This document shows, piece after piece, positions 1 to 64,000 of a DNA stretch of 64,000 nucleotides (the first letter of the stretch is position 1; the number at the start of each line of letters is the position of its first letter). The notes under the pieces were generated by a model. The model had not been told where the DNA came from. It did not search any database and saw only the letters and a program-made list of their open reading frames with translations. The stretch spans positions 3,412,001-3,476,000 of the forward strand of contig CM075994.1 of assembly GCA_038087875.1 (NCBI GenBank), written 5' to 3'. The DNA is from Malacoraja senta. Its lineage: Eukaryota. A program made the translations under genes and the position numbers.

Positions 1-251
1 ATTCTATTCTGAGAGCAATATGCCCTCAAATGTCTGATTGTGGAATGGCAGGTCCGGAAATGGTCCAATGTTTGCCTATTTATTATTATCTTTGCAAGCA
101 CGATTTCCTTCCTGTTAATTTATTTTACATTTCACGACAAATATTTTCATCAGACAAACTCCCGGAACCGCAGCGAATTTACATTACTAAATTTTGGCAT
201 GATATTTATTTTGGAAATATAATACTGCTTGTTGCAATTGTTTGATTTCAG

Positions 252-287
252 AAATAGAAAAACTTCGAAAAAGTTTACAGGATGCTG
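252..287 (+). CDS. micro-exon 36 nt, (E)IEKLRKSLQDA
   Basis: tttgatttcag|aaatagaaaaacttcgaaaaagtttacaggatgctg|gtgag. Confidence 0.85.
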
Positions 288-369
288 GTGAGCTATCATG
301 TCATGAATACTTTTCATCTTAAGTACTGCCCAATTTTATAACTCTTTCTGCATATATTTATGCAGGTAC

Positions 370-3300
370 TGTGACGCCTTCTTGTGGCCAAGCCACTTGT
401 TCTCGCACCTTCCATTGCCGAGCTGAAACTGGCGCGTGAGCTGGGTGGTGGAGAGATTAGACAAGAATGTGTCGAACGTTAACTTGTGTGCTATCCAACG
501 ACGGCAAGGACTTTGCTTAAATATTTACTGAATGTTCGTGAGTTCCTGGGCTGTAGTTAATAATAAAGATAAAGCTGTGTGCACAAAACTTCGACGTCCA
601 CAATGGTGACCCTGACGATCCAAAACGGTTTATTTTGGATGTTTGCCAAGTATGCAGCCGACAACACAAACCCAGCAAATTGCAGTGTACATAAAACTGC
701 CCGTGTTCTGGACATCACAGCCCCACGTGTGGTTCGAACAGGCTGAAGCCCAGTTCCACATTCGACAAATTAGGGACGACGCGACTAAATATTACTACGT
801 TGTCAAAGCGCTGGAGCAGGACACCGCCGGTCGCCTAATTTATTAGCTTCGCCAGCCACCAGCTGCAGGCATGTACGAGGTCCTCAAAATGCACCTGTTG
901 CGCACTTTTGGTCTCTGCTGCCACAACAGAGCCGCCATACTCCTTCACATGGTTGACACCGGCGCCGCAAGTCAAATGCCCGCCTTGCTGAACGGCCACG
1001 ATCCCTGCCTCCTGTTCGAACAGATTTTCCTCGAACTGATGCGTGATGACATTTGCCTGCTCCTCGCTGACGAGCATTTCACCGACCCCGGCCTGGTGGC
1101 TGCCCGTGCGGACGTGCTGTGGCAGAAACAGCAGGGTGGCGCCACCAACAGTCGAGCGTCGGCGGTGCCACCGCGGGTAAAGCGGCCGGTCGCAGCCTCC
1201 ACCGAAGGCAAAGGCAGTGAGGCGGGACACGAGCGCCGCCGGCAAAGGTACGTGGTGCTACTACCACCAAAGGTGGGGTTCCGAAGGTCACCGATGCCAA
1301 CCACCCTGCGCGCATCCCGGAAACGCCTCATCCGGCCGCCATTAGTGGCTATTGCGGCCTGCCAGAAGCATCGCCTCCTCTGCACATGGAACCGTCATTG
1401 AGGATGGCGTTTTCTCGTAGACACGGGAGCAGAGGTCAGCGTTTTGCCCCATTGGGAGCTAACAATCGTTCCGGTACGAGGGGACCTTCTCTGACCGCCG
1501 TCAACGGCAGCAACATCAGGACGAGTCCGCACGAACCCATTCACTTTCGACTCCAGTCACTTCACCTGGCCTTTCACTATTGCAGACGTCTCCCAACCGC
1601 TGCTGGTCGGCGTGAAGGGCATACGTCTCGTCCATTCTGAGACGTTCGTGTCGATCGCTTTGCGCCAGTCTGACTTGACTGCTCCGCATCTCGGCTCGGT
1701 GACTTCCTCCGATTACGAGTACGCCCGCATCTTGCCTATTTCCCCGACATCCTATCCCCCAGTTCACAACGGCCAGCCCCAAGCATGGGGTAAAGCCATA
1801 TCCCCAACACCAGACCGACACACCATGCACGTGCATGCAGGCTGCCCCCGGCCATGCTCCAACCGGCCAAGGACGAGTTCCGCAGGATGGAGGAAATGTG
1901 CATTGTGCGCCGCACAGACAGGCCTTGGGCATCTCCGTTCCACATGGTCCCCAAAGCATCTGTGGTCTAGAGACGTCACAGCGGCCGACCGGTACCCTGT
2001 CCCTCACATCCAGGAATTCACGGTCCATCTGGCCGGCGCCAAGTTTTTTTTCTTCTAAAATCGACATGGTACGTGGCTACCATAAAAATTCCAGTCTACC
2101 CGGACGGCATCCCCAAAATGGCTATCATCACCTCCTTCGAGCTCTTAATGTTCTACTGGATGCCTTTCGGCCTCAAGAATGCTGCTCAGGCTTTCATATG
2201 GCTTATGGACGGTGGGCCGCGGGCTGGATGTCCTGTTCATTTACTTTGACGACATCGTCGTCGTCAGGCGCTCTCGCCAGGAGCACCGCGCACACCTCCG
2301 GGGGGCTCTGCCAGCGGCTCAGCGAGCATAGCCTGGCCATCAATCTTGCCAAGTGTCAGTTTGACCTCACTTCCATCAGATTCCTCGGCCACCACATGGT
2401 GCGGTCCCGCTCCCGTACAAGGTTGTTCGCCAGTTTCCGGTGAGGGGACTCCAAGCGTTTGTCGGCATGGTGAATTTATATCACCGCTTCGTGCCAACAG
2501 CCGCCAGGACCATGCAAGCGCTGCTCAAAGTCCTGGACAGCAAGCACAGAGACCTCGTTTGGGACGATGCCCCCACGACAGCTTTCAACAACGCCAAAGT
2601 GGATTTTGCAAAGGCGACGATGCTGGTCCATCCACGGGTCAACGTTCCAAACGCTCTCGTGGGTGACACATCTGGCACAGCCATGGGCGAAGTGCTGCAA
2701 CAACTGATTTGTGGAACCTGGCAGCCCTTTGCCTTTTCCAGTGGTCAACTGAGACCTCCCGAGCGCTTTTGACCGGGTGCTCCTTGCGCACTCCCTGTGC
2801 ATCTGGCATTTCTGCAACTTCTTCGAGGGCATGGGTTTCACGGCTTACACCGATCACAAGCCACAAGCCGCTGTACTTTGCTTTTTCGAAGGTGTTTGAT
2901 ACCTGGTCATCCCGGCAGTAGCGTCACTTGACCTACCTCTCTGAGTACACGACTTGCGTTCAGCACATCGTTTGAAAGAGCAACCGGATGGCAGATGCGT
3001 TGTCCCGCACCACCATGAATGCCATCCGCGATTTGGCCCCATGCATCGACTTCAGGGCCCTAGCGACCGCATAGCGAGAAGATGAGGAGATGCTCACATA
3101 ACGTACCGCCATCTCAGGCCTTTTGTTGGAGGATGTGCAATTCTGGCGCGCTGATACCACGCTCTTTTGTGACGTATCTACCGGACAGCCGAGACCCATC
3201 ATCCCCGCAGTTTTACGCCGCCCGATTTTCGACATGGTTCATGGTTTGGCTCACCCTTCCATACGGGCGGCAACAGCTATCGTGGCAGCCAAGTATATGT

Positions 3301-4823
3301 GGCACGGGTTGCGCAAGCAACATGAGCGGAAATCTCTGGGGGACGGGGAGACACGTCCCCTCCATGTTTTGAGAGGTGTGGGACAACCCCACCCCCCCCC
3401 CCCCCCACACCCCCCCCCCCCACCCACAATGTTTGCTAATCCGGATTTTGAAATTCGGTTAAAAAAAGATCCATTAAAAATCTCCGATTTCCGCAAGAGA
3501 GTGGGGGTGGGACTGATGATCGAGGGCGCCGATTGGACGAGAGAGACGTCGGTCAGCACGCAAGGGGTGTGGGACATGATGATTCAGCGCGATGATTGTA
3601 GGAGGAAGGTGTCAGTCAGAGGCGGAAGTAGAGGGTGGGTGCGACTGCGTGAACCGCTGTCAAAAGTCGAATGACCAACATCACCTCAAGGCGCCCTTCC
3701 AGGATTACGCCCTGCCACACCGGCGTTTCGACCATAACCACGGGACCTCTGTCGATACCGTTTGACCTCTGCATCCATCCAGACGTGTCACCCACTGTCT
3801 CACCATCGTGGTCCGATTTAAGAGACGACCGGAAGCCGTCCCGCTCTTGTATACCTCCGCTGCGACGTATGCACGTGCCTTCACTGCCGTCTGGATCGCC
3901 TATTTTGGTGTGCCGGTGGACATCTCTTCCGGCAGAGGTGCGCAGTGCACCTCTGAGTTGTGGTCAGCAGTGTTCCGGCTGCTTGACCCTCAGCTGCACT
4001 ACACTACGGCCTACCACCCGCAAGTCAACGGCCGAATAGAACGTTTTCACCGTAACCCGAGGCCATATTTAAAGGCACAGTTCACGAGCCCGGACTGGGT
4101 GGACGAATTGCCGTGGGTCATGCTGGGCATACGCACTGCCCCGAAGGAGGACCTGGCAACTTCCTCGGCCGAACTGATGTTCAGCGCTCTGGTAAAGGTC
4201 CACGGGGTTTACATCCCGGAGGCAGATGGACATCAGAAACCACGCACGACCATCCTGACGCGCCTCGAGGGATAGGTGTGCACGCTCTCTCCCGTCCCGA
4301 CGTCCTGCCACGGACTTACCCTCACGCACGTCCCACCCGCCCTCACAGACTGTCAGTAGGTGTTCCTTCGCCGCGATTCTTACCGTACGCCACTGCAAAT
4401 GTCATTCGAGGGACTGGCATCTCGTCTTTTGTAATCAACATGGGCGGAAGGCACGAAACTGTTTCTATGGACAGTCTTAAGTCGGCACATTTGGGCATGG
4501 ATGCGCCAGTGCAGGTTGCACATCCCCGCCGTAGAGGGCGCCCACAGTTTCGACCGCATCTGCCCTTAACTCTGCCGTTTGTGACCCCGAGCACGGGGAG
4601 GTGTATAGGAGATCAGGTCGCCTCGTTCGTGGACCTACTCGCCTCCATTACTCCGGTTCTGTGTGTGTGGGGGGGGGGTGTTATGTGGCGCCATCTTGTG
4701 GCCAAGCCACTTGTTCTAGGATCATCCATCGTCGACCTGAAACTTTCGCCTGAGCTGGGTGGTGGGGAGATTAGAGAATAAGGAGTCGAAGGTTAACTGT
4801 TGTGCTATCGAACGACGGCAAGG
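370..4823 (+). mobile_element. Degenerate Ty3/Gypsy LTR retrotransposon
   Basis: 5' LTR TGT..CA 370-602; tRNA-Trp-like PBS TGGTGACCCTGACG at 604; gag KLPVFWTSQPHVWFEQAEAQF; protease FLVDTGAEVSVLP near 1409; RT DRYPVPHI and YFDD; integrase TTAYHPQVNGRIERFHR; G-run PPT then truncated 3' LTR from 4684; many stops and frameshifts. Confidence 0.92.
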
Positions 4824-5646
4824 TATATATGTTTTTTCCAGTCAACTGTGAGCACTACCGGCTACAGTGATTCTTGAAAGATCACTAATATTTCCTTCAT
4901 AATCTGTAAAACAACCTCTTTCAGAGCACTGGGATGTAATCCATCTGGTCTAGGTGCAGGGTCGGATCTAGATGAAGAGAGGCCCTAAGTTGTTCCACTT
5001 GTGAGGCCCCTACGAATCCCCCAACCCACGACTAGAGGAAGATGGTCCACCAGATTGACACCGATTTGCAGCCGAGCGTGGCCAATGAGATAAGGGGCTG
5101 GAAAGCTGCGTTTTTAGTTTATATATTGTAAGTGCTAGTGTCGAGTTATTGGCTTAAAACACTATTATTCTGAAATGGAGGGAAAGTAAAATTACTGAAG
5201 GGTTATTTAGAGACTACAGTGCGTTGTGACAGCATATGTAAGAAATGACTATGACAGTGTCAAAAATATTATACATCTTGAAACAGGACTCTCACTTTTT
5301 TTTTCTCTGATGTCATCCGGGCAACCTTGGCACCTTTTTAGTTGCCAAATGACATAGGTGGTCATTTAAGACGGCTTGCATGACGCGTGTGATAATATGC
5401 TCGGACGAAGTGCGTAGTTACCAGTCGGAATTATGGTCAATGAAGCATTCACATATTATTTCTGCTTCAAATAAAGTCACAAACTAAACATATTCACCGA
5501 TCAAGACATGATATATACCACAATGACATGCAGCAAAATTATAATACAGTATCTCAACTCTTTTTACACGTTGCAATTAATGCAATTTCTATTATTTCTT
5601 TCCACTTCCAAAGAAAAATGTGGTTGGATTATTCAGCCTGTGATCA

Positions 5647-6390
5647 ACCTCGGTGAGACCAAGCGCAGGCTTGGCAATCGCTTCGCACAACATCTGCACC
5701 CAGTTTGCAATAACCAACCTGATCCCCCGGTGGCTCAACACTTCAACTCTCCTTCCCATTACGAATCCGACCTTTCTGTCCTGGGCCTCCTCCATGGCCA
5801 GAGTGAGGCCCACCGCAAATTGGAGGAACAGCACCTCATATTTACTTGGGTAGTTTACACCCCGGCGGTGTGAACATTGGCAGCTCTAATTTCAGGTAGT
5901 CCTTGCTTTCTCCCTCCTTTCCCTCCCATTCCCAGCTCTCCTACAGCCTACTGTCTCCGCCTCTTCCTTTCTTTTTCGTGTCGCCCTCTACGACATCAAT
6001 CTGAAGAAAGGTCTCGTCCCGAAACGTCGTCTATTCCTTCGCTCCATAGAAGCTGCCTTACCCGCTGATTTTTACCAGCTTTTTTGTCTACCAATGTGAT
6101 CCCACCACTAGCCACATCATCACATCTCCTCCCTGTTGGCTTTCCCCAGAGACCGCTCCCTCCGTAACTCCCTGCTCACTTCGTCCCTTCCCATCCAAAC
6201 CACCGCCTCTCCAGGCACTTTTCCTTGCAACCGCTTGTCGCTTTTACCTCCCCCCTTGACTCCATTCAAGGACCAAAGCAGTCTTTCCAGGTGCGGCAGA
6301 GGTTCACCTGCACCTCCTCCTACCTCATCTATTGCATCCACTGCTCTAGGTGTCAGCTGCTCTGCATCGGTGAGACAAAGCGTAGGTTTG
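5647..6390 (+). mobile_element. Penelope-like element fragments (GIY-YIG end plus pLTR; resumes at 9999-10030)
   Basis: GETKRRLGNRFAQHL..PVAQHFNSPSH; hammerhead-like CTGAAGA..GAAAC near 6001-6025. Confidence 0.85.
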
Positions 6391-9300
6391 ATACATAGAT
6401 ACATAGATACATAGAAAATAGGTGCAGGAGTAGGCCATTCGGCCCTTCGAGCCTGTACCGCCATTCAATATGATCATGGCTGATCATCCAACTCAGTATC
6501 CCGTACCTGCTTTCTCTCCATACCCCCTGATCCCTTTAGCCACAAGGGCCACATCTAACTCCCTCTTAAATATAGCCAATGAACTGGCCTCAACTACCCT
6601 CTGTGGCAGAGAGTTCCAGAGATTCACCACTCTCTGTGTGAAAAAGTTTTTCCTCATCTCGGTCTTAAAGGATTTCCCCCTTATCCTTAAGCTGTGACCC
6701 CTTGTCATGGACTTCCCCAACATCGGGAACAATCTTCCTGCATCTAGCCTGTCTAACCCCATATGAATTTTGTACGTTTCTATAAGATCCCCTCTCAATC
6801 TCCTAAATTCTAGCGAGTATAAGCCAAGTCTATCCAGTCTTTCTTCATATGAAAGTCCTGACATCCCAGGAATCAGTCTGGTGAACCTTCTCTGCACTCC
6901 CTCAATGGCTATAATGTCCTTCCTCAGATTTGGAGACCAAAACTGTACGCAATACTCCAGGTGTGGTCTCACCAAGACCCTGTACAACTGCAGTAGAACC
7001 TCCCTGCTCCTATACTCAAATCCTCTTGCTATGAAGGCCAACATACCATTCGCTTTCTTCACTGCCTGCTGCACCTGCATGCCTACTTTCAATGACTGGT
7101 GTACCATGACACCCAGGTCTCGCTGCACCTCCCCATTTCCTAATCGGCCACCATTTAGACAATAGTCTGCCTTCCCGTTTTTGCCACCAAAGTGGATAAC
7201 CTCACATTTATCCACATTATACTGCATCTGCCAAACATTTGCCCACTCACCCAGCCTATCCAAGTCACCTTGCAGTCTCCTAGCATCCTCCTCACAGCTA
7301 ACACTGCCCCCCAGCTTAGTGTCATCCGCAAACTTGGAGATGTTGCTTTCAATTCCCTCGTCCAGATCATTAATATAAATTGTAAATAGCTGGGGTCCCA
7401 GCACTGAGCCTTGCGGTACCCCACTAGTCACTGCCTGCCATTGTGAAAAGGACCCGTTTACTCCTACTCTTTGCTTCCTGTTTACCAGCCAGTTCTCTAT
7501 CCAATACCGTGTGATTTAAGTTTGTATCCTAATCTCTTATGTGGTACCTTGTCGAAAGCCTTCTGAAAGTCCAGATACAACACATCCACTGGTTCTCCCC
7601 TATCCACTCTACTAGTTACATCCTCGAAAAATTCTGTAAGATTCGTCAGACACGATTTACCGTTCGTAAATCCATGCTGACTTTGTCCAATGATTTCACC
7701 ACTTTCCAAATGTGCTGTTATCCCATCTTTAATAACTGACTCTAGCAGTTTCCCCACTACCGATGTTAGACTAACTGGTCTGTAATTCCCCGTTTTCTCT
7801 CTCCCTTCTTAAAAAGTGAGGTTACGTTTGCTACCCTCCAATCCTCAGGAACTACGCCAGAATCTAAAGAATTTTGAAAAATTATCACTAATGCATCTAC
7901 TATATCTGGAGCTACTTCCTTAAGTACTCTGGGATGCAGCCTATCTGGCCCTGGTGATTTATCGGCCTTTAATCCATTCAATTTACCCAACACCACTTCC
8001 CGACTAACCTGGATTTCACTCAGTTCCTCCATTTCCTTTGACCCGCGGCGCCCTGCTATTTCCGGCAGATTATTTATGTCTTCCTTAGTGAAGACGGAAC
8101 CAAAGTAGATATTCAATTGGTCCGCCATATCCTTGTTCCCCATGATCAATTCACCTGTTTCTGACTGCAAGGGACCTACATTTGTTTTAACTAATCTCTT
8201 TCTCTTCACATATCTATAAAAACTTTTGCAGTCAGTTTTTATGTTCCCTGCCAGTTTCCTTTCATAATTTATTTTCCCTTTCCTAATTAAGCCCTTTGTC
8301 CTCCTCTGCTGGTCTCTGAATTTCTCCCAGTCCTCTGGTATGCTGCTTTTTCTGGCTAATTTGTACGCAACATCTTTTGCTTTGATACTATCCCTGAGTT
8401 CCCTTGTTATCCACGGATGCACTACCTTCCCTGATTTATTCTTTTGCCAAACTGGGATGAACATTTTTTGTAGTTCATCCATGCAGTCTTTAAATGCCTT
8501 CCATTGCATATCCACCGTCAACCCTTTTAGAACTAATTGCCAGTCAATCTTGGCCAATTCACGTCTCATACCCTCAAAGTTACCTTTCTTTAAGTTCAGA
8601 ACCGTTGTTTCTGAATTAACAATGTCACTCTCCATCCTAATGAAGAACTCAACCATATTATGGTCACTCTTGCCCAAGGGGGCACGCACAACAAGTCTGC
8701 TAACTAACCCTTCCTCATTACTCAATACCCAGTCTAGAATAGCCTGCTCTCTCGTTGGTTCCTCTATATGTTGGTTTAGATAACTATCCCTCATACATTC
8801 CAAGTAATCCTCTTCCTCAGCACCCCTGCCAATTTGATTCACCCAATCTATATGTAGATTGAAGTCACCCATTATAACTGTTTTGCCTTTGTTGCACGCA
8901 TTTCTAATTTCCTGTTTGATGCCATCCCCAACTTCACTACTACTGCTAGGTGGCCTGTACACAACACCCACCAGCGTTTTCTGCCCCTTAGTGTTTCGTA
9001 GCTCCACCCATACCGATTCCACATCCTCCAAGCTAATGTCCTTCCTTTGAACTGCGTTAATCTCCTCTCTAACCAGCAACGCTACCCCACCTCCTTTACC
9101 TTTCTCTCTATCCCTCCTGAATATTGAATATCCCTGGATGTTCAGCTCCCAGCCTTGGTCACCCTGGAGCCATGTCTCCGTGATCCCAACTATATCATAA
9201 TCATTAATTGCTATCTGCACGTTCAACTCATCGACCTTATTACGAATGCTCCTTGCATTGAGACACAAAGCCTTCAGGCTTGTTTTTACAACGCTCTTAC

Positions 9301-9998
9301 CCCTTATACAATTATGTTGGAAAGTGGCTCTTTTTGATTTTTGCCCTGGATTTGTCTGCCTGCCACTTTTACTTTTCACCTTGCTACCTATTGCTTCCGC
9401 CCGCATTTTGCACCCCTCTGTTTCTCTGCTCACCCATTTAAGAACCCCACCACCTCTTATACTCTGTTTATTATTGTTTTCTTCTTTCCCCCTACATGTT
9501 GGGTCTGAGTGCTTTCCTTCTCTGCCTCCTGCCTCACACACTGTCTAATAGCATTCTCTATTTGAGTCCCTCCCCCCAACCATTCTAGTTTAAAGTCTCC
9601 CCAGTAGCCTTTGCACATCTCCCCGCCAGGATATCGGTCCCCTTCAGGTTCAAGTGCAACCCATCCTTTTTGTACAGGTCGAACCTTCCACAAAAGAGGT
9701 CCCAATGATCCAGAAATTTGAATCCCTGCCTTCTGCACCAGTCCTTCAGCCACGCATTTATCCTCCACCTCGCTCCATTCCTACTCTCACTGTCGCGTGG
9801 CACAGGCAGTAATCCCGAGATTGTTACCTTTGCTGTCCTTCTCTTTAACTCCCCTCCTAACTCCCTAAATTCTCCTTTCAGGACCTCTTCTCTTTTTTTA
9901 CCTATGTCATTGGTACCTATATGTATCACGACTTCGGGCTCCTCTCCCTGCCCTTTCAGGATGTCTTGGACACGTTGAGACACATCACAGACCCTGGC
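6391..9998 (-). mobile_element. Young 5'-truncated CR1 LINE (partial esterase ORF1; ORF2 with small deletions near 7502 and 7800)
   Basis: APE motifs NARSIRNK, GDFN, SDH; RT DFQKAFDKV, GVPQGSVLGP, FADD; (TCTATGTA)n tail. Confidence 0.97.
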
Positions 9999-11484
9999 TT
10001 CGCCCAACACCTCCGCTCGGTCCGCCACCTCCAGTTTAAATTTCATTTAGTATATTTATGGAGGACCAGGAAACCAGAAGCAAGTGTTACTCCAGGGAGT
10101 TACTCCAGATCCAGGGTCAGGGAGTGATTCTGCGTTGGTTTTCAGCGATCGCGGCGAGGCGGCGACCCGACGCCAATGGCGGCCATGGCAGTGCGCATGC
10201 GCAGGGCGGCCGATGATGCGCTGGCCGTGGTTGTGCGCAGGTGCAGGGGTAGGATGCGCTGGCCGTAGCAGTGCGCATGTGAAAGGCGGCCTGCCTTGCC
10301 GGCGGATGAGAAGCGAGCGGTGAGCGGAGACCCGGCGGCCCGGACACGGATACGGATGGCGTGCGGAGACGGAGAGTTGAAAGACAGAGAGATGGACAGG
10401 GGGACCGGCCCAGAGTTGAACGGCAAGTGTCCTGCCTTGGCCGCAGGCCGCCTAGATTTCGAGGCCCTAGGCTTCTGCCTATGAAGCCTAGTGGTAAATC
10501 CGGCTCTGTGAGACCCCCCTAGATATTGAGGCCCTAAGCTTAAGCTTGTCAAGCTTATACGTAAATCCGGCCCTGTCTAGGTGACTTATATAACTTAAAA
10601 TATTTCAGCTGAACAAGCATCTTCTCCGTAGTGATAGCGACTCCGGTAACTTCTTCCCCCTGATATTATTGGATCTCAGTTACGTTGCTGGTAGCTTCCG
10701 CTGTGTACTAGCGGCCCCTACACCGACCCCTGTGAAAAGAACATATTAATTAATTTGTCATTTCTTTATTCATCATTGTTACTACCCCAGCGTAATTTTC
10801 CAGCGATTCAATGTCCACTCCAGCCGCTCTTATAATCTTTAAATATCCGAAGAAACATTTGCTATCCTCTTTTACATTATTGGCTACAAGGATTTCATTT
10901 TTTTCATATTTAATCTTTCCTTCCCTTATTTGCATCTTAGTAACCGTCTGCTGGTTTCTAAAGGCTTCCCAGTCCTTTAGCTTCCCACTATTATTGCCAA
11001 TATTGTATGCATTGTCTCTTAGTTTTATGCTGCCTTTGGCTTTCTTTGGCAGCCACTGTCGTCTCATTCTCCCCTTGTCATCTTTCTTCCTCTTTGGGAT
11101 GACAAGACCCGGCGTCTTCCCCACACTCTTAGCATTGCCGCTCCACCGTCATTCCTGATGGGGGCCCTTTACAATTAACTTTGACCAGCCATTCCTACAT
11201 GCTTGTATATTTACCTTTACTCATTATTACATTACATATGATTTATTACAGATACATATGATTTCATCTTCTCCCTCTAAAACTGTGTTGAAGTCAAATA
11301 AAGTTGAATTCTGCCATACTATGGTCACTGCCTCCGAGGGGTTCATTTTCCTTAAGCTCCGTATCAAATCCGGTTCGTTACACAACACCAAATCTAGAAT
11401 TGCTTTTCCTCGCGTGTGGTCGACTACAAGCTGCTGTTAGAAGCCATATCGTAGGCACTTTAGAAATTCCTCTCTTGGGATAGA

Positions 11485-12250
11485 AGCATAGAAACATTGA
11501 AAATAGGTGCAAGAGTAGGCTATTCGGCTCTACGAGCCACACCGCCATTCAATATGATCATGGCTGATCATCCAACTCAGTATCCTGTACCTGCCTTCTC
11601 TCGATACCCCCTGATCCCTTTAGCCACAAGGGCCACATCTAACTCCCTCTTAAATATAGCCAATGAACTGGCCTCAACTACCCTCTGTAGCAGAGAATTC
11701 CACAGATTCACCACTCTCTGCGTGAAAAAATGATTTTCTCATCTCGGTCCTAAAAGACTTCTCCCTTATCCTTAAACTGTGACCCCTTGTTTTGGACTTC
11801 CCCAACATCGGGAACAATCTTCCTGCATCTAGCCTATCCAACCCCTTAAGAATTTTGTAAGTTTCTATAAGATCCCCCCTCAAACTTCTAAATTCTAGCG
11901 AGTACAAGCCAAGTCTATCCAGTCTTTCTTCATATGAAAGTCCTGACATCCCAAGAATCAGTCTGGTGAACCTTCTCTGTACTCCCTCTAAGGCAAGAAT
12001 GTCGTTCCTCAGATTAGGAGACAGATGCAGTAGAACCTCCCTGCTCTTATACTCAAATCCTTTTGCTATAATGCTAACATACCATTCGCTTTCTTCACTG
12101 CCTGTTGCACCTGCATGCCTACTTTCAATGACTGGTGTACCATGACACCCAGATCTCGTTGCATCTCCCCTTTTCCTAATCGGCCACCATTCAGATAATA
12201 GTCTACTTTCCTGTTTTGCCACCAAAGTGGATAACCTCACATTTATCCAA
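11485..12250 (-). mobile_element. CR1 3' fragment
   Basis: LEGVQRRFTRLI..GLSYEERLDRLGLYSLE and CR1 3' UTR. Confidence 0.92.
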
Positions 12251-12402
12251 GTACCACTAAAGATTACATTGATCCAGTACCACCCTAACTTTCCAAGTCT
12301 ACTTGCATACTCAAAGCCCCATGAACAGTATGACATTGTCTTACTTACAGGAGAATATATCTCCTGATGTAATCTGTACCCTGCATTCTGGCTACTGTTT
12401 GG

Positions 12403-12759
12403 AGGCTTGTATATAACCACCTTATACATTGTACATAATCGTCTTTTTCCCCTGAGGTTTGACTTAATCCGAACGGTTTCGTGCAAATTCCTTTAAAATT
12501 ACTACCGAACAATCGTCTCATCAGTGTCCATGTTCTGCCAGGGGCTGAACAATAATAATAAGGCTTGTATATAAGGCTTATTATTATAATATATTACTAC
12601 AATATAAGGCTTGTATATAACCACCTTATACATTGTACATAATCGTCTTTTTCCCCTGAGGTTTGACTTAATCCGAACGGTTTCGTGCAAATTCCTTTAA
12701 AATTACTACCGAACAATCGTCTCATCAGTGTCCATGTTCTGCCAGGGGCTGAACAATAA
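12403..12759. repeat. 153-bp direct duplication with 51-bp AT-rich filler
   Basis: 12403-12555 matches 12607-12759. Confidence 0.9.
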
Positions 12760-13027
12760 ACAGCTATGCACAATGCACACATTACATTCATCCATTAGAC
12801 TTAAACCCGTGTCGTGATAATTCAACATTTTGTAACATTTCGTTTGAGTGCCCCAGCTGCTACTGTTTTAGAGCACACCGGAAGCAACGCGCCAGGGTCA
12901 ATTCTGCATTTTCTTTCAATTCCTGAGGTTTATGTTTTCATGCGTTATCAATAATTATTAATGTTAATGTTAAACGCCTAAGTGCATGTAAACTCAAGAT
13001 TTACCAAAGTACAATACTCCATTGCAG

Positions 13028-13054
13028 AAAGCGTCTTGCAAAAAAAAGATCAAG
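13028..13054 (+). CDS. micro-exon 27 nt, ESVLQKKDQ
   Basis: ctccattgcag|aaagcgtcttgcaaaaaaaagatcaag|gtgaa. Confidence 0.85.
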
Positions 13055-13331
13055 GTGAACGTGACGACATTTCTATATTCTGTTCTGAGAGCAATATTAA
13101 ATGACTTCAAATGTTTGATTGTGGAATTGCAGGTCCGGAAATGGGTCAATGTTTGCCCATTTATTATTAATCTCTGTAAACGCGATTTCCTTCCTGTTCA
13201 TTTGTTTTACATTTCACAACAAATCATTTCATCAGAGAAAACTCCGAAATCGCAGCGAATTTAGATGACTAAACGTTGCCATGATATTCTTTAGCAATAA
13301 AATACTGCTTGTTGCAACTGTTTGTTTTCAG

Positions 13332-13367
13332 AAATAGAAAAACTGCGAAAAAGTTTACAGGATGCTG
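13332..13367 (+). CDS. micro-exon 36 nt, EIEKLRKSLQDA (paralog of 252-287)
   Basis: tttgttttcag|aaatagaaaaactgcgaaaaagtttacaggatgctg|gtgag; differs from 252-287 by one synonymous change (CTT/CTG). Confidence 0.87.
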
Positions 13368-13449
13368 GTGAGCTATCATGTCATGAATACTTTTCTTCTT
13401 AAGTACTGCCCAATTTTATAACTCTTTCTGCAAATATTCATGCAGCTAC

Positions 13450-14310
13450 TGTAACGCCATCTTGTGGCCAAGCCAATTCATCTGGAACCTTCCTTGTCGA
13501 GCTGAAACTGTTGCGTGAGCTGGGTGGTGGAGAGATTAGTGAAGGAGTCGAACGTTAACTGGTGTGCTATCCAACGACGGCAAGGACTTTGCTTAAATAT
13601 TGACTGAATGCCCGTGAGTGCCGGAGCTGTATTTATCAATAAAGGCACAGCTGTGTAAAGAAATCTTGGACCTCCACAGTGGTGACCCTGATGATCCAAA
13701 ACGGTTTATTCTACATTTTTGCCAAGTATGCAGCCGCCAAACACAGATGCAGTTTGCATCAAACTGCCCGTTTTCTGGACATCACAGCCCACGTGTGGTT
13801 CGAACACGCTGAAGCCCACTTCCACATTCGACAATTTACGGCCGATGCGACTAAATGTTACTACGTGGTCAGTGTGCTGGACCAGGACATCGCCGGTCGC
13901 TTAATTGATTACCTTCGCCAGCCACCAGCTGCAGGCATGTACGAGGGCCTCATAAAATGCTCCTCTTGCGCCGGGACAGGGCACCCAAACTCCTTCACAT
14001 AGATGGCCTCAGTGACCGCAAGCCGTCCATGCTTGTGAATGAAATGTTCCCCCTTGCTGAACGGCCACGTGCCCTGCTTCCTACTCGTACAGATTTTCCG
14101 CGAACTGATACCTGGACGACATTCACCTGCTCCTCGTGGACGAGGATTTCACCGACCCCCACCGGGTGGCTACCAATGCGGACGTGCTGTGGCAGGCGAT
14201 ACGACAGGGTAGTGCCACCATCAATCGCTTGTCGGCGGTGCCTCGTCGGCTCAAGTGGCCGGTCCCAGCCTCGAGCGAAGACACGGCAGTGTGGCCGGCC
14301 ACGAGCGACG
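13450..14310 (+). mobile_element. Gypsy 5' LTR, PBS and partial gag; duplicate of the 370-1240 insertion
   Basis: LTR 13450-13678, PBS at 13680, same gag motifs, same insertion site downstream of the duplicated exon. Confidence 0.9.
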
Positions 14311-15566
14311 TTGGAACTGTATGTATTAATAAAGACACAGATGGGTACACAAAACGTGGACCTTCACAGTAGTGTAGTGTCACAGTGTAAAGAGGGAACA
14401 ACGTCTATCCAAACCTGGCTTTGTGCTTACTTGCTTTCCCGACATCGGATGTTCAACGAAGTTAACGTTGACTTGATGTGACACTATTTATTATGCACTA
14501 TCCCGTAAAATGTTAGGGGGTGAGCGCCTTGCCTTTACAGTTAACATTCTCTGGTTTAATATAAGACTTCAACACAAGGTGTTTGAATGCCAAATTGTTG
14601 TTCTCTATTTGATAATGTGAATTCCTACTTTTACTACGATGACCTTTTTTAATATTCTCCATAAATGCGATGCCGTTCCTTGACAAACAAAAACGCTGTC
14701 CAGAAGGCTCATTAAGGAGACCGCGGCATTTTTCCCAACCTTATGACTGTCACAAGCAATCTCTGAAAACATTTAACTTCCCTATTTGCACACAAATTTC
14801 TTAGATTAGGTTGTAAAACATGATTTGAAATTCACGACCTTCAGCGATCAGTAAAATTATTGATATTGGCATTGTTATGATAAAGGTTCTCGGGAAAGCA
14901 AACAGCCCGCGTTCAACATCAGACATGTGACGCTTTTCATTGAACTCTGCGTCATTTAATAGGCGGCTCGATGTTCCGCTTAGTTATAGAAGCATTAAGA
15001 ACTAAAATTACGTGAACTTTGCATGGATTGTCTACTATCATAAGTCAAGGGATAATTTCTTAATTTTAATATGGTCTGTAAACTGTTCGTACCAGTTGCT
15101 CAGCACGATGCTTCAGGTATCATATGCAGCGCTGATATCCTGTCCGTTTATTTAGTTACTTGTAGTTCTTCGCTTTGTAATTCCTTCAGACGTAATAAAC
15201 GACTGACATTTTTGCCCAGAGCAATAACATTGAAATGCGATGTCCAACTAAATAGCGCGCCATAATTCAACATAATGGCAAAATGTGGAATGTTATCCGA
15301 AACATTGATACGTACATTTAATTGACCCAGCGAAGGCGGTGGGATACTATTTGCATTGGCTTAGTTTCCACGTCTGATCAATCAGCTCCAAAGACTATTA
15401 ATTTCTCCCACCGCCTCCCGTCGTCCTATCAATGAACTGTTCGTGTCACTAAAAATCCACTTATCTTATGGCGACATGATCCAAGCTGTGAATTTATGAA
15501 TTAACTTTATTTAACTTCAGCGCTTGTTATATTCAGATATGAATCGAATAATTACGTTGATGGTCA

Positions 15567-18500
15567 TGAATGAATGAATGAATGAATGAATGAATGAATG
15601 AAGGAATGAATAGGTTATTGGCCAGATATTCACATACATGGAATTTGTCTTGGTGCTCCGCCCACAAGTGACAACGACGTACAGTAACAGGTAAGAATAT
15701 TACATAAATCAACGAACATTAATAATAAAACATTATTGAGTAAAACATGTGAATAAAATAAAATACCAGAGCAAAAGGAGGCTACAGATTTTTGGTTATT
15801 GAGTAGAGCTACTTAATTCGTGGAAAAACGCTGTTTTATGTCTGGGCTGTGGCAGCTTTGACAGTCCGGACTCGCCTTCCAGAGGGGGAATTGATTCAAA
15901 GATTTTGTGGCCAGGGTGAGAGGGGTCAGATATAATCTAACCCGCTCGCTTCCTGGCCCGTGCAGTGTACATTTTGTGAATGGAGGGAAGGTTGCAGCCA
16001 ATAACCTTCTAGCTGATCGGACGATTCGCTGCAGCCGCCGGGTGTCGTGCTTGGTGGCTGAGCCAAACTAGACCATGATGGAGGTGAGGATAGACTCTAC
16101 GATGGCCATATAGAATTGGACATATAGAATCATTGCCTGTGGTAGATTGTGCTTCCTCGGCTGCCGCATGAAGTACATCATCTTGTGCCTTTTTATCTGT
16201 GGAGTCGATGGTAGCTCACTACTTAAGTCCTTTGAGATGATGGTTCCCAGGAACATAAAAGACTCACAGATGTCACGGTGGTGTTGTTGATAGTGAGTGG
16301 GGTGAGGGGACGGGGAGCCCTCCTAAAGTCTACAATCAATTCCAATGTCTTAAGAGCAGTGAGCTCCAGGTTGTTGCAGTGGCACCAGGATGCCAGCTTT
16401 GACATTTCCTGTTTGTAGGCAGATTCCTCCCAATCCTGGACCAGTCTAATCAGGGTTGTGTCGTCCACAAGTTTGAAAAAGCTTGACAGAAGAGTCAGTG
16501 GATGTGCAGTCATTGGTGTAGAGAGAGTAGAGGATAGGGGAGTACGCAGCCTTGCGGTGCTCCGATGCTGAGGGTTTGCGGATCCGAGATGTGCTTTCCA
16601 AGCCTCACATACTGCTTCCTTTCTGGCAGGAAGTTGGTGAACCACCGACACAGGGGTTCAGGCACAGCCAACTCGGAAAGTTTTGAGTGTAGTCGCACTG
16701 GCACAATGGTGTTGAATGCAGAGCTAAAATCAACAAACAAAATCCTCGCATAGGTCCCCTGGCGGTCTAGGTGCTGGAGGGTGAAGTGCAGGTCCAGGTT
16801 GACTGCGTCATCCACAGATCTATTGGCCCAATATTCAAAGTGCAGAGGGTCCAGCAGGGGGGTTCGTGATATTTGTCAGCTTGGCAGCGTAAGCCTTTCA
16901 AGGGTCTTCATGACTACAGTGGTCCTTGCGACGGGCCTGTAGTCATTAAAACCAGTAATCCTTCCTTTTTGGGTACAGGGACAATAGTCGAGACCTTGAC
17001 GCAGGCAGGGAGAGTACAGGTTTGGCAGGGACTGGTTGAACATGTCTGTGTAGACCAGTGCCAGTTGTTCGGCACAGAGCTTGAGAGTAGCGGGAGAAAC
17101 ATTGTCCGATCCTGGAGTTTTGCATCTTTTCTGTCTTCCGAAAAGCCTCTCCACTCCTCTACTTTTATTGTTGATGATGGAGAAGTGATGTTGTGCAGCA
17201 CGGAGGGTGTGTGTAATTCGGTGTGTGTGGTGATTGAAGAGGGGTGGGTGGGAAAGTGTCCAGTCTTCTGAGTGGAGTCTTGCTTTATGTATGTGTGAAG
17301 TGGTGAATGGGGAGGAGTGGGTGCAGAAGGGTCCATTCTTTGCAGACTGCGGTCTGGCTGTGTTTCTTGGGGAGGGGGTCAGGGGAGTCCCAGGATACGT
17401 TTCTGCTTGTCAAACCTGCAGTAGAACTCATTCGGGGCGTTGGTCAGCTGACGAATGTCCAAAGAGCTTCCTCTTGTAGCTGGTGATTTCTTGCAAGCCC
17501 TTCCAAACTGAACAAGAGTCACTAGTTGAGAACCTGCTCCTCGACCTTTCAGAGTACCTTTCCTGGCAGCTCTGATTCCTCTTCTCAGCTTGTATTTGGC
17601 CTGCCTGTAAGGTCTGCATCCCCTCTTCTGTAGGCCTCCTCTTGAGACTGTCGAGCTGAGTTCTAAGGTAATCCAGGCTTATTGTTGTTGAACCAGTTCC
17701 GGGTCCTACTTGGAATGCAATGTCCTCACAAAAGCTGACATAATAATAATAATAATAATAATCATTTTATTTACTGGCGCCTTTCTAAAACCCAAGGACA
17801 CCTTACAATGAATAGAATCACAAAAAAATACAAAACACATAATCGGAATAAATTAAATATAAAAACACCACAGTACACAAATCAAGGACAGAATTCAATT
17901 TCAAGAGCACCAAAAGAAAATAAGAAACACAAATTTGAGGAGAGAGCAGCGGCGACCAATTCGCGCCAGCGTCCACTCTCCCCTCCGACCGCCATCTTGT
18001 ACACGGACTAACAGGCACAGCACACAAAATCATCCCCCCACAATGACCACCACTGTGGGGGAAGGCACAATGTCCAGTCCCCAACCCAGTTCTTCCCAGA
18101 GTCAGGCCCATCGAGACCACCACAGTTGCCTCTACGGAGGCCCGATGTTCCTGGCCGTCGGGAGAGTCCTCGGAGCGGCTGGAACGGCCGGTTTCCAGCG
18201 GAGTCGATGTCACCCGAAGCCTATTTGGAGCCACGAGGCTCCCGATGTTGGAGTCGGCGCCGCCGCCCGCGGCTGGTCGCTCCGCAGTCCTGCAGCCCGG
18301 AGGTGTTGGTGTCGGCGGTCCAGCTCACCGGAGCTCCAGCGCGTCGTTCCAGCGTGGCGACCCAGGCAAGGCATCGCCCGCTACGCTCTTCGATAGCGCT
18401 CCAGCGCTGTGCCGCCACCGAAGCTGAAGGTGCTGGGCGGTCCCCGTCAGGAAACGGCGCTCCATGCCCGCTGGTAGGCCACGAGGAAGGGTCGACGAGG

Positions 18501-18975
18501 CAGCCTGGAGAAAAAGCTGCCTCACCGACCAGGTAGGGACCTAGAAATAGTTACCCCCTTACCCCCCCACATTAAAAGTCAAAACCCCCCAAACAAACAA
18601 AGAAATTAGAAACACTAAAACAAAAGAAAGAGTGAAGTTGACGGACGGCTGCTGTTTAGCAGCCGTTCCTCCAAGATGGCGGCTTGTCTTACGATGATAT
18701 AGTGTCTGTATACTCATCGAGGCTTATGGTTGCTTCCCTGAACACATTCCAATCCGTGCAGTCAACGCAGGATTGTAGGTTCTTAATGCCATGGCTTGTC
18801 CCACTTTTCGTTGTTTTGACCACAGGCTTATTCGATTTTCGTTTCTGTCTGTAGTTTCAGTAATAATGTGAACTGGACAATGATCAGAGAGACACAGGCC
18901 CACCCGCGGAACAGAGGGATATGCGTTCTTGATTGACGTGTAACAGTAGTCAAGCGTTCTCTCTCCTCGGGTGAC
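15567..18975 (-). mobile_element. Degenerate Rex1/Babar LINE, interrupted at about 17741-18683
   Basis: YARILFVDFSSAFNTIVP, GAPQGCVL, LVDDTTLI, KTLELIVDFRR; (TTCA)n tail. Confidence 0.88.
17741..18683 (-). mobile_element. GC-rich non-coding retroposon with L2-like 3' tail and (TTA)n
   Basis: Minus-strand end gtaaggtgtccttgggttttagaaaggcgcc..aataaaatg(att)n; interrupts the Rex1 sequence. Confidence 0.6.
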
Positions 18976-19061
18976 CAGGTATCCTGAAGTCTGTACTTTG
19001 CAGTGACAATAATATTATAGTAAACGTTGTTGGTATATTTAATTAATACATTTTTTTTCAG

Positions 19062-19088
19062 AATTTAACATCCGTAAAAAGGAATCAG
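19062..19088 (+). CDS. micro-exon 27 nt, EFNIRKKES
   Basis: ttttttttcag|aatttaacatccgtaaaaaggaatcag|gtaat. Confidence 0.85.
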
Positions 19089-19622
19089 GTAATCGGGATG
19101 AAATTATTACTCCACTTGATGTCATTGCTAATGTTGAAATTCGTGTGTGCAATGGCAGGGAAATCACATTGCATTCAAAATCATCTTATATTACCTGTTT
19201 GGGTAATAATCCCGTGCCCAGTGAAAATAGTACAGGTGCATTACGAAAACGCACAGAAAATTGATTTGCATACTATGAAAATAGGCTTGCATACTTTGCA
19301 GCCTATAATAAATATGTTAGCATGTTGGGAAGTAGGAAAAAAGCTGTGTAAAACCAAAATCTGCGTTCGTAGAATTAGAAGTGATGAATCACAATGAAAC
19401 CGGAATAATAGAAACGAGAGAACAGTAGCAACATGAAAATAAAATAAGGATTTGATAAAAGAATATAAATATGATAAATTGCCTGCTGAAAGCAAGTGAA
19501 ATAATGAACAAAGGCTGGCTTATTAAGATGGATTGTCTGACAATGAAAAGCGACCTCTAAAGTTAAAAAAGGTAACCATACCAATAATTTTCGATGACTT
19601 ATTATTACTAATATTATTCCAG

Positions 19623-19649
19623 ACATGTCTGATCATTTGAAAACCGATG
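19623..19649 (+). CDS. micro-exon 27 nt, DMSDHLKTD
   Basis: attattccag|acatgtctgatcatttgaaaaccgatg|gtgagt. Confidence 0.85.
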
Positions 19650-20158
19650 GTGAGTAACGTGATATGTTGAGTAGAAGTAAAGTAAGAAATTGTATCAACG
19701 TTATTTTGCTCTGAAAACACAACTCTGCAATTGTAATTTCTCGCATTTTAATCACTTATTTGAATCAATTTCCACGTCCTGTCAATGTTGTTACCTACAC
19801 AGTTACTCAATTAACTCCTTTCGTTTTACCCTGGTTAACTACAATAAACCAATTTTCAAAATCTAATTTCCCCTTCCCTGTGCATCTTCGAATGTTCAGT
19901 TTCTACGTTCATAATACATGGCGAAACAAAGTATTACTTTCACATTAGCAATGAAATGATTATGCTTAAATAGACTGTGGTTATTTTTTTACATTTATCA
20001 CCGCACCCCCTACGTTGCAGAAGACAACATTTATTAAATACGGAAAACACACACGCCATAAAAAAGCAGTATGCCCTTTTCTTTGCATTGAAGTCACCTT
20101 CAAAAAAATCAGAAACTAGAACTTTATTGTCAATACAAAAAATGTGTTGATCATACAG

Positions 20159-20185
20159 ACCAGAAGCTTAAAGAAGCACAATCGG
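20159..20185 (+). CDS. micro-exon 27 nt, DQKLKEAQS
   Basis: tcatacag|accagaagcttaaagaagcacaatcgg|gtaagt. Confidence 0.82.
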
Positions 20186-20959
20186 GTAAGTCCTCGAATT
20201 TGTTTGATATTTCCGCCAAGAAAACTTCAAATTATGTCGTTCGATGGCGGTCTTCTTAAAAAACGATAGGTTATCGAAAATTGCAATGATGAATTTTCCA
20301 CGCAACTCCACCGAATAAATTAAAAGATATGATCATTTTGAAATTAGCAGTAGAACTTTAAAAATGGCAAATCACAGATGTTCCCGCAAAGAAAAGTTTG
20401 ATTTTCGCACTCCTATGGGAAGCAGACAATCAATTTGTGCGCAGGCTCAATTAACGTCTTAAAATCAATATAGCGTAAGGTCATACGCAAATAGAATCGC
20501 ATGCTTAAGTTTTCACCCATAACAGCAAGTTGAACATTGCAGTAGCAAACTGCAATATTGAATTTAAATACGGGGCGCTGGGCTGTAAGAGTTGATTTCA
20601 ATATTGTTTCAGATCATATCATTCTATTTCCATTTGCTCCGTCTAAGCCATGCCGAGTGTTACAGCAATTCCAACAATCGTCCCCATCTACTTAATTCCC
20701 ATTTCGAACAAATGGGCACTCCTTAATTCTCTTTTCACACATCGACCCAACTTACACGTTACCAAATGTTCCAAAAAGAGGTCATTTTATGTGATGTAGG
20801 AGAAAACCGAATACAAGCAGTAAACCGAAAAGTAATTTCGCATCATGAAAAAACGATAGTTTTGCGAGATTTCCAAGTTGCGAACATTTCCATTCTTTGG
20901 TAACTTGTTTTTGTGACTTATAAATGGACGGAAAGTGATCGAAGCATATATATTTCCAG

Positions 20960-20995
20960 AACTCCTGCAATTAACGGCAATTCGAGCGGATCTCG
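20960..20995 (+). CDS. micro-exon 36 nt, ELLQLTAIRADL
   Basis: tatttccag|aactcctgcaattaacggcaattcgagcggatctcg|gtgag. Confidence 0.85.
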
Positions 20996-21110
20996 GTGAG
21001 CCAATGTTATATATTTTGTGCAATATAAAACTGTCAGTAAAGACGTTAGATTTTTCTTGTTATCGAAGTATTTTGACGGATTTTTCAAAAGATCCTTGTG
21101 GTTGAAGGAA

Positions 21111-21446
21111 ACATACATAGATACATAGAAAATAGGTGCAGGAGTAGGCCATTCGGCCCTTCGAGCCTGCACCGCCATTCAATATGATCATGGCTGATCA
21201 TCCAACTCAGTATCCCGTACCGGCCTTCTCTCCATACCCCCTGATCCCCTTAGCCACAAGGGCCACATCTAACTCCCTCTTAAATATAGCCAATGAACTG
21301 GCCTCAACTACCCTCTGTGGCAGAGAGTTCCAGAGATTCACCACTCTCTGTGTGAAAAAGGTTTTCCTCATCTCGGTCTTAAAGGATTTCCCCCTTATCC
21401 TTAAGCTGTGACCCCTTGTCCTGGACTTCCCCAACATCGGGAACAT
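21111..21446 (-). mobile_element. Young CR1 3' fragment
   Basis: Near-identical to the 3' end of the 38251-42008 copy. Confidence 0.95.
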
Positions 21447-22303
21447 ACAGCGGGCAGCGAATGTGTTTATACTACGGTGAATTATTCAAAATATTTAAAG
21501 CACATATTATAATGAAAAACATAATCATGTTCATGAAATTCGGTAGGCCTATGCTAATTCTTACGCCTTCTCGACATTGGAAGATCGAACAATCAATGCG
21601 ATCACCTCACTGAGATAAAACATCTAACTTCTGCGACCCATTTTGAAAGGATGCTGCATTAATTTTCAGCATTTTTTAAAAACTCAGCTGCCCCTTCCCT
21701 TAATTACAGCCATGCTTACTGCAATATTGCTGCTCAAATTTGTTGCTCATTTGAAGATGTAGATAGTTGATTGTCTCTATTTAATATTTCGCTGCAATAC
21801 ATTTTACTGTTCGCGACTCACATTTCTCTCTGCACTCCTCGCCGTCCACTGTTCGAATTGACGGGTCTTATCGTCCTTCCTTTATTTTGTCTTGCTTTTG
21901 AAATGCTTCTGGACAACTCTGAACTTTTCAATGACAACGCCGAACTGTGACGTGCTTGTTGTTACTTTCGGAAGTTGAAGCACTCTCTTTGATAAGTTCA
22001 AACACCCCACTATCCACCATTGTTAATTCGCCAACCGACCATTACCATGCCATTTTATTTACTCCAGAATCCTCAACATTAGCTTTTACGTTAATAGAAT
22101 TGCATCCTTTACAGCCAAAAAGAGAAAGGACGTTGAGTCATGCTATCGCTAATTGATATTTAAACGTTTTAAAACTCTGAACACGTGACCTCCCTTACGG
22201 AATACCTTACAATACCTGTTGTCTTGCAATGCACTTTGAATAAATTAGATGAATTCCTACATTTCCTTTACTTACTTTCCTAGTTATGTGTCCATTCTCA
22301 CAG

Positions 22304-22330
22304 AGAAATTGCTACTTATAAAGAATGAAG
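22304..22330 (+). CDS. micro-exon 27 nt, EKLLLIKNE
   Basis: tccattctcacag|agaaattgctacttataaagaatgaag|gtaaa. Confidence 0.83.
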
Positions 22331-23687
22331 GTAAACAAACGCTATATTCAAAGTTAATTCTTCAGTGAAATGTAATTGGTAATCCATCTCCTTTAGTGAC
22401 TTTGTCAAACAGTTATGGCGGATTGGCAACTCTTTGAACTCTTCCAATTTTTTTGTTTCAACCAAATTCGATAAAACTTGGAGCATCATAGCACTTTCGC
22501 ACTCTTACACTACATTTTGGGGCTAATTTCGTCGCGAGATCCTATATATTCCTGCCCATCGAAAACAGATTCAAAGTAAAGACCGAAAGAAATCAGAAAT
22601 AAATTCATGTGAGCATTTGATCGTGATGAATGCTTTTATTCTGAATAACAAATAACAAGCCAGTATCACGATAACCCAAGTATTTTGATTTAAAAAGAAT
22701 CTTAGAGTATATCTTGGCGTATATGGCCAAAAGCTGAACCTTTTTCTTCTACAAGTTCCATTCAAAGTTGAGAACACTGTGTGGATTATACTGCTATCAG
22801 ACTATGATTTATCAGTGTAACACAGTACTTACAGCTTTCTCTGCTGACTTCGAAGCGGAATAATAAGGTATTCAATGGGCTGCAGCTTTTATCCAATAAT
22901 CACTTTATTTCTGATTAATAGTTGTACAAAGAGCCATAGGAAATTCGGTGAGAAAAAGGGAACACGTCAAACATTAGAAAATTACTTTTCCGGATTTTCC
23001 CTGCCTTTATTGATAGAGGCAGTTCCAAGCAATAACACCAACTGAATTGTCATGCACTTAAAACATAATGAAAGTAAACTGCCACTGCAATTCTGCCGTT
23101 TTGTTAATAATTCAATTGATGTTGATATCAAGGGTGCTATTATTGCATTTCAATTATCGTTCATTTCACCAATTTCCCTTGCTAGTTTCTCAGTGTATCA
23201 GATAATCACAGACATTGATCAGTTGATTAAAAAAAGTCAGTGAGCTTTCAAATTTTATTAAGATGTTCATACTTCGGCAGACAGTGCAGTGAGCCTCTGG
23301 CTGACTCAACCACTCATCACATTTCGCGTTGAGCCCCGCTCCTCGACATTAAAGGCTTGGCGAGCCCGAGCCTTGGTTGCGAGACAGATCACAGGTGAGG
23401 TCCCTGGCCGTGGAAACATTACGCACGTTCCTTATGGTTGGCATAGGCACTAACAATGAATTCAATCAACACATGCAATTGACAGAATTATAATTAACAC
23501 TCTGACTACATCAAGATTCCAGCATTTGTAGTTTCTTGTCCCTCCAGTATTGGCCTTCGTATGACAAATGGATATTGTATTCAATAGAAGGGGATATTGA
23601 TCTGAGCATGGTTCGCCATATTCTGCAAATTAATTTTCAAGCAAAACGCACGTTATTTCCCACAGTATGTGTTTTATTTGTTGGCAG

Positions 23688-23714
23688 AAGTTAAAGAACT
23701 AAAGAAAAATAATG
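23688..23714 (+). CDS. micro-exon 27 nt, EVKELKKNN
   Basis: ttttatttgttggcag|aagttaaagaactaaagaaaaataatg|gtatgt. Confidence 0.83.
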
Positions 23715-24256
23715 GTATGTAACAACTCGAGAATGGTTGCATCGACGAACTGTTCGGGACAGTCGGCTTCTATATTATTTTGGGGTATACAGCAAGGAAA
23801 ATGCTGATGGAGCTGCAGCTCTAGACCAGAGAATGTCCAGAAAATGTTTTCAACGGGCTCTTCAACTATAAGCGTGTGTATTGCAATCCTATTCATGCGA
23901 ATACAGGCGGTGAGTTACGAAAACACGTATTTTTTATTCTTACTTGTCATATATTTCAATTATCAGCCCTTAAGCATCCAATGATGTAAAGGAAACTTTT
24001 AAATTATTTATTACGATTTAACATATTTTAACTCACAATTATTTATAGCCTTGGCACGTGTTGCGGTGAGAGCGCCGTTCTAATAATGCGAAACATGCTC
24101 AACTCCAACTGCGTGTCAAAGAGGCATTGGGACAATGCCACGGTATGGACTCATTACCTACCGATCGCGTACAAATTTCTGGACATCCGTTGGCCTCTCA
24201 TTTCCATGCTCACGAGCCCAGAAAAGAAGCGCGCAATTGACGGTTAAAATTGTGGA

Positions 24257-24693
24257 ACCCCCACAATTAAAATGTGGATAATGGAAATTTCGGAGACCCT
24301 ACACCTGGAAAGAATCAGATTTGTCTTAATGGACAAACAAGAACTTTTTGTTAGAATATGGTCTCCATTCATTGACTATTTGAAGGGGTAGATCGGTTCG
24401 GCACGGGAACCTAACTGAAGCTTGAACTTAGGATTAGATGAAAAGTTATACTTTATAACCTACGAACCTATCTTCAAATTATGTATTATTAGTAAATCAT
24501 TCCACTCTTTATTTAAATCTTGACATTTGTGATTTTTTTCTCTCTTTCTTTCTTACGTTCTATCTATTAAAAAAAAACTAGAAGCAGTATCAATCCACAA
24601 TTGATAATATTAATAATGTATGGTTGATATACATGAAATGTTTTACCATAATATGTTTTTGCTTCTAATAAAAATAATGTTTTAAAAAATAAC
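24257..24693 (+). mobile_element. 5'-truncated L1-clade LINE 3' end
   Basis: WIMEISETLHLERIRF..FVRIWSPFIDYLKG* resembles an L1 ORF2 C-terminus; A-rich tail; TSD AAATTGTGGA at 24247-24256 and 24694-24703. Confidence 0.75.
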
Positions 24694-24910
24694 AAATTGT
24701 GGAGGCCTCATCACAAGGCGGGTCGACTCTAACTGAACAGGACGAAATAAAGTAGGTTATTGGAGTATTCATTTTCCAGTTATTCTTCCTCGGTTTAACA
24801 ATATGCTTCCCATTTGAGATTGCTTACCATTTGAGATGTAAATGTTTGTCGATCACGAATCGTTTAAAACAATAACAAAAAACATGATTGAACATTGTCT
24901 TCTTTTTCAG

Positions 24911-24934
24911 AATTGAAAGTAAACTGCATACCAG
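24911..24934 (+). CDS. micro-exon 24 nt, ELKVNCIP
   Basis: tcttctttttcag|aattgaaagtaaactgcataccag|gtaac; fills third slot of a four-exon module. Confidence 0.75.
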
Positions 24935-25660
24935 GTAACTATTTTCACGTGTTTATTTTTCTTTCCATTCTATCCAGTCTTCCTTGAATTTGTTCATTAT
25001 TATGAAACGAATCGACTCCATTAATTATTCTGGGATCATGAACGACAGCAATAACTCAGTAAAGGTTCAGTAAACTAAAGGCAAATGGATTAACGCATAG
25101 TAAATTAATATCTGAAGGCATAATTTGGTTAATTAATCACTTAATATTACATAGGAAGTAGAAATTACAGAAGTAATTTTCCCACCTATCGAAAAAACGG
25201 AAGAAAATTTGATCACGAAGTGTTAATACACATCAGCAAAGGCTGAACATAATCTGTTCACTTTCACCTAAATTACTCATTGGAAACGAATAAATTCCTG
25301 ATTAACTAAAAACGGCGATTAATATTATCCAGTACCAAGAAACTATTTCAAAACGCCTTAATCAACTAAAAGGAGGCATCAGCGATAGTTTGTTGTTAAA
25401 TTCCGGAGATCCAATCGGTAGATTACCTTGTCCTTCCACTCAGCTAGGCCCATCAATCAAGAGTCCACAGTTTTTCCACGGTAGTATTTACATTTCAGTA
25501 TTATTCGCACTCTCTGTGAACCCAATATCAAATTTGTCGATATCAAATTTCATTTTTTATATGCCTTGAAGTTATTGGACTGAAATTATGTTGACGCTTA
25601 TAATGTGACAACCTTCAAAGCACAGCCGAATGAGAATGATTGATCGATCATATTTTCCAG

Positions 25661-25696
25661 ACCGAGAAAAGCTCGAAGCTATTCAAAAAGATATCG
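25661..25696 (+). CDS. micro-exon 36 nt, DREKLEAIQKDI
   Basis: tattttccag|accgagaaaagctcgaagctattcaaaaagatatcg|gtaagt. Confidence 0.87.
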
Positions 25697-25847
25697 GTAA
25701 GTACACTCCAAACAATTGCTAAATATGCATTACTAATGATGTCCTGATGAGAGTACAATTCAACATGATGTTTTGAAGCCAGGTGTAACTGACTGAAATA
25801 GACACTTGAATTCCATTAATACTGTATATATTTTTACATGTTCACAG

Positions 25848-25874
25848 TGCAGCTGTTAGAGCTGAAAGATAAAG
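25848..25874 (+). CDS. micro-exon 27 nt, VQLLELKDK
   Basis: tgttcacag|tgcagctgttagagctgaaagataaag|gtaaa. Confidence 0.83.
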
Positions 25875-26496
25875 GTAAAAGTTATGCGGCCAAACATCAT
25901 GTGCTGAAACAGGTTGGATCAAAAATAATCGAGATATAGATAAGAAAAAAACAATAAAAAAGAGGATACTATAAAACAAAGTAAGAAAGTCATCCAAGGG
26001 GGAGATATTGCGATAAGTAGTATTAAGCTTATTGATTAAGATTAATTGATGTGGTATAACCACGATGAAGATAATTAAAGCGCTAATTATTAATAAAATG
26101 TTTTAAGATAGGGTAGAATTCGAACAAAATAACAATTATATAGTCGTTCTCTGATACGCCACTAACTGTTCATTCTCAGATAATTCAATGTGAGAAAGAG
26201 GAAACATACTGTAGCGGAATGCCATAGGGTGACGCCCTGAAATTAGGATACTGGATACCCGTTAACCCTGTAACAACCAGTTGAAACCCAATAGGAATTC
26301 GACGCATTTTCACCTTGCATTACTCACAGAAGTATGTAAGTCTGAATCGTAAAACGTTCATGCCCCATTACCACTGTAGGCTGTGGGAGGAGCATTGGTT
26401 GCAACATTTATTGTAATGCATGAAGGGGTGGGCGACAAAAGTTAAATTAATAGTAGTTATATTTGTTTGAATTAATATGCGGAATGGTTTCTTTAG

Positions 26497-26523
26497 AACT
26501 TGAAGAAATTCGTCGACAGAAGA
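26497..26523 (+). CDS. micro-exon 27 nt, ELEEIRRQK
   Basis: gtttctttag|aacttgaagaaattcgtcgacagaaga|gtaag. Confidence 0.83.
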
Positions 26524-27191
26524 GTAAGCTACATTATCCGGTGTCAACAATATGCACCAATCGTTTTGTTTCATGTCGAATTTAGCATGGCTGCAACGCT
26601 GAAACACTGATATTCATTTATTTACATGTTACCTTAAATTAGAAAGCATTTGAAAATCAACAGTGCAAAGATTGAAATATTCGAATTAATGGCGAAGTAT
26701 TACAATGCATGTAAATAATAACGTATGTTTTGGGAAAGTTCGTTGAAATACAATAGCATTCACCCCTTGGTTTCATCATGCTACACCAATATAAATGATT
26801 TAAAAAAAACATGCCAGGATTGATCAAATTACACTGGTCACGAAAGAGCTAATTTCATTGTCTCAATTTCAATGAGACACAATTTATCGAAATGTATAGG
26901 ATAGTTATCTGGCCAAATACATCTATAGTAGGGAACGTTTGATGGAGGACGGGGCAGTAAAAGCATGCCGTCTGAATTCCTCGCAAATGCATTGAACAAT
27001 ATCAGAGTGACACTTATTTAAAACAAAACCGGAAATAACGCATTTCAATTAAAAATGTGTTTTAAACGTTTCCTTTAAGGTACTTCTGTGCAGGAATGCG
27101 GTAAGAGCGTAAAAACAAAACAAACATATATATTACGTCAAACTAAGACTTCATCTGCGCCTCATTTTATTGTATTATTACATATTTTCAG

Positions 27192-27218
27192 ATAAAGAGC
27201 TTACTACAACGAAATCAG
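27192..27218 (+). CDS. micro-exon 27 nt, NKELTTTKS (GC donor)
   Basis: tattttcag|ataaagagcttactacaacgaaatcag|gcacgt; non-canonical GC donor inferred from module pattern. Confidence 0.7.
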
Positions 27219-27319
27219 GCACGTAATATAAAATGGCTTGGAAGATTAAAAAATGTAATTTCTGACAGAATGATACAAGGCACGAGAATACAGCTCAGAT
27301 TACAACACTACCATGAAGT

Positions 27320-27760
27320 TAAGTCATTCAAGTCTGATAGATATCTGCTTACGATCAGCCTCCTGCGTCCCATGGAATAAGCTCCATGCCTGTCCACTTC
27401 TCCCTATAGCTCAGGGCCCCGATCCTGGAAATACACTCATTAATCTTATCTGAACTCTTTCCAGCTCGCAAACATATTTCCCATAGCAGGCTGACCAAAC
27501 CTGAACAAAATAATACAAATGCGGCCTTAGCAATATATTGTACCACAGCACCATTACATCCCAAATTCTATACTCAATACCCTGACTGCAATGTATCGAA
27601 AGCCTTCCTGAACACCCTATCTACATGTGAAGCTACTTTCATGGTGACGTGTACCCAAACCTCTATATCGCTCTGCTCTAAAAACACTCCCTAGGGCTCT
27701 GCTATTCATTGTGAATATCCTGCCTGTTTGACTTCCCAAATTGCTACACCTCACTCTTGT
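27320..27760 (-). mobile_element. Old CR1 fragment
   Basis: Decayed match to the CR1 ORF2 C-terminal region. Confidence 0.6.
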
Positions 27761-28199
27761 GTGCAATTTGGGTCAATTTGGAGCGTCAGTAGAATGTCAT
27801 CATATCGTCTCTTTTAAATATCTTGATTATCATAATTTCAGGCCCTGTTCTGGCGACGACATCTGTGTCAATGGTTTTCAGAAGAAATGGAAAAGGGTTG
27901 TTGAGGTCTCCTTCCTCGTTAGACGTGCATAATGGACCTACATTTCATACTTTATCTTTATTGTAGGAACTATCAAACCTTGCGTTGTGAAGAGATTTCT
28001 GACTTGTTTTTCCTGAGTCCAGTGTAAATGAAAAAGGTCTTGATGACCATAAACTATTTCTCTGCCGAAACCAGAACACTTTTCACATTGAGGAGCATGT
28101 GTGGGGAAACATATCCTCTTAACAGTTAATTAATTTTATGGAGTAAAGGTATTTAATTCAAATGTAACTTCAAGAAAATGTATTGCTTTGGCATTTCAG

Positions 28200-28235
28200 A
28201 GGTTCACACACTTAAGTCCACGTTGGAGATAGCAA
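28200..28235 (+). CDS. micro-exon 36 nt, EVHTLKSTLEIA
   Basis: gcatttcag|aggttcacacacttaagtccacgttggagatagcaa|gtaag. Confidence 0.82.
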
Positions 28236-28689
28236 GTAAGAGATCACCACTGGCGGCTATTGTAATTTAAACACGATGCAGGTGGAAAGTCGGGATAGCG
28301 TAGAATTAATATGCACCTGAGAGAGAATTGGATTACAGAGAAAAAACGTGAAGAAGTAAATGAGAGATTGCAGACACAAAATGCAGGAGTAATTCAGCGG
28401 GACAGGCAGCATCTCTGGATAGAAGTAATGGGTGACGTTTCGGGTCGAGACCCTTATTCAGACTCCTTCTTCAGATGAGATATTGTTTTCAGAGCTGGCA
28501 TGCACACAATGGGCGGAAGGGCATCCTTCCATATCGTGGGGATCTAAACAATGAAGTAACAAATCTTGGAATTGGTCGACAGCTTGACTGGGCGTAAAAA
28601 CATCGGCCGATCTATGTGAACTTTTAGTGAAAAAAGCCATCTTCTCCGTAAATCATTCACCCAGTTAATGTGGTGCCAAGGGATAGAGA

Positions 28690-29920
28690 GCCAGAGAGCC
28701 ATAGAGTGATACAGTGTGGAAGCAGGCCCTTCGGCCCAACTCGTCCATACCGGCCAACAATTTCCCAGCTACACTAGTCCCACTTGCCTGCACTTGGGCC
28801 ATATCCCTCCAAACCTGTCCTATCCATGTACCTGTTTAACTGTTTCTTAAACGACGGGATAGCCCCAGCCTCAACTACCTTCTATGTCAGCTTGTTCCAT
28901 ACACCCATCACAATTTGTGTATAAAAGTAACCCCTCGGATTCGTATTAAATCTTTCTCCTTCACCTTAAACCTCTGTCCTCTGGTCCTCGATCCCCCAAC
29001 TCTCGGCAAAAGACAGGTGCATCTAACCGATCTATTCATCTCATGATTTAGTATACCTCTATCAGACCTCCGCTCATCCTCCTGCTCTCCATGCAATAGA
29101 GACACAGCCTACTCAACCTCTCCCTGTAGCTCACACCATCTAGTCCTGGCAACAACCTCGTAAATATTTTCTGAACCCTTTCAAGCTTGACAATATATTT
29201 CCTAGAACACGGCACCCAGAACAGAACACATTATTCTAAATGCGGTCTCACCAACGTAGTTTACAACTGCAAAAAGACCTCCCAACATCTATACTCAATA
29301 CTCTGACTGACGAAGGCCAAAGTGCCAAAAGTGTTTTTGAGCACCTTATCTACCTGCAACTCAACCTACAAGGAACCATGCACCTGTACTCCTAAAACCC
29401 TCTGTCCACAACCCAGAGGTCTCCTATTTACTGTGTAGGTCCTCCCCATGTTCGACGTCAAAAAATGCAACACCTCACATTTCTCTGTATTACATGTTAT
29501 CAACTATTCCGCCGCCCACCTGGCCAATCGATCCAGATCCTGGTGCAATAGTTCACAACCATCTTCACTGTCTGCAAAACCACTAACTTGTGTATCATCA
29601 GCAAACTTGCTGATCTTGCCCTGTATTTTCTCATCCAAATAATTGATGTAGGTTGCAAACAGTAACCGGCCCAACACCGAACCTTGAGGCACACCACTAG
29701 TCACAGGCATCCAGTCTGAGAAGCAACCTTCCTCCATTACCCTTTGCTTCCTTCCATGGAGTCAATTTGCTATCCATTCAGCTATCTATCCTTGAATCCC
29801 ATGCGAAGTAACGTGCCAGAGCAGCCTACCATGCAGAACCTTGTCGAACGCCTTACTGAAGTCCATGTACACAACATCTTCAGCTCTGCCCTTATCAACC
29901 TTTATGGTCACGTCTTCAGA
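28690..29920 (-). mobile_element. Older CR1 subfamily 3' fragment
   Basis: VTSGVPQGSVLG..KISKFADDT..DLDRLARWA; CR1 3' UTR. Confidence 0.9.
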
Positions 29921-30262
29921 AATAAATAACAAATGAGAACGAATTTTCTAATGCCGCTTCAAGTAAAATGATAGCGAATGAGACGATTTTTCGGTGCTTA
30001 TCCACTCACACGCATTCATAATTAGCTCATAAACATGCAAATCTAGGGTAAATTATTGATGATCTATTCGCAAATAAAATGAACAAATTCCACGAAATTC
30101 ACTTTAATGCCCATCAACAGTATTCACGGAGCACAAAATGGAAGCCGACGGGTCTGATTGTCTTCTACTTTAATAAGTCACAATTTACCTCGAAGTATTC
30201 GGTAACATACCGACAAATATTTCCTTTCTTCCGGAGATTGAAAGAGCATGCCTCTGATGTTC

Positions 30263-30408
30263 TTCTTCTTCTTCTTCTTCTTTCCTGTGACGTGCACAGC
30301 CTAAAGTTGTAGGACAATTTGTTCTATTTGATCTTCCGTTTGTGCACATCGAGTTGATTGCATTAGTCGAAACAGGGCGGACCACGTGGAGGTTGCTATA
30401 TTCCACCC
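30263..30408 (-). mobile_element. Short non-LTR retroposon 3' end with (GAA)n tail, RTE-X-like
   Basis: TSD CCTCTGATGTTC at 30251-30262 and 30409-30420. Confidence 0.65.
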
Positions 30409-31196
30409 CCTCTGATGTTCATGTGCTCCGTAAATCCATGCTGAATTTCACAGAGATGAAAGCCAGAAACGTGCACATGCGTACACTGTTGATGGCGGAA
30501 GTGCTTTTGTGGCGAAGTACTACTAGAGCAGTATGCCAAATTGTATTGTAACAATGCAGTCTAAAATCATGAGATCCTTTCACTGTAAAACGAAATTTTT
30601 GTTTTTTAATTCAAGAGCTCCATATACGCATTTATATGCGGAACATCTCCATTTATCGAGTTAATATTTTCATCCAGAATGTATTTCATCTCACTGTCAA
30701 AGTAGATATATTTATGCGGTACACATCTATTACTATTGGCATAACACGGCGGGGATCAGATTTGCGGCAAATATTAATATATTTTACATTCCTTTGTGAT
30801 ATTTGCACTACCAGTGTGGGCAAGTTGGGCCCAAGGGCCTGTTTCCACACTGTATCACTTTTCAAAAACTAACACTTCGATATCTTCATAATCTAAAAAA
30901 AGGTATTATCATAAAGAAATAAAGAGCTGTAATTGACTTTGTCCAAATAAGTTTAGTATTTAATGATCGAAACTTTAAATCTGACATAACTAAACTGGAT
31001 ATGAGAAATAGGGAGAAATCTGCGGAAGAAATTATATGCATTTTCAAACAACGTTCTTGTATTTTACCTTGGCAAACGTGTCCCGTTGAACTGACATAAA
31101 TTCTGGTATTTTTGTACCATGTGATGCTATATCCTTGAGTTTTTGTTCAGGAAAATAATCAGAAAGCGCACTGACGTTTATATTTTATTCCAAAAG

Positions 31197-31223
31197 AGAA
31201 CGATTTGCAACTGAAAGATGAAG
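31197..31223 (+). CDS. micro-exon 27 nt, KNDLQLKDE
   Basis: ttttattccaaaag|agaacgatttgcaactgaaagatgaag|gtatc; weaker AAG acceptor, peptide similar to VQLLELKDK. Confidence 0.75.
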
Positions 31224-31340
31224 GTATCAATTGTCAATACTGTTGTAAACAGTGCTCAAATGCGCATGTGGAACTATGAAATTAAAATGTTTGCAGGCTA
31301 AACGTTGACCAAGAATTATTTTGTGGCATTTTCACCCCAG

Positions 31341-31367
31341 AACTTCTGAAACATGTCAAGAGTGATG
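31341..31367 (+). CDS. micro-exon 27 nt, ELLKHVKSD
   Basis: ttttcaccccag|aacttctgaaacatgtcaagagtgatg|gtgagt; similar to DMSDHLKTD. Confidence 0.85.
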
Positions 31368-31628
31368 GTGAGTGAATAAAAACATGAGTTACTCATCGGT
31401 CCATAAAATTTCGAACCAGGCATGCTGAAGGGAAAAACGCACTTATGATTGCGCCTCAATTGATACAACATTTGAAAGTATTTAAAATGTTGGAGGGAGA
31501 TAAGTCAATTAAGTCAATGTCAAATTTAACATTCATCGGCCTTTCAGGTTAATCTACAAATTTATGCTGCTATTTCTAATCTATTCGGTCACCCGGGTAC
31601 TGCACCTGGCCGTGTAGTGATTTTATTT

Positions 31629-31700
31629 CGTTTAGTTTAGTTTAGTTTAGTTTACTTTAGTTTAGATCAGTTTAGTTTCGTTTTGTTTAGTTTAGGTTAG
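31629..31700. repeat. (GTTTA)n microsatellite
   Basis: Seen directly. Confidence 0.9.
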
Positions 31701-32069
31701 CTTAGCACCTCCACAGACACCTCTGTCAAGCTTCTCAAGTTTGCGGACGATACAACCCTGATTGGACTGATCCAGGATGGGGAGGAATCTGCCTACAGAT
31801 AGGAAGTGTCACAGCTTGCGTCCTGGTGCCGTCGCAACAACCTAGAGCCCGATGCTCTGAAGACAGTGGATTTGATTGTGGAAGTTAGGAGAGCTCCCCC
31901 CCCCCCCTCACCCCACTCACCATCAACAACACCACAGTCACATCTGTGGAGTCTTTTAAGTTCCTAGGAACCATCATTCCCAAGGACCTTAAGTGGGGGG
32001 GCTAACATCGTCTGCACAGTCAAAAGGGCACAACAGAGGATGTACTTTGTTCTTATAGAAACCAGAACT

Positions 32070-32400
32070 ATGTTGGGGAAGTCCAGGACAAGGGGTCACA
32101 GCTTAAGGATAAGGGGGAAATCCTTTAAAACCGAGATGAGAAGAACTTTTTTCACACAGAGAGTGGTGAATCTCTGGAACTCTCTGCCACAGAGGGTAGT
32201 CGAGGCCAGTTCATTGGCTATATTTAAGAGGGAGCTAGATGTGGCCCTTGTGGCTAAAGGGATCAGAGGGTATGGAGAGAAGGCAGGTACGGGATACTGA
32301 GTTGGATGATCAGCCATGATCATATTGAATGGCGGTGCAGGCTCGAAGGGCCGAATGGCCTACTCCTGCACCTAATTTCTATGTTTCTATGTTTCTATGT
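32070..32400 (+). mobile_element. Young CR1 3' fragment inside Rex1
   Basis: GKSRTRGHSLRIRG..GEKAGTGY*; (TTCTATGT)n tail. Confidence 0.95.
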
Positions 32401-32840
32401 TACTTCCTACGGCAGCACAATCTGCCACAAGCAATGATGGTCCAATTCTACACGGCCATCGTAGAGTCTGTTCTGACCTTCTCCATCATGGTCTGGTTTG
32501 GCTCAGCCACCAAGCACGACACCTGGAGGCTGCAGCGAATTGTCCGATCAGCAGAGAAGGTTATTGGCAGCAAACTTCCCGCCATTGATGAACAGTACAA
32601 TGGAAGGGCCAGGAAGCGAGCGGGCGAGATCATCTCAGACCACTCTCAACCTGGCCAGAAATTCTTTAAATCATTTCCCTCTGGAAGGCGACTCCGGACT
32701 GTCAAAGCAGCCACAGCCAGACTTAAAAACTGTTTTTTATCCACGAGTAGTTGCTCTTCTCAACAGCCAGAAATCTGTATCCTCACTTTGATCTGGTATT
32801 TTGTTGGTTCACATGCTTGATCAATGGTGTTTTTATTATT

Positions 32841-35800
32841 GTTCAAGAAGGAACTGCAGATGCTGGAAAATAGAAGGAAGACAAAAGTGCTGGAGAAATT
32901 CAGCGGGTGCGGCAGCGTCTATGGAGCGAAGGAAATAGGCAACGTTTCGGGCCGAAACCCTTATTCAGACTGATGCAGGGTGGGTGGGGGGGCGGGAAGA
33001 AGAAAGGAAGAGGAGGAGCCAGAGGGCTCAGGGAGAGCTGGGAAGAGGAGGACACAGCAAGAGCTACCGTAAATTGGAGAAGTCAATGTTCAAGCCGCTG
33101 GGGTGCAGACTGCCCAAGCGGAATATGAGGGGCTGCTCCTCCAATTTCCAGTGGTGCTCACTCTGACCATGGAGGAGGCTCAGGGCAGAAAGGTCGGATT
33201 CGAAATGGGAGGGGGAGTTGAAGTGATGAGCCACAGGGAGATCAGGTTGGTTAATGCGGACCGAGCGGAGGTGTTCGGCGAAACGATCGCCTAGCCTACG
33301 CTTCGTTTCACTGATGTAGATCAGCTGATAATCTAGAGCAGCGGATGCAATAGATGAGGTTGGAGGAGGTGCAGGTGAACCTCTGTCGCACCTGGAACGA
33401 CTGCTTGGGTCCTTGAATGGAGTCGAGGGGGAAGGTAAAGCGACAAGTGTAGCATCTGCTGCGTCTGCAAGGGAAACAGCCCGGGGAGGGGGTGGTGCGG
33501 GTGGGAAGGGAAGCATTGACCAGGGAGTTACGGAGGGAGTGGTCTTTGCGGAAAGCAGACAGGGGGAAGATGGGAAAATGTGGCGAGAGGTGGGGTCACG
33601 TTGGAGGTGGCGAAAATGACGGAGGACTATTTGTTCTATGTGACGGCTAGTGGGGTGAAAGGTGAGGATTAGGGGGACTCTACATGTCTAGATGTCCGCT
33701 GCTCTAGATGTCAGCTGATCTACATCGGTGAGACCATGCGTAGGCTTGGCGATCGTTTCACCGAACACCTCCGCTCGATCCGCATTAACCAACCTGATCT
33801 CCCTGTGGCTCAGCACTTCAACTCCCCCTCCCATTCCGAATCCGACCTTTCTCTCCTGGGCCACCTCCATGGCCAGAGTGAGCACCACCGGAAATTGGAG
33901 GAGCAGCACCTCATGTTCCGCTTGGGCAGTCTGCACCCAAACGGCTTGAACATTGACTTCTCAAATTTCCGGTAGCCCTTGCTGTCTCCTCCCATTCCCA
34001 GCTCTCCCTCAGCTCTCTGGATCCTATTCTTCCTTTTTTCTCCCCCACCCACCCACCCTGCATCAGTCTGAAGAAACGTTGCCTATTTCCTTCGCTCCAT
34101 AGATGCTGCCGCACCCGTTAATTTCCTCCAGCACCTTTGTCTACCTTCGATTTTCCAGCATCTGCAGTTCCTTCTTGAACATTTTATCTACTCCACTGCG
34201 ATATCTCCTCAAGGTATGCCTACTTTGAAGAAGTTCTCCTCCTCCCTCCGAAGACAGTTTCACAACCTTCTCTCTGACTGCCCTAACCCCCCCCCCCTCT
34301 GTGATTCCCCGTTCCCTCCAACTCTACGACCACATCCTAACCCAGTCCCGATACGACAGCCACGTTTGCTTTCTCGGGACATGCCTGCGTCTCCGTCTCG
34401 TGCCTCATGGCCTTCAGCTCCAGTTCTCTACCTCCCAGTTCGGACACAAGCCGGATTTTCGATAACGACTGGCTATCTGCAATTCTCCTTCCGGACACTG
34501 AGATCTGCTCTGGGTGCTATGCGCCGGCACCAGCAGGACCTCGCTTTGATTCTCCCGAAATTTCGGGTCTCAGTTACCCAGACCTGCAACGGACCCCAAG
34601 TCTACTTCATCCTCCGGAAGATCCAGGTCTTCAATCCTGGCCCACCTTAACTCCACCAAGGACCTGAAACTAGCCCGCCTCCAGGCCACTCCTGCCACCT
34701 CTCCGCGACTCGACCGATACCGTCGCCTCCGCCTCACAGCGTTCTTCCATGGGAATGAGCTCTCTCCCCCCATTGTTAATCCCTTGTCCCGTCGCCAACG
34801 GACCCCCTCCTCTTGGAACCCCTCCTTCATGGCCAACCTCCGGCTATAGACATTTTTATTCAAAACTGCTGGCGGGACAACAACCGCCTCAAAATCTCCA
34901 CTCCCCTGTCTCACTCTAACCTCTCCCCCCCTGAACGTACAGCCATCGACTCAATCCGCAACAACCCACACTGGGTTATCAAACCCGCCGACAAGGGAGG
35001 TGTCGTGGTAGTCTGGCAAGCTGATCTCTACAAAGCTGAGGCCACGCGCCAACTCTCGGACACCTCCTCCTACTGATCCCTGGATCATGACCCCACTGAG
35101 GAGCACCAGGCCACTATCTCTAGCACCATCACTGACTTCATCAACTCCGGCTCCCTGCCTCACGAAGCCTCCAACCTCATCGTTCCCCAGCCCCGCACGG
35201 CTCGATTTTACCTTCTCCCCAAAATCCACAAACCTGACTCCATCCTATCCCTCCTGGTTAAATCTCTCCAGACCTATGACCAAGACACCTCAGACATTCT
35301 CCGTCGTCTCCGGGCATTACATTCTCTAGGCCATCCTCAGCTTCACCATGGACGTCCAGTCAATCTACACCTACATCCCTATACCAGGAGGGTCTCAAAG
35401 CCCTCTGGTTCTTCCTCGAACGGAGAACCAAACAATCCCCGTCAACAGATACTCTCCGCCTAGCGGAGCTGGTCCTTACCCTCAATAACTTTCGTTTGAC
35501 TCCTCCCATTTCCTCCAAATACAACTCGTAGCTATGGGCACGCGCATGGGCCCCAGCTATGCCTGCCTCTTTGTAGGGTACGTCGAACAATCCATGTTCG
35601 AGACGTACCAGGGCCCCATCCCCGACCTCTACCTCCGCTACATCGACGATTGCATTGGTACTACCTCCTGCACTCACACACAACTCACTGACTTCATCAA
35701 CTTCACCACTAACTTCCATCCGGCACTGAAATACACATGGACCACTTCCCTACCATTTCTTGACCTCACTATCTCCATCGCAGGTGACAGACTTCTGACC

Positions 35801-36792
35801 GACATCCACTATAAACCTACTGACTCCCATGGCTATCTAGACTACACTTCTTCCTACCCTGCTTCCCTTCTCCCGATTCCTCCATCTACGCCGCATCTGC
35901 TCCCAGGATGAGGTGTTCCACACGAGGGCATCGGAAATGTCCTAATTCTTCAGGAAACGGGGGTTCACCTCCCCTACTATACAATAGGCTCTCACCAGGG
36001 TCTCTTCAATACCCCGCAACACTGCACTCTCTCCCCATCCCCCCACTCGGAACAAGGGCAGAGTCCCCCTAGTCCTCACCTTCCACCGCACTAGCCGTCA
36101 CATACAACAAATAGTCCTCCGTCATTTTCGCCACCTCCAACGTGACCCCACCACTCGCCACATTTTCCCATTCCCCCCCCTGTCTGCTTTCCGCAAAGAC
36201 CGCTCCTTCCGTAACTCCCTGGTCAATTCTTCCCTTCCCACCCGCACCACCCCGTCCCCGGGCACTTTCCCTTGCAAACGCAGGAGATGCTATACGTGTC
36301 GCTTTACCCCCCCCCCCCCCCCCCGACTCCATTCAAGGACCCAAGCAGTCGTTGAAGGTGCGACAGAAGTTCACTGGCACCTCCTCCAACCTCATCTCTT
36401 GCATCCGCTCCTCCAGATGTCAGCTGATCTACATCTGTGAGACGAAGCGTACGCTTGGCGATCGTTTCGCAGAACACCTCCGCTCGGTCCACATTAACCA
36501 ACCTGATCTCCCTGTGGCTCAGCACTTCAACTCCCGCTCCCATTCCGAATCCGACCTTTCTGTCCTGGGCCTCCTCCATGGCCAGAGTGAGCACCACCGG
36601 ATATTGGAGGAGCAGCATCTCATATTTCGCTTGGGCAGTCTGCACCCCAGCGACTTGAAGATTGACTTCTCCAATTTCCGGTAGCACTTTCCGTGCTCTC
36701 CCTCCCCTTCCCAGCTGTCCCTCAGCCCTCTAGCTCCTCCTCTTCCTTTCTTATTCCCCGCCCCTCCTCCCACCCTGCATCAGTCTGAAGAA
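32841..36792 (+). mobile_element. Penelope-like element: inverted 3' segment (32841-33680), pLTR (33685-34180), degenerate RT and GIY-YIG ORF, truncated 3' pLTR
   Basis: IKPADKGG, MGTRMGPSYACLFVG, YLRYIDD, YKPTDSHGYL, IYICETKRTLGDRFAEH. Confidence 0.93.
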
Positions 36793-36949
36793 GTGTTTTA
36801 TCATTAATGTTTCATTATGATTAATGTTTGGTGTTTTCTGAGTCATTCGTAACTGTCACTGTATGCCATTTTGTTACTTGTGGGCGGAGCACCAAGGCAA
36901 ATCCCTTGTATGTGAATACTTGGCCAATAGACTTACTTACTTATTCACT

Positions 36950-37237
36950 TTAGTGATACAGTGCTGAAACAGGCTCTTTGGCACACGGAGTCCACACCGA
37001 CCAGCTATCCCCGCAAACTAACGCAATCCTACACTACACTCATGCCAAGCCAATTAACCTACAAACCTACTCGTCTTTGGAGTGTGGAAAGAAACCGATG
37101 AACTCGGAGAAAACCCACACTGTCACGGGGACAACGTACAAACTGCGTACAGAGAGAACCCGTAGTCGGGATCGAAACTGGATCTGGCGCTGAAAGCGCT
37201 GTAAGGCAGTAACTCTAACGCTGTCACCATGCCGCCG
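36950..37237 (-). mobile_element. tRNA-derived V-SINE (HE1-like)
   Basis: Minus-strand tRNA-like head, V-core-like gtgggttttctccgagttcatcggtttctttccacac, CR1-type tail. Confidence 0.75.
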
Positions 37238-37602
37238 ATTATGATGACTCGCGCGGTATATTTGCACCCGTGCGTCTTCCTGCTATGGAATCGACTGTGA
37301 TGGCATTCTCATAAAGTTATTGTCAAAATACATTTTCGGTACTAAGCTAATTTTCAGCGTGGTCAGATCGACCACATGTATGCAACTTTAGAAAACAAAA
37401 GCAAATATGGAGGAAATAGAGCGGACAAGGCCACAACATCCATGTATAGTCGAATGAAACCACCATGTCTTTATGCAATAGCAAGTTTTGTGTTCAACTG
37501 CGGCAGAAGGGCATAAACCATTATCAAATAAAAGAAGAATATGACACCTCATCTCAGTCATTGTTGCTTTAATATATGTTGCTTCGCTTTTTATTCTCGC
37601 AG

Positions 37603-37629
37603 AGGAACAGATACGTGAAACCCAGCAGG
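37603..37629 (+). CDS. micro-exon 27 nt, EEQIRETQQ
   Basis: tttttattctcgcag|aggaacagatacgtgaaacccagcagg|gtaaa. Confidence 0.83.
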
Positions 37630-38250
37630 GTAAATGGCTTATTTTTCATTCACTTAGAGCTGTCGTTTCTGCGGCTGAGACAAATGTACAAAAATTGTGA
37701 AGAGGTGCTGTCATTACTCTTACACGTCTGACATCAGTGACCATAGAGGCAGCCTCTTGAGATCTACTGATTATCTTTTAAAGTAGAGAAAACTTTGCTT
37801 TGCGCAAATGGTTATATTGAGGACCAGTCATAAAGATATTGAATGACGACGAAGCATTGAGGGGATAGGTTGTCTATTCCTGGTCCTACTTTTGTTGTAT
37901 TTGCCTGTGAAAATTCAGAATTATCATTACAAAGTGATTGGGAAGCATGATAACCAGTGGTTCTGTGCAGAGTTGTATGTTAACTGCACGGCTTATCGGC
38001 GTAGACGAGACATTGAGGACTGAATTTCAAACTCATGTGCGAGGTCAAACGACAATGCACGCAGTCAACATCCCTGTCGGTTGAATAGCAGACTGAGAAT
38101 CGCACTGAAGAACGGTCCCGACGTCACCTCTCCGTGTTCTCAAGAGATGCTATCTGAATCGTTGAGTTACTCGAGCACTTTGCGTCCTTCTGCGTATTAA
38201 TCACAATCGCAGTTCTTTGTTTCATCTCCCTCCACACTTTCCGCCCTCCG

Positions 38251-41200
38251 TAGGGTAAGAAGGGTAAGGAAAAGAAGAGGAGGGCAATATTAATAGGGGA
38301 CTCTATAGTTAGGGGGTCAGACAGGCGATTCTGTGGACGCAGTCGGGAGACCCGGATGGTAGTTTGCCTCCCTGGTGCCAGGGTCTGTGATGTGTCCCAA
38401 CGTGTCCAAGACATCCTGAAAGGGCAGGGAGAGGAGCCCGAGGTCGTGATACATATAGGTACCAATGACATAGGTAAAAAAAAGAGAAGAGGTCCTGAAA
38501 GGAGAATTTAGGGAGTTAGGAGGGGAGTTAAAGAGAAGGACAGCAAAGGTAACAATCTCGGGATTACTGCCTGTACCACGCGACAGTGAGAGTAGGAATG
38601 GAGCGAGGTGGAGGATGAATGCGTGGCTGAAGGACTGGTGCAGAAGGCAGGGATTCAAATTTCTGGATCATTGGGACTTCTTTTGTGGAAGGTTCGACCT
38701 GTACAAAAAGGATGGGTTGCACTTGAACCTGAGGGGGACCGATATCCTGGCGGGGAGATCTGCAAAGGCTACTGGGGAGACTTTAAACTAGAATGGTTGG
38801 GGGGAGGGACTCAAATAGAGAATGCTATTAGACAGTGTGTGAGGCAGGAGGCAGAGAAGGAAAGCACTCAGACCCAACATGTAGGGGGGAAAGAAGAAAA
38901 CAATAATAAACAGAGAATAAGAGGTGGTGGGGTTCTTAAATGGATGAGCAGAGAAACAGAGGGGTGTAAAATGCGGGCGGAAGCAATAGGTAGCAAGGTG
39001 AAAGGTAAAAGTGGCAGGCAGACAAATCCAGGACAAAAATCAAAAAGAGCCACTTTTCAACATAATTGTATAAGGGGTAAGAGCGTTGTAAAAACAAGTC
39101 TGAAGGCTTTGTGTCTCAATGCAAGGAGCATTCGTAATAAGGTGGATGAGTTGAACGTGCAGATAGCAATTAATGATTATGATATAGTTGGGATCACGGA
39201 GACATGGCTCCAAGGTGACCAAGGCTGGGAGCTGAACATCCAGGGATATTCAATATTCAGGAGGGATAGAGAGAAAGGAAAAGGAGGTGGGGTGGCGTTG
39301 CTGGTTAGAGAGGAGATTAACGCAGTGGAAAGGAAGGACATTAGCTTGGAGGATGTGGAATCGGTATGGGTAGAGCTGCGAAACACTAAGGGGCAGAAAA
39401 CGCTGGTGGGCGTTGTGTACAGGCCACCTAGCAGTAGTAGTGAAGTTGGGGATGGCATCAAACAGGAAATTAGAAATGCGTGCAACAAAGGCAAAACAGT
39501 TATAATGGGTGACTTCAATCTACATATAGATTGGGTGAATCAAATTGGCAGGGGTGCTGAGGAAGAGGATTTCTTGGAATGTATGAGGGATAGTTATCTA
39601 AACCAACATGTAGAGGAACCAACGAGAGAGCAGGCTATTCTAGACTGGGTATTGAGTAATGAGGAAGGGTTAGTTAGCAGACTTGTTGTGCGTGCCCCCT
39701 TGGGCAAGAGTGATCATAATATGGTTGAGTTCTTCATTAGGATGGAGAGTGACATTGTTAATTCAGAAACAACGGTTCTGAACTTAAAGAAAGGTAACTT
39801 TGAGGGTATGAGACATGAATTGGCCAAGATTGACTGGCAATTAGTTCTAAAAGGGTTGACGGTGGATATGCAATGGAAGGCATTTAAAGACTGCATGGAT
39901 GAACTACAAAAATTGTTCATCCCAGTTTGGCAAAAGAATAAATCAAGGAAGGTAGTGCATCCGTGGATAACAAGGGAAATCAGGGATAGTATCAAAGCAA
40001 AAGATGATGCGTACAAATTAGCCAGAAAAAGCAGCATACCAGAGGACTGGGAGAAATTCAGAGACCAGCAGAGGAGGACAAAGGGCTTAATTAGGAAAGG
40101 GAAAATAGATTATGAAAGGAAACTGGCAGGGAACATAAAAACTGACTGCAAAAGTTTTTATAGATATGTGAAGAGAAAGAGATTAGTTAAATCAAATGTA
40201 GGTCCCTTGCAGTCAGAAACAGGTGAATTGATCATGGGGAACAAGGATATGGCAGACCAATTGAATAACTACTTTGGTTCCGTCTTCACTAAGGAAGACA
40301 TAAATAATCTGCCGGAAATAGCAGGGGGCCGCGGGTCAAAGGAGATGGAGGAACTGAGTGAAATCCAGGTTAGTCGGGAAGTGGTGTTGGGTAAATTGAA
40401 TGGATTAAAGGCCGATAAATCACCAGGGCCAGATAGGCTGCATCCCAGAGTACTTAAGGAAGTAGCTCCAGAAATAGTGGATGCATTAGTGATAATTTTT
40501 CAAAACTCTTTAGATTCTGGAGTAGTTCCTGAGGATTGGAGGGTAGCAAACGTAACCCCACTTTTTAAGAAGGGAGGGAGAGAGAAAACGGGGAATTACA
40601 GACCAGTTAGTCTAACATCGGTAGTGGGGAAACTGCTAGAGTCAGTTATTAAAGATGGGATAGCAGCACATTTGGAAAGTGGTGAAATCATTGGACAAAG
40701 TCAGCATGGATTTACGAAAGGTAAATCGTGTCTGACGAATCTTATAGAATTTTTCGAGGATGTAACTAGTAGAGTGGATAGGGGAGAACCAGTGGATGTG
40801 TTGTATCTGGACTTTCAGAAGGCTTTCGACAAGGTACCACATAAGAGATTAGGATACAAACTTAAATCACACGGTATTGGGGGTTCAGTATTGATGTGGA
40901 TAGAGAACTGGCTGGCAAACAGGTAGCAAAGAGTAGGAGTAAACGGGTCCTTTTCACAATGGCAGGTAGTGACTAGTGGGGTACCACAAGGCTCAGTGCT
41001 GGGACCCCAGCTATTTACAATTTATATTAATGATCTGGACGAGGGAATTGAAAGCAACATCTCCAAGTTTGCGGATGACACTAAGCTGGGGGGCAGTGTT
41101 AGCTGTGAGGAGGATGCTAGGAGACTGCAAGGTGACTTGGATAGGCTGGGTGAGTGGGCAAATGTTTGGCAGATGCAGTATAATGTGGATAAATGTGAGG

Positions 41201-42008
41201 TTATCCACTTTGGTAGCAAAAACGGGAAGGCAGACTATTATCTAAATGGTGGCCGATTAGGAAATGGGGAGATGCAGCGAGACCTGGGTGTCATGGTACA
41301 CCAGTCATTGAAAGTAGGCATGCAGGTGCAGCAGGCAGTGAAGAAAGCGAATGGTATGTTGGCCTTCATAGCAAGAGGATTTGAGTATAGGAGCAGTGAG
41401 GTTCTACTGCAGTTGTACAGGGTCTTGGTGAGACCACACCTGGAGTATTGCGTACAGTTTTGGTCTCCAAATCTGAGGAAGGACATTATAGCCATAGAGG
41501 GAGTGCAGAGAAGGTTCACCAGACTGATTCCTGGGATGTCAGGACTTTCATATGAAGAAAGACTGGATAGACTTGGCTTATACTCGCTAGAATTTAGGAG
41601 ATTGAGAGGGGATCTTATAGAAACGTACAAGATTCTTATGGGGTTGGACAGGCTAGATGCAGGAAGATTGTTCCCGATGTTGGGGAAGTCCAGGACAAGG
41701 GGTCACAGCTTAAGGATAAGGGGAAAATCCTTTAAGACCGAGATGAGGAAAAACTTTTTCACACAGAGAGTGGTGAATCTCTGGAACTCTCTGCCACAGA
41801 GGGTAGTTGAGGCCAGTTCATTGGCTATATTTAAGAGGGAATTAGATGTGGCCCTTGTGGCTAAAGGGATCAGGGGGTATGGAGAGAAGGCAGGTACGGG
41901 ATACTGAGTTGGATGATCAGCCATGATCGTATTGAATGGCGGTGCAGGCTCGAAGGGCCGAATGGCCTACTCCTGCACCTAATTTCTATGTATCTATGTA
42001 TCTATGTA
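38251..42008 (+). mobile_element. Young CR1 LINE with partial SGNH-esterase ORF1 and complete-length ORF2
   Basis: ORF1 LIGDSIVRG..CLPGARV..HIGTND..DGLHL (frameshift in A-run near 38480); ORF2 APE and RT; (TCTATGTA)n tail. Confidence 0.97.
38971..41907 (+). pseudogene. CR1 ORF2 (endonuclease/reverse transcriptase) with a single in-frame stop
   Basis: ORFs 38608-40926 and 40969-41907 share a frame; TAG at 40924-40926 where the minus-strand copy has AAG (NRKQRV). Start codon uncertain. Confidence 0.9.
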
Positions 42009-42133
42009 CGGTCGGTTATTACGAGTGTTACGATGGTTTGCTGTATTATAATTCGAATTATTAGTTTAATCAACTTACTGTCCTTCAAAAACAGTGAGAT
42101 GTTTTCTTCAGCAGGCATATTATTAAAGTATTA

Positions 42134-42375
42134 GGTACACAAAAAACGCTGGAGAAACTCAGCGGGTGCAGCAGCATCTATGGAGCGGAGGAAATAGGCA
42201 ACGTTTCGGGCCGAAACCCTTCATCAGACTGATAGGGGGTGGGGAGAAGAAAGGAAAAAAGGAAAAAAATGCGGAGGAGGAGCCCGAGGGCTGGGGGATG
42301 GGAGGAGACAACCAAAGGGCTGATGAAGGGGAGGGGACAGCAAGGGCTAGCAGAGTTGGGAGAATTCGATGTAAT
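42134..42375 (-). mobile_element. Penelope pLTR fragment
   Basis: Matches about 32880-33060. Confidence 0.85.
42195..42235 (-). ncRNA. Minimal hammerhead ribozyme motif in a Penelope pLTR
   Basis: Minus strand cagt-CTGATGA-agggtttcggccc-GAAA-cgt: canonical core, short stem II, palindromic ACGT. Confidence 0.65.
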
Positions 42376-42676
42376 CGAATAATTGTGCAAAATACTTCAG
42401 ACAACGGCATGTTTTCCGCCAACGGAGTCCTAACCAGCCTGTTACGCCTTACATTCGGAGCATATCAGCACACCTACGAAGAATTTTCAGAGTTGAACAG
42501 CTGAAAATAAATCAATTTGCTATCGTGTTATGTTTCAATCTTAATTTTATATTTAATGTTTTACTTTGTCATAAAAGTTGCAAGTGATATACTTTTCTAC
42601 TCGGACAAACAAATACTTAATTACCTCTTTAAACGATATCATTGAGCACATCGATAATGGGTAATATATTTCCTAG

Positions 42677-42712
42677 AACGTAAGAAAATAGAAGCGATTC
42701 GACTGAACGTTG
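42677..42712 (+). CDS. micro-exon 36 nt, ERKKIEAIRLNV
   Basis: atatttcctag|aacgtaagaaaatagaagcgattcgactgaacgttg|gtaag; similar to DREKLEAIQKDI. Confidence 0.85.
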
Positions 42713-43258
42713 GTAAGAGCATTGATCTCCAATGTATTGTATTGATTCAGTTATTTACCTGAAGGCATTTTCCATTGTTTCACCGATTGATCTGAGCTTC
42801 AGCCATATTTTCAGACTCTGGACAGGAATAATCCAATATGTATCTGGTACTGTTCCCCCGGTATCCTGCATGTAACTTGACGCAGGAGTATAAAAAATGG
42901 TTTTGAAATAGTTGGTTGGTTGCTGTTTATTGAGACATGGCGTCGTCACGCGAAATGTGCAAACATACAACAAGTGTATATTTCAAAACATTTCGTAATG
43001 CAGATACACATGGCTATGATGCACCACCTAAAGTGAAAGGAATGTTTCCCGCAGCAGAAACTGTGCAACGCGTAGGTGCAATGTGCTCATCTAACTATAG
43101 GTACAGAAATATGGACGTCGGGCAGGAAAATTGTTGGCTAAATCAATGTAGAAATTGAATAATTTGTGATGCACCCTGATAACATCCTACGACAAGAATC
43201 TTTAGAGATGCCATTCGAGTCCCCTTCTTTCAATTTGCTATTTTAAAGGGAAGAGTTG

Positions 43259-43803
43259 TGCCTCTGTCCCACTTAGGAAACATGAACGGAAACCTCTGGT
43301 GAACTTGCCCGCGACCCAAGGTTTCCATGTGGTCGCCGGAGGTTTTGGTCACTCTCCCTAATGGTCGAAAGTGGTTTCCGCGTGGTCGAAGCTTCTTCTA
43401 GGCTGCTTCGATTATTTCAACAAAACCAAAAACGGCCTCGACTAAAAATAGGTTGCCGTTAGGTCGAAGCCAGTGGAGTGGGATCGCTATTTACTTACAG
43501 GCAGTCGAAGTCCATCTCCTTCGCTCTCTAAAGGACTTACCGTGCTCTGTGGCAGCAGTTTACCTTCTTCTTCAACGCGCAGACAGCGCTCCTCCGCTGT
43601 CCCTGGCGCCCACCTTCGCGATGTGTTTGTGTGTGTGCCGGTAGCAAAGATCCTGTAGGATCTTTAGTCGGTAGATGCAGCTCACGCTTCGGTCGAGGCG
43701 TTCCAGGCGAGTGCCCAAAACCTCTGGCGAATCATGGAAACCTTGCGTCGCGGGCAAGGTCACCAGAGGTTTCCGTCCAGGTTTCCTAAGTGGGACAGGG
43801 GCA
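43259..43803. mobile_element. MITE with about 70-bp TIRs (PIF/Harbinger-like)
   Basis: TGCCTCTGTCCCACTTAGGAAAC.. versus ..GTTTCCTAAGTGGGACAGGGGCA; followed by TTA; superfamily inferred. Confidence 0.8.
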
Positions 43804-44087
43804 TTAGGAAAACCTCATTAAAGCCACCCGTATCATACAACAATGATCATATTCAACAGGTTAGGCGATTAACAGTTAAAGTTGTAGCCCTGCTGTCATA
43901 ATTTTTTAAGAACAAATTCCAAACTAGAACGTTAACTTTCTACCGCCTGACCTGCTTGGGATTTTCAGCGTTTTCCTTTTTATTTTAGACGGGCGTTCTA
44001 TTGTTATTTTCAGTGAAATCGCACGGTTTAATGAAACCTATGAGCAGTTAATGATCATGTATTTTTCAAGCTGTTTTGAAAATCTGA

Positions 44088-44795
44088 GATCACAATCACA
44101 ATCACAATAATACTTTATTAGTCAAGTATATTTTGCAACATACGTGGAATTTCATTTGCCAAGTCAGTCATATAAATAAAACGCAACGGAACACACAATA
44201 TACATTATAACATAAACATCCAGCACAGTGCTTCCTCCATATTCCTCACTGTGATGGAAGGCGAAAAGAAGTTCAAATCTCTTCCCTTAGCTCTCCCGCG
44301 GTCGGGGGCATCGAGACGATCTTGACTCCCATAGCCGGCGGAGTTTGGGCCCTCCGCGTCGGGGCGATCCAGCGCCTGCATCGGAGGGATATCAGCTCCC
44401 CGCGCCGGCGATCGGACCCCGGGTCGGGGCTGGTTGGAGCTCCCGACTAGCCTCACCCGAGAATGTGAGCACGCGATGGTAAATCCCCAGGCCGTGGTTG
44501 GAGTAACCCCAGGCAAGGGATCGGCCCCAGGTAAGTCCACGCCCCGCGGTAAGGCCCAAAGTCAGTCCAAGGAGGGCTCCAGCTCATCGATGGTATGCCG
44601 CAGAGCGACCGGGGAATGCGATCCGAAAATTAATCGCATCTCCGACAAGGTTTGGATTTGAAAACAAAGGTCTTCTCCGACCCCTCCCCCCCCTTCATAA
44701 AACAAACCGGAGAACATTTACACAGACATTTAACGCACACTATTTTTTTTTAAGTCGAAGAAACACACAGACTTTGGGCGGGGCTGCCAACCTGG
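44088..44795 (-). mobile_element. GC-rich non-coding retroposon with Rex1-like tail and (GTGATT)n
   Basis: Tail resembles the Rex1 3' ends in this window; no ORF similarity recognised. Confidence 0.55.
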
Positions 44796-45252
44796 TGGTC
44801 AATTTACTTTTCCGATGCGTTTGTTCTATATGCCTTACCGGAAATAACAATCCTTCCTGCGATCACTACATACTATGCTGATTTCACGCAGATATCTTTG
44901 ATGGCAGGTTCAACTGATTGTCGTGCGAATTGAAATCGTATCGTCACCTTTGATACACCCTTGTCTCTCGACCCAATTCAGGCAAAATTGCATTAATGCT
45001 ATAAAATCACACAACTCCTGTCATACTTTTAATCAGATGGCAACTACATAAAGGAGTGACTTTGTAAAGTCGGGTGCAGGTCATTCATGTACAAGATTGC
45101 TATGGATTCAATGCTTTGCATTACACTGAATAAGTGAGGTATCAGACGACGACTAAACTCCTTTGATTTACGCAATGCGCAATGATTACACCAAGATATA
45201 CATAATTGATATTGAAAAAATACCATGCAAACCTCTGCCTCTAATATTGTAG

Positions 45253-45279
45253 AGGAACTACTTCGTCGGCAAGAATCAG
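45253..45279 (+). CDS. micro-exon 27 nt, EELLRRQES
   Basis: ctctaatattgtag|aggaactacttcgtcggcaagaatcag|gtgag. Confidence 0.85.
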
Positions 45280-46659
45280 GTGAGATATCCCATTAAACAC
45301 ATTTGGAATAGGCAGAATACTAAGATTTAAAAATACCCGTGTTTTAAAATACTCGGTTGTTCCCATAGTGATCATGAGAATCCGGTAGAACAATGCACTG
45401 GTGATTTGGGCACTTTAAACATCAAATAATAATTTTATTGGAGATTACAATTATTGTCAGTAAATGTATTTGAGACAAAGATAATATGCTATGCCAAATT
45501 TTAAGATGTAATGTATACACATGAAATCCGCATAATAAAGTTTAGCAAATTCCATATTGGATTAAATACTCTGAAATCAGGAGAGTCATGAATATTACAA
45601 TATTACGAGATGGGTTCCAAAATATATTAATTAATCTTCCCAAATTTCCTTTCACCTGATTCATTTTGAGGTATAATTGTAAACGCAAACGCGTAAATAC
45701 ACTAGCATTGATAGTTTCGAATCCATTGAGAATCTATTCATGGTGAACACCCAGTGACATAATTCATAATACATTTAATGCATTCAGTGAAGCTATGATC
45801 GCCAATGAAAATAAAATATTTTAAAGCAAATGAAGGGCACCATGTCTCTAATTGTTGCCACACTTAAAATGGAAGTCTGCTGACTTAAATAAATAAATGG
45901 ATATTGATATTAAGCGGAATAGAAAAGCAAAAGTTCTAGCCGTTCTTTCCAGTTCCTGGCTACAGTTGTAGGTTAGAAATTGGGCACTTGCTTCGTGATG
46001 AGAAATATATATATACCACAAAATATTCCAACACAATTTACATCCACTTTGAACTGTTTCTTTTTTGTTACTCAGGCACAGAAGGAGGTAATTATGCATT
46101 AAAATTCATCATAATGTGCCTGGGCGTAATACGAATTCCTTTAATAACATATTCTTTAGTTATTTGTATTTGTGATCCAGTTAATATCAATACTTTGAAA
46201 GAATAGGTGATAATTAATTTACTGCCTTCAGGATGTTTCCCACGCCTTCATTATACAGCTGTATGCTAAAACATAGCTTTTTATGCAGTTGCGGTCTTGT
46301 GGGAAATCAGCATGTATGCCGTTTTCTCATCAATTTATTATGCAGTTTTCTCGTCAATTTATAAAATGTGCCACTCTTGACATTTCCAATGTATGTCGAA
46401 ATGAAGTATACAAATAATAGTGAAAGTATTCCTTTTGGGTACATGCAGGATTTCTGCATTACTCTTTCAAATGCCAGGTATCGGCAATAATAGCGAAAGT
46501 GATATTAGGTAATTTGTACCTTTGAGAACTAATTCCAAACAGCTGAATATATTCCCTCGGATCAACACTCTCGGGTCAACCTGGTGTGATTGTTTCTTCT
46601 TTTGAATCAAGCAATCCTTCATTCAATTTATTTAAATGTAATACTTACTTGCACTTCAG

Positions 46660-46695
46660 AACTGTCGAAATTACGAAAACAGCTGAGTGAAGCAG
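46660..46695 (+). CDS. micro-exon 36 nt, ELSKLRKQLSEA
   Basis: cttgcacttcag|aactgtcgaaattacgaaaacagctgagtgaagcag|gtaaa; similar to EIEKLRKSLQDA. Confidence 0.87.
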
Positions 46696-47669
46696 GTAAA
46701 AGATGTTAATCCAACAAAGATAAACTATAAACTATTCCAAGAAAGATAATTCCTATTTGGCAAGTGCCAAAAGAGATAACTCCCATAAAGTTTTGCAATG
46801 CAATTGTAAGGTGCACTTTCTCCTCTCATGCGGAATGATGATAATGAAAGTTCAAGTTCAAGTTCAAGTGAGTTTATTGTCATGTGTCCCTGATAGGACA
46901 ATGAAATTCTTGCTTTGCTTCAGCACAACAGAACATAGTAGGCATTGACTACAAAACAGATCAGTGTCCATATACCATTATATAAATATATATACACATG
47001 AATAAACAAGGTGAAAACATATGTAAGCCTAATATATCGAAAATTTTACCAAATGGTTAAATAATTATTTTTTATATAGTAAGTGTGAAAATGTTAATAA
47101 TATAATTTAAAGGGGCAAATACTTAGCGCTATTAAAATATGGACCATCGCGAAACGCCAGCGTGTATTGCGTGTCTATTTTGTCTTGGGAAAGTGGTGCT
47201 GATCCACGCGTTCTAACTTCTGAACACTACGTCATAACAATATTGCGACCACAGTTTACTGAAGAGACCTCGAAACGTTCATCCAACGATGAAATTATAG
47301 CACCAGGTTTACACAAGAGGGTGATTCATGACTTAGGGTCCAATTATTCTGTATTTTTTGTGCTCTTGCGTGAGCGTCGAGGAGGTGATGAGATTATGTT
47401 TCCCCGTCTTTTTCTTTATACTTCATCTAAACTACATTTTAAAGTAGCAGTATCAATGCACTGCTAGCAAAACTTGCTGCTTTCCACTAAATGGGTATCT
47501 TCACTCTTCGACACTACTCGCATGCCGATAACTCGTCGAGTTTATCATATGCTGTACATTGGCATGGAAATAAAATGTGGATGAATACCGTCCTTTCAAC
47601 GGACAATATATCTCTGAGGATTCATATTTGATGGAAATCAGATATGTGCGAAGCACTTGATTCAAATAT

Positions 47670-48110
47670 CAAGTTTAATGATGAGCGTTTGAAGTCACTT
47701 GGCCTGCGGTACTCGCTGGAGATTAGAAGAACGAGGGAGGACGTCATTGAAACCTACCGAACAGTGAAAGGTCTGGGTAGTTAAAGTTAACAGGTCGTTT
47801 TCACTAGTGGGAGAGTCTAGGACCCCAATAACAAGAGTCTAGGACGTACCTTTAGGAAGAAGATGAGGAGAAATTTAGTCAGTCAGATGGTGGTGAATCT
47901 GTGGAATTAATTGCCACAAACAGCTGTGGAGGCCGTCAATAGATATTTTCAAGATGGAGGTTGACAGATTCTTAATTAGTAATGTTGTCAGGGGGGCACG
48001 GGGAGAAGGCAGGAGAATGGGGTTGAGGGGGAAAGATTGAGCAGCGATGATTGATTGACGGATTAGACTTGATGGGCTGAATTCTGCTCCTAGAACGTTT
48101 GAACTTATGA
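47670..48110 (+). mobile_element. Old CR1 3' fragment
   Basis: Decayed CR1 C-terminus and 3' UTR. Confidence 0.75.
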
Positions 48111-48833
48111 ACATGCGTACGATGCTTCGAGTTCTTGAAAAGATGAATGTAAAGTGGACATTTTCTCTTGCATAGAAAATACCGCTACGTATCACATCTA
48201 ACATCTGGGGACATCCGTTTGAGACGGAGTTGGGATGCCTTTGAGTTCCTCAGAGAGCCGTGCGTCTTTATAGCTCGAACAGCAGACGGGCCAGAGACTC
48301 TGAACTTCTTTAAGGCAAAGATCAATCGAATCTTGACAACCGGGTCGGTGAAGGTATCAAGAGTGGAGGTTCACGTGATAATCAGACCAGATATGTATTT
48401 ATTAAATGATGGAGCAATTTGCAGTGTCGAAACTAATCTGGTTCCTAATCTGTATGTTTGACATTCGCTGCTGAACATCCGGTCTATTACTGATTGTGTT
48501 ATTGTCCAATCTACCCGTAAGCAAATATTTCCCATTGCTTGCGTTCGCAGTTTACATTGCCACTGAATGCTGCAATGAATTGCAGGCAATGGACTTTATG
48601 TAACATGTGTGTGCTGCAACTATTAACTGATTGATGATTGCTGGAGGACGAGTACGCTATTATTGGCGCGCATTGAACCCGCTATTAAAAAGTCTATCGT
48701 ATCTATTCTTCAGGTTTCAAAACTGCATATTTAATTTCGGATGTTGTGCACTGTCTGCGGGAATCAGTGCCGCACTGCAATGATTTAAGAAGTGTATTTT
48801 GTAAAATTAAGTACCTCCAACTTCACTTTGCAG

Positions 48834-48860
48834 AAGAGGAAGGGACCAAAAAAGATGAAG
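48834..48860 (+). CDS. micro-exon 27 nt, EEEGTKKDE
   Basis: cttcactttgcag|aagaggaagggaccaaaaaagatgaag|gtaaa. Confidence 0.85.
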
Positions 48861-48874
48861 GTAAAGCATTTTGG

Positions 48875-49961
48875 AGGACGCTTCCGTTGTTTGGTGAGAT
48901 TGGGAATGGGCAAATATTAGCAATGTTAATATTTTGAGATTTTAATAATAAAGTCCGCAATTTATCCCACCAATTTAGCATAAAAAGAAGTTTAATTTGA
49001 CACCTAATTCACTTTCATATCTTCAGTATGAAAAAAGTTATGGCCATTTTCATACTCGGAAATTAGCATCTTGTTCCCTATTGCTTTTCCATTGACTTAA
49101 CACAAAAGCTGTGATCGAGGACAGTCAAAAGCCCATAACTTTCTTAAAAATTAAGAGAACTGAAAGAAATGTTCAGTTATTATAGATTGAAGCATTCTGA
49201 AACAAATATGAAACAATCTTACTTAGAAGACATGAAATTAAAGCATATAATTAGTTAGTTACCTAATTGTAGCTAATTACAAAATTCAATTACTAGATCT
49301 AAACATCTATCAATTTCTTAAGAATAGATTAACATTTTTAAATAGCCTGTGTCCAAATAACATTCACACAAGAATTCACAATATAACATAATTTTTAAAT
49401 CTCATTGTCATGGATTTACAGGCCAAATGGAAGGAATTGAATGTTCAATACCTGTAAATTAATGGGCATTTATATCATCTTGCGAGTGAGTTTTTCTGGA
49501 ACGCGATCTTTTGGAACGTTCATTTACGGTGAATTTAACCCCGTATCGGCATGAAAAATTCTGCCGTTAATTCGGGGAATAAAATCACCGTTTCGCATGA
49601 AAAAATGTGAATTAAAGGCTTCTTAAGAAGCACTTTTATACATTAAAATAAACCACTTTCGTTTACCTGTCCCGTACGTGAAATCCGTCCCCGTTGTCGG
49701 CGTTGACGGCTTCAGCAGATGATTTTAAAATGACTCCAGCGCTGACATTGTCGATTTAATAAAAATAAAAAATACACAAAACGCCCCTAGGAACGATTTT
49801 TCAGCAAACGCTTGTACTCCAACGAAATATAATACAGGACAAGGTAGGAGAAACCCGCGTTTTAACCCCGCCACCCCCCCCCCCCTTATAGGCGCCAAAA
49901 TCGCGCACACGGCCAGTGGCAGAATTACAGCGCCGCTCAGGGTAAGTATTGTAACATACCT
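48875..49961. repeat. Probable non-autonomous DNA element, class unresolved
   Basis: Compositionally distinct block with AGG..CCT ends; no clear TSD. Confidence 0.3.
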
Positions 49962-50504
49962 ACAAATATCACAAAATATCACAAAATATCACAATATCAC
50001 AAAATATCTACAAATGTTTGGACTTAAATGGCCTAGATTCTATATTTCAAATGGTCAAACGGCTCATTTCCTATCAGGAAAATGTTCTTAACATTTCCAG
50101 TCAGAAACTAGATTTCTGTGTGCGGTAGTCATCTACCCTTCCCTTATTCTGTCTTTCGTTGACTTCGAAATCAATACGAATACACAAATATCCAAACAGA
50201 AGATATTTAACTGTTGGGAACACCTACCTGTATAATTCATTTCACCCCCATTCAACGAGAGCGCCTTTCCTTTGTAACGTTGATTTAATAGTTGCCTCTC
50301 GTGTGTAATGTCATTTGTTCCGATTATTTTTATAACGAATATTCCTAAGACAATAGGGGCAGTAAATAGCTCTGCACAAAATCCAGCACTAAAGCACAAT
50401 ATACAATACCAGTCAAATGTGCTCTAAAATAAGCCAACATTTCAGAGATGCCTGTGAACAAGCAGAAGACTGGGCTCTCACGTGATTTATTTCCATTTTT
50501 GTAG

Positions 50505-50540
50505 AGTCCAAAAGAATGAAAAAAGCACTTCAAGATCTAG
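50505..50540 (+). CDS. micro-exon 36 nt, ESKRMKKALQDL
   Basis: ttccatttttgtag|agtccaaaagaatgaaaaaagcacttcaagatctag|gtaaa. Confidence 0.85.
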
Positions 50541-50941
50541 GTAAAGAAATTAATGAAACAAAATGTTCTATGAATGTATTTTATTTATCACGTATTTTAG
50601 TTCGTATTTAGTTGTCAGCAGCACGCTGATAATGGTCCTGTTCACAGGTAAAAGACGTGGTAAAAAACACGTTTTAGACGTTCTTGTAGATGAACAATTG
50701 TTGATGTGCTTTATAAAAACATAAATCCAGGATGCGGGAATATGAAAGCTCGTGACTACTTAAATTCGGGATATGGGATAATGTATTGGATGTCAAGGAG
50801 AAGAGGGAATACTAAAAGAATGGCGTTGAAAAGTGGAGAACAACACAGCCAACACACAATACGCATCCACTGGACTATATTAATAAACTAGACTAAGTGG
50901 GACCCGTTGGGTCCCATGTTCTCACGGTAGGGCAGGTACCC

Positions 50942-53900
50942 TGTAAGCTCAAACCCACACATGTTGAAACACAAGCATATTTTCCTATTCAGGTCATTAA
51001 CTACTAAGCAGTTCATCACACGTTCACACTGCTACTCGTACTGGTAGACAGTGGGTAGGATCTTACACTATGAATGTTATAATTAGGCTGGGTTAAAATT
51101 ACGAAGCATTCTAATTGGCTAACATGCTATAGCCAATCTACATCTCTTCTTCTATAAATGAAATAAAAATAAAAATAAATAAAGCGTTACCACTATATTG
51201 AGTAAATAAATTGTTAAATGCAAATTGCCACATCTAATAATAATGGGGTTAAACATACTCGACATATCTAACAGGTGGCTTGCTAACCCGCCCGGTCCTC
51301 GTACGGTAAAGAACTGCCTCATCAACCTTTTCCTCCGAAAAGTTGAGGGCGCGTTTCGGTGAACCCAAGGGGCTTTGGGGAGATACCACCGGGGAAGACC
51401 GTCGCGGGGTCACCGGTGAACCGGTTACAAAAGGGGAGGTGGCACAGACCGACGCGGGGAGTGTGCGGGGGTAGCAGCTGTAGGTACTGGAACGGCTGGA
51501 ACAGCGATCACTTTAAAGTTGAGTGGAGGTGCGTCAGAGCCCTGGAGCGCCGGGCGCCGTTCCTTCACTGGAAGGAGGTGTTGACGGTTGCGTCTATAGA
51601 TGGTACCACCGACATCGACCAGGTAGGAATGTGGTTCCTTTGCGGGACCATGGATGAACCCTAGTTTGGCATGTCTTTTGTCTGTCTGTAGTCGTACCAC
51701 TTGGCCTTGGATGAGTGGCCTATGTGGTTTGCTGGTTTTATCTAAGCACGTTTCTGCACGTCTCGAATGGACTGCACGCGCTTTTGAACTACGGCAGGAC
51801 TGAAAACTTTGGGCGTTAAGTGATCCTGTGTCACGGGCAGTGGAGGTCACGTTCGGCGGGACATCAGGCGTTGGGCTGGAGAGCCTAAAACATTGTCATT
51901 CGCAATATTTCTCAAGTTGAAAAGGTCCAGGTAGACATCAGATTTCGCTAGATAATAGCGCTCCATGAGTTGTTTGGCGCTCCGAACAGCGCGTTCGTCA
52001 AGTCCATTGGACTGTGGGTATTCTGGGCTGCTGGTGACATGTTCTAAGTTCCACCAATTCAGCAGACAGAAGTCTTTAAACTTTTGGCTGGTGAATTGTG
52101 TCCCGTTGTCAGTCTGGAGGCGGGCTGGAATGCCATGAACAGAAAACTGTTGTCGGAGCTTCTGGTCGACTATTTCTGAGGAGATGGTCGACAGAAAATC
52201 TATTATAAACCAATTCGAGTACGAGTCCACTAACACGATATAGTTAGTGCTGCTTCCCGTGCCAGTGGTAGAGAGGGAGCAGGTTTGGACAGCAGAGGTT
52301 GTTTTTGCTGGTGTGGTGCCTGTCTTTTATAGATCGCGCATGATTCTGTTTTTCCCGAATGTACTTGGTCATTCCAGGCCAATAGATCTTTTCTTTTGCA
52401 CGCTGTACGGTGGCTTCCATGCCTGGCTGGCCACCGTGGACCTCCTCGTAGTACTCATTTCGCCAAGAAAGGGGGATGACCGTCTTGTGACCCTTTGATG
52501 ATAGAAGTTAGCAGCTGGGAGGTTTTGTCAGCAGCGGTGTGTTCGGCGAGGCGGCGCAAACGGTCAGTTGGAACAAACGAGACCTTCAGAACGGAGAATT
52601 CGTCTTGTTCAAGTGGGTGTTGTTCGCTGGTGGCGCGTGGTGCTCGAGATAGAGTGTCTGCGACGTGCATGTCTTTAACTTTTTGTAGGCAATGCGAAAG
52701 TCAAACCGTTGTAGCTGCATCATCATGCGTTGAAGTCTTGCTTGGGCAGCATGGATCGGTTTGCTCAGGATGGTGACTAACGGCTGGTGATCATTCTCTA
52801 CCGTAAAAGTTTTGCCGAAAATGAAGTCTTTCAATTTATAGCAGGCAAAAACCACGGCAAGCAATTCCTTCTCTATCTGTGCATAGCGCTGCTCAGTATC
52901 CTTAGGGTGCGCGAAGCGTAGGATACCGGCATAACATCGCCGTTGAAAGAGGTCTGCAGGCATGCTGCGCCTAGTCCATACTGGGATGCATCGCGGGTAA
53001 TTGGGTGCACCCACCCTGTCTTACTTCAATGTCAACCTGCCAGAGGCAGGTTGATTTTGAAGAAAGACAGGGTGGGTGCACTGGCGAGCTCGAGTTTTAA
53101 AGTCTCGAAGGCTCGCTGGTGGTTGGGATACCTGGACCAGGTGTTGTCCTTGTGGGTAGTTGACGCAGAGGGGCTGACAGTTCGCTGTAGGGTGGCTTCC
53201 ATGCCTGGCTGGCCACCGTGGACCTCCCTAGGCAATTGACCATGCCTAGAAACCGTTGTAGGCTGGTGACGTCAGATGGTACTGCAGTTTTTTGCTCGTT
53301 GATTGCTGCAGTTTTCAGCGGATCGGGATTTAGTCCATTGCTGGTGAACACGTGACCTCCGTAGGTGACTTCGGGAACTCTGAACTTGCACTTCAGAGGG
53401 TTCAGTTTTAAATTAATGTATCTGGCACGGTCCAGCACCTCATGTAGGTTGGCATCATGCTCGGTCGCATCGCGGCCATAAACTAAGATGTCGTCAACAA
53501 TGATGGCACAAGGAAATTCTGCGAACAGTTGTTCCATTGCACGCTGGAAGACTTCGCCAGCAGAGTTGATTCCGAAGGGCATTCTTAGGAATCGGTAACG
53601 GCCGAACGGGGTGGCGAAGTTTGTTAACGCCGATGAGGCACGGTCTAACGGGATTTGCCTAAAAGAGCTTTTGGCATCCAGAACTGAGAAAGCGTTGCGT
53701 TACCGATTTGTGCCGCGACGTCTTCGGTGGTCCTCATTGGGTAGTTTTGGCGTTTAATTGCTGTGTTCAAATCTTTAGGATTGATGCAGATGCGTAACTC
53801 CTTTTTATCTTTCTTAGTGGTGACAACCATGGTGGAGATCCAGTCAGAGGGTTCGCTGACTTCGGCAATGACTCCGATAGAGACCATACGTTTTAGTTCA

Positions 53901-55774
53901 GGTACACAAAAATGCTGGAGAATCTCAGCGGGTGCAGCAGCATCTATGGAGCGAAGGAAATAGGCAACGTTTCGGCTGCTGCACCCGCTGAGTTTTTCCA
54001 GCATGTTTGTGTACCTGGGATTTTCCAGCATGTGCAGTTCCTTCTTAAATACATTTTAGTTCATCGTGTATTTTCTCACGCATACCATGCGGGACGCGGT
54101 GAGGGGCACGTACCATCGGGGTGACCGTATGGTCAACAATGATCTTATATATTGTGGGTAGTTTGCCGAGTTTGTTGTCAAACAAATCTTTGTAGTTGGA
54201 TAGCATCTGTTTAATTGATTCCACTGTCAAACGGAGTTTGTGAACAATCCGACCGAAATAGACCAGACCCAGGGCATGGCACGCATTGATGCCTAGCAGG
54301 GTTTAAGAACTTGGTTGAGCGATGTAAAAGAGTAAGTTCTTGGTCTGTTCAATGATGGTACATTTGAAATCAGCTTTACCCAGCGGGTGGAGAATTTCTC
54401 CTCCGTAAGCATGTAGAGTGGAGGAGTGTTTTTTCATGAGCACAGTGGCTCTTATCGTGTTTAACAATTTGAGTGACATGACGTTTACCCTGGCGCCGGT
54501 ATCGACTTTGGCGATCAGGGGTTTGTTATGGATTATCATGGTCACCGCAGGATCAGTCACTTTGCCTGGGGCGCGCGGGTTTAGGGAAAGTACGGTAGAC
54601 TCAGTATCTGTGTTATCAGAGTCGTTTCAGAGGGAAGATTCGTCTTGTTCATGGGAATCAGAATCAGACGGGTCTTGTTGAATCAGGTGCAGCTTCGTCC
54701 TTGAAGCTGTACTCCCACAGGATCGACAACAATTAGCAAAGTGGTTGAGTTTGTTGCAATTATGACATACTTCCCCATGGGCAACGCAAAATTGGCGCCC
54801 CTGGAGTGGAAATAGTTAGTGTTGGTGCACCTCGTGGCAGGCATATTCTGATCTTTGCGGGACTCATTGAGAAATCTTTGTGGAGAATAGCTAGCCAGAT
54901 TTACATTCAGTTGTTGATTACATTCACACTATCAAAATCAGCCAGTCTCAGCCATCCGACAAGCATGAATTGCTTGGTCATAATTCAGTTCAGCGTTCCG
55001 CAGTAGTTCGGCTCGCAGCTTGCGGTCGCTCATTCCTCCCACAATTTTATCACGAACTAGCTCATTTGTCAACTCACCAAATCTGTACCGAGAGCTGATA
55101 TGTCTCAAGTCGCTAATGAATTGTTCCACAGTCTCGTCAACCTGTTGCATTCGAGCAAAAAATATTGTTCCCTCCAGGATTCTGTAAGACGGCAGGTCAC
55201 ACAGTTCTCTAAGCTTTCTCAGGAAAACCTTTGAGTTGTCCATAGATTCGGCCGGCACCACTGCCAGAACATTCCCGTCTAGTTGAGCTGATGCAAATGC
55301 AAACTAGTCAGCGCGAATCATAGCCTCTGGACACGCTCAATTCTACAGCAGAGAAGCTTTCAAATCGTCGGGATCGTTTCGGTGAACGATGCGAATATAA
55401 TGAGAGTAGTCCTTCTCAAACATTCGCCATCGCTCGGCGATATCAGAATCAAACGCGAGCGGGCTAGGCTTTCGACAAGAGTTTGCCATGACCAAAACTC
55501 ACAAATAAAAGCTGGTAAACGAAATAAATCGTGGTAAACAGACGCGGGGTAGACACGATTATCTGACACCATGTAAAGAGCTCAAACTCACACAATTTGA
55601 CACACAAGCATTTTTATTATTCAGGTCCTTAACTACTAACCAGGTCATCACACGTTCACACTGCTATTCGTACTGGTAGACAGTGGGTAGGATCTTACAC
55701 TATGAATGTTATAATTAAGCGGGGTTATAATTACTAAGCATTCTAATTTGCTAACATGCTACAGCCAATCTACA
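50942..55774 (-). mobile_element. Full-length degenerate Gypsy LTR retrotransposon
   Basis: LTRs 50942-51142 and 55572-55774; tRNA-Leu-like PBS TGGTGTCAGA; PPT agaagaagaga; gag CCHC knuckle; KVDTGA protease; IVDD RT; YAQIEKELLA RNase H; SSPEYPQSNG integrase. Confidence 0.95.
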
Positions 55775-56012
55775 ATCCCCCAACGCAATATTCCGCCTCT
55801 TCACCAATTCCAATATTGGTGGCCAATGTGGGGGGGGGGGCTTCTGGAGCGCTGGTATGGGTGTTGTGGGCTGAAGGGATTGGTCTACTGATGGCTAGTA
55901 TGGACATTGTGGGCCAAATGGATTCTTGGCGTGGCAGCTCAGTTCCTCAAGCCTGATGTGCTGGCAGCTCACTCACGGCTGGTGGGCTGACAGAAGATTC
56001 ACGGCTATTCCT

Positions 56013-56372
56013 TGAATTTCCATTTCAAGCAGGGTGTAAGGCCACCAAATTCAAATCCATTTTCCTACCATTTCAAGCAGAATGCAAGGCTACCAATTTC
56101 AAGTGCAGTTTCTTACCACTTCAAGCAGGGTGCAAGGCCACCAAATTCAAGTGCAGTTTCATACCACTTCAAGCAGGGTGCAAGGGCACCAAATTCAGGT
56201 GGAGATACCTACCTCTTCAAGCAGGGTGCAAGGCCTCCAAATTCAAGTGCAGTTTCATACCATTTCAAGCAGGGTGCAAAGCCACCAAATTCAAATGCAG
56301 TTTCATACCATTTCATGCAAGATACAAAGCCACCACATTCAATTGCAGTTTTATACCATTTCAAGCAGAGTG
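56013..56372. repeat. 48-bp minisatellite, about 7 copies
   Basis: Unit ccatttcaagcagggtgcaaggccaccaaattcaagtgcagtttcata. Confidence 0.9.
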
Positions 56373-56754
56373 AAACCACCATAAAACCACACGAAACACC
56401 AAACTCACCGTTCAGTATACATTCACTGTGTTCAGATGATTCACAGCTCAGACAGTCGTGACCTCTCCCTCCCCCAGCATGCGGAGACTGAGCCACAGCC
56501 ACACTTGCGGGTTTTATAATCTCTCCCCCTCCCACCGCAAAAGGTGTGGCCTTCATTGCGTGATTGACAGGAGAGAGATTCTCAGCATTTTTTAAACACT
56601 TAAAACACTTTTATGCTTCATTGATGGGAATAATCCTCTGCACCTGATGAGCGGAGGGGAGTCTGAGTAAGATGGCCAAAAATCACAGCCGTAAGTGGTA
56701 GCGTTTTATCAAAATCAATATACAGTTCAAACGGGAAGTTGTCAAGTTTAGCCT

Positions 56755-56985
56755 TCCAACCATTTGCAATGCTTTTTACTTCAAACCAAACCCCCACCAA
56801 CAATTTGCAGTGCTTTTACTTCAACCCAAATCCCCACCAACCATTTGCAGTGCTTTTACTTCAACCCAAACCCCCACCAACCATTTGCAGTGCTTTTACT
56901 TCAAACCAAATCCCCACCAACCATTTGCAGTGCTTTTACCTCAAGCCGAACGCCCACCAACCATATGCAGTGCTTTTACTTCAAG
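56755..56985. repeat. 40-bp minisatellite, about 5-6 copies
   Basis: Unit ccaccaaccatttgcagtgcttttacttcaacccaaaccc. Confidence 0.9.
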
Positions 56986-57627
56986 CGACATTAAGGGCAC
57001 TCAAGGTCATTAACACCATGCTCACAGTATAGTAGACATGTGTTCAGTGTTCTTCACAGCTCAGACTGAGAGACGTGACCCTCTTACTTCCCCCATCTTG
57101 CAGAAACTGAATGAGGAACAACACTTCCGGGTTTTATAGTCGATACCCCGTCCCACCAGCAGGGGCAGCTGAGAGAACCTGAACATGTTTTTAAACATTA
57201 ATAACTCTTTTATTTTTCATCGATGGGAAAAATCCTCTTGTCCTGCGCAGCGGAGAGGGACTCTGAGTAAGATGGCCAAAAAGTGGCAGTGTTTTTTCTA
57301 AAATCATGAAATAGAAAAACAGGAAGTGATCAAGATCAGACTTTTAGTACTACAGATAACGCAGCTTTGAATAAATGTGTGACCTTTTTGCTATTGTTGT
57401 TACTGACGATGTTGTCTTAGGGAAGGAACATCCGGTTTCAAATGTGTACAATTGTTAAACATGCATATCCCTCCCTTATCACTGATCAGAGACGATAGAT
57501 CCATTCGCGGTATCAATCATTGAAGAGTATATTTCTCAGGAACGTTGGAAGCGGGGTGTGATGATGGCGGTACATGTGATATACACGTAAGTTCTCCCAC
57601 CCTTTCGCGGAAATCAGCGATGAGGAA

Positions 57628-58718
<1,091 letters not shown>

Positions 58719-59623
58719 TCTATATGTAACTAAAACTATGATCTTGTTAGCTTCCAGTTTTGCTTTTTTTCCCGGTAAAAACGGCATACGAGAGCGCTAC
58801 GATGTTTCCCACCTTACTCACCATTCTCCTGTGCTGCAATTGCAACACGCTTTGTTCCGATTCTTTACAAGAAATTAAGGTTTTAAAAAATCTTTAAACC
58901 GCGCATGCGCATATTGGTCTCTTCTCCCGTCCGTCACCGCCAAGCAGATTGGTCTCCTCTCCTCTCTGTCACCGCCAGGCCGGGACGGAGACACCGCTTC
59001 TCGCACCATCGCCGCATTGATTGACCGCGTCCGCTGTCAGTCATCGGCGGCGCCGTCCTCGCCCGGCGATGAATGACAGGAGAGGAGACCAATCTGCGTG
59101 AACGCAGCCCGCAGCGAGGAGAATATTGCAATGTGAAAGGTAAAGGCGGCGCCCGCTCGCCGGCTCCGGGGACGGGGAGAGACTTCGCGACCATCCCGGG
59201 CCTGGGCGCTGAGGCTGGCGGCGGCGGCGGCGGCGCCGCCTGAGGCGACGATCCGGGACCAGGGCGTTGAGGTTGGCTCTCCGGGTCCGCTGTGGGGGAG
59301 GTGGGTGATAGAGAGATAGCAGGGGGTGGGGAGGGGAGTGGAGTTATTGAGGGAGGGAGTGAGTGACTGTGGGTAGAGGAAAGGAGGGGTCAGGTCAGGG
59401 GGGCGACTGGGTGAGGGGAGGAGGAGAGGGGGAAGAAGAAGGAGGGTGAAGAGGAGGTGGAGGAAGTGCTGGGAATGAGCAAAAATGAGCCGCGCCTGCG
59501 CAGTTAGTGGATTTGCGTGAGTGGTGGAATATTGCGTTGGGAGATCGGGTTGCGTTGGGGAACGGCTGAGTGGTGGAATATTGCGTTGGGGGAGCAGACC
59601 TAACGGGTCTGCACTTAGTCTAG
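58719..59623 (+). mobile_element. Non-autonomous Helitron related to 50888-57356
   Basis: 5' TCTATATGTAACTAAAACTATGATCTTG; 3' hairpin GCAGACC..GGTCTGC then ACTTAGTCTAG; shared subterminal GGAATATTGCGTTGGG. Confidence 0.78.
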
Positions 59624-60384
59624 ATATAGCTATATTTCGAAGGATCCAACAAGAGACCACGGTTAAGGGCTCACCACACTGATTTAGGGCAGACACGTAT
59701 TACTAAATGGACATGGCGGCTAAAAGCTGAGCACTGGCAGCGAGGCAATCTGGTCGTTAGTACCAGTGCAGGCACAAGCTGGTAATGCGCTTGAGGCGGG
59801 CATCATCTGGAGGAAATTTGCACCGTATCTTTTTTTAATTGCTCGGAATACTCCCTATATTCTTTCAGTTTATTTTCAGCATCGTTAATTTTAACCTTCA
59901 TAAACGGAGTAAAACAATGGGATGGAACACTATGCGGTGAAATCTTTTAAACTGCAGCCCCTTTAGGCTGCCCCCCTTTCACGAAATCAGACTACATTGC
60001 CGATTATGCTGATCATTATGTCAAAAGTAGACAATCAGCAATTACAGCAGCATGAGCAAACACTTGGTACTTCTCAATAGGTCCAGAACATAATAACAAA
60101 AAAACAAAGAATGAAGCATCCTCGCAATTATTGCAATTGATTTTGTCATCATCAGCTACCCAGGAAGAAATAGCAATAAAACAATGTATTATAATTTTTA
60201 GCCTATCGACATATTTGAGTTAACAAATCATTCGTGGCAATTTAGCGATATGAGGAATAACTTTCTTCCAGCACATACACGATAATTTCATGCCGAATTT
60301 CTTCCGCCTAAAGCTCTCCACTCGCTAGCTACGGGGCAACATTGGTATTTTCAATACTCAGGAAGCGTGTGGTGAATGTCATTG

Positions 60385-61232
60385 GGTGGCGCCGCGCGCG
60401 GCAGCCTCGCCAGCAGTTTGTCCGTCCTTTCACCCTTTTTGTTATTTTTAGTCTGTCTTAAAGTATGTTTCTGGAGGTTTCTCCGTCTTTTTTTCTGGTG
60501 GTGGGAGGGGAGAAGAGGCGAAACCGTTTCTCAGTCAATTACTGGCCGAGGATGCGAATATACTCCGATTCGCATCTTCGCCCCCTCTCGCGGCCTACCA
60601 ACTGGATTGGCGCGGTCTTTCCGGCCGGAAACCGGCCAGAGCTTCAGCAGCGGCGCAGCACAGAATTACCATCGCTGAGCGGGCGATTCGTTACCGAGGA
60701 TCGCCCTGTTGGAGCTTCGGAGTGTTGGGCCAGTTGACCTTAGCACCGTGCAGCTGTGATCTGCGGAGCTTCTGGCAGCGGGCGGCGTTGACTTCAACAT
60801 CGCGCATGCCTGGGATCTTTTTCCGAGGGTCGCCAGCGTTGGAGCTCCGCCCAGCTCGGCCTGTGGACTCGGAAGCCGCGGACTCCAGTATGAAGTGGCC
60901 GATTGGGAACGCCAAGCTGCTGTGAGTGTTCTTCCGTTCCGACACCGGGGCTCCGATCATCCCGGCGAGAGGGCCTGAAAATCGGTCCGCCCGTAGCGGC
61001 GACTGCAGAGGGCTCAAAGGCCCCGACCATATGTGAACAAAGAGGAAGCTGCCTGAAATGGATTGCCTTCCCTCACAGTGGGAAACCTTGACCACATTGT
61101 GTGGGGATATTTATGTTAAACTCTATCGGGTATTGTGTTATTTTTTTTGTCTATATGGTAACTCAAATCTCACTGCACCAATTGCTGCATGTGACAATAA
61201 ATTGAACTTGAACTTCAACTTGAACTTGAACA
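60385..61232 (+). mobile_element. GC-rich non-coding retroposon with (TTGAAC)n tail
   Basis: GC-rich body, AATAAA followed by (ttgaac)n. Confidence 0.55.
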
Positions 61233-61614
61233 TATGTTGAAACTTATAACTGCAGATGCTAGTTTGCACAAAACGAAACAAAATGCTACCGTTAGTCAGC
61301 CGGTCATAAAGTTCTCAGGGGAACATGCATATGTGACATTTCTGGTCGAATCTGAAGAAAGCTCCCGACCCGAAAATCACCTATCCATGTTCTCCATGGA
61401 TGCTGCTTGGGCCGCTGAGTTACTACAACCCCTTGTGTCCTTTATTGAATAGAAGTTCCTCGATTTTCTCACCCCTTGTTATATCTATGACATGGATTCT
61501 CTTCGCGCTTTGCATACAGCTTTTCGGAATGTTACCCAGTTGCTGAAATGGAGAATGCATTTGTGAAGCGTATGTCAAAACCAAACACGTTATGTCCTTG
61601 ATATATTTGTGCAG

Positions 61615-61641
61615 AGGATAAACTCCGTGACAAGGGAGCAG
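61615..61641 (+). CDS. micro-exon 27 nt, EDKLRDKGA
   Basis: tatttgtgcag|aggataaactccgtgacaagggagcag|gtaaa. Confidence 0.82.
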
Positions 61642-61779
61642 GTAAACATTACAAATTCGATTTAGTTCATCTCCGATAATATATTATATGACCGTTCTTT
61701 GTTCAATGCAGGCTAATTCAGTGCACTGTCGTAGAATATATTATACCACCGATTAACTTTTCTTTATTTTGCTTCTCAG

Positions 61780-61791
61780 ATGCCAGTTGCG
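61780..61791 (+). CDS. micro-exon 12 nt, DASC
   Basis: ctttattttgcttctcag|atgccagttgcg|gtaagt; strong pyrimidine tract and consensus donor, phase 1-1. Confidence 0.7.
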
Positions 61792-62827
61792 GTAAGTATT
61801 ATGATGAACCTATGGAAGTAAGAAGAAATGCTCAACTGTGCCGAATGTGCGGTTAATAAGGATAATAGAGCAACTGTCATGAAATGCCTTTGCATTTGTA
61901 TTTGAGGTTCGTTGTTTGGACGCCAAATACACATATTGCATGGGGGCATCATTCAGGATTTTTCCATTATTTCTTATTTTCTTAAATTATGGGTAATTGG
62001 AGTCACGCAGCCTCGAAACCGACACGTTGTGCGCTACCTCTCGAACTATGCTAATCTCACTTTTCAGCATCGGACTGTAACATTCTACGACATGGTTCTC
62101 AGCTGTTCTTCTAAAACCATTTATAACGTTGTGTTAAACGTTAAATTTACACCACCTCCTTTGGTAATATGTTCCACATGGAAACCATCCTGTGGACGGT
62201 GTATTTCTCTCGTACATCTCTTGTTCATCATCTTACACCCCGCATCACCTCTGCTAAGAAGACATTTGGCTTGCTTTCATACCTGCGTATGTCCCTTATA
62301 ACTTTCTATTACACAGTCACGTTTTTCTCAGCCTTCTGTGGTCCACGGAAAACACACGCATATTGATCAACCGTACCTGAGCAGCACTTCAGACAACGTT
62401 TGGGTGAATATGCTCCTACCTAAAATTAACGCCATCATATTCCTCCTATCGCGTGGTGTCGAGAAATGCACAGTGGAATATGACCTACGGCTGAACTAAT
62501 GTTGTATATTCTCATAAAATACCACCTCCACCCCCTGGGATAATCATTTGGGATAATCATAAATTTTATTCCAATGCGTTCACCGGAGCTGCAGAGACAA
62601 TTCAAGCTGTGGACAAACAGGAATTCTACACACTTGCGCACCGCAACTGCCTGAATCATACATCTCATAGCTTTAAAGTATGCAGTACCTTTAATTATAT
62701 TAATATATTTGAATGCATCCGAAGACAATTCTACTCAGATTTCATACCGAATAGACGGCTCGCTGGCATTTGCCGCTCGTTTTAAAAGTAATATTGTAAT
62801 ATTGTAATGCGATTCTCTCTGGTGCAG

Positions 62828-62854
62828 CACTGAAACTGAAGCGAAAGATTTTTG
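62828..62854 (+). CDS. micro-exon 27 nt, ALKLKRKIF
   Basis: ttctctctggtgcag|cactgaaactgaagcgaaagatttttg|gtgag. Confidence 0.75.
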
Positions 62855-63439
62855 GTGAGAGCTCGAATTAGTTTACGTATACATTTGCATGGACAAATGT
62901 AAAATATTTACACATTCAGTTCTAATTTGAAATGATGAAAATGATAAAAGAGAAGATGTAAATAACCCGAGGCAGGTTAAAATATTGCTGTTGGCTTCGT
63001 GACTTGGGTTCCTCGTCGTAATGAAAGTGAAAAGTCCAATGAAATCTCTCTCTGATTGAGAAAGGTCACGAATTAATCTGATGATTGACCAAACCAGCAG
63101 AATAGACATTTCTCTCGACGTCACGTGAAGAGTAAAGCGCAAATGGTTATTATTCCCATTATTGACCATATAATTTTGCACCCATTGATTTTCATATCAA
63201 TGAGCATCACATCCTAACTTGATGCCGACGAGATACAAGTAAGTTATTAAAAGCAGAATCTCACCGGCTGATCATTTAAGGTTAATATGCCTCACGCTCA
63301 ATCACCAATTATTTTCTATTTTGTGACCCGACAACATTTAAGGATATCATCCATGCTAGTAGCTGAGACACGGGCTATGTGTTATATACCTGTTTGGTTT
63401 GATATTCAACTTTCTTGATTTATCATAGAGCAAATAAAT

Positions 63440-64000
63440 ATCAGAAATAGATGTAAAACCTCCACGTTTGCGGATGACACAACGATGGGCGGCAGTGTGA
63501 GCTGCGAGTAGGATGCTATGAGGCCGCAGGGTGAGTTGGATAGGTTGGGTGAGTGGGCAGATGCATGGCGGGTGCAGTATAAAGTGGATAAATGTGAGGT
63601 TATCCACATTGGTGGAGAGAACAAGAAGGCAAATTATGTCAGATGGTGCCAGATTAGGAAAAGGGAAGGTGCATCGATACCTGGGTGTTGTACATCAGTC
63701 GTTGAAAGTAGGCATGCAGGTACAGCAGGCAGTGAAGTAAGCTCATGGCACGTTGGTCTTCATAACAAGAGGAATTGAGTACAGGAACAAAGAGTTCCTT
63801 CTGTAGTTGTACAGGGCCCTAGTGAGCCTACATCTGGAGTATTGTGTGCAGTTTTGGTCTCCTAAATTGGGGAAGGAGATTCTTGCCATTGGTAGTAGGT
63901 TCACCAGGTTAATTCCGGTATTGCGGGACTCACATGTGATGGAAGAATTAATCAACTGGGCTTATATTCACTGGAATCTAACAGGATGAGAGGGAATCTT
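63440..64000 (+). mobile_element. Old CR1 ORF2 fragment, runs off the window
   Basis: FADDT, ELDRLGEWA, HLEYCVQFWSP with stops. Confidence 0.9.

Follow-up and report, generated by a model that had tools for sequence, protein, structure and literature searches.

The window, which is the whole 64-kb stretch of DNA analysed, carries on its plus strand an array of 23 candidate phase-1 exons of 27 or 36 nt, three of them in or beside the two copies, A (1-1238) and B (13077-14310), of a duplicated segment (Table 1). A stop-free frame was part of the criteria by which the exons were selected. An unsupervised count of AG..GT lengths revealed peaks at 27 nt (10/48) and 36 nt (6/48) on the plus strand, compared with 0 and 1 of 31 on the minus strand. 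A coiled-coil rod is expected to show a hydrophobic period near 3.5 residues and no proline; the array has a period of 3.45 residues, matched by 21 of 2000 exon-order shuffles, and no proline in 230 residues. Columns 5 and 12 are hydrophobic in all eight 36-nt exons. A module of one 27-nt and one 36-nt exon would encode 9 + 12 residues, or three heptads, so that copying it would keep both the reading frame and the coil register. Two further candidates were left out of the array, namely 50612-50647, a hydrophobic 36-nt candidate that is not coil-like and is least similar to the others, and 39767-39793, which falls within a LINE and turns up on the minus strand as well.

Table 1. Features of the duplicated segment, the intervening transposons and the micro-exon array (window positions)
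Position	Strand	Feature	Details
1-251	+	Copy A intron ahead of the 36-nt exon	Counterpart 13077-13331; homology runs on upstream of the window
246-352	+	Block of low divergence: the exon with 65 nt of intron on its donor side	2 mismatches/107 nt, permutation p=0.0017
252-287	+	Copy A 36-nt phase-1 exon candidate, IEKLRKSLQDA	AG..GT
370-4823	+	Copy A decayed LTR retrotransposon, Gypsy-type domain order	5' LTR 370-602, PBS-like TGG, gag-like DUF7041, RNase H, integrase, G-rich tract, 3' LTR from ~4685, cut at 4823
4823-4824		Half LTR joined to middle of old LINE (putative)	Candidate 3' breakpoint of duplication, or later deletion
4835-4956	-	Old LINE ORF2 piece (tblastn)	Continues the 10579-11472 piece
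4957-10575		Later insertion into old LINE	Short inverted ends, 8-nt flanking direct repeat; contains young LINE 6392-9998
10579-11472	-	Old LINE ORF2 piece	
13028-13054	+	Copy B 27-nt phase-1 exon candidate, SVLQKKDQ	AG..GT; in both other organisms (X3, X4), two gap-free contigs span it
13332-13367	+	Copy B 36-nt phase-1 exon candidate	Peptide identical to 252-287 (segment alignment)
13450-14368	+	Copy B LTR element	5' LTR 13450-13678, part of gag, internal deletion near 14310-14315, last ~54 nt of 3' LTR (14315-14368)
19062-62854	+	Rest of array, 20 more 27/36-nt phase-1 exon candidates	Starts 19062, 19623, 20159, 20960, 22304, 23688, 25661, 25848, 26497, 28200, 31197, 31341, 37603, 42677, 45253, 46660, 48834, 50505, 61615, 62828

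The original prediction, made from the letters of the first 14,310 positions, had position 1 to about 1240 aligning with 13077 to about 14310, and self-BLAST of the 64-kb window returned this pair on the same strand with 81.7% identity (E 0.0), confirming that the duplication is real. Adjacent same-strand copies with homologous flanking introns were found, as in tandem exon duplication. Symmetric exon phase preserves the frame in such an event, and here the frame is kept, both exons of the module being phase 1 (the small exon of copy A, which is partly covered, has 24 or 27 nt). The overall mismatch between the copies is 13.7%. By part, a segment-wise alignment gave 34/249 mismatches and three gap events for the upstream intron, 1/36 for the 36-nt exon, 4/82 without gaps for the downstream intron, 32/228 for the LTR and 94/607 for the PBS-gag region. 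The original prediction ascribed many substitutions and indels to the intron copies, which does not hold for the intron behind the exon: the block 246-352 shows 2 mismatches over 107 nt, of which 65 nt are intronic. The lone exon difference (CTT/CTG, Leu) is synonymous and leaves AG and GT in place, as had been stated there. A trained exon scan, which is circular for known exons and was applied only to find missed ones, revealed no array exon in 288-13027 among its top 55 plus-strand candidates, and no candidate scoring above 13 between 287 and 13028 besides those already known.

The two LTR elements start 82 nt behind the 36-nt exon in both copies, at 370 and 13450. The identical site had been noted correctly; what is shared is more than an LTR, since the homology extends into gag. 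The element resembles Ty3/Gypsy-type retrotransposons in its TG..CA LTRs, PBS-like TGG, gag-like DUF7041, RNase H followed by integrase and G-rich (polypurine) tract before the 3' LTR, and differs from them in that both copies are decayed; the 3' LTR end missing in copy A survives in copy B. RNase H (PF17919, in 2365-2769) precedes integrase (PF17921, below cut-off, in 3102-3671), an order that also fits BEL/Pao, and no Pfam reverse transcriptase domain matched in the broken frames of copy A. The element is flanked by CTAC and GTAG in copy B, compared with GTAC in front in copy A and in both copies of X4, one of two other organisms described below; these letters form a candidate 4-nt target duplication with one change each.

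Gag differences between A and B fall 15/25/22 on the three codon positions, and 11 of 40 single-change codons are synonymous, which is in line with an absence of selection; the gag copies have decayed neutrally. The 5' LTRs of A and B differ at 14/136 positions, compared with 21/139 and 19/135 for each against the 3' LTR; the duplication can therefore not predate the insertion. From the shared site and the neutral gag decay it follows that the element was inserted before the duplication, as the original prediction had held, and both X4 copies bridge the intron-LTR junction. An alternative is that the two elements were inserted independently, each at a favoured site in introns that had been duplicated beforehand, or that one was overwritten by a family member. 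In its favour, the LTR and gag differences are rich in transversions (transitions/transversions 10/22 and 40/54, compared with 19/15 in the upstream intron) and the family has other genomic copies (one X1 contig and two X4 contigs). Nevertheless, the identical site, the closeness of A's 5' LTR to B's 5' LTR rather than to its own 3' LTR, the lack of third-position or synonymous excess in gag and the even divergence of LTR (14.0%), gag (15.5%) and upstream intron (13.7%) have largely refuted independent insertion, which we regard as very improbable.

The DNA between the copies is occupied by further transposons. The junction at 4823 may be the 3' breakpoint of the duplication or may have arisen by a later deletion. 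The insertion at 4957-10575 is one we take to be hAT-like by its features, and for one LINE of the window the best named relatives come from a ray (86%) and from a shark (73%). A comparison of 4824-13030 with 14320-19100 gave no homology except two chance matches of ~20 nt.

The DNA upstream of position 1 was read through public contigs. A contig from run X1 agrees with copy A at 26/26 listed sites and by gap count, and spans 12893-13375 in copy B coordinates. Homology of copy A therefore reaches beyond the window edge, across the place of the 13028-13054 exon, where a 27-nt paralog had been predicted. The contig is short of three letters somewhere in 13020-13045, so the putative small exon of copy A may have 24 rather than 27 nt, or may be damaged; the predicted homology was borne out and the predicted length is in doubt. 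In X3 and X4, two other organisms about 9% diverged, two contigs each cover ~12897-13215, one of them with copy A marks (13146 C, 13169 gap), and there is no gap over 13020-13071; both organisms thus hold both copies. That the duplication is an assembly or haplotype artefact might be argued from X1, since the assembly may derive from that run, which would then not be independent. This explanation has a negligible chance and is already refuted, as X3 and X4, from other studies, hold two copies, A and B lie on separate contigs in X1, and the copies are 13.7% diverged.

Differences between orthologs amount to 118/1273 (9.3%) and those between paralogs to 126/1094 (11.5%; p=0.08). The description of the array as an expansion caught in the act has to be withdrawn, because copies diverged by 11-14% are also present in two other organisms and because the 36-nt exon has an older, third paralog, ~18% diverged. 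The case is a clear but ordinary one of an old, transposon-marked tandem duplication. A rate of 7e-10 per generation, given for another species in PMC10587355, converts Jukes-Cantor distances of 0.11-0.15 into ~8-11 x 10^7 generations, which are too many to be taken literally; absolute dating was set aside and the figure says only that the event is old.

The original prediction took low exon divergence as purifying selection that supports the exons being real. Compared with the downstream intron, the exon is no more conserved (p=0.52); against both introns together (38/331) p=0.08, against the upstream intron p=0.04, and a fixed-window comparison gave p=0.033. The signal of purifying selection that might be read off this pair is weak. 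Low divergence extends over the 107-nt block, 65 nt of it intronic, which might reflect gene conversion, or a constrained or slowly mutating donor-side intron, rather than selection on the protein. Conversion is suggested by letters that A and B have in common inside a single organism, namely 13088 and 13182 in X4 and perhaps 13030 in X1. Against it, these are two to three sites among the best-supported 40 of 174 rows, and the lone exon change is synonymous. X3 pieces over 13303-13438 differ from copy B at 14/260 positions, compared with 87/854 upstream (p=0.01), which points to constraint or a low rate acting on exon and intron jointly; conversion between A and B alone would leave the distance to orthologs unreduced. 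We give this group of explanations a serious chance, though they are less likely than not. The exons are better supported by the array itself, with its uniform lengths and phase and its hydrophobic period.

It is probable, in our judgement, that the window covers the central part of a gene from a cartilaginous fish, in which predicted phase-1 micro-exons encode a long coiled-coil rod, with a course of events as follows. An older duplication would have produced the third paralog, after which the retrotransposon inserted behind the 36-nt exon. Soon afterwards, at least 5.2 kb (probably ~7 kb), comprising both micro-exons of the module as well as the element, would have been duplicated in tandem, with the break possibly in the 3' LTR. 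The lineage would then have split from X3 and X4, both copies being kept there, and later the copy B element would have lost its interior while further transposons entered. The rod would thereby have become one module longer, in register, and the copy may have been tolerated because exons in phase 1 at both ends keep the frame and the module adds whole heptads. As to the wider claim that the rod grows by kb-scale tandem duplication, copying of a module at this scale was found, and the general rule reaches as far as one event and the third paralog, which may lie in this gene or in a paralogous one, since intron DNA among 24 exon neighbourhoods aligns only for the A/B pair.

The rod would not have been lengthened if one module were no longer constitutive in the transcript, being skipped, mutually exclusive or a decaying pseudo-module. 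The three missing letters near the small exon of copy A would agree with this, as would mutually exclusive use of tandem duplicated exons, documented in PMC9741552. Contigs of a further run, X12, gave no match over 12760-13520, a result that speaks neither for nor against expression. However, a 3-nt loss keeps the frame, both 36-nt exons retain frame, peptide and splice sites across ~14% flanking divergence, and both copies have lasted, gap-free over 13020-13071, in two other organisms. Loss of one module from the transcript is accordingly rated as quite unlikely, and lengthening by one module remains our preferred reading.

Tandem (internal) exon duplication is already known in eukaryotic genes (PMC9741552, PMC12343006, PMC3342872); the present unit differs in being a two-exon, three-heptad module with a co-copied retrotransposon that orders the events. 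The locus offers direct DNA evidence for how a coiled-coil rod encoded by micro-exons becomes longer: a multi-kilobase segment with a module that preserves frame and heptads was copied, and the copy was fixed before the three organisms split. It also lends indirect support to the reality of candidate exons that, with 8-11 residues each, are too small for ordinary protein searches. The process as such is familiar; of greater interest is the type of host gene. A literature search covering few of the subscription journals gave no description of this micro-exon gene type for cartilaginous fishes. A Pfam scan covered 96 ORFs, made up of 94 from the 111 that reach 100 aa and two below that length, with frames that were repetitive or overlapped LINEs excluded; transposon domains and two weak repeat matches were the only hits, and no host domain (B30.2, Ig, transmembrane or other) was found in them. 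The window would hold only the middle of the gene.

Chicken BG genes, members of the butyrophilin family, likewise build a long coiled coil from many small exons, whose number varies by gene and allele; according to PMC5938342 and PMC4046983, unequal crossing-over and deletion have been proposed for change among them, and variation in the tail is apparently selected. As described there, an exon of the BG tail measures 21 nt, in a few cases 18 or 24, and encodes one heptad, whereas those here are 27 and 36 nt with kb-sized introns; none of the 48 plus-strand candidates has 21 nt, the peaks being at 27 and 36, and an Ig-V or transmembrane exon was not found among the 96 ORFs scanned in the window. 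The butyrophilins of jawed vertebrates, among them those of cartilaginous fishes, resemble the present rod in their heptad repeats, which vary in number and stand ahead of B30.2 (PMC12841164). Mammalian members have few heptads (PMC5938342), whereas the window alone encodes ~230 predicted rod residues and B30.2 was not seen in it.

Speculatively, the host gene of these cartilaginous fishes might encode a BG-like immune protein with a rod that evolves as a surface: modules of three heptads would be added by tandem duplication, conversion and a conserved splicing element on the donor side would keep young copies alike, and older ones would be pushed apart at exposed positions, the Leu core being kept. 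We consider this doubtful; if true, the nested transposons would allow the whole growth history of the rod to be dated. The third paralog would fit it, with 11 differences in the last 22 nt of the exon (KQLLKES compared with RKSLQDA) and 18.5% in the intron (p=0.0008 post hoc, p=0.06 for the whole exon). This paralog was also considered as an empty insertion site and rejected, as its match stops at 13393, short of the site.

Self-comparison of the window revealed that positions 1–1238 match 13077–14310 on the same strand with 81.7% identity, exactly where the original prediction had placed the duplicated stretch, and a global alignment of the two copies (A and B, respectively) gave 13.7% mismatch (165 of 1202 aligned columns). 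As had also been noted, the exon pair differs by a single synonymous base with both splice sites kept, and the same LTR occupies the same site, starting 82 nt 3′ of the 36-nt exon in each copy. The claim that the intron and LTR copies are much diverged held for the upstream intron and the LTR, whereas conservation of the downstream intron almost equals that of the exon. The 1.24-kb same-strand match, in a unit of at least 5.2 kb, confirmed tandem duplication of the exon module at the kilobase scale. Taken as a whole, the locus probably records an old event in which an exon module of three heptads was duplicated in tandem within one gene, time-ordered by a co-copied retrotransposon. It adds a further example of an established process, tandem exon duplication, in a little-described gene type.

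Coordinates and divergence of the duplicated module and other features of the window
Feature	Position	Details
Upstream intron, A versus B		34/249 mismatches
36-nt exon, A versus B	252–287; 13332–13367	1/36 mismatches, synonymous, Leu codon; AG and GT retained
Downstream intron, A versus B		4/82 mismatches
LTR, A versus B	starts 370; 13450	32/228 mismatches
PBS-gag, A versus B		94/607 mismatches
Low-divergence block, A versus B	246–352	107 nt, 2 mismatches; 65 nt intronic
Copy A LTR element	370–4823	TG..CA LTR ends, TGG primer-site start, G-rich tract ahead of 3′ LTR
Insert in copy A integrase region	~3320–3670	unrelated-looking, with poly-C tract
Old LINE, ORF2 pieces	4835–4969; 10579–11472	residues 460–504 and 180–465 of P0001
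Later 5.6-kb insertion	4957–10575	splits old LINE; short inverted ends CAGGG...CCCTG
Its flanking direct repeat	4949–4956; 10576–10583	8 nt
Two young LINE copies	6392–9998; 38377–42008	opposite orientation, 97.6% alike; GDSL/esterase-like ORF1 piece, endonuclease, RT
Direct repeat upstream of the 27-nt exon's intron	12403–12555; 12607–12759	153 nt, exact
Second LTR element	~50900–55800	minus strand; RT, RNase H, integrase matches; 197-nt direct repeats at 50946 and 55579, 91% alike
Minisatellites	56020–56372; 56756–56984	48-nt and 40-nt periods

The copy A element showed a gag-like DUF7041 match and an RNase H match followed by a weak integrase zinc-finger match, an organisation that fits a Gypsy-type element; both element copies are degraded. 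The gag differences between copies A and B numbered 15, 25, and 22 at codon positions 1, 2, and 3, and 11 of the 40 single-change codons were synonymous; the third-position pile-up expected of two active lineages was thus not found in gag, which speaks against two separate active element lineages. Moreover, the 5′ LTR of copy A differed from that of copy B at 14/136 positions and from its own 3′ LTR at 21/139 (5′ LTR of copy B versus 3′ LTR of copy A, 19/135). Both results point to one insertion with the duplication soon after, and so uphold the proposed order of LTR insertion before duplication. The element differences are transversion-rich, which is awkward for a tidy picture (transitions/transversions 10/22 among the 32 LTR mismatches and 40/54 among the 94 in gag), unlike those of the upstream intron (19/15). 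The copy B element, as the first reading had missed, has undergone an internal deletion and retains only the terminal ~54 nt of a 3′ LTR (14315–14368) at its end; the deletion fuses gag with this LTR remnant across ~5 nt common to both parent pieces (14310–14315).

No homology was found between the DNA 3′ of the copy A element and the intron 3′ of the copy B element. The 3′ LTR of copy A ends at 4823 and is followed by a piece that continues the old LINE; the insertion splitting this LINE, which we take to be hAT-like from its features, has later elements nested inside. Such a half LTR abutting an internal part of a LINE marks a past rearrangement, and if this junction is the breakpoint, the duplicated unit, at least 5.2 kb long, would measure about 7 kb. 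A later deletion, instead of the duplication itself, might have left the same junction, and would look identical. The best named relatives of one LINE of the window came from a ray and a shark (86% and 73%, respectively), which makes a cartilaginous-fish host very likely.

To follow copy A beyond the window, contigs (records) from four of the 12 listed public sequencing runs were aligned to 12760–13520 at a likeness threshold of 80%; one run, X1, possibly supplied the reads for the assembly and does not count as independent. X1 record 1 is copy B, with 0 differences across 12760–13375. X1 record 3, covering 12893–13375 with 54 substituted letters and 17 letters in gaps, agreed with copy A at all 26 of the sites listed within 13077–13520; of its gap letters, 5+1+2 recur in the window itself and 6+3 fall upstream. 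By these sites and the gap sum record 3 is copy A, which therefore reaches 184 nt or more beyond position 1 on the upstream side, crossing the place of the 27-nt exon (13028–13054) with a divergence of 19/175; with X1 record 2, which is 10% diverged, it probably extends to 12733 or beyond. Differences near this exon fell at acceptor −4 (13024) and donor +6 (13060) among the 40 of 174 entries listed, and depth indicated three letters absent from the copy A contig within 13020–13045. The 27-nt paralog predicted upstream of position 1 is thus supported in its place but not firmly in its length, as the candidate would be 24 nt if the missing letters are exonic and 27 nt if intronic. The exact direct repeat nearby is either a very recent duplication or an assembly error.

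In runs X3 and X4 (organisms B and C, from other studies), two contigs each lie across ~12897–13215, one of each pair bearing copy A marks (C at 13146, gap at 13169) and the other sharing gaps at 12799 and 12958. X4 bridged the intron–LTR junction in both copies (records 17 and 21), while the X3 junction contig, whose shorter side had fewer than 31 letters, was excluded from the count; no gap over 13020–13071 occurred in the contigs of either organism. The presence of both copies in organisms B and C, together with an ortholog distance of 9.3% (118/1273) against a paralog distance of 11.5% (126/1094; p = 0.08), indicates that the duplication arose shortly before these lineages split and has become fixed. 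The array was accordingly not caught in the act of expanding, as first proposed, and among the 24 exon neighbourhoods of the window only this duplication is young enough for intron DNA alignment.

Outside the window, the 36-nt exon has a third paralog of greater age, recovered as X1 record 4, which matches 13089–13239 (28/151 differences) and 13306–13393 (16/88), with no match over the LTR. Its loose ends are common to X3 record 14 and X4 record 20, and that of X4 completes a 36-nt exon candidate followed by GT, reading KQLLKES versus RKSLQDA in copy B. By hand count, 11 of the last 22 exon nucleotides differ from copy B, whereas intron divergence is 18.5% (p = 0.0008 for the 3′ piece, chosen post hoc; p = 0.06 for the whole exon); at this level of divergence the exon is no better conserved than its flank, with frame, donor, and core Leu still kept.

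Purifying selection had been read from the exon pair, which is suggestive only: the exon mismatch rate separates from the upstream intron (p = 0.04), LTR (p = 0.04), and gag (p = 0.02), but not from the downstream intron (p = 0.52), with p = 0.08 against both introns. At most one mismatch in some 36-column window is expected by chance (p = 0.99; p = 0.033 for a fixed window). The actual signal is the low-divergence block (p = 0.0017), which fits either constraint acting jointly on the exon and the intron at its donor side or a locally reduced rate of change; in X3, the exon/donor side is nearer to copy B than the upstream side is (14/260 versus 87/854, p = 0.01). Letters at 13088, 13182, and perhaps 13030, common to both paralogs within one organism and differing across organisms, hint at gene conversion or parallel change.

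In an untrained count, the lengths of well-scoring plus-strand AG..GT pairs peaked at 27 nt (10/48) and 36 nt (6/48), compared with 0/31 and 1/31 on the minus strand. The window holds 23 phase-1 exon candidates, 15 of 27 nt and eight of 36 nt. Joined in order, they give 230 residues (72% E/K/Q/R/L/D, no Pro), with 18 and 24 stops in the other two frames, an open frame being one criterion of their choice. None of the top 55 plus-strand candidates of the exon scan lies between 287 and 13028. Hydrophobic residues occupy columns 5 and 12 in all eight 36-nt candidates, and the strongest hydrophobic period, 3.45, was matched by 21 of 2000 exon-order shuffles. A 27+36 pair encodes 21 residues, or three heptads, so that duplicating the pair would preserve both frame and coil register. 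A hydrophobic 36-nt AG..GT candidate at 50612–50647, 71 nt 3′ of the exon at 50505, may be a chance occurrence and was removed from the array.

Tandem exon duplication is well documented (PMC9741552, PMC12343006, PMC3342872). The chicken BG family, whose coiled-coil tails are described as written in many 21-nt exons of variable number (PMC5938342, PMC4046983), offers the closest working analogy. Since the array consists of 27- and 36-nt instead of 21-nt exons, and no Ig, transmembrane, or B30.2 domain was detected among the 96 window ORFs scanned, the host gene was not classed as BG or butyrophilin; no published account of such a gene type was found in the literature searched. Read-through of introns whose length is a multiple of three is reported for BG genes, and here a 117-nt intron (31224–31340), also a multiple of three, separates two 27-nt exon candidates. 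Exon subclasses at 20960, 25661, and 42677 (20/36 nt identical) and at 13028 and 31197 (19/27 nt) suggest older multi-exon duplications with introns that can no longer be aligned.

What the first reader, a model, noticed from the sequence alone, without database searches (positions are those of the whole stretch)
252..62854. Hidden gene of about 26 symmetric micro-exons encoding a long coiled coil
Seen: 26 exon-like units of 12-36 nt, all on + strand, all multiples of 3 and phase 1-1, with AG acceptors and GT donors (one GC). They join stop-free into about 252 aa with heptad hydrophobics (in EIEKLRKSLQDAESVLQKKDQEIEKLRKSLQDA, positions I2, L5, L9, A12, L16, K19, I23, L26, L30, A33). Coding sequence is about 1% of the span. 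Established: chicken BG genes and butyrophilins encode cytoplasmic heptads in tiny phase-1 exons, mostly 21 nt. Inference: this is an analogous rod built from 27/36-nt exons. Any exon subset can be skipped in frame, so splicing could tune rod length like a molecular ruler. Gene predictors are likely to miss or fragment it.
Basis: partly seen in the sequence, partly recalled or inferred. Interest (0 to 1): 0.92.

Follow-up and report, generated by a model that had tools for sequence, protein, structure and literature searches.

The report
Giant vertebrate gene of coiled-coil micro-exons
The window holds about a third of a real but very dilute gene, built from dozens of 27- and 36-base exons that together encode a long helical rod; the layout is rare and easily missed, and the protein's family and function are still unknown.

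Summary
I can support 24 micro-exons on the + strand between 252 and 62854: 8 of 36 nt, 15 of 27 nt and 1 of 24 nt. All are phase 1-1 and AG/GT-bounded, and together they give 717 nt, or 239 residues, which is 1.15% of the span. The minus strand and 100 dinucleotide shuffles show no such excess.

The decisive evidence is a collinear paralogous array about 660 kb downstream on the same contig. In 34 of 34 exon pairs it keeps length, AG/GT and open frame. dN/dS is 0.35 in the predicted frame, against 1.07 and 1.20 in the other two frames.

The array runs well beyond the window, from about -108 kb to +124 kb, with roughly 60-70 exons. Joined in genomic order, the exons give a K/E/L-rich peptide whose heptad continuity beats both residue shuffles and exon-order shuffles.

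The BG/butyrophilin reading is supported only as an architectural analogy. I found no Ig, TM, B30.2 or lectin exon from -140 to +164 kb, and no MHC class I match on this contig. No RNA runs exist, so splicing and any 'ruler' function are untested. The spliced peptide could not be searched against protein databases here, so the family is unknown.

This scan has already reported heptad-per-exon arrays in other genomes (21 and 42 nt, phase 0).

The parts
252..287 (+). 36-nt phase 1-1 micro-exon (class A); recent tandem copy of 13332-13367
   Evidence: Same peptide as 13332-13367, one synonymous difference. Lies in a 3.4-kb tandem duplication.
13028..13054 (+). 27-nt micro-exon (class B)
   Evidence: The paralog keeps AG/GT, length and open frame.
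13332..13367 (+). 36-nt micro-exon (class A)
   Evidence: 8 of 36 nt differ from the paralog; by Nei-Gojobori counting this is 6.5 synonymous and 1.5 non-synonymous differences, and the only residue change is Arg to Lys.
19062..19088 (+). 27-nt micro-exon
19623..19649 (+). 27-nt micro-exon (His/Lys/Asp sub-class)
   Evidence: Peptide identical in the paralog.
20159..20185 (+). 27-nt micro-exon
20960..20995 (+). 36-nt micro-exon (class A), found only through the paralog comparison
22304..22330 (+). 27-nt micro-exon
23688..23714 (+). 27-nt micro-exon
24911..24934 (+). 24-nt unit, conserved but less coil-like (has Cys and Pro); weaker candidate
25661..25696 (+). 36-nt micro-exon (class A)
25848..25874 (+). 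27-nt micro-exon, 151-nt intron after 25696
26497..26523 (+). 27-nt micro-exon (ends in A, not G)
28200..28235 (+). 36-nt micro-exon (class A; ends in A)
31197..31223 (+). 27-nt micro-exon (AAG acceptor)
31341..31367 (+). 27-nt micro-exon (His/Lys/Asp sub-class), 117-nt intron before it
37603..37629 (+). 27-nt micro-exon
42677..42712 (+). 36-nt micro-exon (class A)
   Evidence: Peptide identical in the paralog.
45253..45279 (+). 27-nt micro-exon
46660..46695 (+). 36-nt micro-exon (class A)
48834..48860 (+). 27-nt micro-exon
50505..50540 (+). 36-nt micro-exon (class A)
61615..61641 (+). 27-nt micro-exon
62828..62854 (+).
38474..41904 (+). LINE insertion in an intron (GDSL-esterase ORF1, endonuclease, reverse transcriptase); absent at the collinear place in the paralog
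6496..10046 (-). LINE copy of the same kind in the 12.7-kb first intron, opposite orientation

Best explanation
The window is the middle part of a real protein-coding gene of a jawed vertebrate. The gene consists, as far as I can see, only of symmetric phase 1-1 micro-exons: mostly 27 nt, about a quarter 36 nt, and a few 24 nt. There are about 60-70 of them spread over about 230 kb, separated by introns of 0.1 to 13 kb that are full of LINE and LTR debris.

Nearly every exon ends in G and begins with A plus a second base. Each junction therefore makes Glu or Asp, and no junction can make a stop.

The product is a Lys/Glu/Leu-rich alpha-helical rod with heptad-type hydrophobic spacing, most likely a dimeric or trimeric coiled coil several hundred residues long. 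A 36-nt exon plus a 27-nt exon makes exactly three heptads, with a conserved Lys at one core position. Extra 27-nt exons (9 residues) introduce register shifts.

The array grew by tandem duplication of exon groups. One 3.4-kb duplication is recent. The whole gene was also duplicated once, giving a paralog 660 kb downstream, and both copies have stayed under purifying selection.

Shown: the exons, their frame, the selection on them, the composition, the heptad continuity and the duplications.

Inferred:
- The exons are spliced serially into one mRNA.
- Their purine-rich sequence (65% purine) helps exon definition.
- The rod acts as a structural spacer or tether.

The protein family is unknown.
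For: Strand and length specificity:
- 27-nt units number 27 (+) against 0 (-), and 36-nt units 10 against 1, with no composition filter.
- Shuffles give 9.1+-3.3 and 7.4+-2.8, against 27 and 25 observed in the window.

Paralog test:
- 14 of 14 exons chosen from the window alone keep exact length, AG and GT in the paralog.
- All 19 hits of 27 or 36 nt between 13 and 73 kb reappear in the conserved list.
- Over 34 pairs (1014 nt), identity is 83.6% and AG/GT is kept in 34 of 34. dN/dS is 0.35 with 0 stop codons in the predicted frame. The other two frames give 1.07 and 1.20, with 36 and 33 stop-bearing codons.
- The first 402 exon nt have 0 gaps, where about 11 gap openings are expected from the intron rate (P about 1e-5). 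Exon identity is 79%, against 75% for aligned intron.

Protein features:
- 30 exons joined in genomic order give 295 aa with no stop.
- Composition is K 17%, E 16%, L 15%, G 0.7%, P 0.3%.
- The heptad score is 4.29, against 2.44+-0.28 for residue shuffles and 3.24+-0.31 for exon-order shuffles.

Other:
- Extent of the array.
- Tandem duplication.
- The sequence itself is confirmed by DNA contigs of two samples.
Against: - No RNA evidence exists at all. No RNA run holds the locus, and the two runs laid are DNA. Serial splicing, or even expression, is therefore not shown.
- Neither end of the gene was found. There is no start exon, stop exon or any known domain in 304 kb.
- Heptad regularity is only moderate. 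The lag-7 autocorrelation is 0.18, with several register changes. No established coiled-coil predictor or structure prediction could be run on the spliced peptide.
- Part of the paralog statistics is by construction. The exons added were picked for open frame and kept splice sites. The frame contrast in dN/dS and the first 14 exons are not affected by this.
- Exons outside 13-73 kb and 119-124 kb are predicted from one copy only.
Confidence: 0.8

Rival explanations
1. BG/butyrophilin-type gene. The array is the cytoplasmic heptad tail of a type I Ig-superfamily membrane protein, with IgV and TM exons further upstream and possibly a B30.2 exon downstream.
For: - The logic matches chicken BG: many tiny exons that split codons the same way and encode a coiled-coil tail, 13-36 exons per gene (PMC4046983, passages).
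- The genome is rich in B30.2 exons, with at least 696 candidates, many of them on this contig at 9.8-10.8 Mb.
- The 5' end of the gene was not reached.
Against: - No V-set/Ig, SPRY or PRY hit appeared among + strand ORFs from -140 to +164 kb.
- No TM-like exon of compatible phase was found.
- Exon sizes are 27 and 36 nt, not 21.
- Introns are kilobases long, not the compact BG layout (the BG layout is recalled, not checked here).
- 0 of 88 MHC class I exon matches are on this contig.
- The nearest listed SPRY exon is 1.08 Mb away (only 150 of 696 candidates were scored).
Confidence: 0.12
2. Extracellular stalk. The array encodes the coiled-coil neck of a type II receptor or of a secreted oligomeric protein, of the kind seen in CD23, collectins or scavenger receptors. 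The globular head would be encoded beyond the region examined.
For: - Phase 1-1 symmetric exons are typical of shuffled extracellular modules (established knowledge, recalled).
- The 36+27-nt pair equals 21 residues, the unit of the CD23 stalk repeat (recalled).
- Paralog collinearity continues at least 6 kb past the last micro-exon, to window 130153. More exons may therefore follow.
Against: - No Lectin_C, collagen, SRCR or other head-domain hit was found in + strand ORFs of 38 aa or more from +120 to +144 kb, or of about 78 aa or more up to +164 kb.
- No TM exon was found upstream.
- Cys is almost absent and no N-glycosylation pattern was looked for.
Confidence: 0.1
3. Cassette or mutually exclusive exon cluster. 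The units are real exons, but only a subset enters any one mRNA, so the gene encodes a family of shorter rods rather than one rod of about 650 residues.
For: - All units are symmetric, and every one of 900 ordered exon pairs gives a sense codon at the junction.
- Runs of several 27-nt exons between 36-nt exons break the 21-residue unit.
Against: - Genomic order gives better heptad continuity than 200 random exon orders (4.29 against 3.24+-0.31), as expected if neighbours are joined.
- All exons tested are under similar constraint.
- There is no RNA data either way.
Confidence: 0.15
4. Not a gene. The units are chance AG...GT segments, or pieces of a repeat or transposon.
For: Several look-alike units did turn out to be transposon-derived and occur in both orientations. 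Examples are the 33-nt unit at 6928 and a 24-nt unit found three times upstream.
Against: - The strand, length and frame specificity.
- The supported exons are single-copy apart from the paralog.
- Purifying selection is frame-specific.
- The exons have no indels while the introns have many.
Confidence: 0.02

Closest known systems
Chicken BG genes (butyrophilin/B7 family), cytoplasmic tail exons
   Same: - A long alpha-helical, heptad-based tail encoded by a tandem array of tiny exons that all split codons the same way.
- The array grew by exon duplication.
- Exon number differs between paralogs (PMC4046983, passages read).
   Different: - BG exons are 21 nt, sometimes 24, which is one heptad each, with 13-36 per gene. 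Here the exons are 27 and 36 nt (9 and 12 residues), number about 60-70, and fit the heptad only in pairs.
- BG genes have signal, IgV and TM exons just upstream. None was found here within 304 kb.
- The introns here are kilobases long and full of transposons.
Mammalian butyrophilins (BTN1A1, BTN3A etc.), juxtamembrane heptad exons
   Same: A few phase-1 micro-exons encoding cytoplasmic heptads (PMC4046983 introduction).
   Different: Butyrophilins have only a few such exons, followed by a B30.2 exon. No B30.2 exon was found up to +164 kb.
Collagen and elastin genes (arrays of small symmetric exons)
   Same: - Dozens of short exons, each a multiple of 3, all in one phase, each encoding a slice of a fibrous repeat.
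- Elastin exons are all phase 1-1 with long introns (recalled, not checked here).
   Different: - The product here is a charged coiled coil with 0.7% Gly, not Gly-X-Y or hydrophobic cross-linking domains.
- The exons are shorter than the 45/54-nt collagen unit.
CD23 (FCER2) stalk repeats
   Same: A 21-residue (three-heptad) coiled-coil unit repeated by exon duplication (recalled).
   Different: In CD23 each unit is one 63-nt exon and there are 3-4 of them. Here the unit is split into 36+27 nt, and no lectin head or TM exon was found.
Heptad-per-exon arrays found earlier by this scan in other genomes (e1-7221451, e1-7154532)
   Same: Coiled-coil repeats cut so that each small exon carries a whole number of repeat units. 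RNA confirmed splicing in both cases, according to those notes.
   Different: Those are compact genes of a fungus and a protist, with phase-0 exons of 21 or 42 nt, 7-10 exons and short introns. This is a vertebrate gene with phase-1 exons that are not multiples of a heptad, and it is two orders of magnitude more dilute.

Membership tests
Chicken BG / butyrophilin (B7-like IgSF with heptad tail) | IgV-like extracellular exon upstream of the heptad exons | tested here: not met
   No V-set or other Ig Pfam hit was found among + strand ORFs of about 79 aa or more from -140 kb to the window, at E 0.001-0.01. Caveat: the 5' end of the gene was not reached.
Chicken BG / butyrophilin (B7-like IgSF with heptad tail) | Transmembrane exon directly before the heptad exons | tested here: not met
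   A hydropathy scan of AG...GT exons ending in phase 1 over 304 kb gave 0 hits at strict settings. At loose settings it gave 9, none convincing in phase, place and splice scores.
Chicken BG / butyrophilin (B7-like IgSF with heptad tail) | Tail exons of 21 (24) nt, one heptad each, split codons | tested here: not met
   Split codons and symmetry are met. Size is not: 0 units of 21 nt passed on the + strand, against 27 of 27 nt and 10 of 36 nt.
Butyrophilin proper | B30.2 (PRY-SPRY) exon after the heptad exons | tested here: not met
   No SPRY or PRY hit was found in ORFs up to +164 kb. The nearest listed SPRY exon on the contig is at C18:4559228 (150 of 696 candidates scored).
Chicken BG | Linkage to the MHC | tested here: not met
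   0 of 88 MHC_I exon matches lie on contig C18. All are on other, mostly small, contigs. Class II was not searched.
Canonical coiled coil | Heptad a/d hydrophobic pattern over long stretches, helix-favouring composition, few Gly/Pro | tested here: met
   Home-made register score is 4.29, against 2.44+-0.28 in residue shuffles. Register runs reach about 60 residues. G is 0.7% and P 0.3%. No standard predictor or fold was run.
Type II C-type lectin receptors with coiled-coil neck (CD23-like) | C-type lectin domain exons downstream of the neck | tested here: not met
   No Lectin_C hit was found in 144 + strand ORFs of 38-85 aa from +120 to +144 kb, or in longer ORFs up to +164 kb.
Schistosome micro-exon genes (MEGs) | Small secreted proteins: signal-peptide exon, then symmetric exons of 6-36 nt; trematode-specific | not tested
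   Only the symmetric micro-exon layout is shared. The host here is a jawed vertebrate and the product is a long helical rod. No signal-peptide exon was identified.
Collagen | Gly-X-Y triplets in 45/54-nt phase-0 exons | tested here: not met
   Gly is 0.7% of residues and the exons are phase 1.

The most novel reading that the evidence does not exclude
A vertebrate gene pair uses 9- and 12-residue cassette exons as a combinatorial kit for a coiled-coil rod. Every exon can be joined to every other one without a stop, always through Glu or Asp. Exon choice could therefore set both the length of the rod and the position of its register shifts (stutters), producing tissue-specific spacers from a locus that is 99% intron. 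It would also be the longest known run of consecutive micro-exons spliced across multi-kilobase introns, which is a stress test for exon definition.
Probability: 0.15. Interest if true: 0.8.

Novelty: new variant of a known kind. Interest (0 to 1): 0.55.

Why it matters
If transcribed as predicted, this is an extreme gene architecture. It would need about 60-70 consecutive exons of 27-36 nt to be recognised across introns of up to 13 kb, in a locus that is about 1% coding. Standard gene finders and short-read aligners would probably miss most of it (an inference, not tested here).

It extends the principle of a fibrous repeat cut into symmetric mini-exons, known from BG tails, collagens and elastin, to a coiled coil whose exons fit the heptad only in pairs. 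It shows such an array kept under selection in two paralogs while transposons inflated the introns.

Practically, it flags a gene pair that is probably unannotated or fragmented. It also gives a concrete set of junctions for testing micro-exon splicing and the evolution of coiled-coil length.

Tried and rejected
- **RNA evidence:** no RNA holder is listed for window 19000-28999. The two holders are DNA contigs and show no spliced form.
- **Whole-genome file:** not available.
- **Flanks and paralog:** As a result the 5' end, the 3' terminal exons and most of the paralog (4113-4157 kb, and beyond 4162.8 kb) were not read.
- **Genome-wide pattern search for the 27-nt exon class:** 376 matches against 167 for the reversed control. 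The list was cut before contig C18 and was dominated by a repeat, so it was uninformative. A longer pattern was not accepted.
- **Long DNA queries to map the paralog:** swamped by transposon copies.
- **CpG-island search for a promoter:** many CpG-rich transposon pieces and no usable signal.
- **Transposon-derived look-alike units:** removed after self-BLAST. They include a 33-nt unit at 6928, a 24-nt unit found three times upstream, and 21-nt units at +93 and +95 kb.
- **42-nt candidate at 23194-23235 and 24-nt unit at +120492:** not conserved in the paralog.
- **Literature searches:** searches for arrays of 27- or 36-nt exons or micro-exon coiled coils found nothing relevant. This covers only the held open-access library.
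- **Earlier notes on this genome or look-alike stretches:** none.
- **Homology search, coiled-coil prediction by standard tools and structure prediction of the spliced peptide:** not done, because the tools take only unjoined sequence.
- **First pattern test:** miscounted positions and was redone.

Full report
**What is there**

It is the join of three AG/GT-bounded units at 252-287, 13028-13054 and 13332-13367 on the + strand, each preceded by a pyrimidine tract.

The window lies at C18:3412001-3476000 of a 1.94-Gb genome. That genome carries at least 696 candidate B30.2 exons and 88 MHC class I exon matches, so the host is a jawed vertebrate. I did not try to name it.

**Is it more than chance?**

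- In the window, YAG-N27-GTRA segments open in phase 1-1 number 27 on +, 10 on -, and 9.1+-3.3 (max 18) in 100 dinucleotide-preserving shuffles.
- For N36 the counts are 25, 10 and 7.4+-2.8 (max 15).
- The charged, coil-like subset is 7 and 6 on +, 0 and 0 on -, and 0.2 and 0.17 in shuffles.
- In 184 kb (window plus 60 kb each side), with simple splice-site scoring and no composition filter, 27-nt units number 27 (+) against 0 (-), 36-nt units 10 against 1, and 24-nt units 8 against 0. Lengths 21, 30, 33 and 39 show no bias.
- A plain pattern with no frame requirement gives 41 against 12 (27 nt) and 27 against 10 (36 nt). Control lengths give 10-12 on both strands.

**Extent**

In 304 kb, the + strand has 1-8 scoring units in every 20-kb bin from -140 kb to +140 kb and none from +140 to +164 kb. 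The minus strand has 1 in all. Convincing coil-like units run from about -108 kb to +124 kb. The window therefore holds roughly a third of an array of about 60-70 units.

Some look-alikes are transposon pieces found in both orientations, and I removed them.

**The decisive test: a paralog**

DNA searches found a second, collinear copy on the same strand about 660 kb downstream.

- Window 13.0 kb corresponds to C18:4071208, 25.5 kb to 4087159, 119.6 kb to 4157904, and 130.2 kb to 4183856.
- I read 48 kb of it.
- The two loci align at 62-75% identity, introns included, with different transposon insertions.
- All 14 exons that I had picked from the window alone keep exact length, AG and GT in the paralog.
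- All 19 hits of 27 or 36 nt that lie between 13 and 73 kb reappear among the conserved, gap-free, open AG...GT blocks. That list also revealed one exon I had missed (20960-20995).
- The first 402 exon nt contain 0 gaps, where the intron gap-opening rate (229 in 8189 aligned nt) predicts about 11 (P about 1e-5).
- Over 34 exon pairs (1014 nt), identity is 83.6% and AG/GT is kept in 34 of 34. In the predicted frame dN/dS is 0.35 with no stop. The other two frames give 1.07 and 1.20, with 36 and 33 stop-bearing codons.

Pairs added were selected for open frame and kept splice sites, so those two figures are partly by construction. The frame contrast and the first 14 pairs are not. Both copies have therefore been protein-coding, in this frame, for most of the time since they separated.

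**Anatomy**

In the window I support 24 exons: 8 of 36 nt, 15 of 27 nt and 1 weaker 24-nt unit.

- Together they are 717 nt, or 239 residues, which is 1.15% of 252-62854.
- Introns range from 117 to 12,740 nt, with a median of 1357.
- The exons are 65% purine, against 49% for the window.
- Of 30 exons examined, 28 end in G and 27 begin with A. Junction codons are therefore Glu or Asp, and none of the 900 ordered exon pairs would create a stop.

The 36-nt class has hydrophobic residues at inner positions 1, 4, 8 and 11. The 27-nt class typically has Leu at position 3, Lys at 6 and Asp/Glu/Asn at 7. One sub-class has His at 4, Lys at 6 and Asp at 8.

A 36+27 pair is 21 residues, or three heptads, with Lys at one d position. 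Between successive 36-nt exons there are one to four 27-nt exons, so the register shifts.

A 3.4-kb segment carrying a 27+36 pair was tandemly duplicated recently (80-86% identity). This produced the exon at 252 and a 24-nt variant with an in-frame 3-nt deletion just upstream of the window.

The introns carry LINE and LTR fragments. The LINE at 38.5-41.9 kb is absent at the collinear place in the paralog.

DNA contigs from two samples confirm the single-copy stretches that hold the exons, with few differences. None of the six differences in single-copy sequence falls in an exon, but that is too few to interpret.

**The product**

Thirty paralog-supported exons joined in genomic order give 295 residues without a stop.

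- Composition is K 17%, E 16%, L 15%, D 8%, Q 7%, R 6%, I 6%, G 0.7% and P 0.3%.
- A simple best-register heptad score is 4.29. Residue shuffles give 2.44+-0.28 and 200 random exon orders give 3.24+-0.31. Constant-register runs reach about 60 residues.
- Raw periodicity is only moderate: lag-7 autocorrelation is 0.18, and the strongest spectral peak is at 3.5.

I read this as a long coiled-coil rod with stutters. The fact that genomic order beats random order argues that neighbouring exons are joined.

**What it is not shown to be**

- Pfam scans of ORFs on the + strand (and of the longer ones on the minus strand) from -140 to +164 kb found only transposon domains. The one exception is an intronless two-RRM ORF on the minus strand at about +157.6 kb. 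No Ig, SPRY/PRY, lectin or other host domain appeared.
- No TM-like exon of compatible phase was found.
- No MHC class I match lies on this contig.
- The BG/butyrophilin reading therefore stands only as an analogy of layout. BG tails use 13-36 exons of 21 (24) nt behind IgV and TM exons (PMC4046983, passages read).
- Paralog collinearity continues at least 6 kb beyond the last micro-exon, so further exons may exist. I could not read the paralog there.

**What is missing**

- No RNA run holds the locus, so expression, serial splicing and exon skipping are untested.
It may therefore belong to an annotated family that I cannot name.
- Literature searches for such arrays found nothing apart from the BG papers. 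They cover only the held library.
- This scan had earlier noted heptad-per-exon arrays in a fungus and a protist, with 21 and 42 nt, phase 0, and RNA confirmation according to those notes. I did not check those notes.

**Verdict**

The coiled-coil reading is well supported. The BG/butyrophilin membership is not. The 'ruler by exon skipping' idea is compatible with the frame design but not with the heptad arithmetic of single exons, and it is untested.

I rate it a new variant of a known kind, of moderate to good interest. The main risk is that a homology search would place it in a known family.

Noticed in passing
window 38474-41904 (+) and 6496-10046 (-); also L030 (C18:4098187-4100477): A young LINE family with a GDSL-esterase ORF1 plus endonuclease and reverse transcriptase. 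The window copy has ORFs of 776 and 326 aa. A copy in the paralog locus is 97% identical but sits at a non-collinear place, so the family was active after the gene duplication.
   Followed up: partly
L019:3639-4202 (-), i.e. window about +157.6 kb: An intronless 188-aa ORF with two RRM domains on the opposite strand, 34 kb past the last micro-exon. It may be a retrogene or a neighbouring gene.
   Followed up: no
whole genome (G000): Very large B30.2 repertoire: 696 candidate SPRY exons, of which 150 were scored and all passed the cut-off. There is a cluster on C18 at 9.8-10.8 Mb. There are also 88 MHC class I exon matches, nearly all on small unplaced contigs.
   Followed up: no
window 56020-56372, 56756-56984, 58326-58723: Three tandem arrays inside one intron: a 48-nt unit x7.4, a 40-nt unit x5.7, and a (TCTA)n run of about 99 copies.
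   Followed up: no
window -140 kb to +164 kb: Mean CpG observed/expected is 0.68 at 43% G+C. This is high for a vertebrate, and most CpG-rich patches coincide with transposon pieces.
   Followed up: no
L015:6346-6432 (window 120346-120432) and C18:4158704: Reading through the donor of the 27-nt exon at 120346 stays open for 87 nt in both paralogs, with similar peptides. This may be a chance effect of a short conserved intron, or an alternative longer exon.
   Followed up: no
window 27080-27100 and 27192-27218: Two further AG...GT blocks (21 and 27 nt) are conserved, gap-free and open in both paralogs, but they are Thr/Ser-rich rather than coil-like. They may be extra exons or chance.
   Followed up: partly

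Follow-up and report, generated by a model that had tools for sequence, protein, structure and literature searches.

The closest described system is formed by the chicken BG genes and the zipper protein. In their available parts, two sources (PMC5938342, PMC8813856) describe MHC-linked tandem genes in one orientation, which encode a long coiled coil in many tiny exons with a split first codon, vary in length, show intron read-through and lack B30.2; in all these respects the gene analysed here is alike. Chicken BG carries an IgV domain together with a membrane segment, of which none were found in the present cluster, and reaches the cell surface as a disulphide-linked dimer. BG exons are 21 nt long (few are 18 or 24 nt), whereas those of the present rod gene are mainly 27 and 36 nt, a distinction already drawn in an earlier note on this DNA, though one conserved 21-nt exon occurs in the third module described below. 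The predicted rod, at about 1,030 residues, is about five times as long as that of BG (27 heptad exons in BG13), and its register is maintained across exon sets. Butyrophilins (BTN/BTNL) have MHC linkage in common with the cluster, cartilaginous fishes included as far as the available part of PMC12841164 goes, as well as a heptad stretch followed by a B30.2 exon, which is found here in paralogue C1 and is nearest to BTN3A1 among solved structures. They differ in that the rod cluster contains neither IgV/IgC domains nor a membrane segment, its heptad region is enormously longer, and gene A, to which the present exons belong, is without B30.2. TRIM-B30.2 proteins combine a coiled coil with PRY/SPRY as do C1 and its orthologues only, but RING and B-box are missing from the C1 orthologues.

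The window, a stretch of 64,000 nucleotides (1..64000, + strand), covers the central fifth of gene A, a predicted + strand gene that extends over ~310,000 bases (about 3,227,800-3,542,000 of G000:C18). The first coding exon (3,228,899-3,229,018) and the stop exon (from 3,540,456), both on the + strand, lie outside the window. Like BG, gene A has a long heptad tail with a period of about 3.5, written in about 111 phase-1 micro-exons, mostly of 27 or 36 nt, a count from which five unaligned single candidates had been dropped. Judged from its sequence, the exon array in the window is probably the middle of a tandem-cluster gene that would encode a coiled-coil rod, soluble and located in the cytoplasm, with about 1,070 residues and without a receptor or B30.2 domain of its own, and that was built by repeated duplication of phase-1 exon sets.

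All 16 exons which the earlier note had arranged as four 27-27-27-36 modules were recovered in place on the + strand, with AG acceptors, GT donors apart from a GC at 27219, phase 1-1 and the peptides read before. A generic splice score gave 78 candidate exons on the + strand of the window, including 13 of 27 nt and six of 36 nt, while other lengths averaged 1.1 candidates each; the - strand gave 49 candidates, none of 27 nt and one of 36 nt. In paralogue B all 16 array exons were matched one-to-one, with length and order unchanged. Specifically, module 1 consists of three 27-nt exons in slots 1 to 3 (19062..19088, 19623..19649 and 20159..20185) and a 36-nt exon in slot 4 (20960..20995). Module 2 carries 27-nt exons in slots 1 and 2 (22304..22330 and 23688..23714) and a 36-nt exon in slot 4 (25661..25696), but its slot 3 (24911..24934) is 24 rather than 27 nt in both paralogues, so that the module measures 38 aa. 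Module 3 comprises 27-nt exons in slots 1 to 3 (25848..25874, 26497..26523 and 27192..27218, the last with a GC donor in A and B) and a 36-nt exon in slot 4 (28200..28235). It additionally contains a 21-nt exon (27080..27100, + strand) overlooked by the earlier note, which is kept in B with a pair splice score of 39 (27- and 36-nt exons, 19-48) and turns the module into 27-27-21-27-36, or 46 aa. A low-depth contig of run X2 carries this exon with identical DNA; contigs of runs X1 and X2 cover a minor part of 24700-28400. Module 4 has 27-nt exons in slots 1 to 3 (31197..31223, 31341..31367 and 37603..37629) and a 36-nt exon in slot 4 that is identical in B (42677..42712). It is preceded by an uncertain 24-nt candidate (30678..30701, + strand), whose splice sites are kept in B, but whose weak score of 22 falls inside the range of non-coding pairs, and the 3.5 periodicity drops when it is counted in. 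At most two of the four modules in the array are exact, although places, splice sites and peptides of the 16 exons stand.

The 27-36 units of 21 aa that had been described on either side of the array are present upstream (13028..13054 and 13332..13367), but the unit directly after the array reads 27-12-36 (45253..45279, 46076..46087 and 46660..46695), with the 12-nt exon conserved in B. It is followed by a 21-aa unit of 27 and 36 nt (48834..48860 and 50505..50540). Further downstream lie a 27-nt exon (61615..61641) and a 12-nt exon conserved in B (61780..61791), both found as splice-site pairs kept relative to B, and another conserved 27-nt exon (62828..62854). At the start of the window, a 36-nt exon (252..287), detected as a splice candidate and by internal duplication, belongs to the first copy of a two-exon unit that was duplicated within the gene; the other exon of this copy, 24 nt long, falls just outside the window, 22-45 bases ahead of it. 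All these exons are on the + strand. From 13028 to 50540 every module and flanking exon was supported by comparison with B, as was that at 62828; the exons starting at 13028, 20159, 20960, 25661, 27192, 28200, 31197, 42677, 46660 and 62828 were also found by the candidate scan, and that at 19062 was included in the slot test. Candidates that recur within copies of LINEs, such as those at 39767-39793 and 6928-6960, were set aside as repeat-derived, and a 26-nt candidate at 46181 was discarded for a stop in B.

The exon-versus-exon comparison proposed in the earlier note bears out its slot-specific similarity, and exons do group by slot. The nearest neighbour belongs to the same slot for 14 of the 16 exons by protein (permutation p=5e-5) and for 9 of 16 by DNA. 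Moreover, all 16 were assigned to the right slot from eight modules of paralogues Z, C1 and C2, an assignment that is not fully independent because some of these modules are paralogous copies of the same positions. Across six gene models, 27-36 makes up 27 of the 113 intervals between 36-nt exons and 27-27-27-36 makes up 14 (3 of 24 in gene A). Since slots 1 and 3 belong to one broad exon class, the base grammar would consist of two exon kinds in alternation. The 27-nt kind would provide one core leucine at position 4, and the other kind would provide cores 2/5/9/12 in 36 nt, or 2 and 5-6 in 27 nt. The next-class order over all six genes is 0.241 against a shuffle maximum of 0.087; for gene A alone it is 0.293, under the shuffle maximum of 0.384. 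The idea of slot 2 as a clipped 36-nt exon was only half supported: slot 2 is nearer to the starts of 36-nt exons in 8 of the 14 modules, compared with 1 of 14 for slot 1 and 2 of 14 for slot 3.

Coiled coils with stutters are an established concept, and the earlier note had read the 39-residue module as 4x7+11, that is, with one stutter or hendecad. The predicted 39/11 periodicity is present: averaged over 14 exact 27-27-27-36 modules, hydrophobicity has its peak at harmonic 11 (a period of 3.545), and averaged over 27 exact 27-36 units the peak falls at 3.5. A coiled-coil product is supported. The rod thus matches stuttered coiled coils (heptad/hendecad mixtures) in the value of 3.545, four heptads plus one hendecad, and differs in that exon sets lay down the pattern and odd exons interrupt it. 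The statement that no single exon is a heptad multiple does not survive, because the conserved 21-nt exon equals one heptad, and with it counted in, the power at 3.5 increases from 1.16 to 1.30. The true exon order beats 300 of 300 exon-order shuffles for heptad periodicity in A, B, Z and C2; the test fails in C1 and D, both represented by less complete gene models, where 100 and 54 of the 300 shuffles, respectively, reach the same height.

Recent duplications copied whole units of 21 and 78 residues. Gene A contains a recent internal duplication of a two-exon unit, C2 one of an eight-exon, 78-aa block (two modules), and D a serial duplication of 21-aa units; one 21-aa unit differs between A and B. 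The earlier claim that only whole modules would be duplicated or skipped is contradicted by exons lost or varying singly. Compared with B, gene A has lost two blocks, which measure 85 and 90 residues, along with at least four single exons: four single B exons (36, 27, 33 and 9 nt) have no splice sites in A, which are four of the six aligned at both ends among eight examined. Between RefSeq isoforms of a C1 orthologue, which are database models and not reads, the differences are single pieces of 6 or 9 residues, one of them matching exactly one predicted 27-nt exon. These single losses, together with five A/B exon pairs of altered length, are what would be expected if the slots reflected duplication history alone and the module register itself were not selected, since duplicating an ancestral in-register unit yields slot identity and periodicity without selection; nor are A/B differences enriched for multiples of 7 (3 of 15 blocks, several blocks being false calls). 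We consider this explanation unlikely, as those internal duplications that stand out clearly, in A, C2 and D, measure 20-21 or 78 residues, and as core positions 2, 5, 9 and 12 of the 36-nt exons are 80-90% identical between paralogues, compared with 60-85% elsewhere (20 pairs). In a rod whose exon sets keep the register, 27+36 would give three unbroken heptads, 27-27-27-36 would add up to eleven turns that include a single stutter, and duplications of these units would be favoured by keeping the hydrophobic seam. Odd exons (9, 12, 18 and 24 nt), single losses and skipping would cut the rod into jointed segments and be tolerated.

Gene A is one of at least six tandem paralogues, all on the + strand, in a cluster that adjoins MHC class I-region genes. 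The BG-like arrangement of a tandem same-strand cluster, with six + paralogues beside phostensin, POLR1H and TRIM genes, is therefore present; the flanking phostensin and POLR1H agree with elasmobranch MHC lists, and the true RING/B-box TRIM genes lie at a distance of 120 kb. In published elasmobranch MHC gene lists, the place beside nurim appears as an empty stretch, which measures 1.83 Mb for white shark and 0.96 Mb for sawfish. The catshark list has genes in the same place, six or seven on the same strand and 0.18-1.18 Mb in size, linked to the micro-exon family by position, size and strand only; the catshark loci upstream of nurim run from LOC119976526 to LOC119975530. We found no published description of the cluster, which subscription papers or supplements could hold. 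Every exon, the ATG-bearing and B30.2 exons included, is in phase 1-1 on one strand, as would suit a single gene of about 750 kb composed of Z, A and C1, which ends in the sole B30.2 exon and uses A's first and stop exons as alternative start and end points. Such a gene appears unlikely, however: the colinearity of A and B extends from the first exon into the 3' region, and they have a common stop exon, no B30.2 exon occurs between B or D and the genes that follow them downstream, about 100 kb nearly without micro-exons lie between A and C1, and the RefSeq C1 orthologues are 353-460 aa long, the electric-ray one beginning at exons that match the start of C1.

With A treated as a separate gene, its comparison with B indicates that their exons are under purifying selection. 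In both genes, 97 of the 110 kept splice-site pairs are multiples of 3, and of these 97 pairs one contains a stop when read in phase 1, compared with 54 and 59 pairs in the other phases. The dN/dS is 0.40 (bootstrap 0.31-0.51) over 99 exon pairs and 0.64 within the array interval alone (18 pairs); identity is 83% in exons and 75% in aligned introns. Both genes have an ATG-bearing exon of 117-120 nt at one end and, at the 3' end, a strong acceptor, a TAG in matching position and, about 1 kb further on, an AATAAA that aligns between them; a conserved block at C18 3,227,800 lies upstream of the ATG exon. One junction stop occurs in each of the models A, Z and C2, so that they hold false or missing exons, and a conserved mid-gene 26-nt exon (3,398,163) would shift the frame or truncate the protein. 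The blocks and exons lost in A, and an A exon of 28 nt in the assembly, might suggest a decaying or silent copy. We regard this as very unlikely, because a contig of run X1 gives 27 nt for the same exon, and A's paired exons are without internal stops at a dN/dS that is an average over both lineages.

The first coding exon of A is acidic, without a signal-like stretch, and has no Pfam match; compared with longer proteins it gave two candidates, none of which scored. Its profile gave two matches among 1.84 billion representatives, one an unnamed 40-residue fragment, the other a 3,926-residue repeat protein that was dismissed as chance. An aligned query of 22 exon translations, a poor profile applied to proteins of <=2,000 residues, gave 3,017 candidates, none of which scored. 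No membrane segment was found in A, the highest 19-residue hydropathy being 0.81 in A, 0.56 in B and a borderline 1.56 in the C1 model, and none of 30 candidate long exons fits one. The six frames of 1.68 Mb contain no Ig motif, and six V-domain loci of the same genome have no real match in the cluster.

A B30.2 exon terminates only paralogue C1 (Pfam SPRY E 9.8e-12); there is no B30.2 match in A or B, which end in their common stop exon. RefSeq proteins of Narcine and Scyliorhinus, found via this exon (65% and 49% identical), consist of a coiled coil and PRY/SPRY and nothing else, with RING and B-box absent from both, and are labelled 'TRIM39-like' and 'zinc-binding protein A33-like'. The predicted C1 exons map onto them in order. 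A single-chain model of the Narcine orthologue shows three long helices followed by a strand-rich domain at a low mean pLDDT of 52. Among solved structures, the C1 B30.2 scores best with BTN3A1 (E 2.8e-24), followed by TRIM58, pyrin and TRIM21 (best TRIM-family chain 4.6e-19). Growth of the array from a 27-nt TRIM exon preceding B30.2 is unsupported in two neighbouring TRIM genes, in neither of which a 27-nt phase-1 exon was found ahead of the B30.2 exon. That the array is the tail of a butyrophilin/BG-type membrane receptor with overlooked Ig and transmembrane exons, as the BTN3A1 match, the MHC position and the phase-1 heptad exons might hint, is extremely improbable and largely refuted by the cluster without Ig motif or V-domain match, the RefSeq orthologues carrying PRY/SPRY only and the acidic first exon of A.

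Gene A thus resembles, by analogy, a chicken BG tail without the receptor. Its product may act as a dimeric spacer or scaffold, like the freed BG tail (zipper protein), would most likely occur in immune or epithelial cells, and could pair with the B30.2-bearing paralogue. The design principle is already known from BG, and the strict rule of the earlier note fails; exon sets rather than single exons match the helical repeat of the protein, with a measurable rate of exceptions. A conserved family under purifying selection would fill the empty stretches next to nurim, which could partly be assembly gaps. The finding also bears on the role of BG/butyrophilin heptad tails and on whether these act jointly with separate B30.2 domains, a possibility that PMC5938342 brings up for chicken. 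As a speculation that we hold to be improbable as a whole, the shark and ray MHC might contain an undescribed megabase cluster of receptor-less BG-like rods, in which B30.2-less giants such as gene A pair via coiled coils with one B30.2-bearing member, and in which exon sets of 21 and 39 residues are cassettes that set rod length and twist. If true, this would be a split, intracellular butyrophilin design, retained since the divergence of sharks and rays and invisible to most annotation.

We scanned the interval for short AG..GT segments by using a generic splice score, and all 16 exons of the four consecutive 27-27-27-36-nt modules (39 aa, slots 1-4) that the earlier note had placed at window 19062-42712 were present in phase 1-1. 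With this score, 27 nt accounts for 13 and 36 nt for 6 of the 78 plus-strand candidates in the window, any other length for about 1, and the corresponding minus-strand numbers are 0 and 1 of 49. A search of the own genome revealed one paralogous stretch, 650 kb downstream of the window, and a GC donor at window 27219-27220 is common to both paralogues. The window also contains an old internal duplication of a two-exon unit (1-1238 versus 12893-14310, with 10575-12886; 78-83% identical), in which the 36-nt exons are one base apart and LTR and LINE insertions now lie between the copies. Two close LINE copies, presumably of CR1/L2 type, reside in introns (window 38596-41907, plus strand; 6493-9544, minus strand) and carry long endonuclease/reverse-transcriptase-like frames, those of the plus copy being 776 and 326 residues with one stop between. 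Broken LTR elements, which we take to be Gypsy-like, are likewise found within introns (window 835-4800 and 51100-55600).

About 1.8 Mb of the contig (CM075994.1, here C18) was fetched, and an exon model was trained on 196 clear 27/36-nt candidates; because it was trained on those sizes, the later length counts lean towards 27/36 nt. Over 1.6 Mb of C18 the model gave 469 plus-strand versus 26 minus-strand candidates. The plus-strand micro-exon candidates form runs at 2.98-3.18 Mb (gene Z), 3.228-3.542 Mb (gene A, the predicted gene of the window), 3.64-3.734 Mb (C1), 3.75-3.906 Mb (C2), 3.922-4.184 Mb (B) and 4.21-4.425 Mb (D), and stretches sampled beyond the TRIM genes show that the minus strand carries one more paralogue, at 4.64-4.75 Mb (L183, L184, L125, L187-L189). 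Between Z and A, a few phase-1 exon candidates of 21 and 27 nt follow one another (C18:3,201,271-3,211,754); in exon size they are nearer to the chicken B-G (BG) genes. Near-identical tandem blocks flanking 200-N gaps at C18:3,547,488-3,603,891 and 4,183,673-about 4,286,000 (99.6% identical over 28 kb; 99.9% with an offset of 51.5 kb) are probably false duplications of the assembly.

Genes A and B are colinear over their whole length. Each begins with a conserved 540-base block, 79% identical between the two compared with a mean of 75% (sd 2.3) for intron windows, and an ATG-bearing acidic exon. Each finishes with a strong acceptor that is followed, 8 codons on, by a TAG in the corresponding position, and with an AATAAA that aligns between them. 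Predicted gene A comprises 111 micro-exons (1,026 residues; five unaligned candidates were dropped beforehand) plus the first and stop exons, so that about 1,070 residues are spread over 312 kb. From the rise per residue of a helix, its product, if fully helical, would form a rod some 160 nm long.

The coding signal was assessed with 110 splice-site pairs that A and B have both retained, picked without a frame filter. Lengths are multiples of three in both genes for 97 of these pairs; phase 1 contains a stop in 1 of the 97, the other two phases in 54 and 59. The dN/dS between A and B is 0.40 (0.31-0.51; 99 exon pairs), and 0.64 for the 18 pairs in the interval of the four modules. One gene A exon (L008:3775-3802) is 28 nt in the assembly and 27 nt in paralogue B, and since it is also 27 nt in a contig of run X1, the extra base is probably an assembly error or an allele. 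Both A (C18:3,398,163-3,398,188, L011) and B (4,069,415-4,069,440, L030) retain a 26-nt exon candidate with a very strong acceptor; if spliced, it would shift the frame into a stop, and if its donor is read through, the two genes reach a stop at matching positions six codons on. The candidate may thus serve as a poison exon or as an alternative end in mid-gene, comparable with the read-through truncations of chicken BG tails. A 37-nt candidate at window 10609-10645 (phase 0 to 1) would restore the frame of A after the 26-nt exon; this is probably chance, because its upstream duplicate copy has no splice sites and B has no counterpart.

The slot-specific similarity proposed for the modules is borne out, since the nearest neighbour lies in the same slot for 14 of 16 exons (p=5e-5) and, with 8 modules from other paralogues as the reference, all 16 were assigned to the right slot. 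Unsupervised exon classes are of two kinds. Specifically, 183 of the 260 exons of 27 nt carry a single core residue, at position 4; such exons precede 36-nt exons in 81 of 112 cases and follow them in 83 of 118, and slots 1 and 3 are both of this kind. The 27-36 unit (21 aa) makes up 27 of 113 intervals, with a period of 3.5, and the 27-27-27-36 module 14 of 113, with a period of 39/11. For A, B, Z and C2, periodicity with the true exon order was higher than with any of 300 shuffles; for C1 and D it was not. By eye, two module subtypes tend to come in succession, a module with a histidine-bearing slot 2 and then one with an arginine-rich slot 2 (window 19062-25696 and genes Z, C2 and B), and the C2 duplication copies a 78-residue pair of this sort, which would be a further level of order.

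The strict regularity in the earlier note does not hold: one exon of module 2 has 24 nt, a 21-nt exon present in A and B is added to module 3, module 4 may have an additional one of 24 nt, and the unit right after the array is 27-12-36 rather than 27-36. The expectation that only whole modules are duplicated or skipped stands largely for duplication: copies whose introns can still be aligned comprise entire units, with 78 residues (C2), 20-21 residues (A) or 21 residues (D), and a few single-exon copies occur in Z and C2. It fails for loss and skipping: in A, the splice sites of four individual B exons are dead. RefSeq isoforms (database models) of the catshark are set apart by a single 9-residue piece, and those of the electric ray by one piece of 6 or 9 residues, the 9-residue piece matching one predicted 27-nt exon. 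Register is a tendency, not a rule.

A single intact B30.2 exon, in phase 1, lies at the end of C1; the sequence that was fetched shows no other downstream of A, B, Z, C2 or D. Used as query, the C1 exon retrieved 2 proteins among 137 candidates; it is 65% identical to an electric ray RefSeq model (5 isoforms) and 49% to a catshark one (3 isoforms), values that point to a batoid. These C1 orthologues consist of coiled coil and PRY/SPRY only, and the predicted C1 exons match them in order, which independently supports the exon calling. The catshark orthologue (P0013) starts, over residues 1-100, with 9-residue repeats that are nearly perfect, which looks like an independent multiplication of a single 27-nt exon in the catshark lineage. 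Additionally, the ESM Atlas contains chordate protein clusters of 1,277-1,802 residues with PRY/SPRY, many isoforms and automatic names; they may represent long members of the micro-exon rod family, or other fishes' proteins that merely resemble it. Within 1.68 Mb of C18, neither an Ig motif nor a match to V domains was found. The family would work like BG, but by defining domains it falls outside BG, butyrophilins and TRIMs.

The cluster is flanked upstream by a FoxG-like forkhead gene and downstream by an exon with a weak MddA match, which we take to be nurim-like, phostensin, POLR1H and the TRIM genes. According to the elasmobranch MHC lists that supplement PMC10751288, the gene order is POLR1H, DHX16, RPS5, nurim, and the sawfish list names phostensin within the POLR1H-nurim set. 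Next after nurim, the catshark list has six or seven genes, all on one strand and 0.18-1.18 Mb in size, whereas the white shark and sawfish lists have gene-free stretches of 1.83 Mb and 0.96 Mb, respectively. From this position, we infer that these catshark genes and the white shark and sawfish gaps hold the micro-exon rod family.

With symmetric phase-1 exons, duplicating or skipping any block would leave the reading frame intact; those with 21 or 39 residues would also preserve the hydrophobic seam, and would dominate. The gene A product would be a cytoplasmic, segmented coiled-coil dimer, for which the chicken BG tail is the closest working model. That tail is built from 21-nt exons, is varied by read-through and, as the intestinal zipper protein, acts on actin-myosin (PMC5938342, PMC8813856). 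MHC linkage of butyrophilins extends to cartilaginous fishes (PMC12841164). Pairing of BG tails with separate B30.2 domains has been proposed (PMC5938342), and we hypothesize that gene A pairs with C1. Our literature searches found no description of a micro-exon rod cluster. New here are evidence that genes without B30.2 exist as separate units, a quantified exon grammar together with its exceptions, and the synteny of the cluster with elasmobranch annotation gaps.
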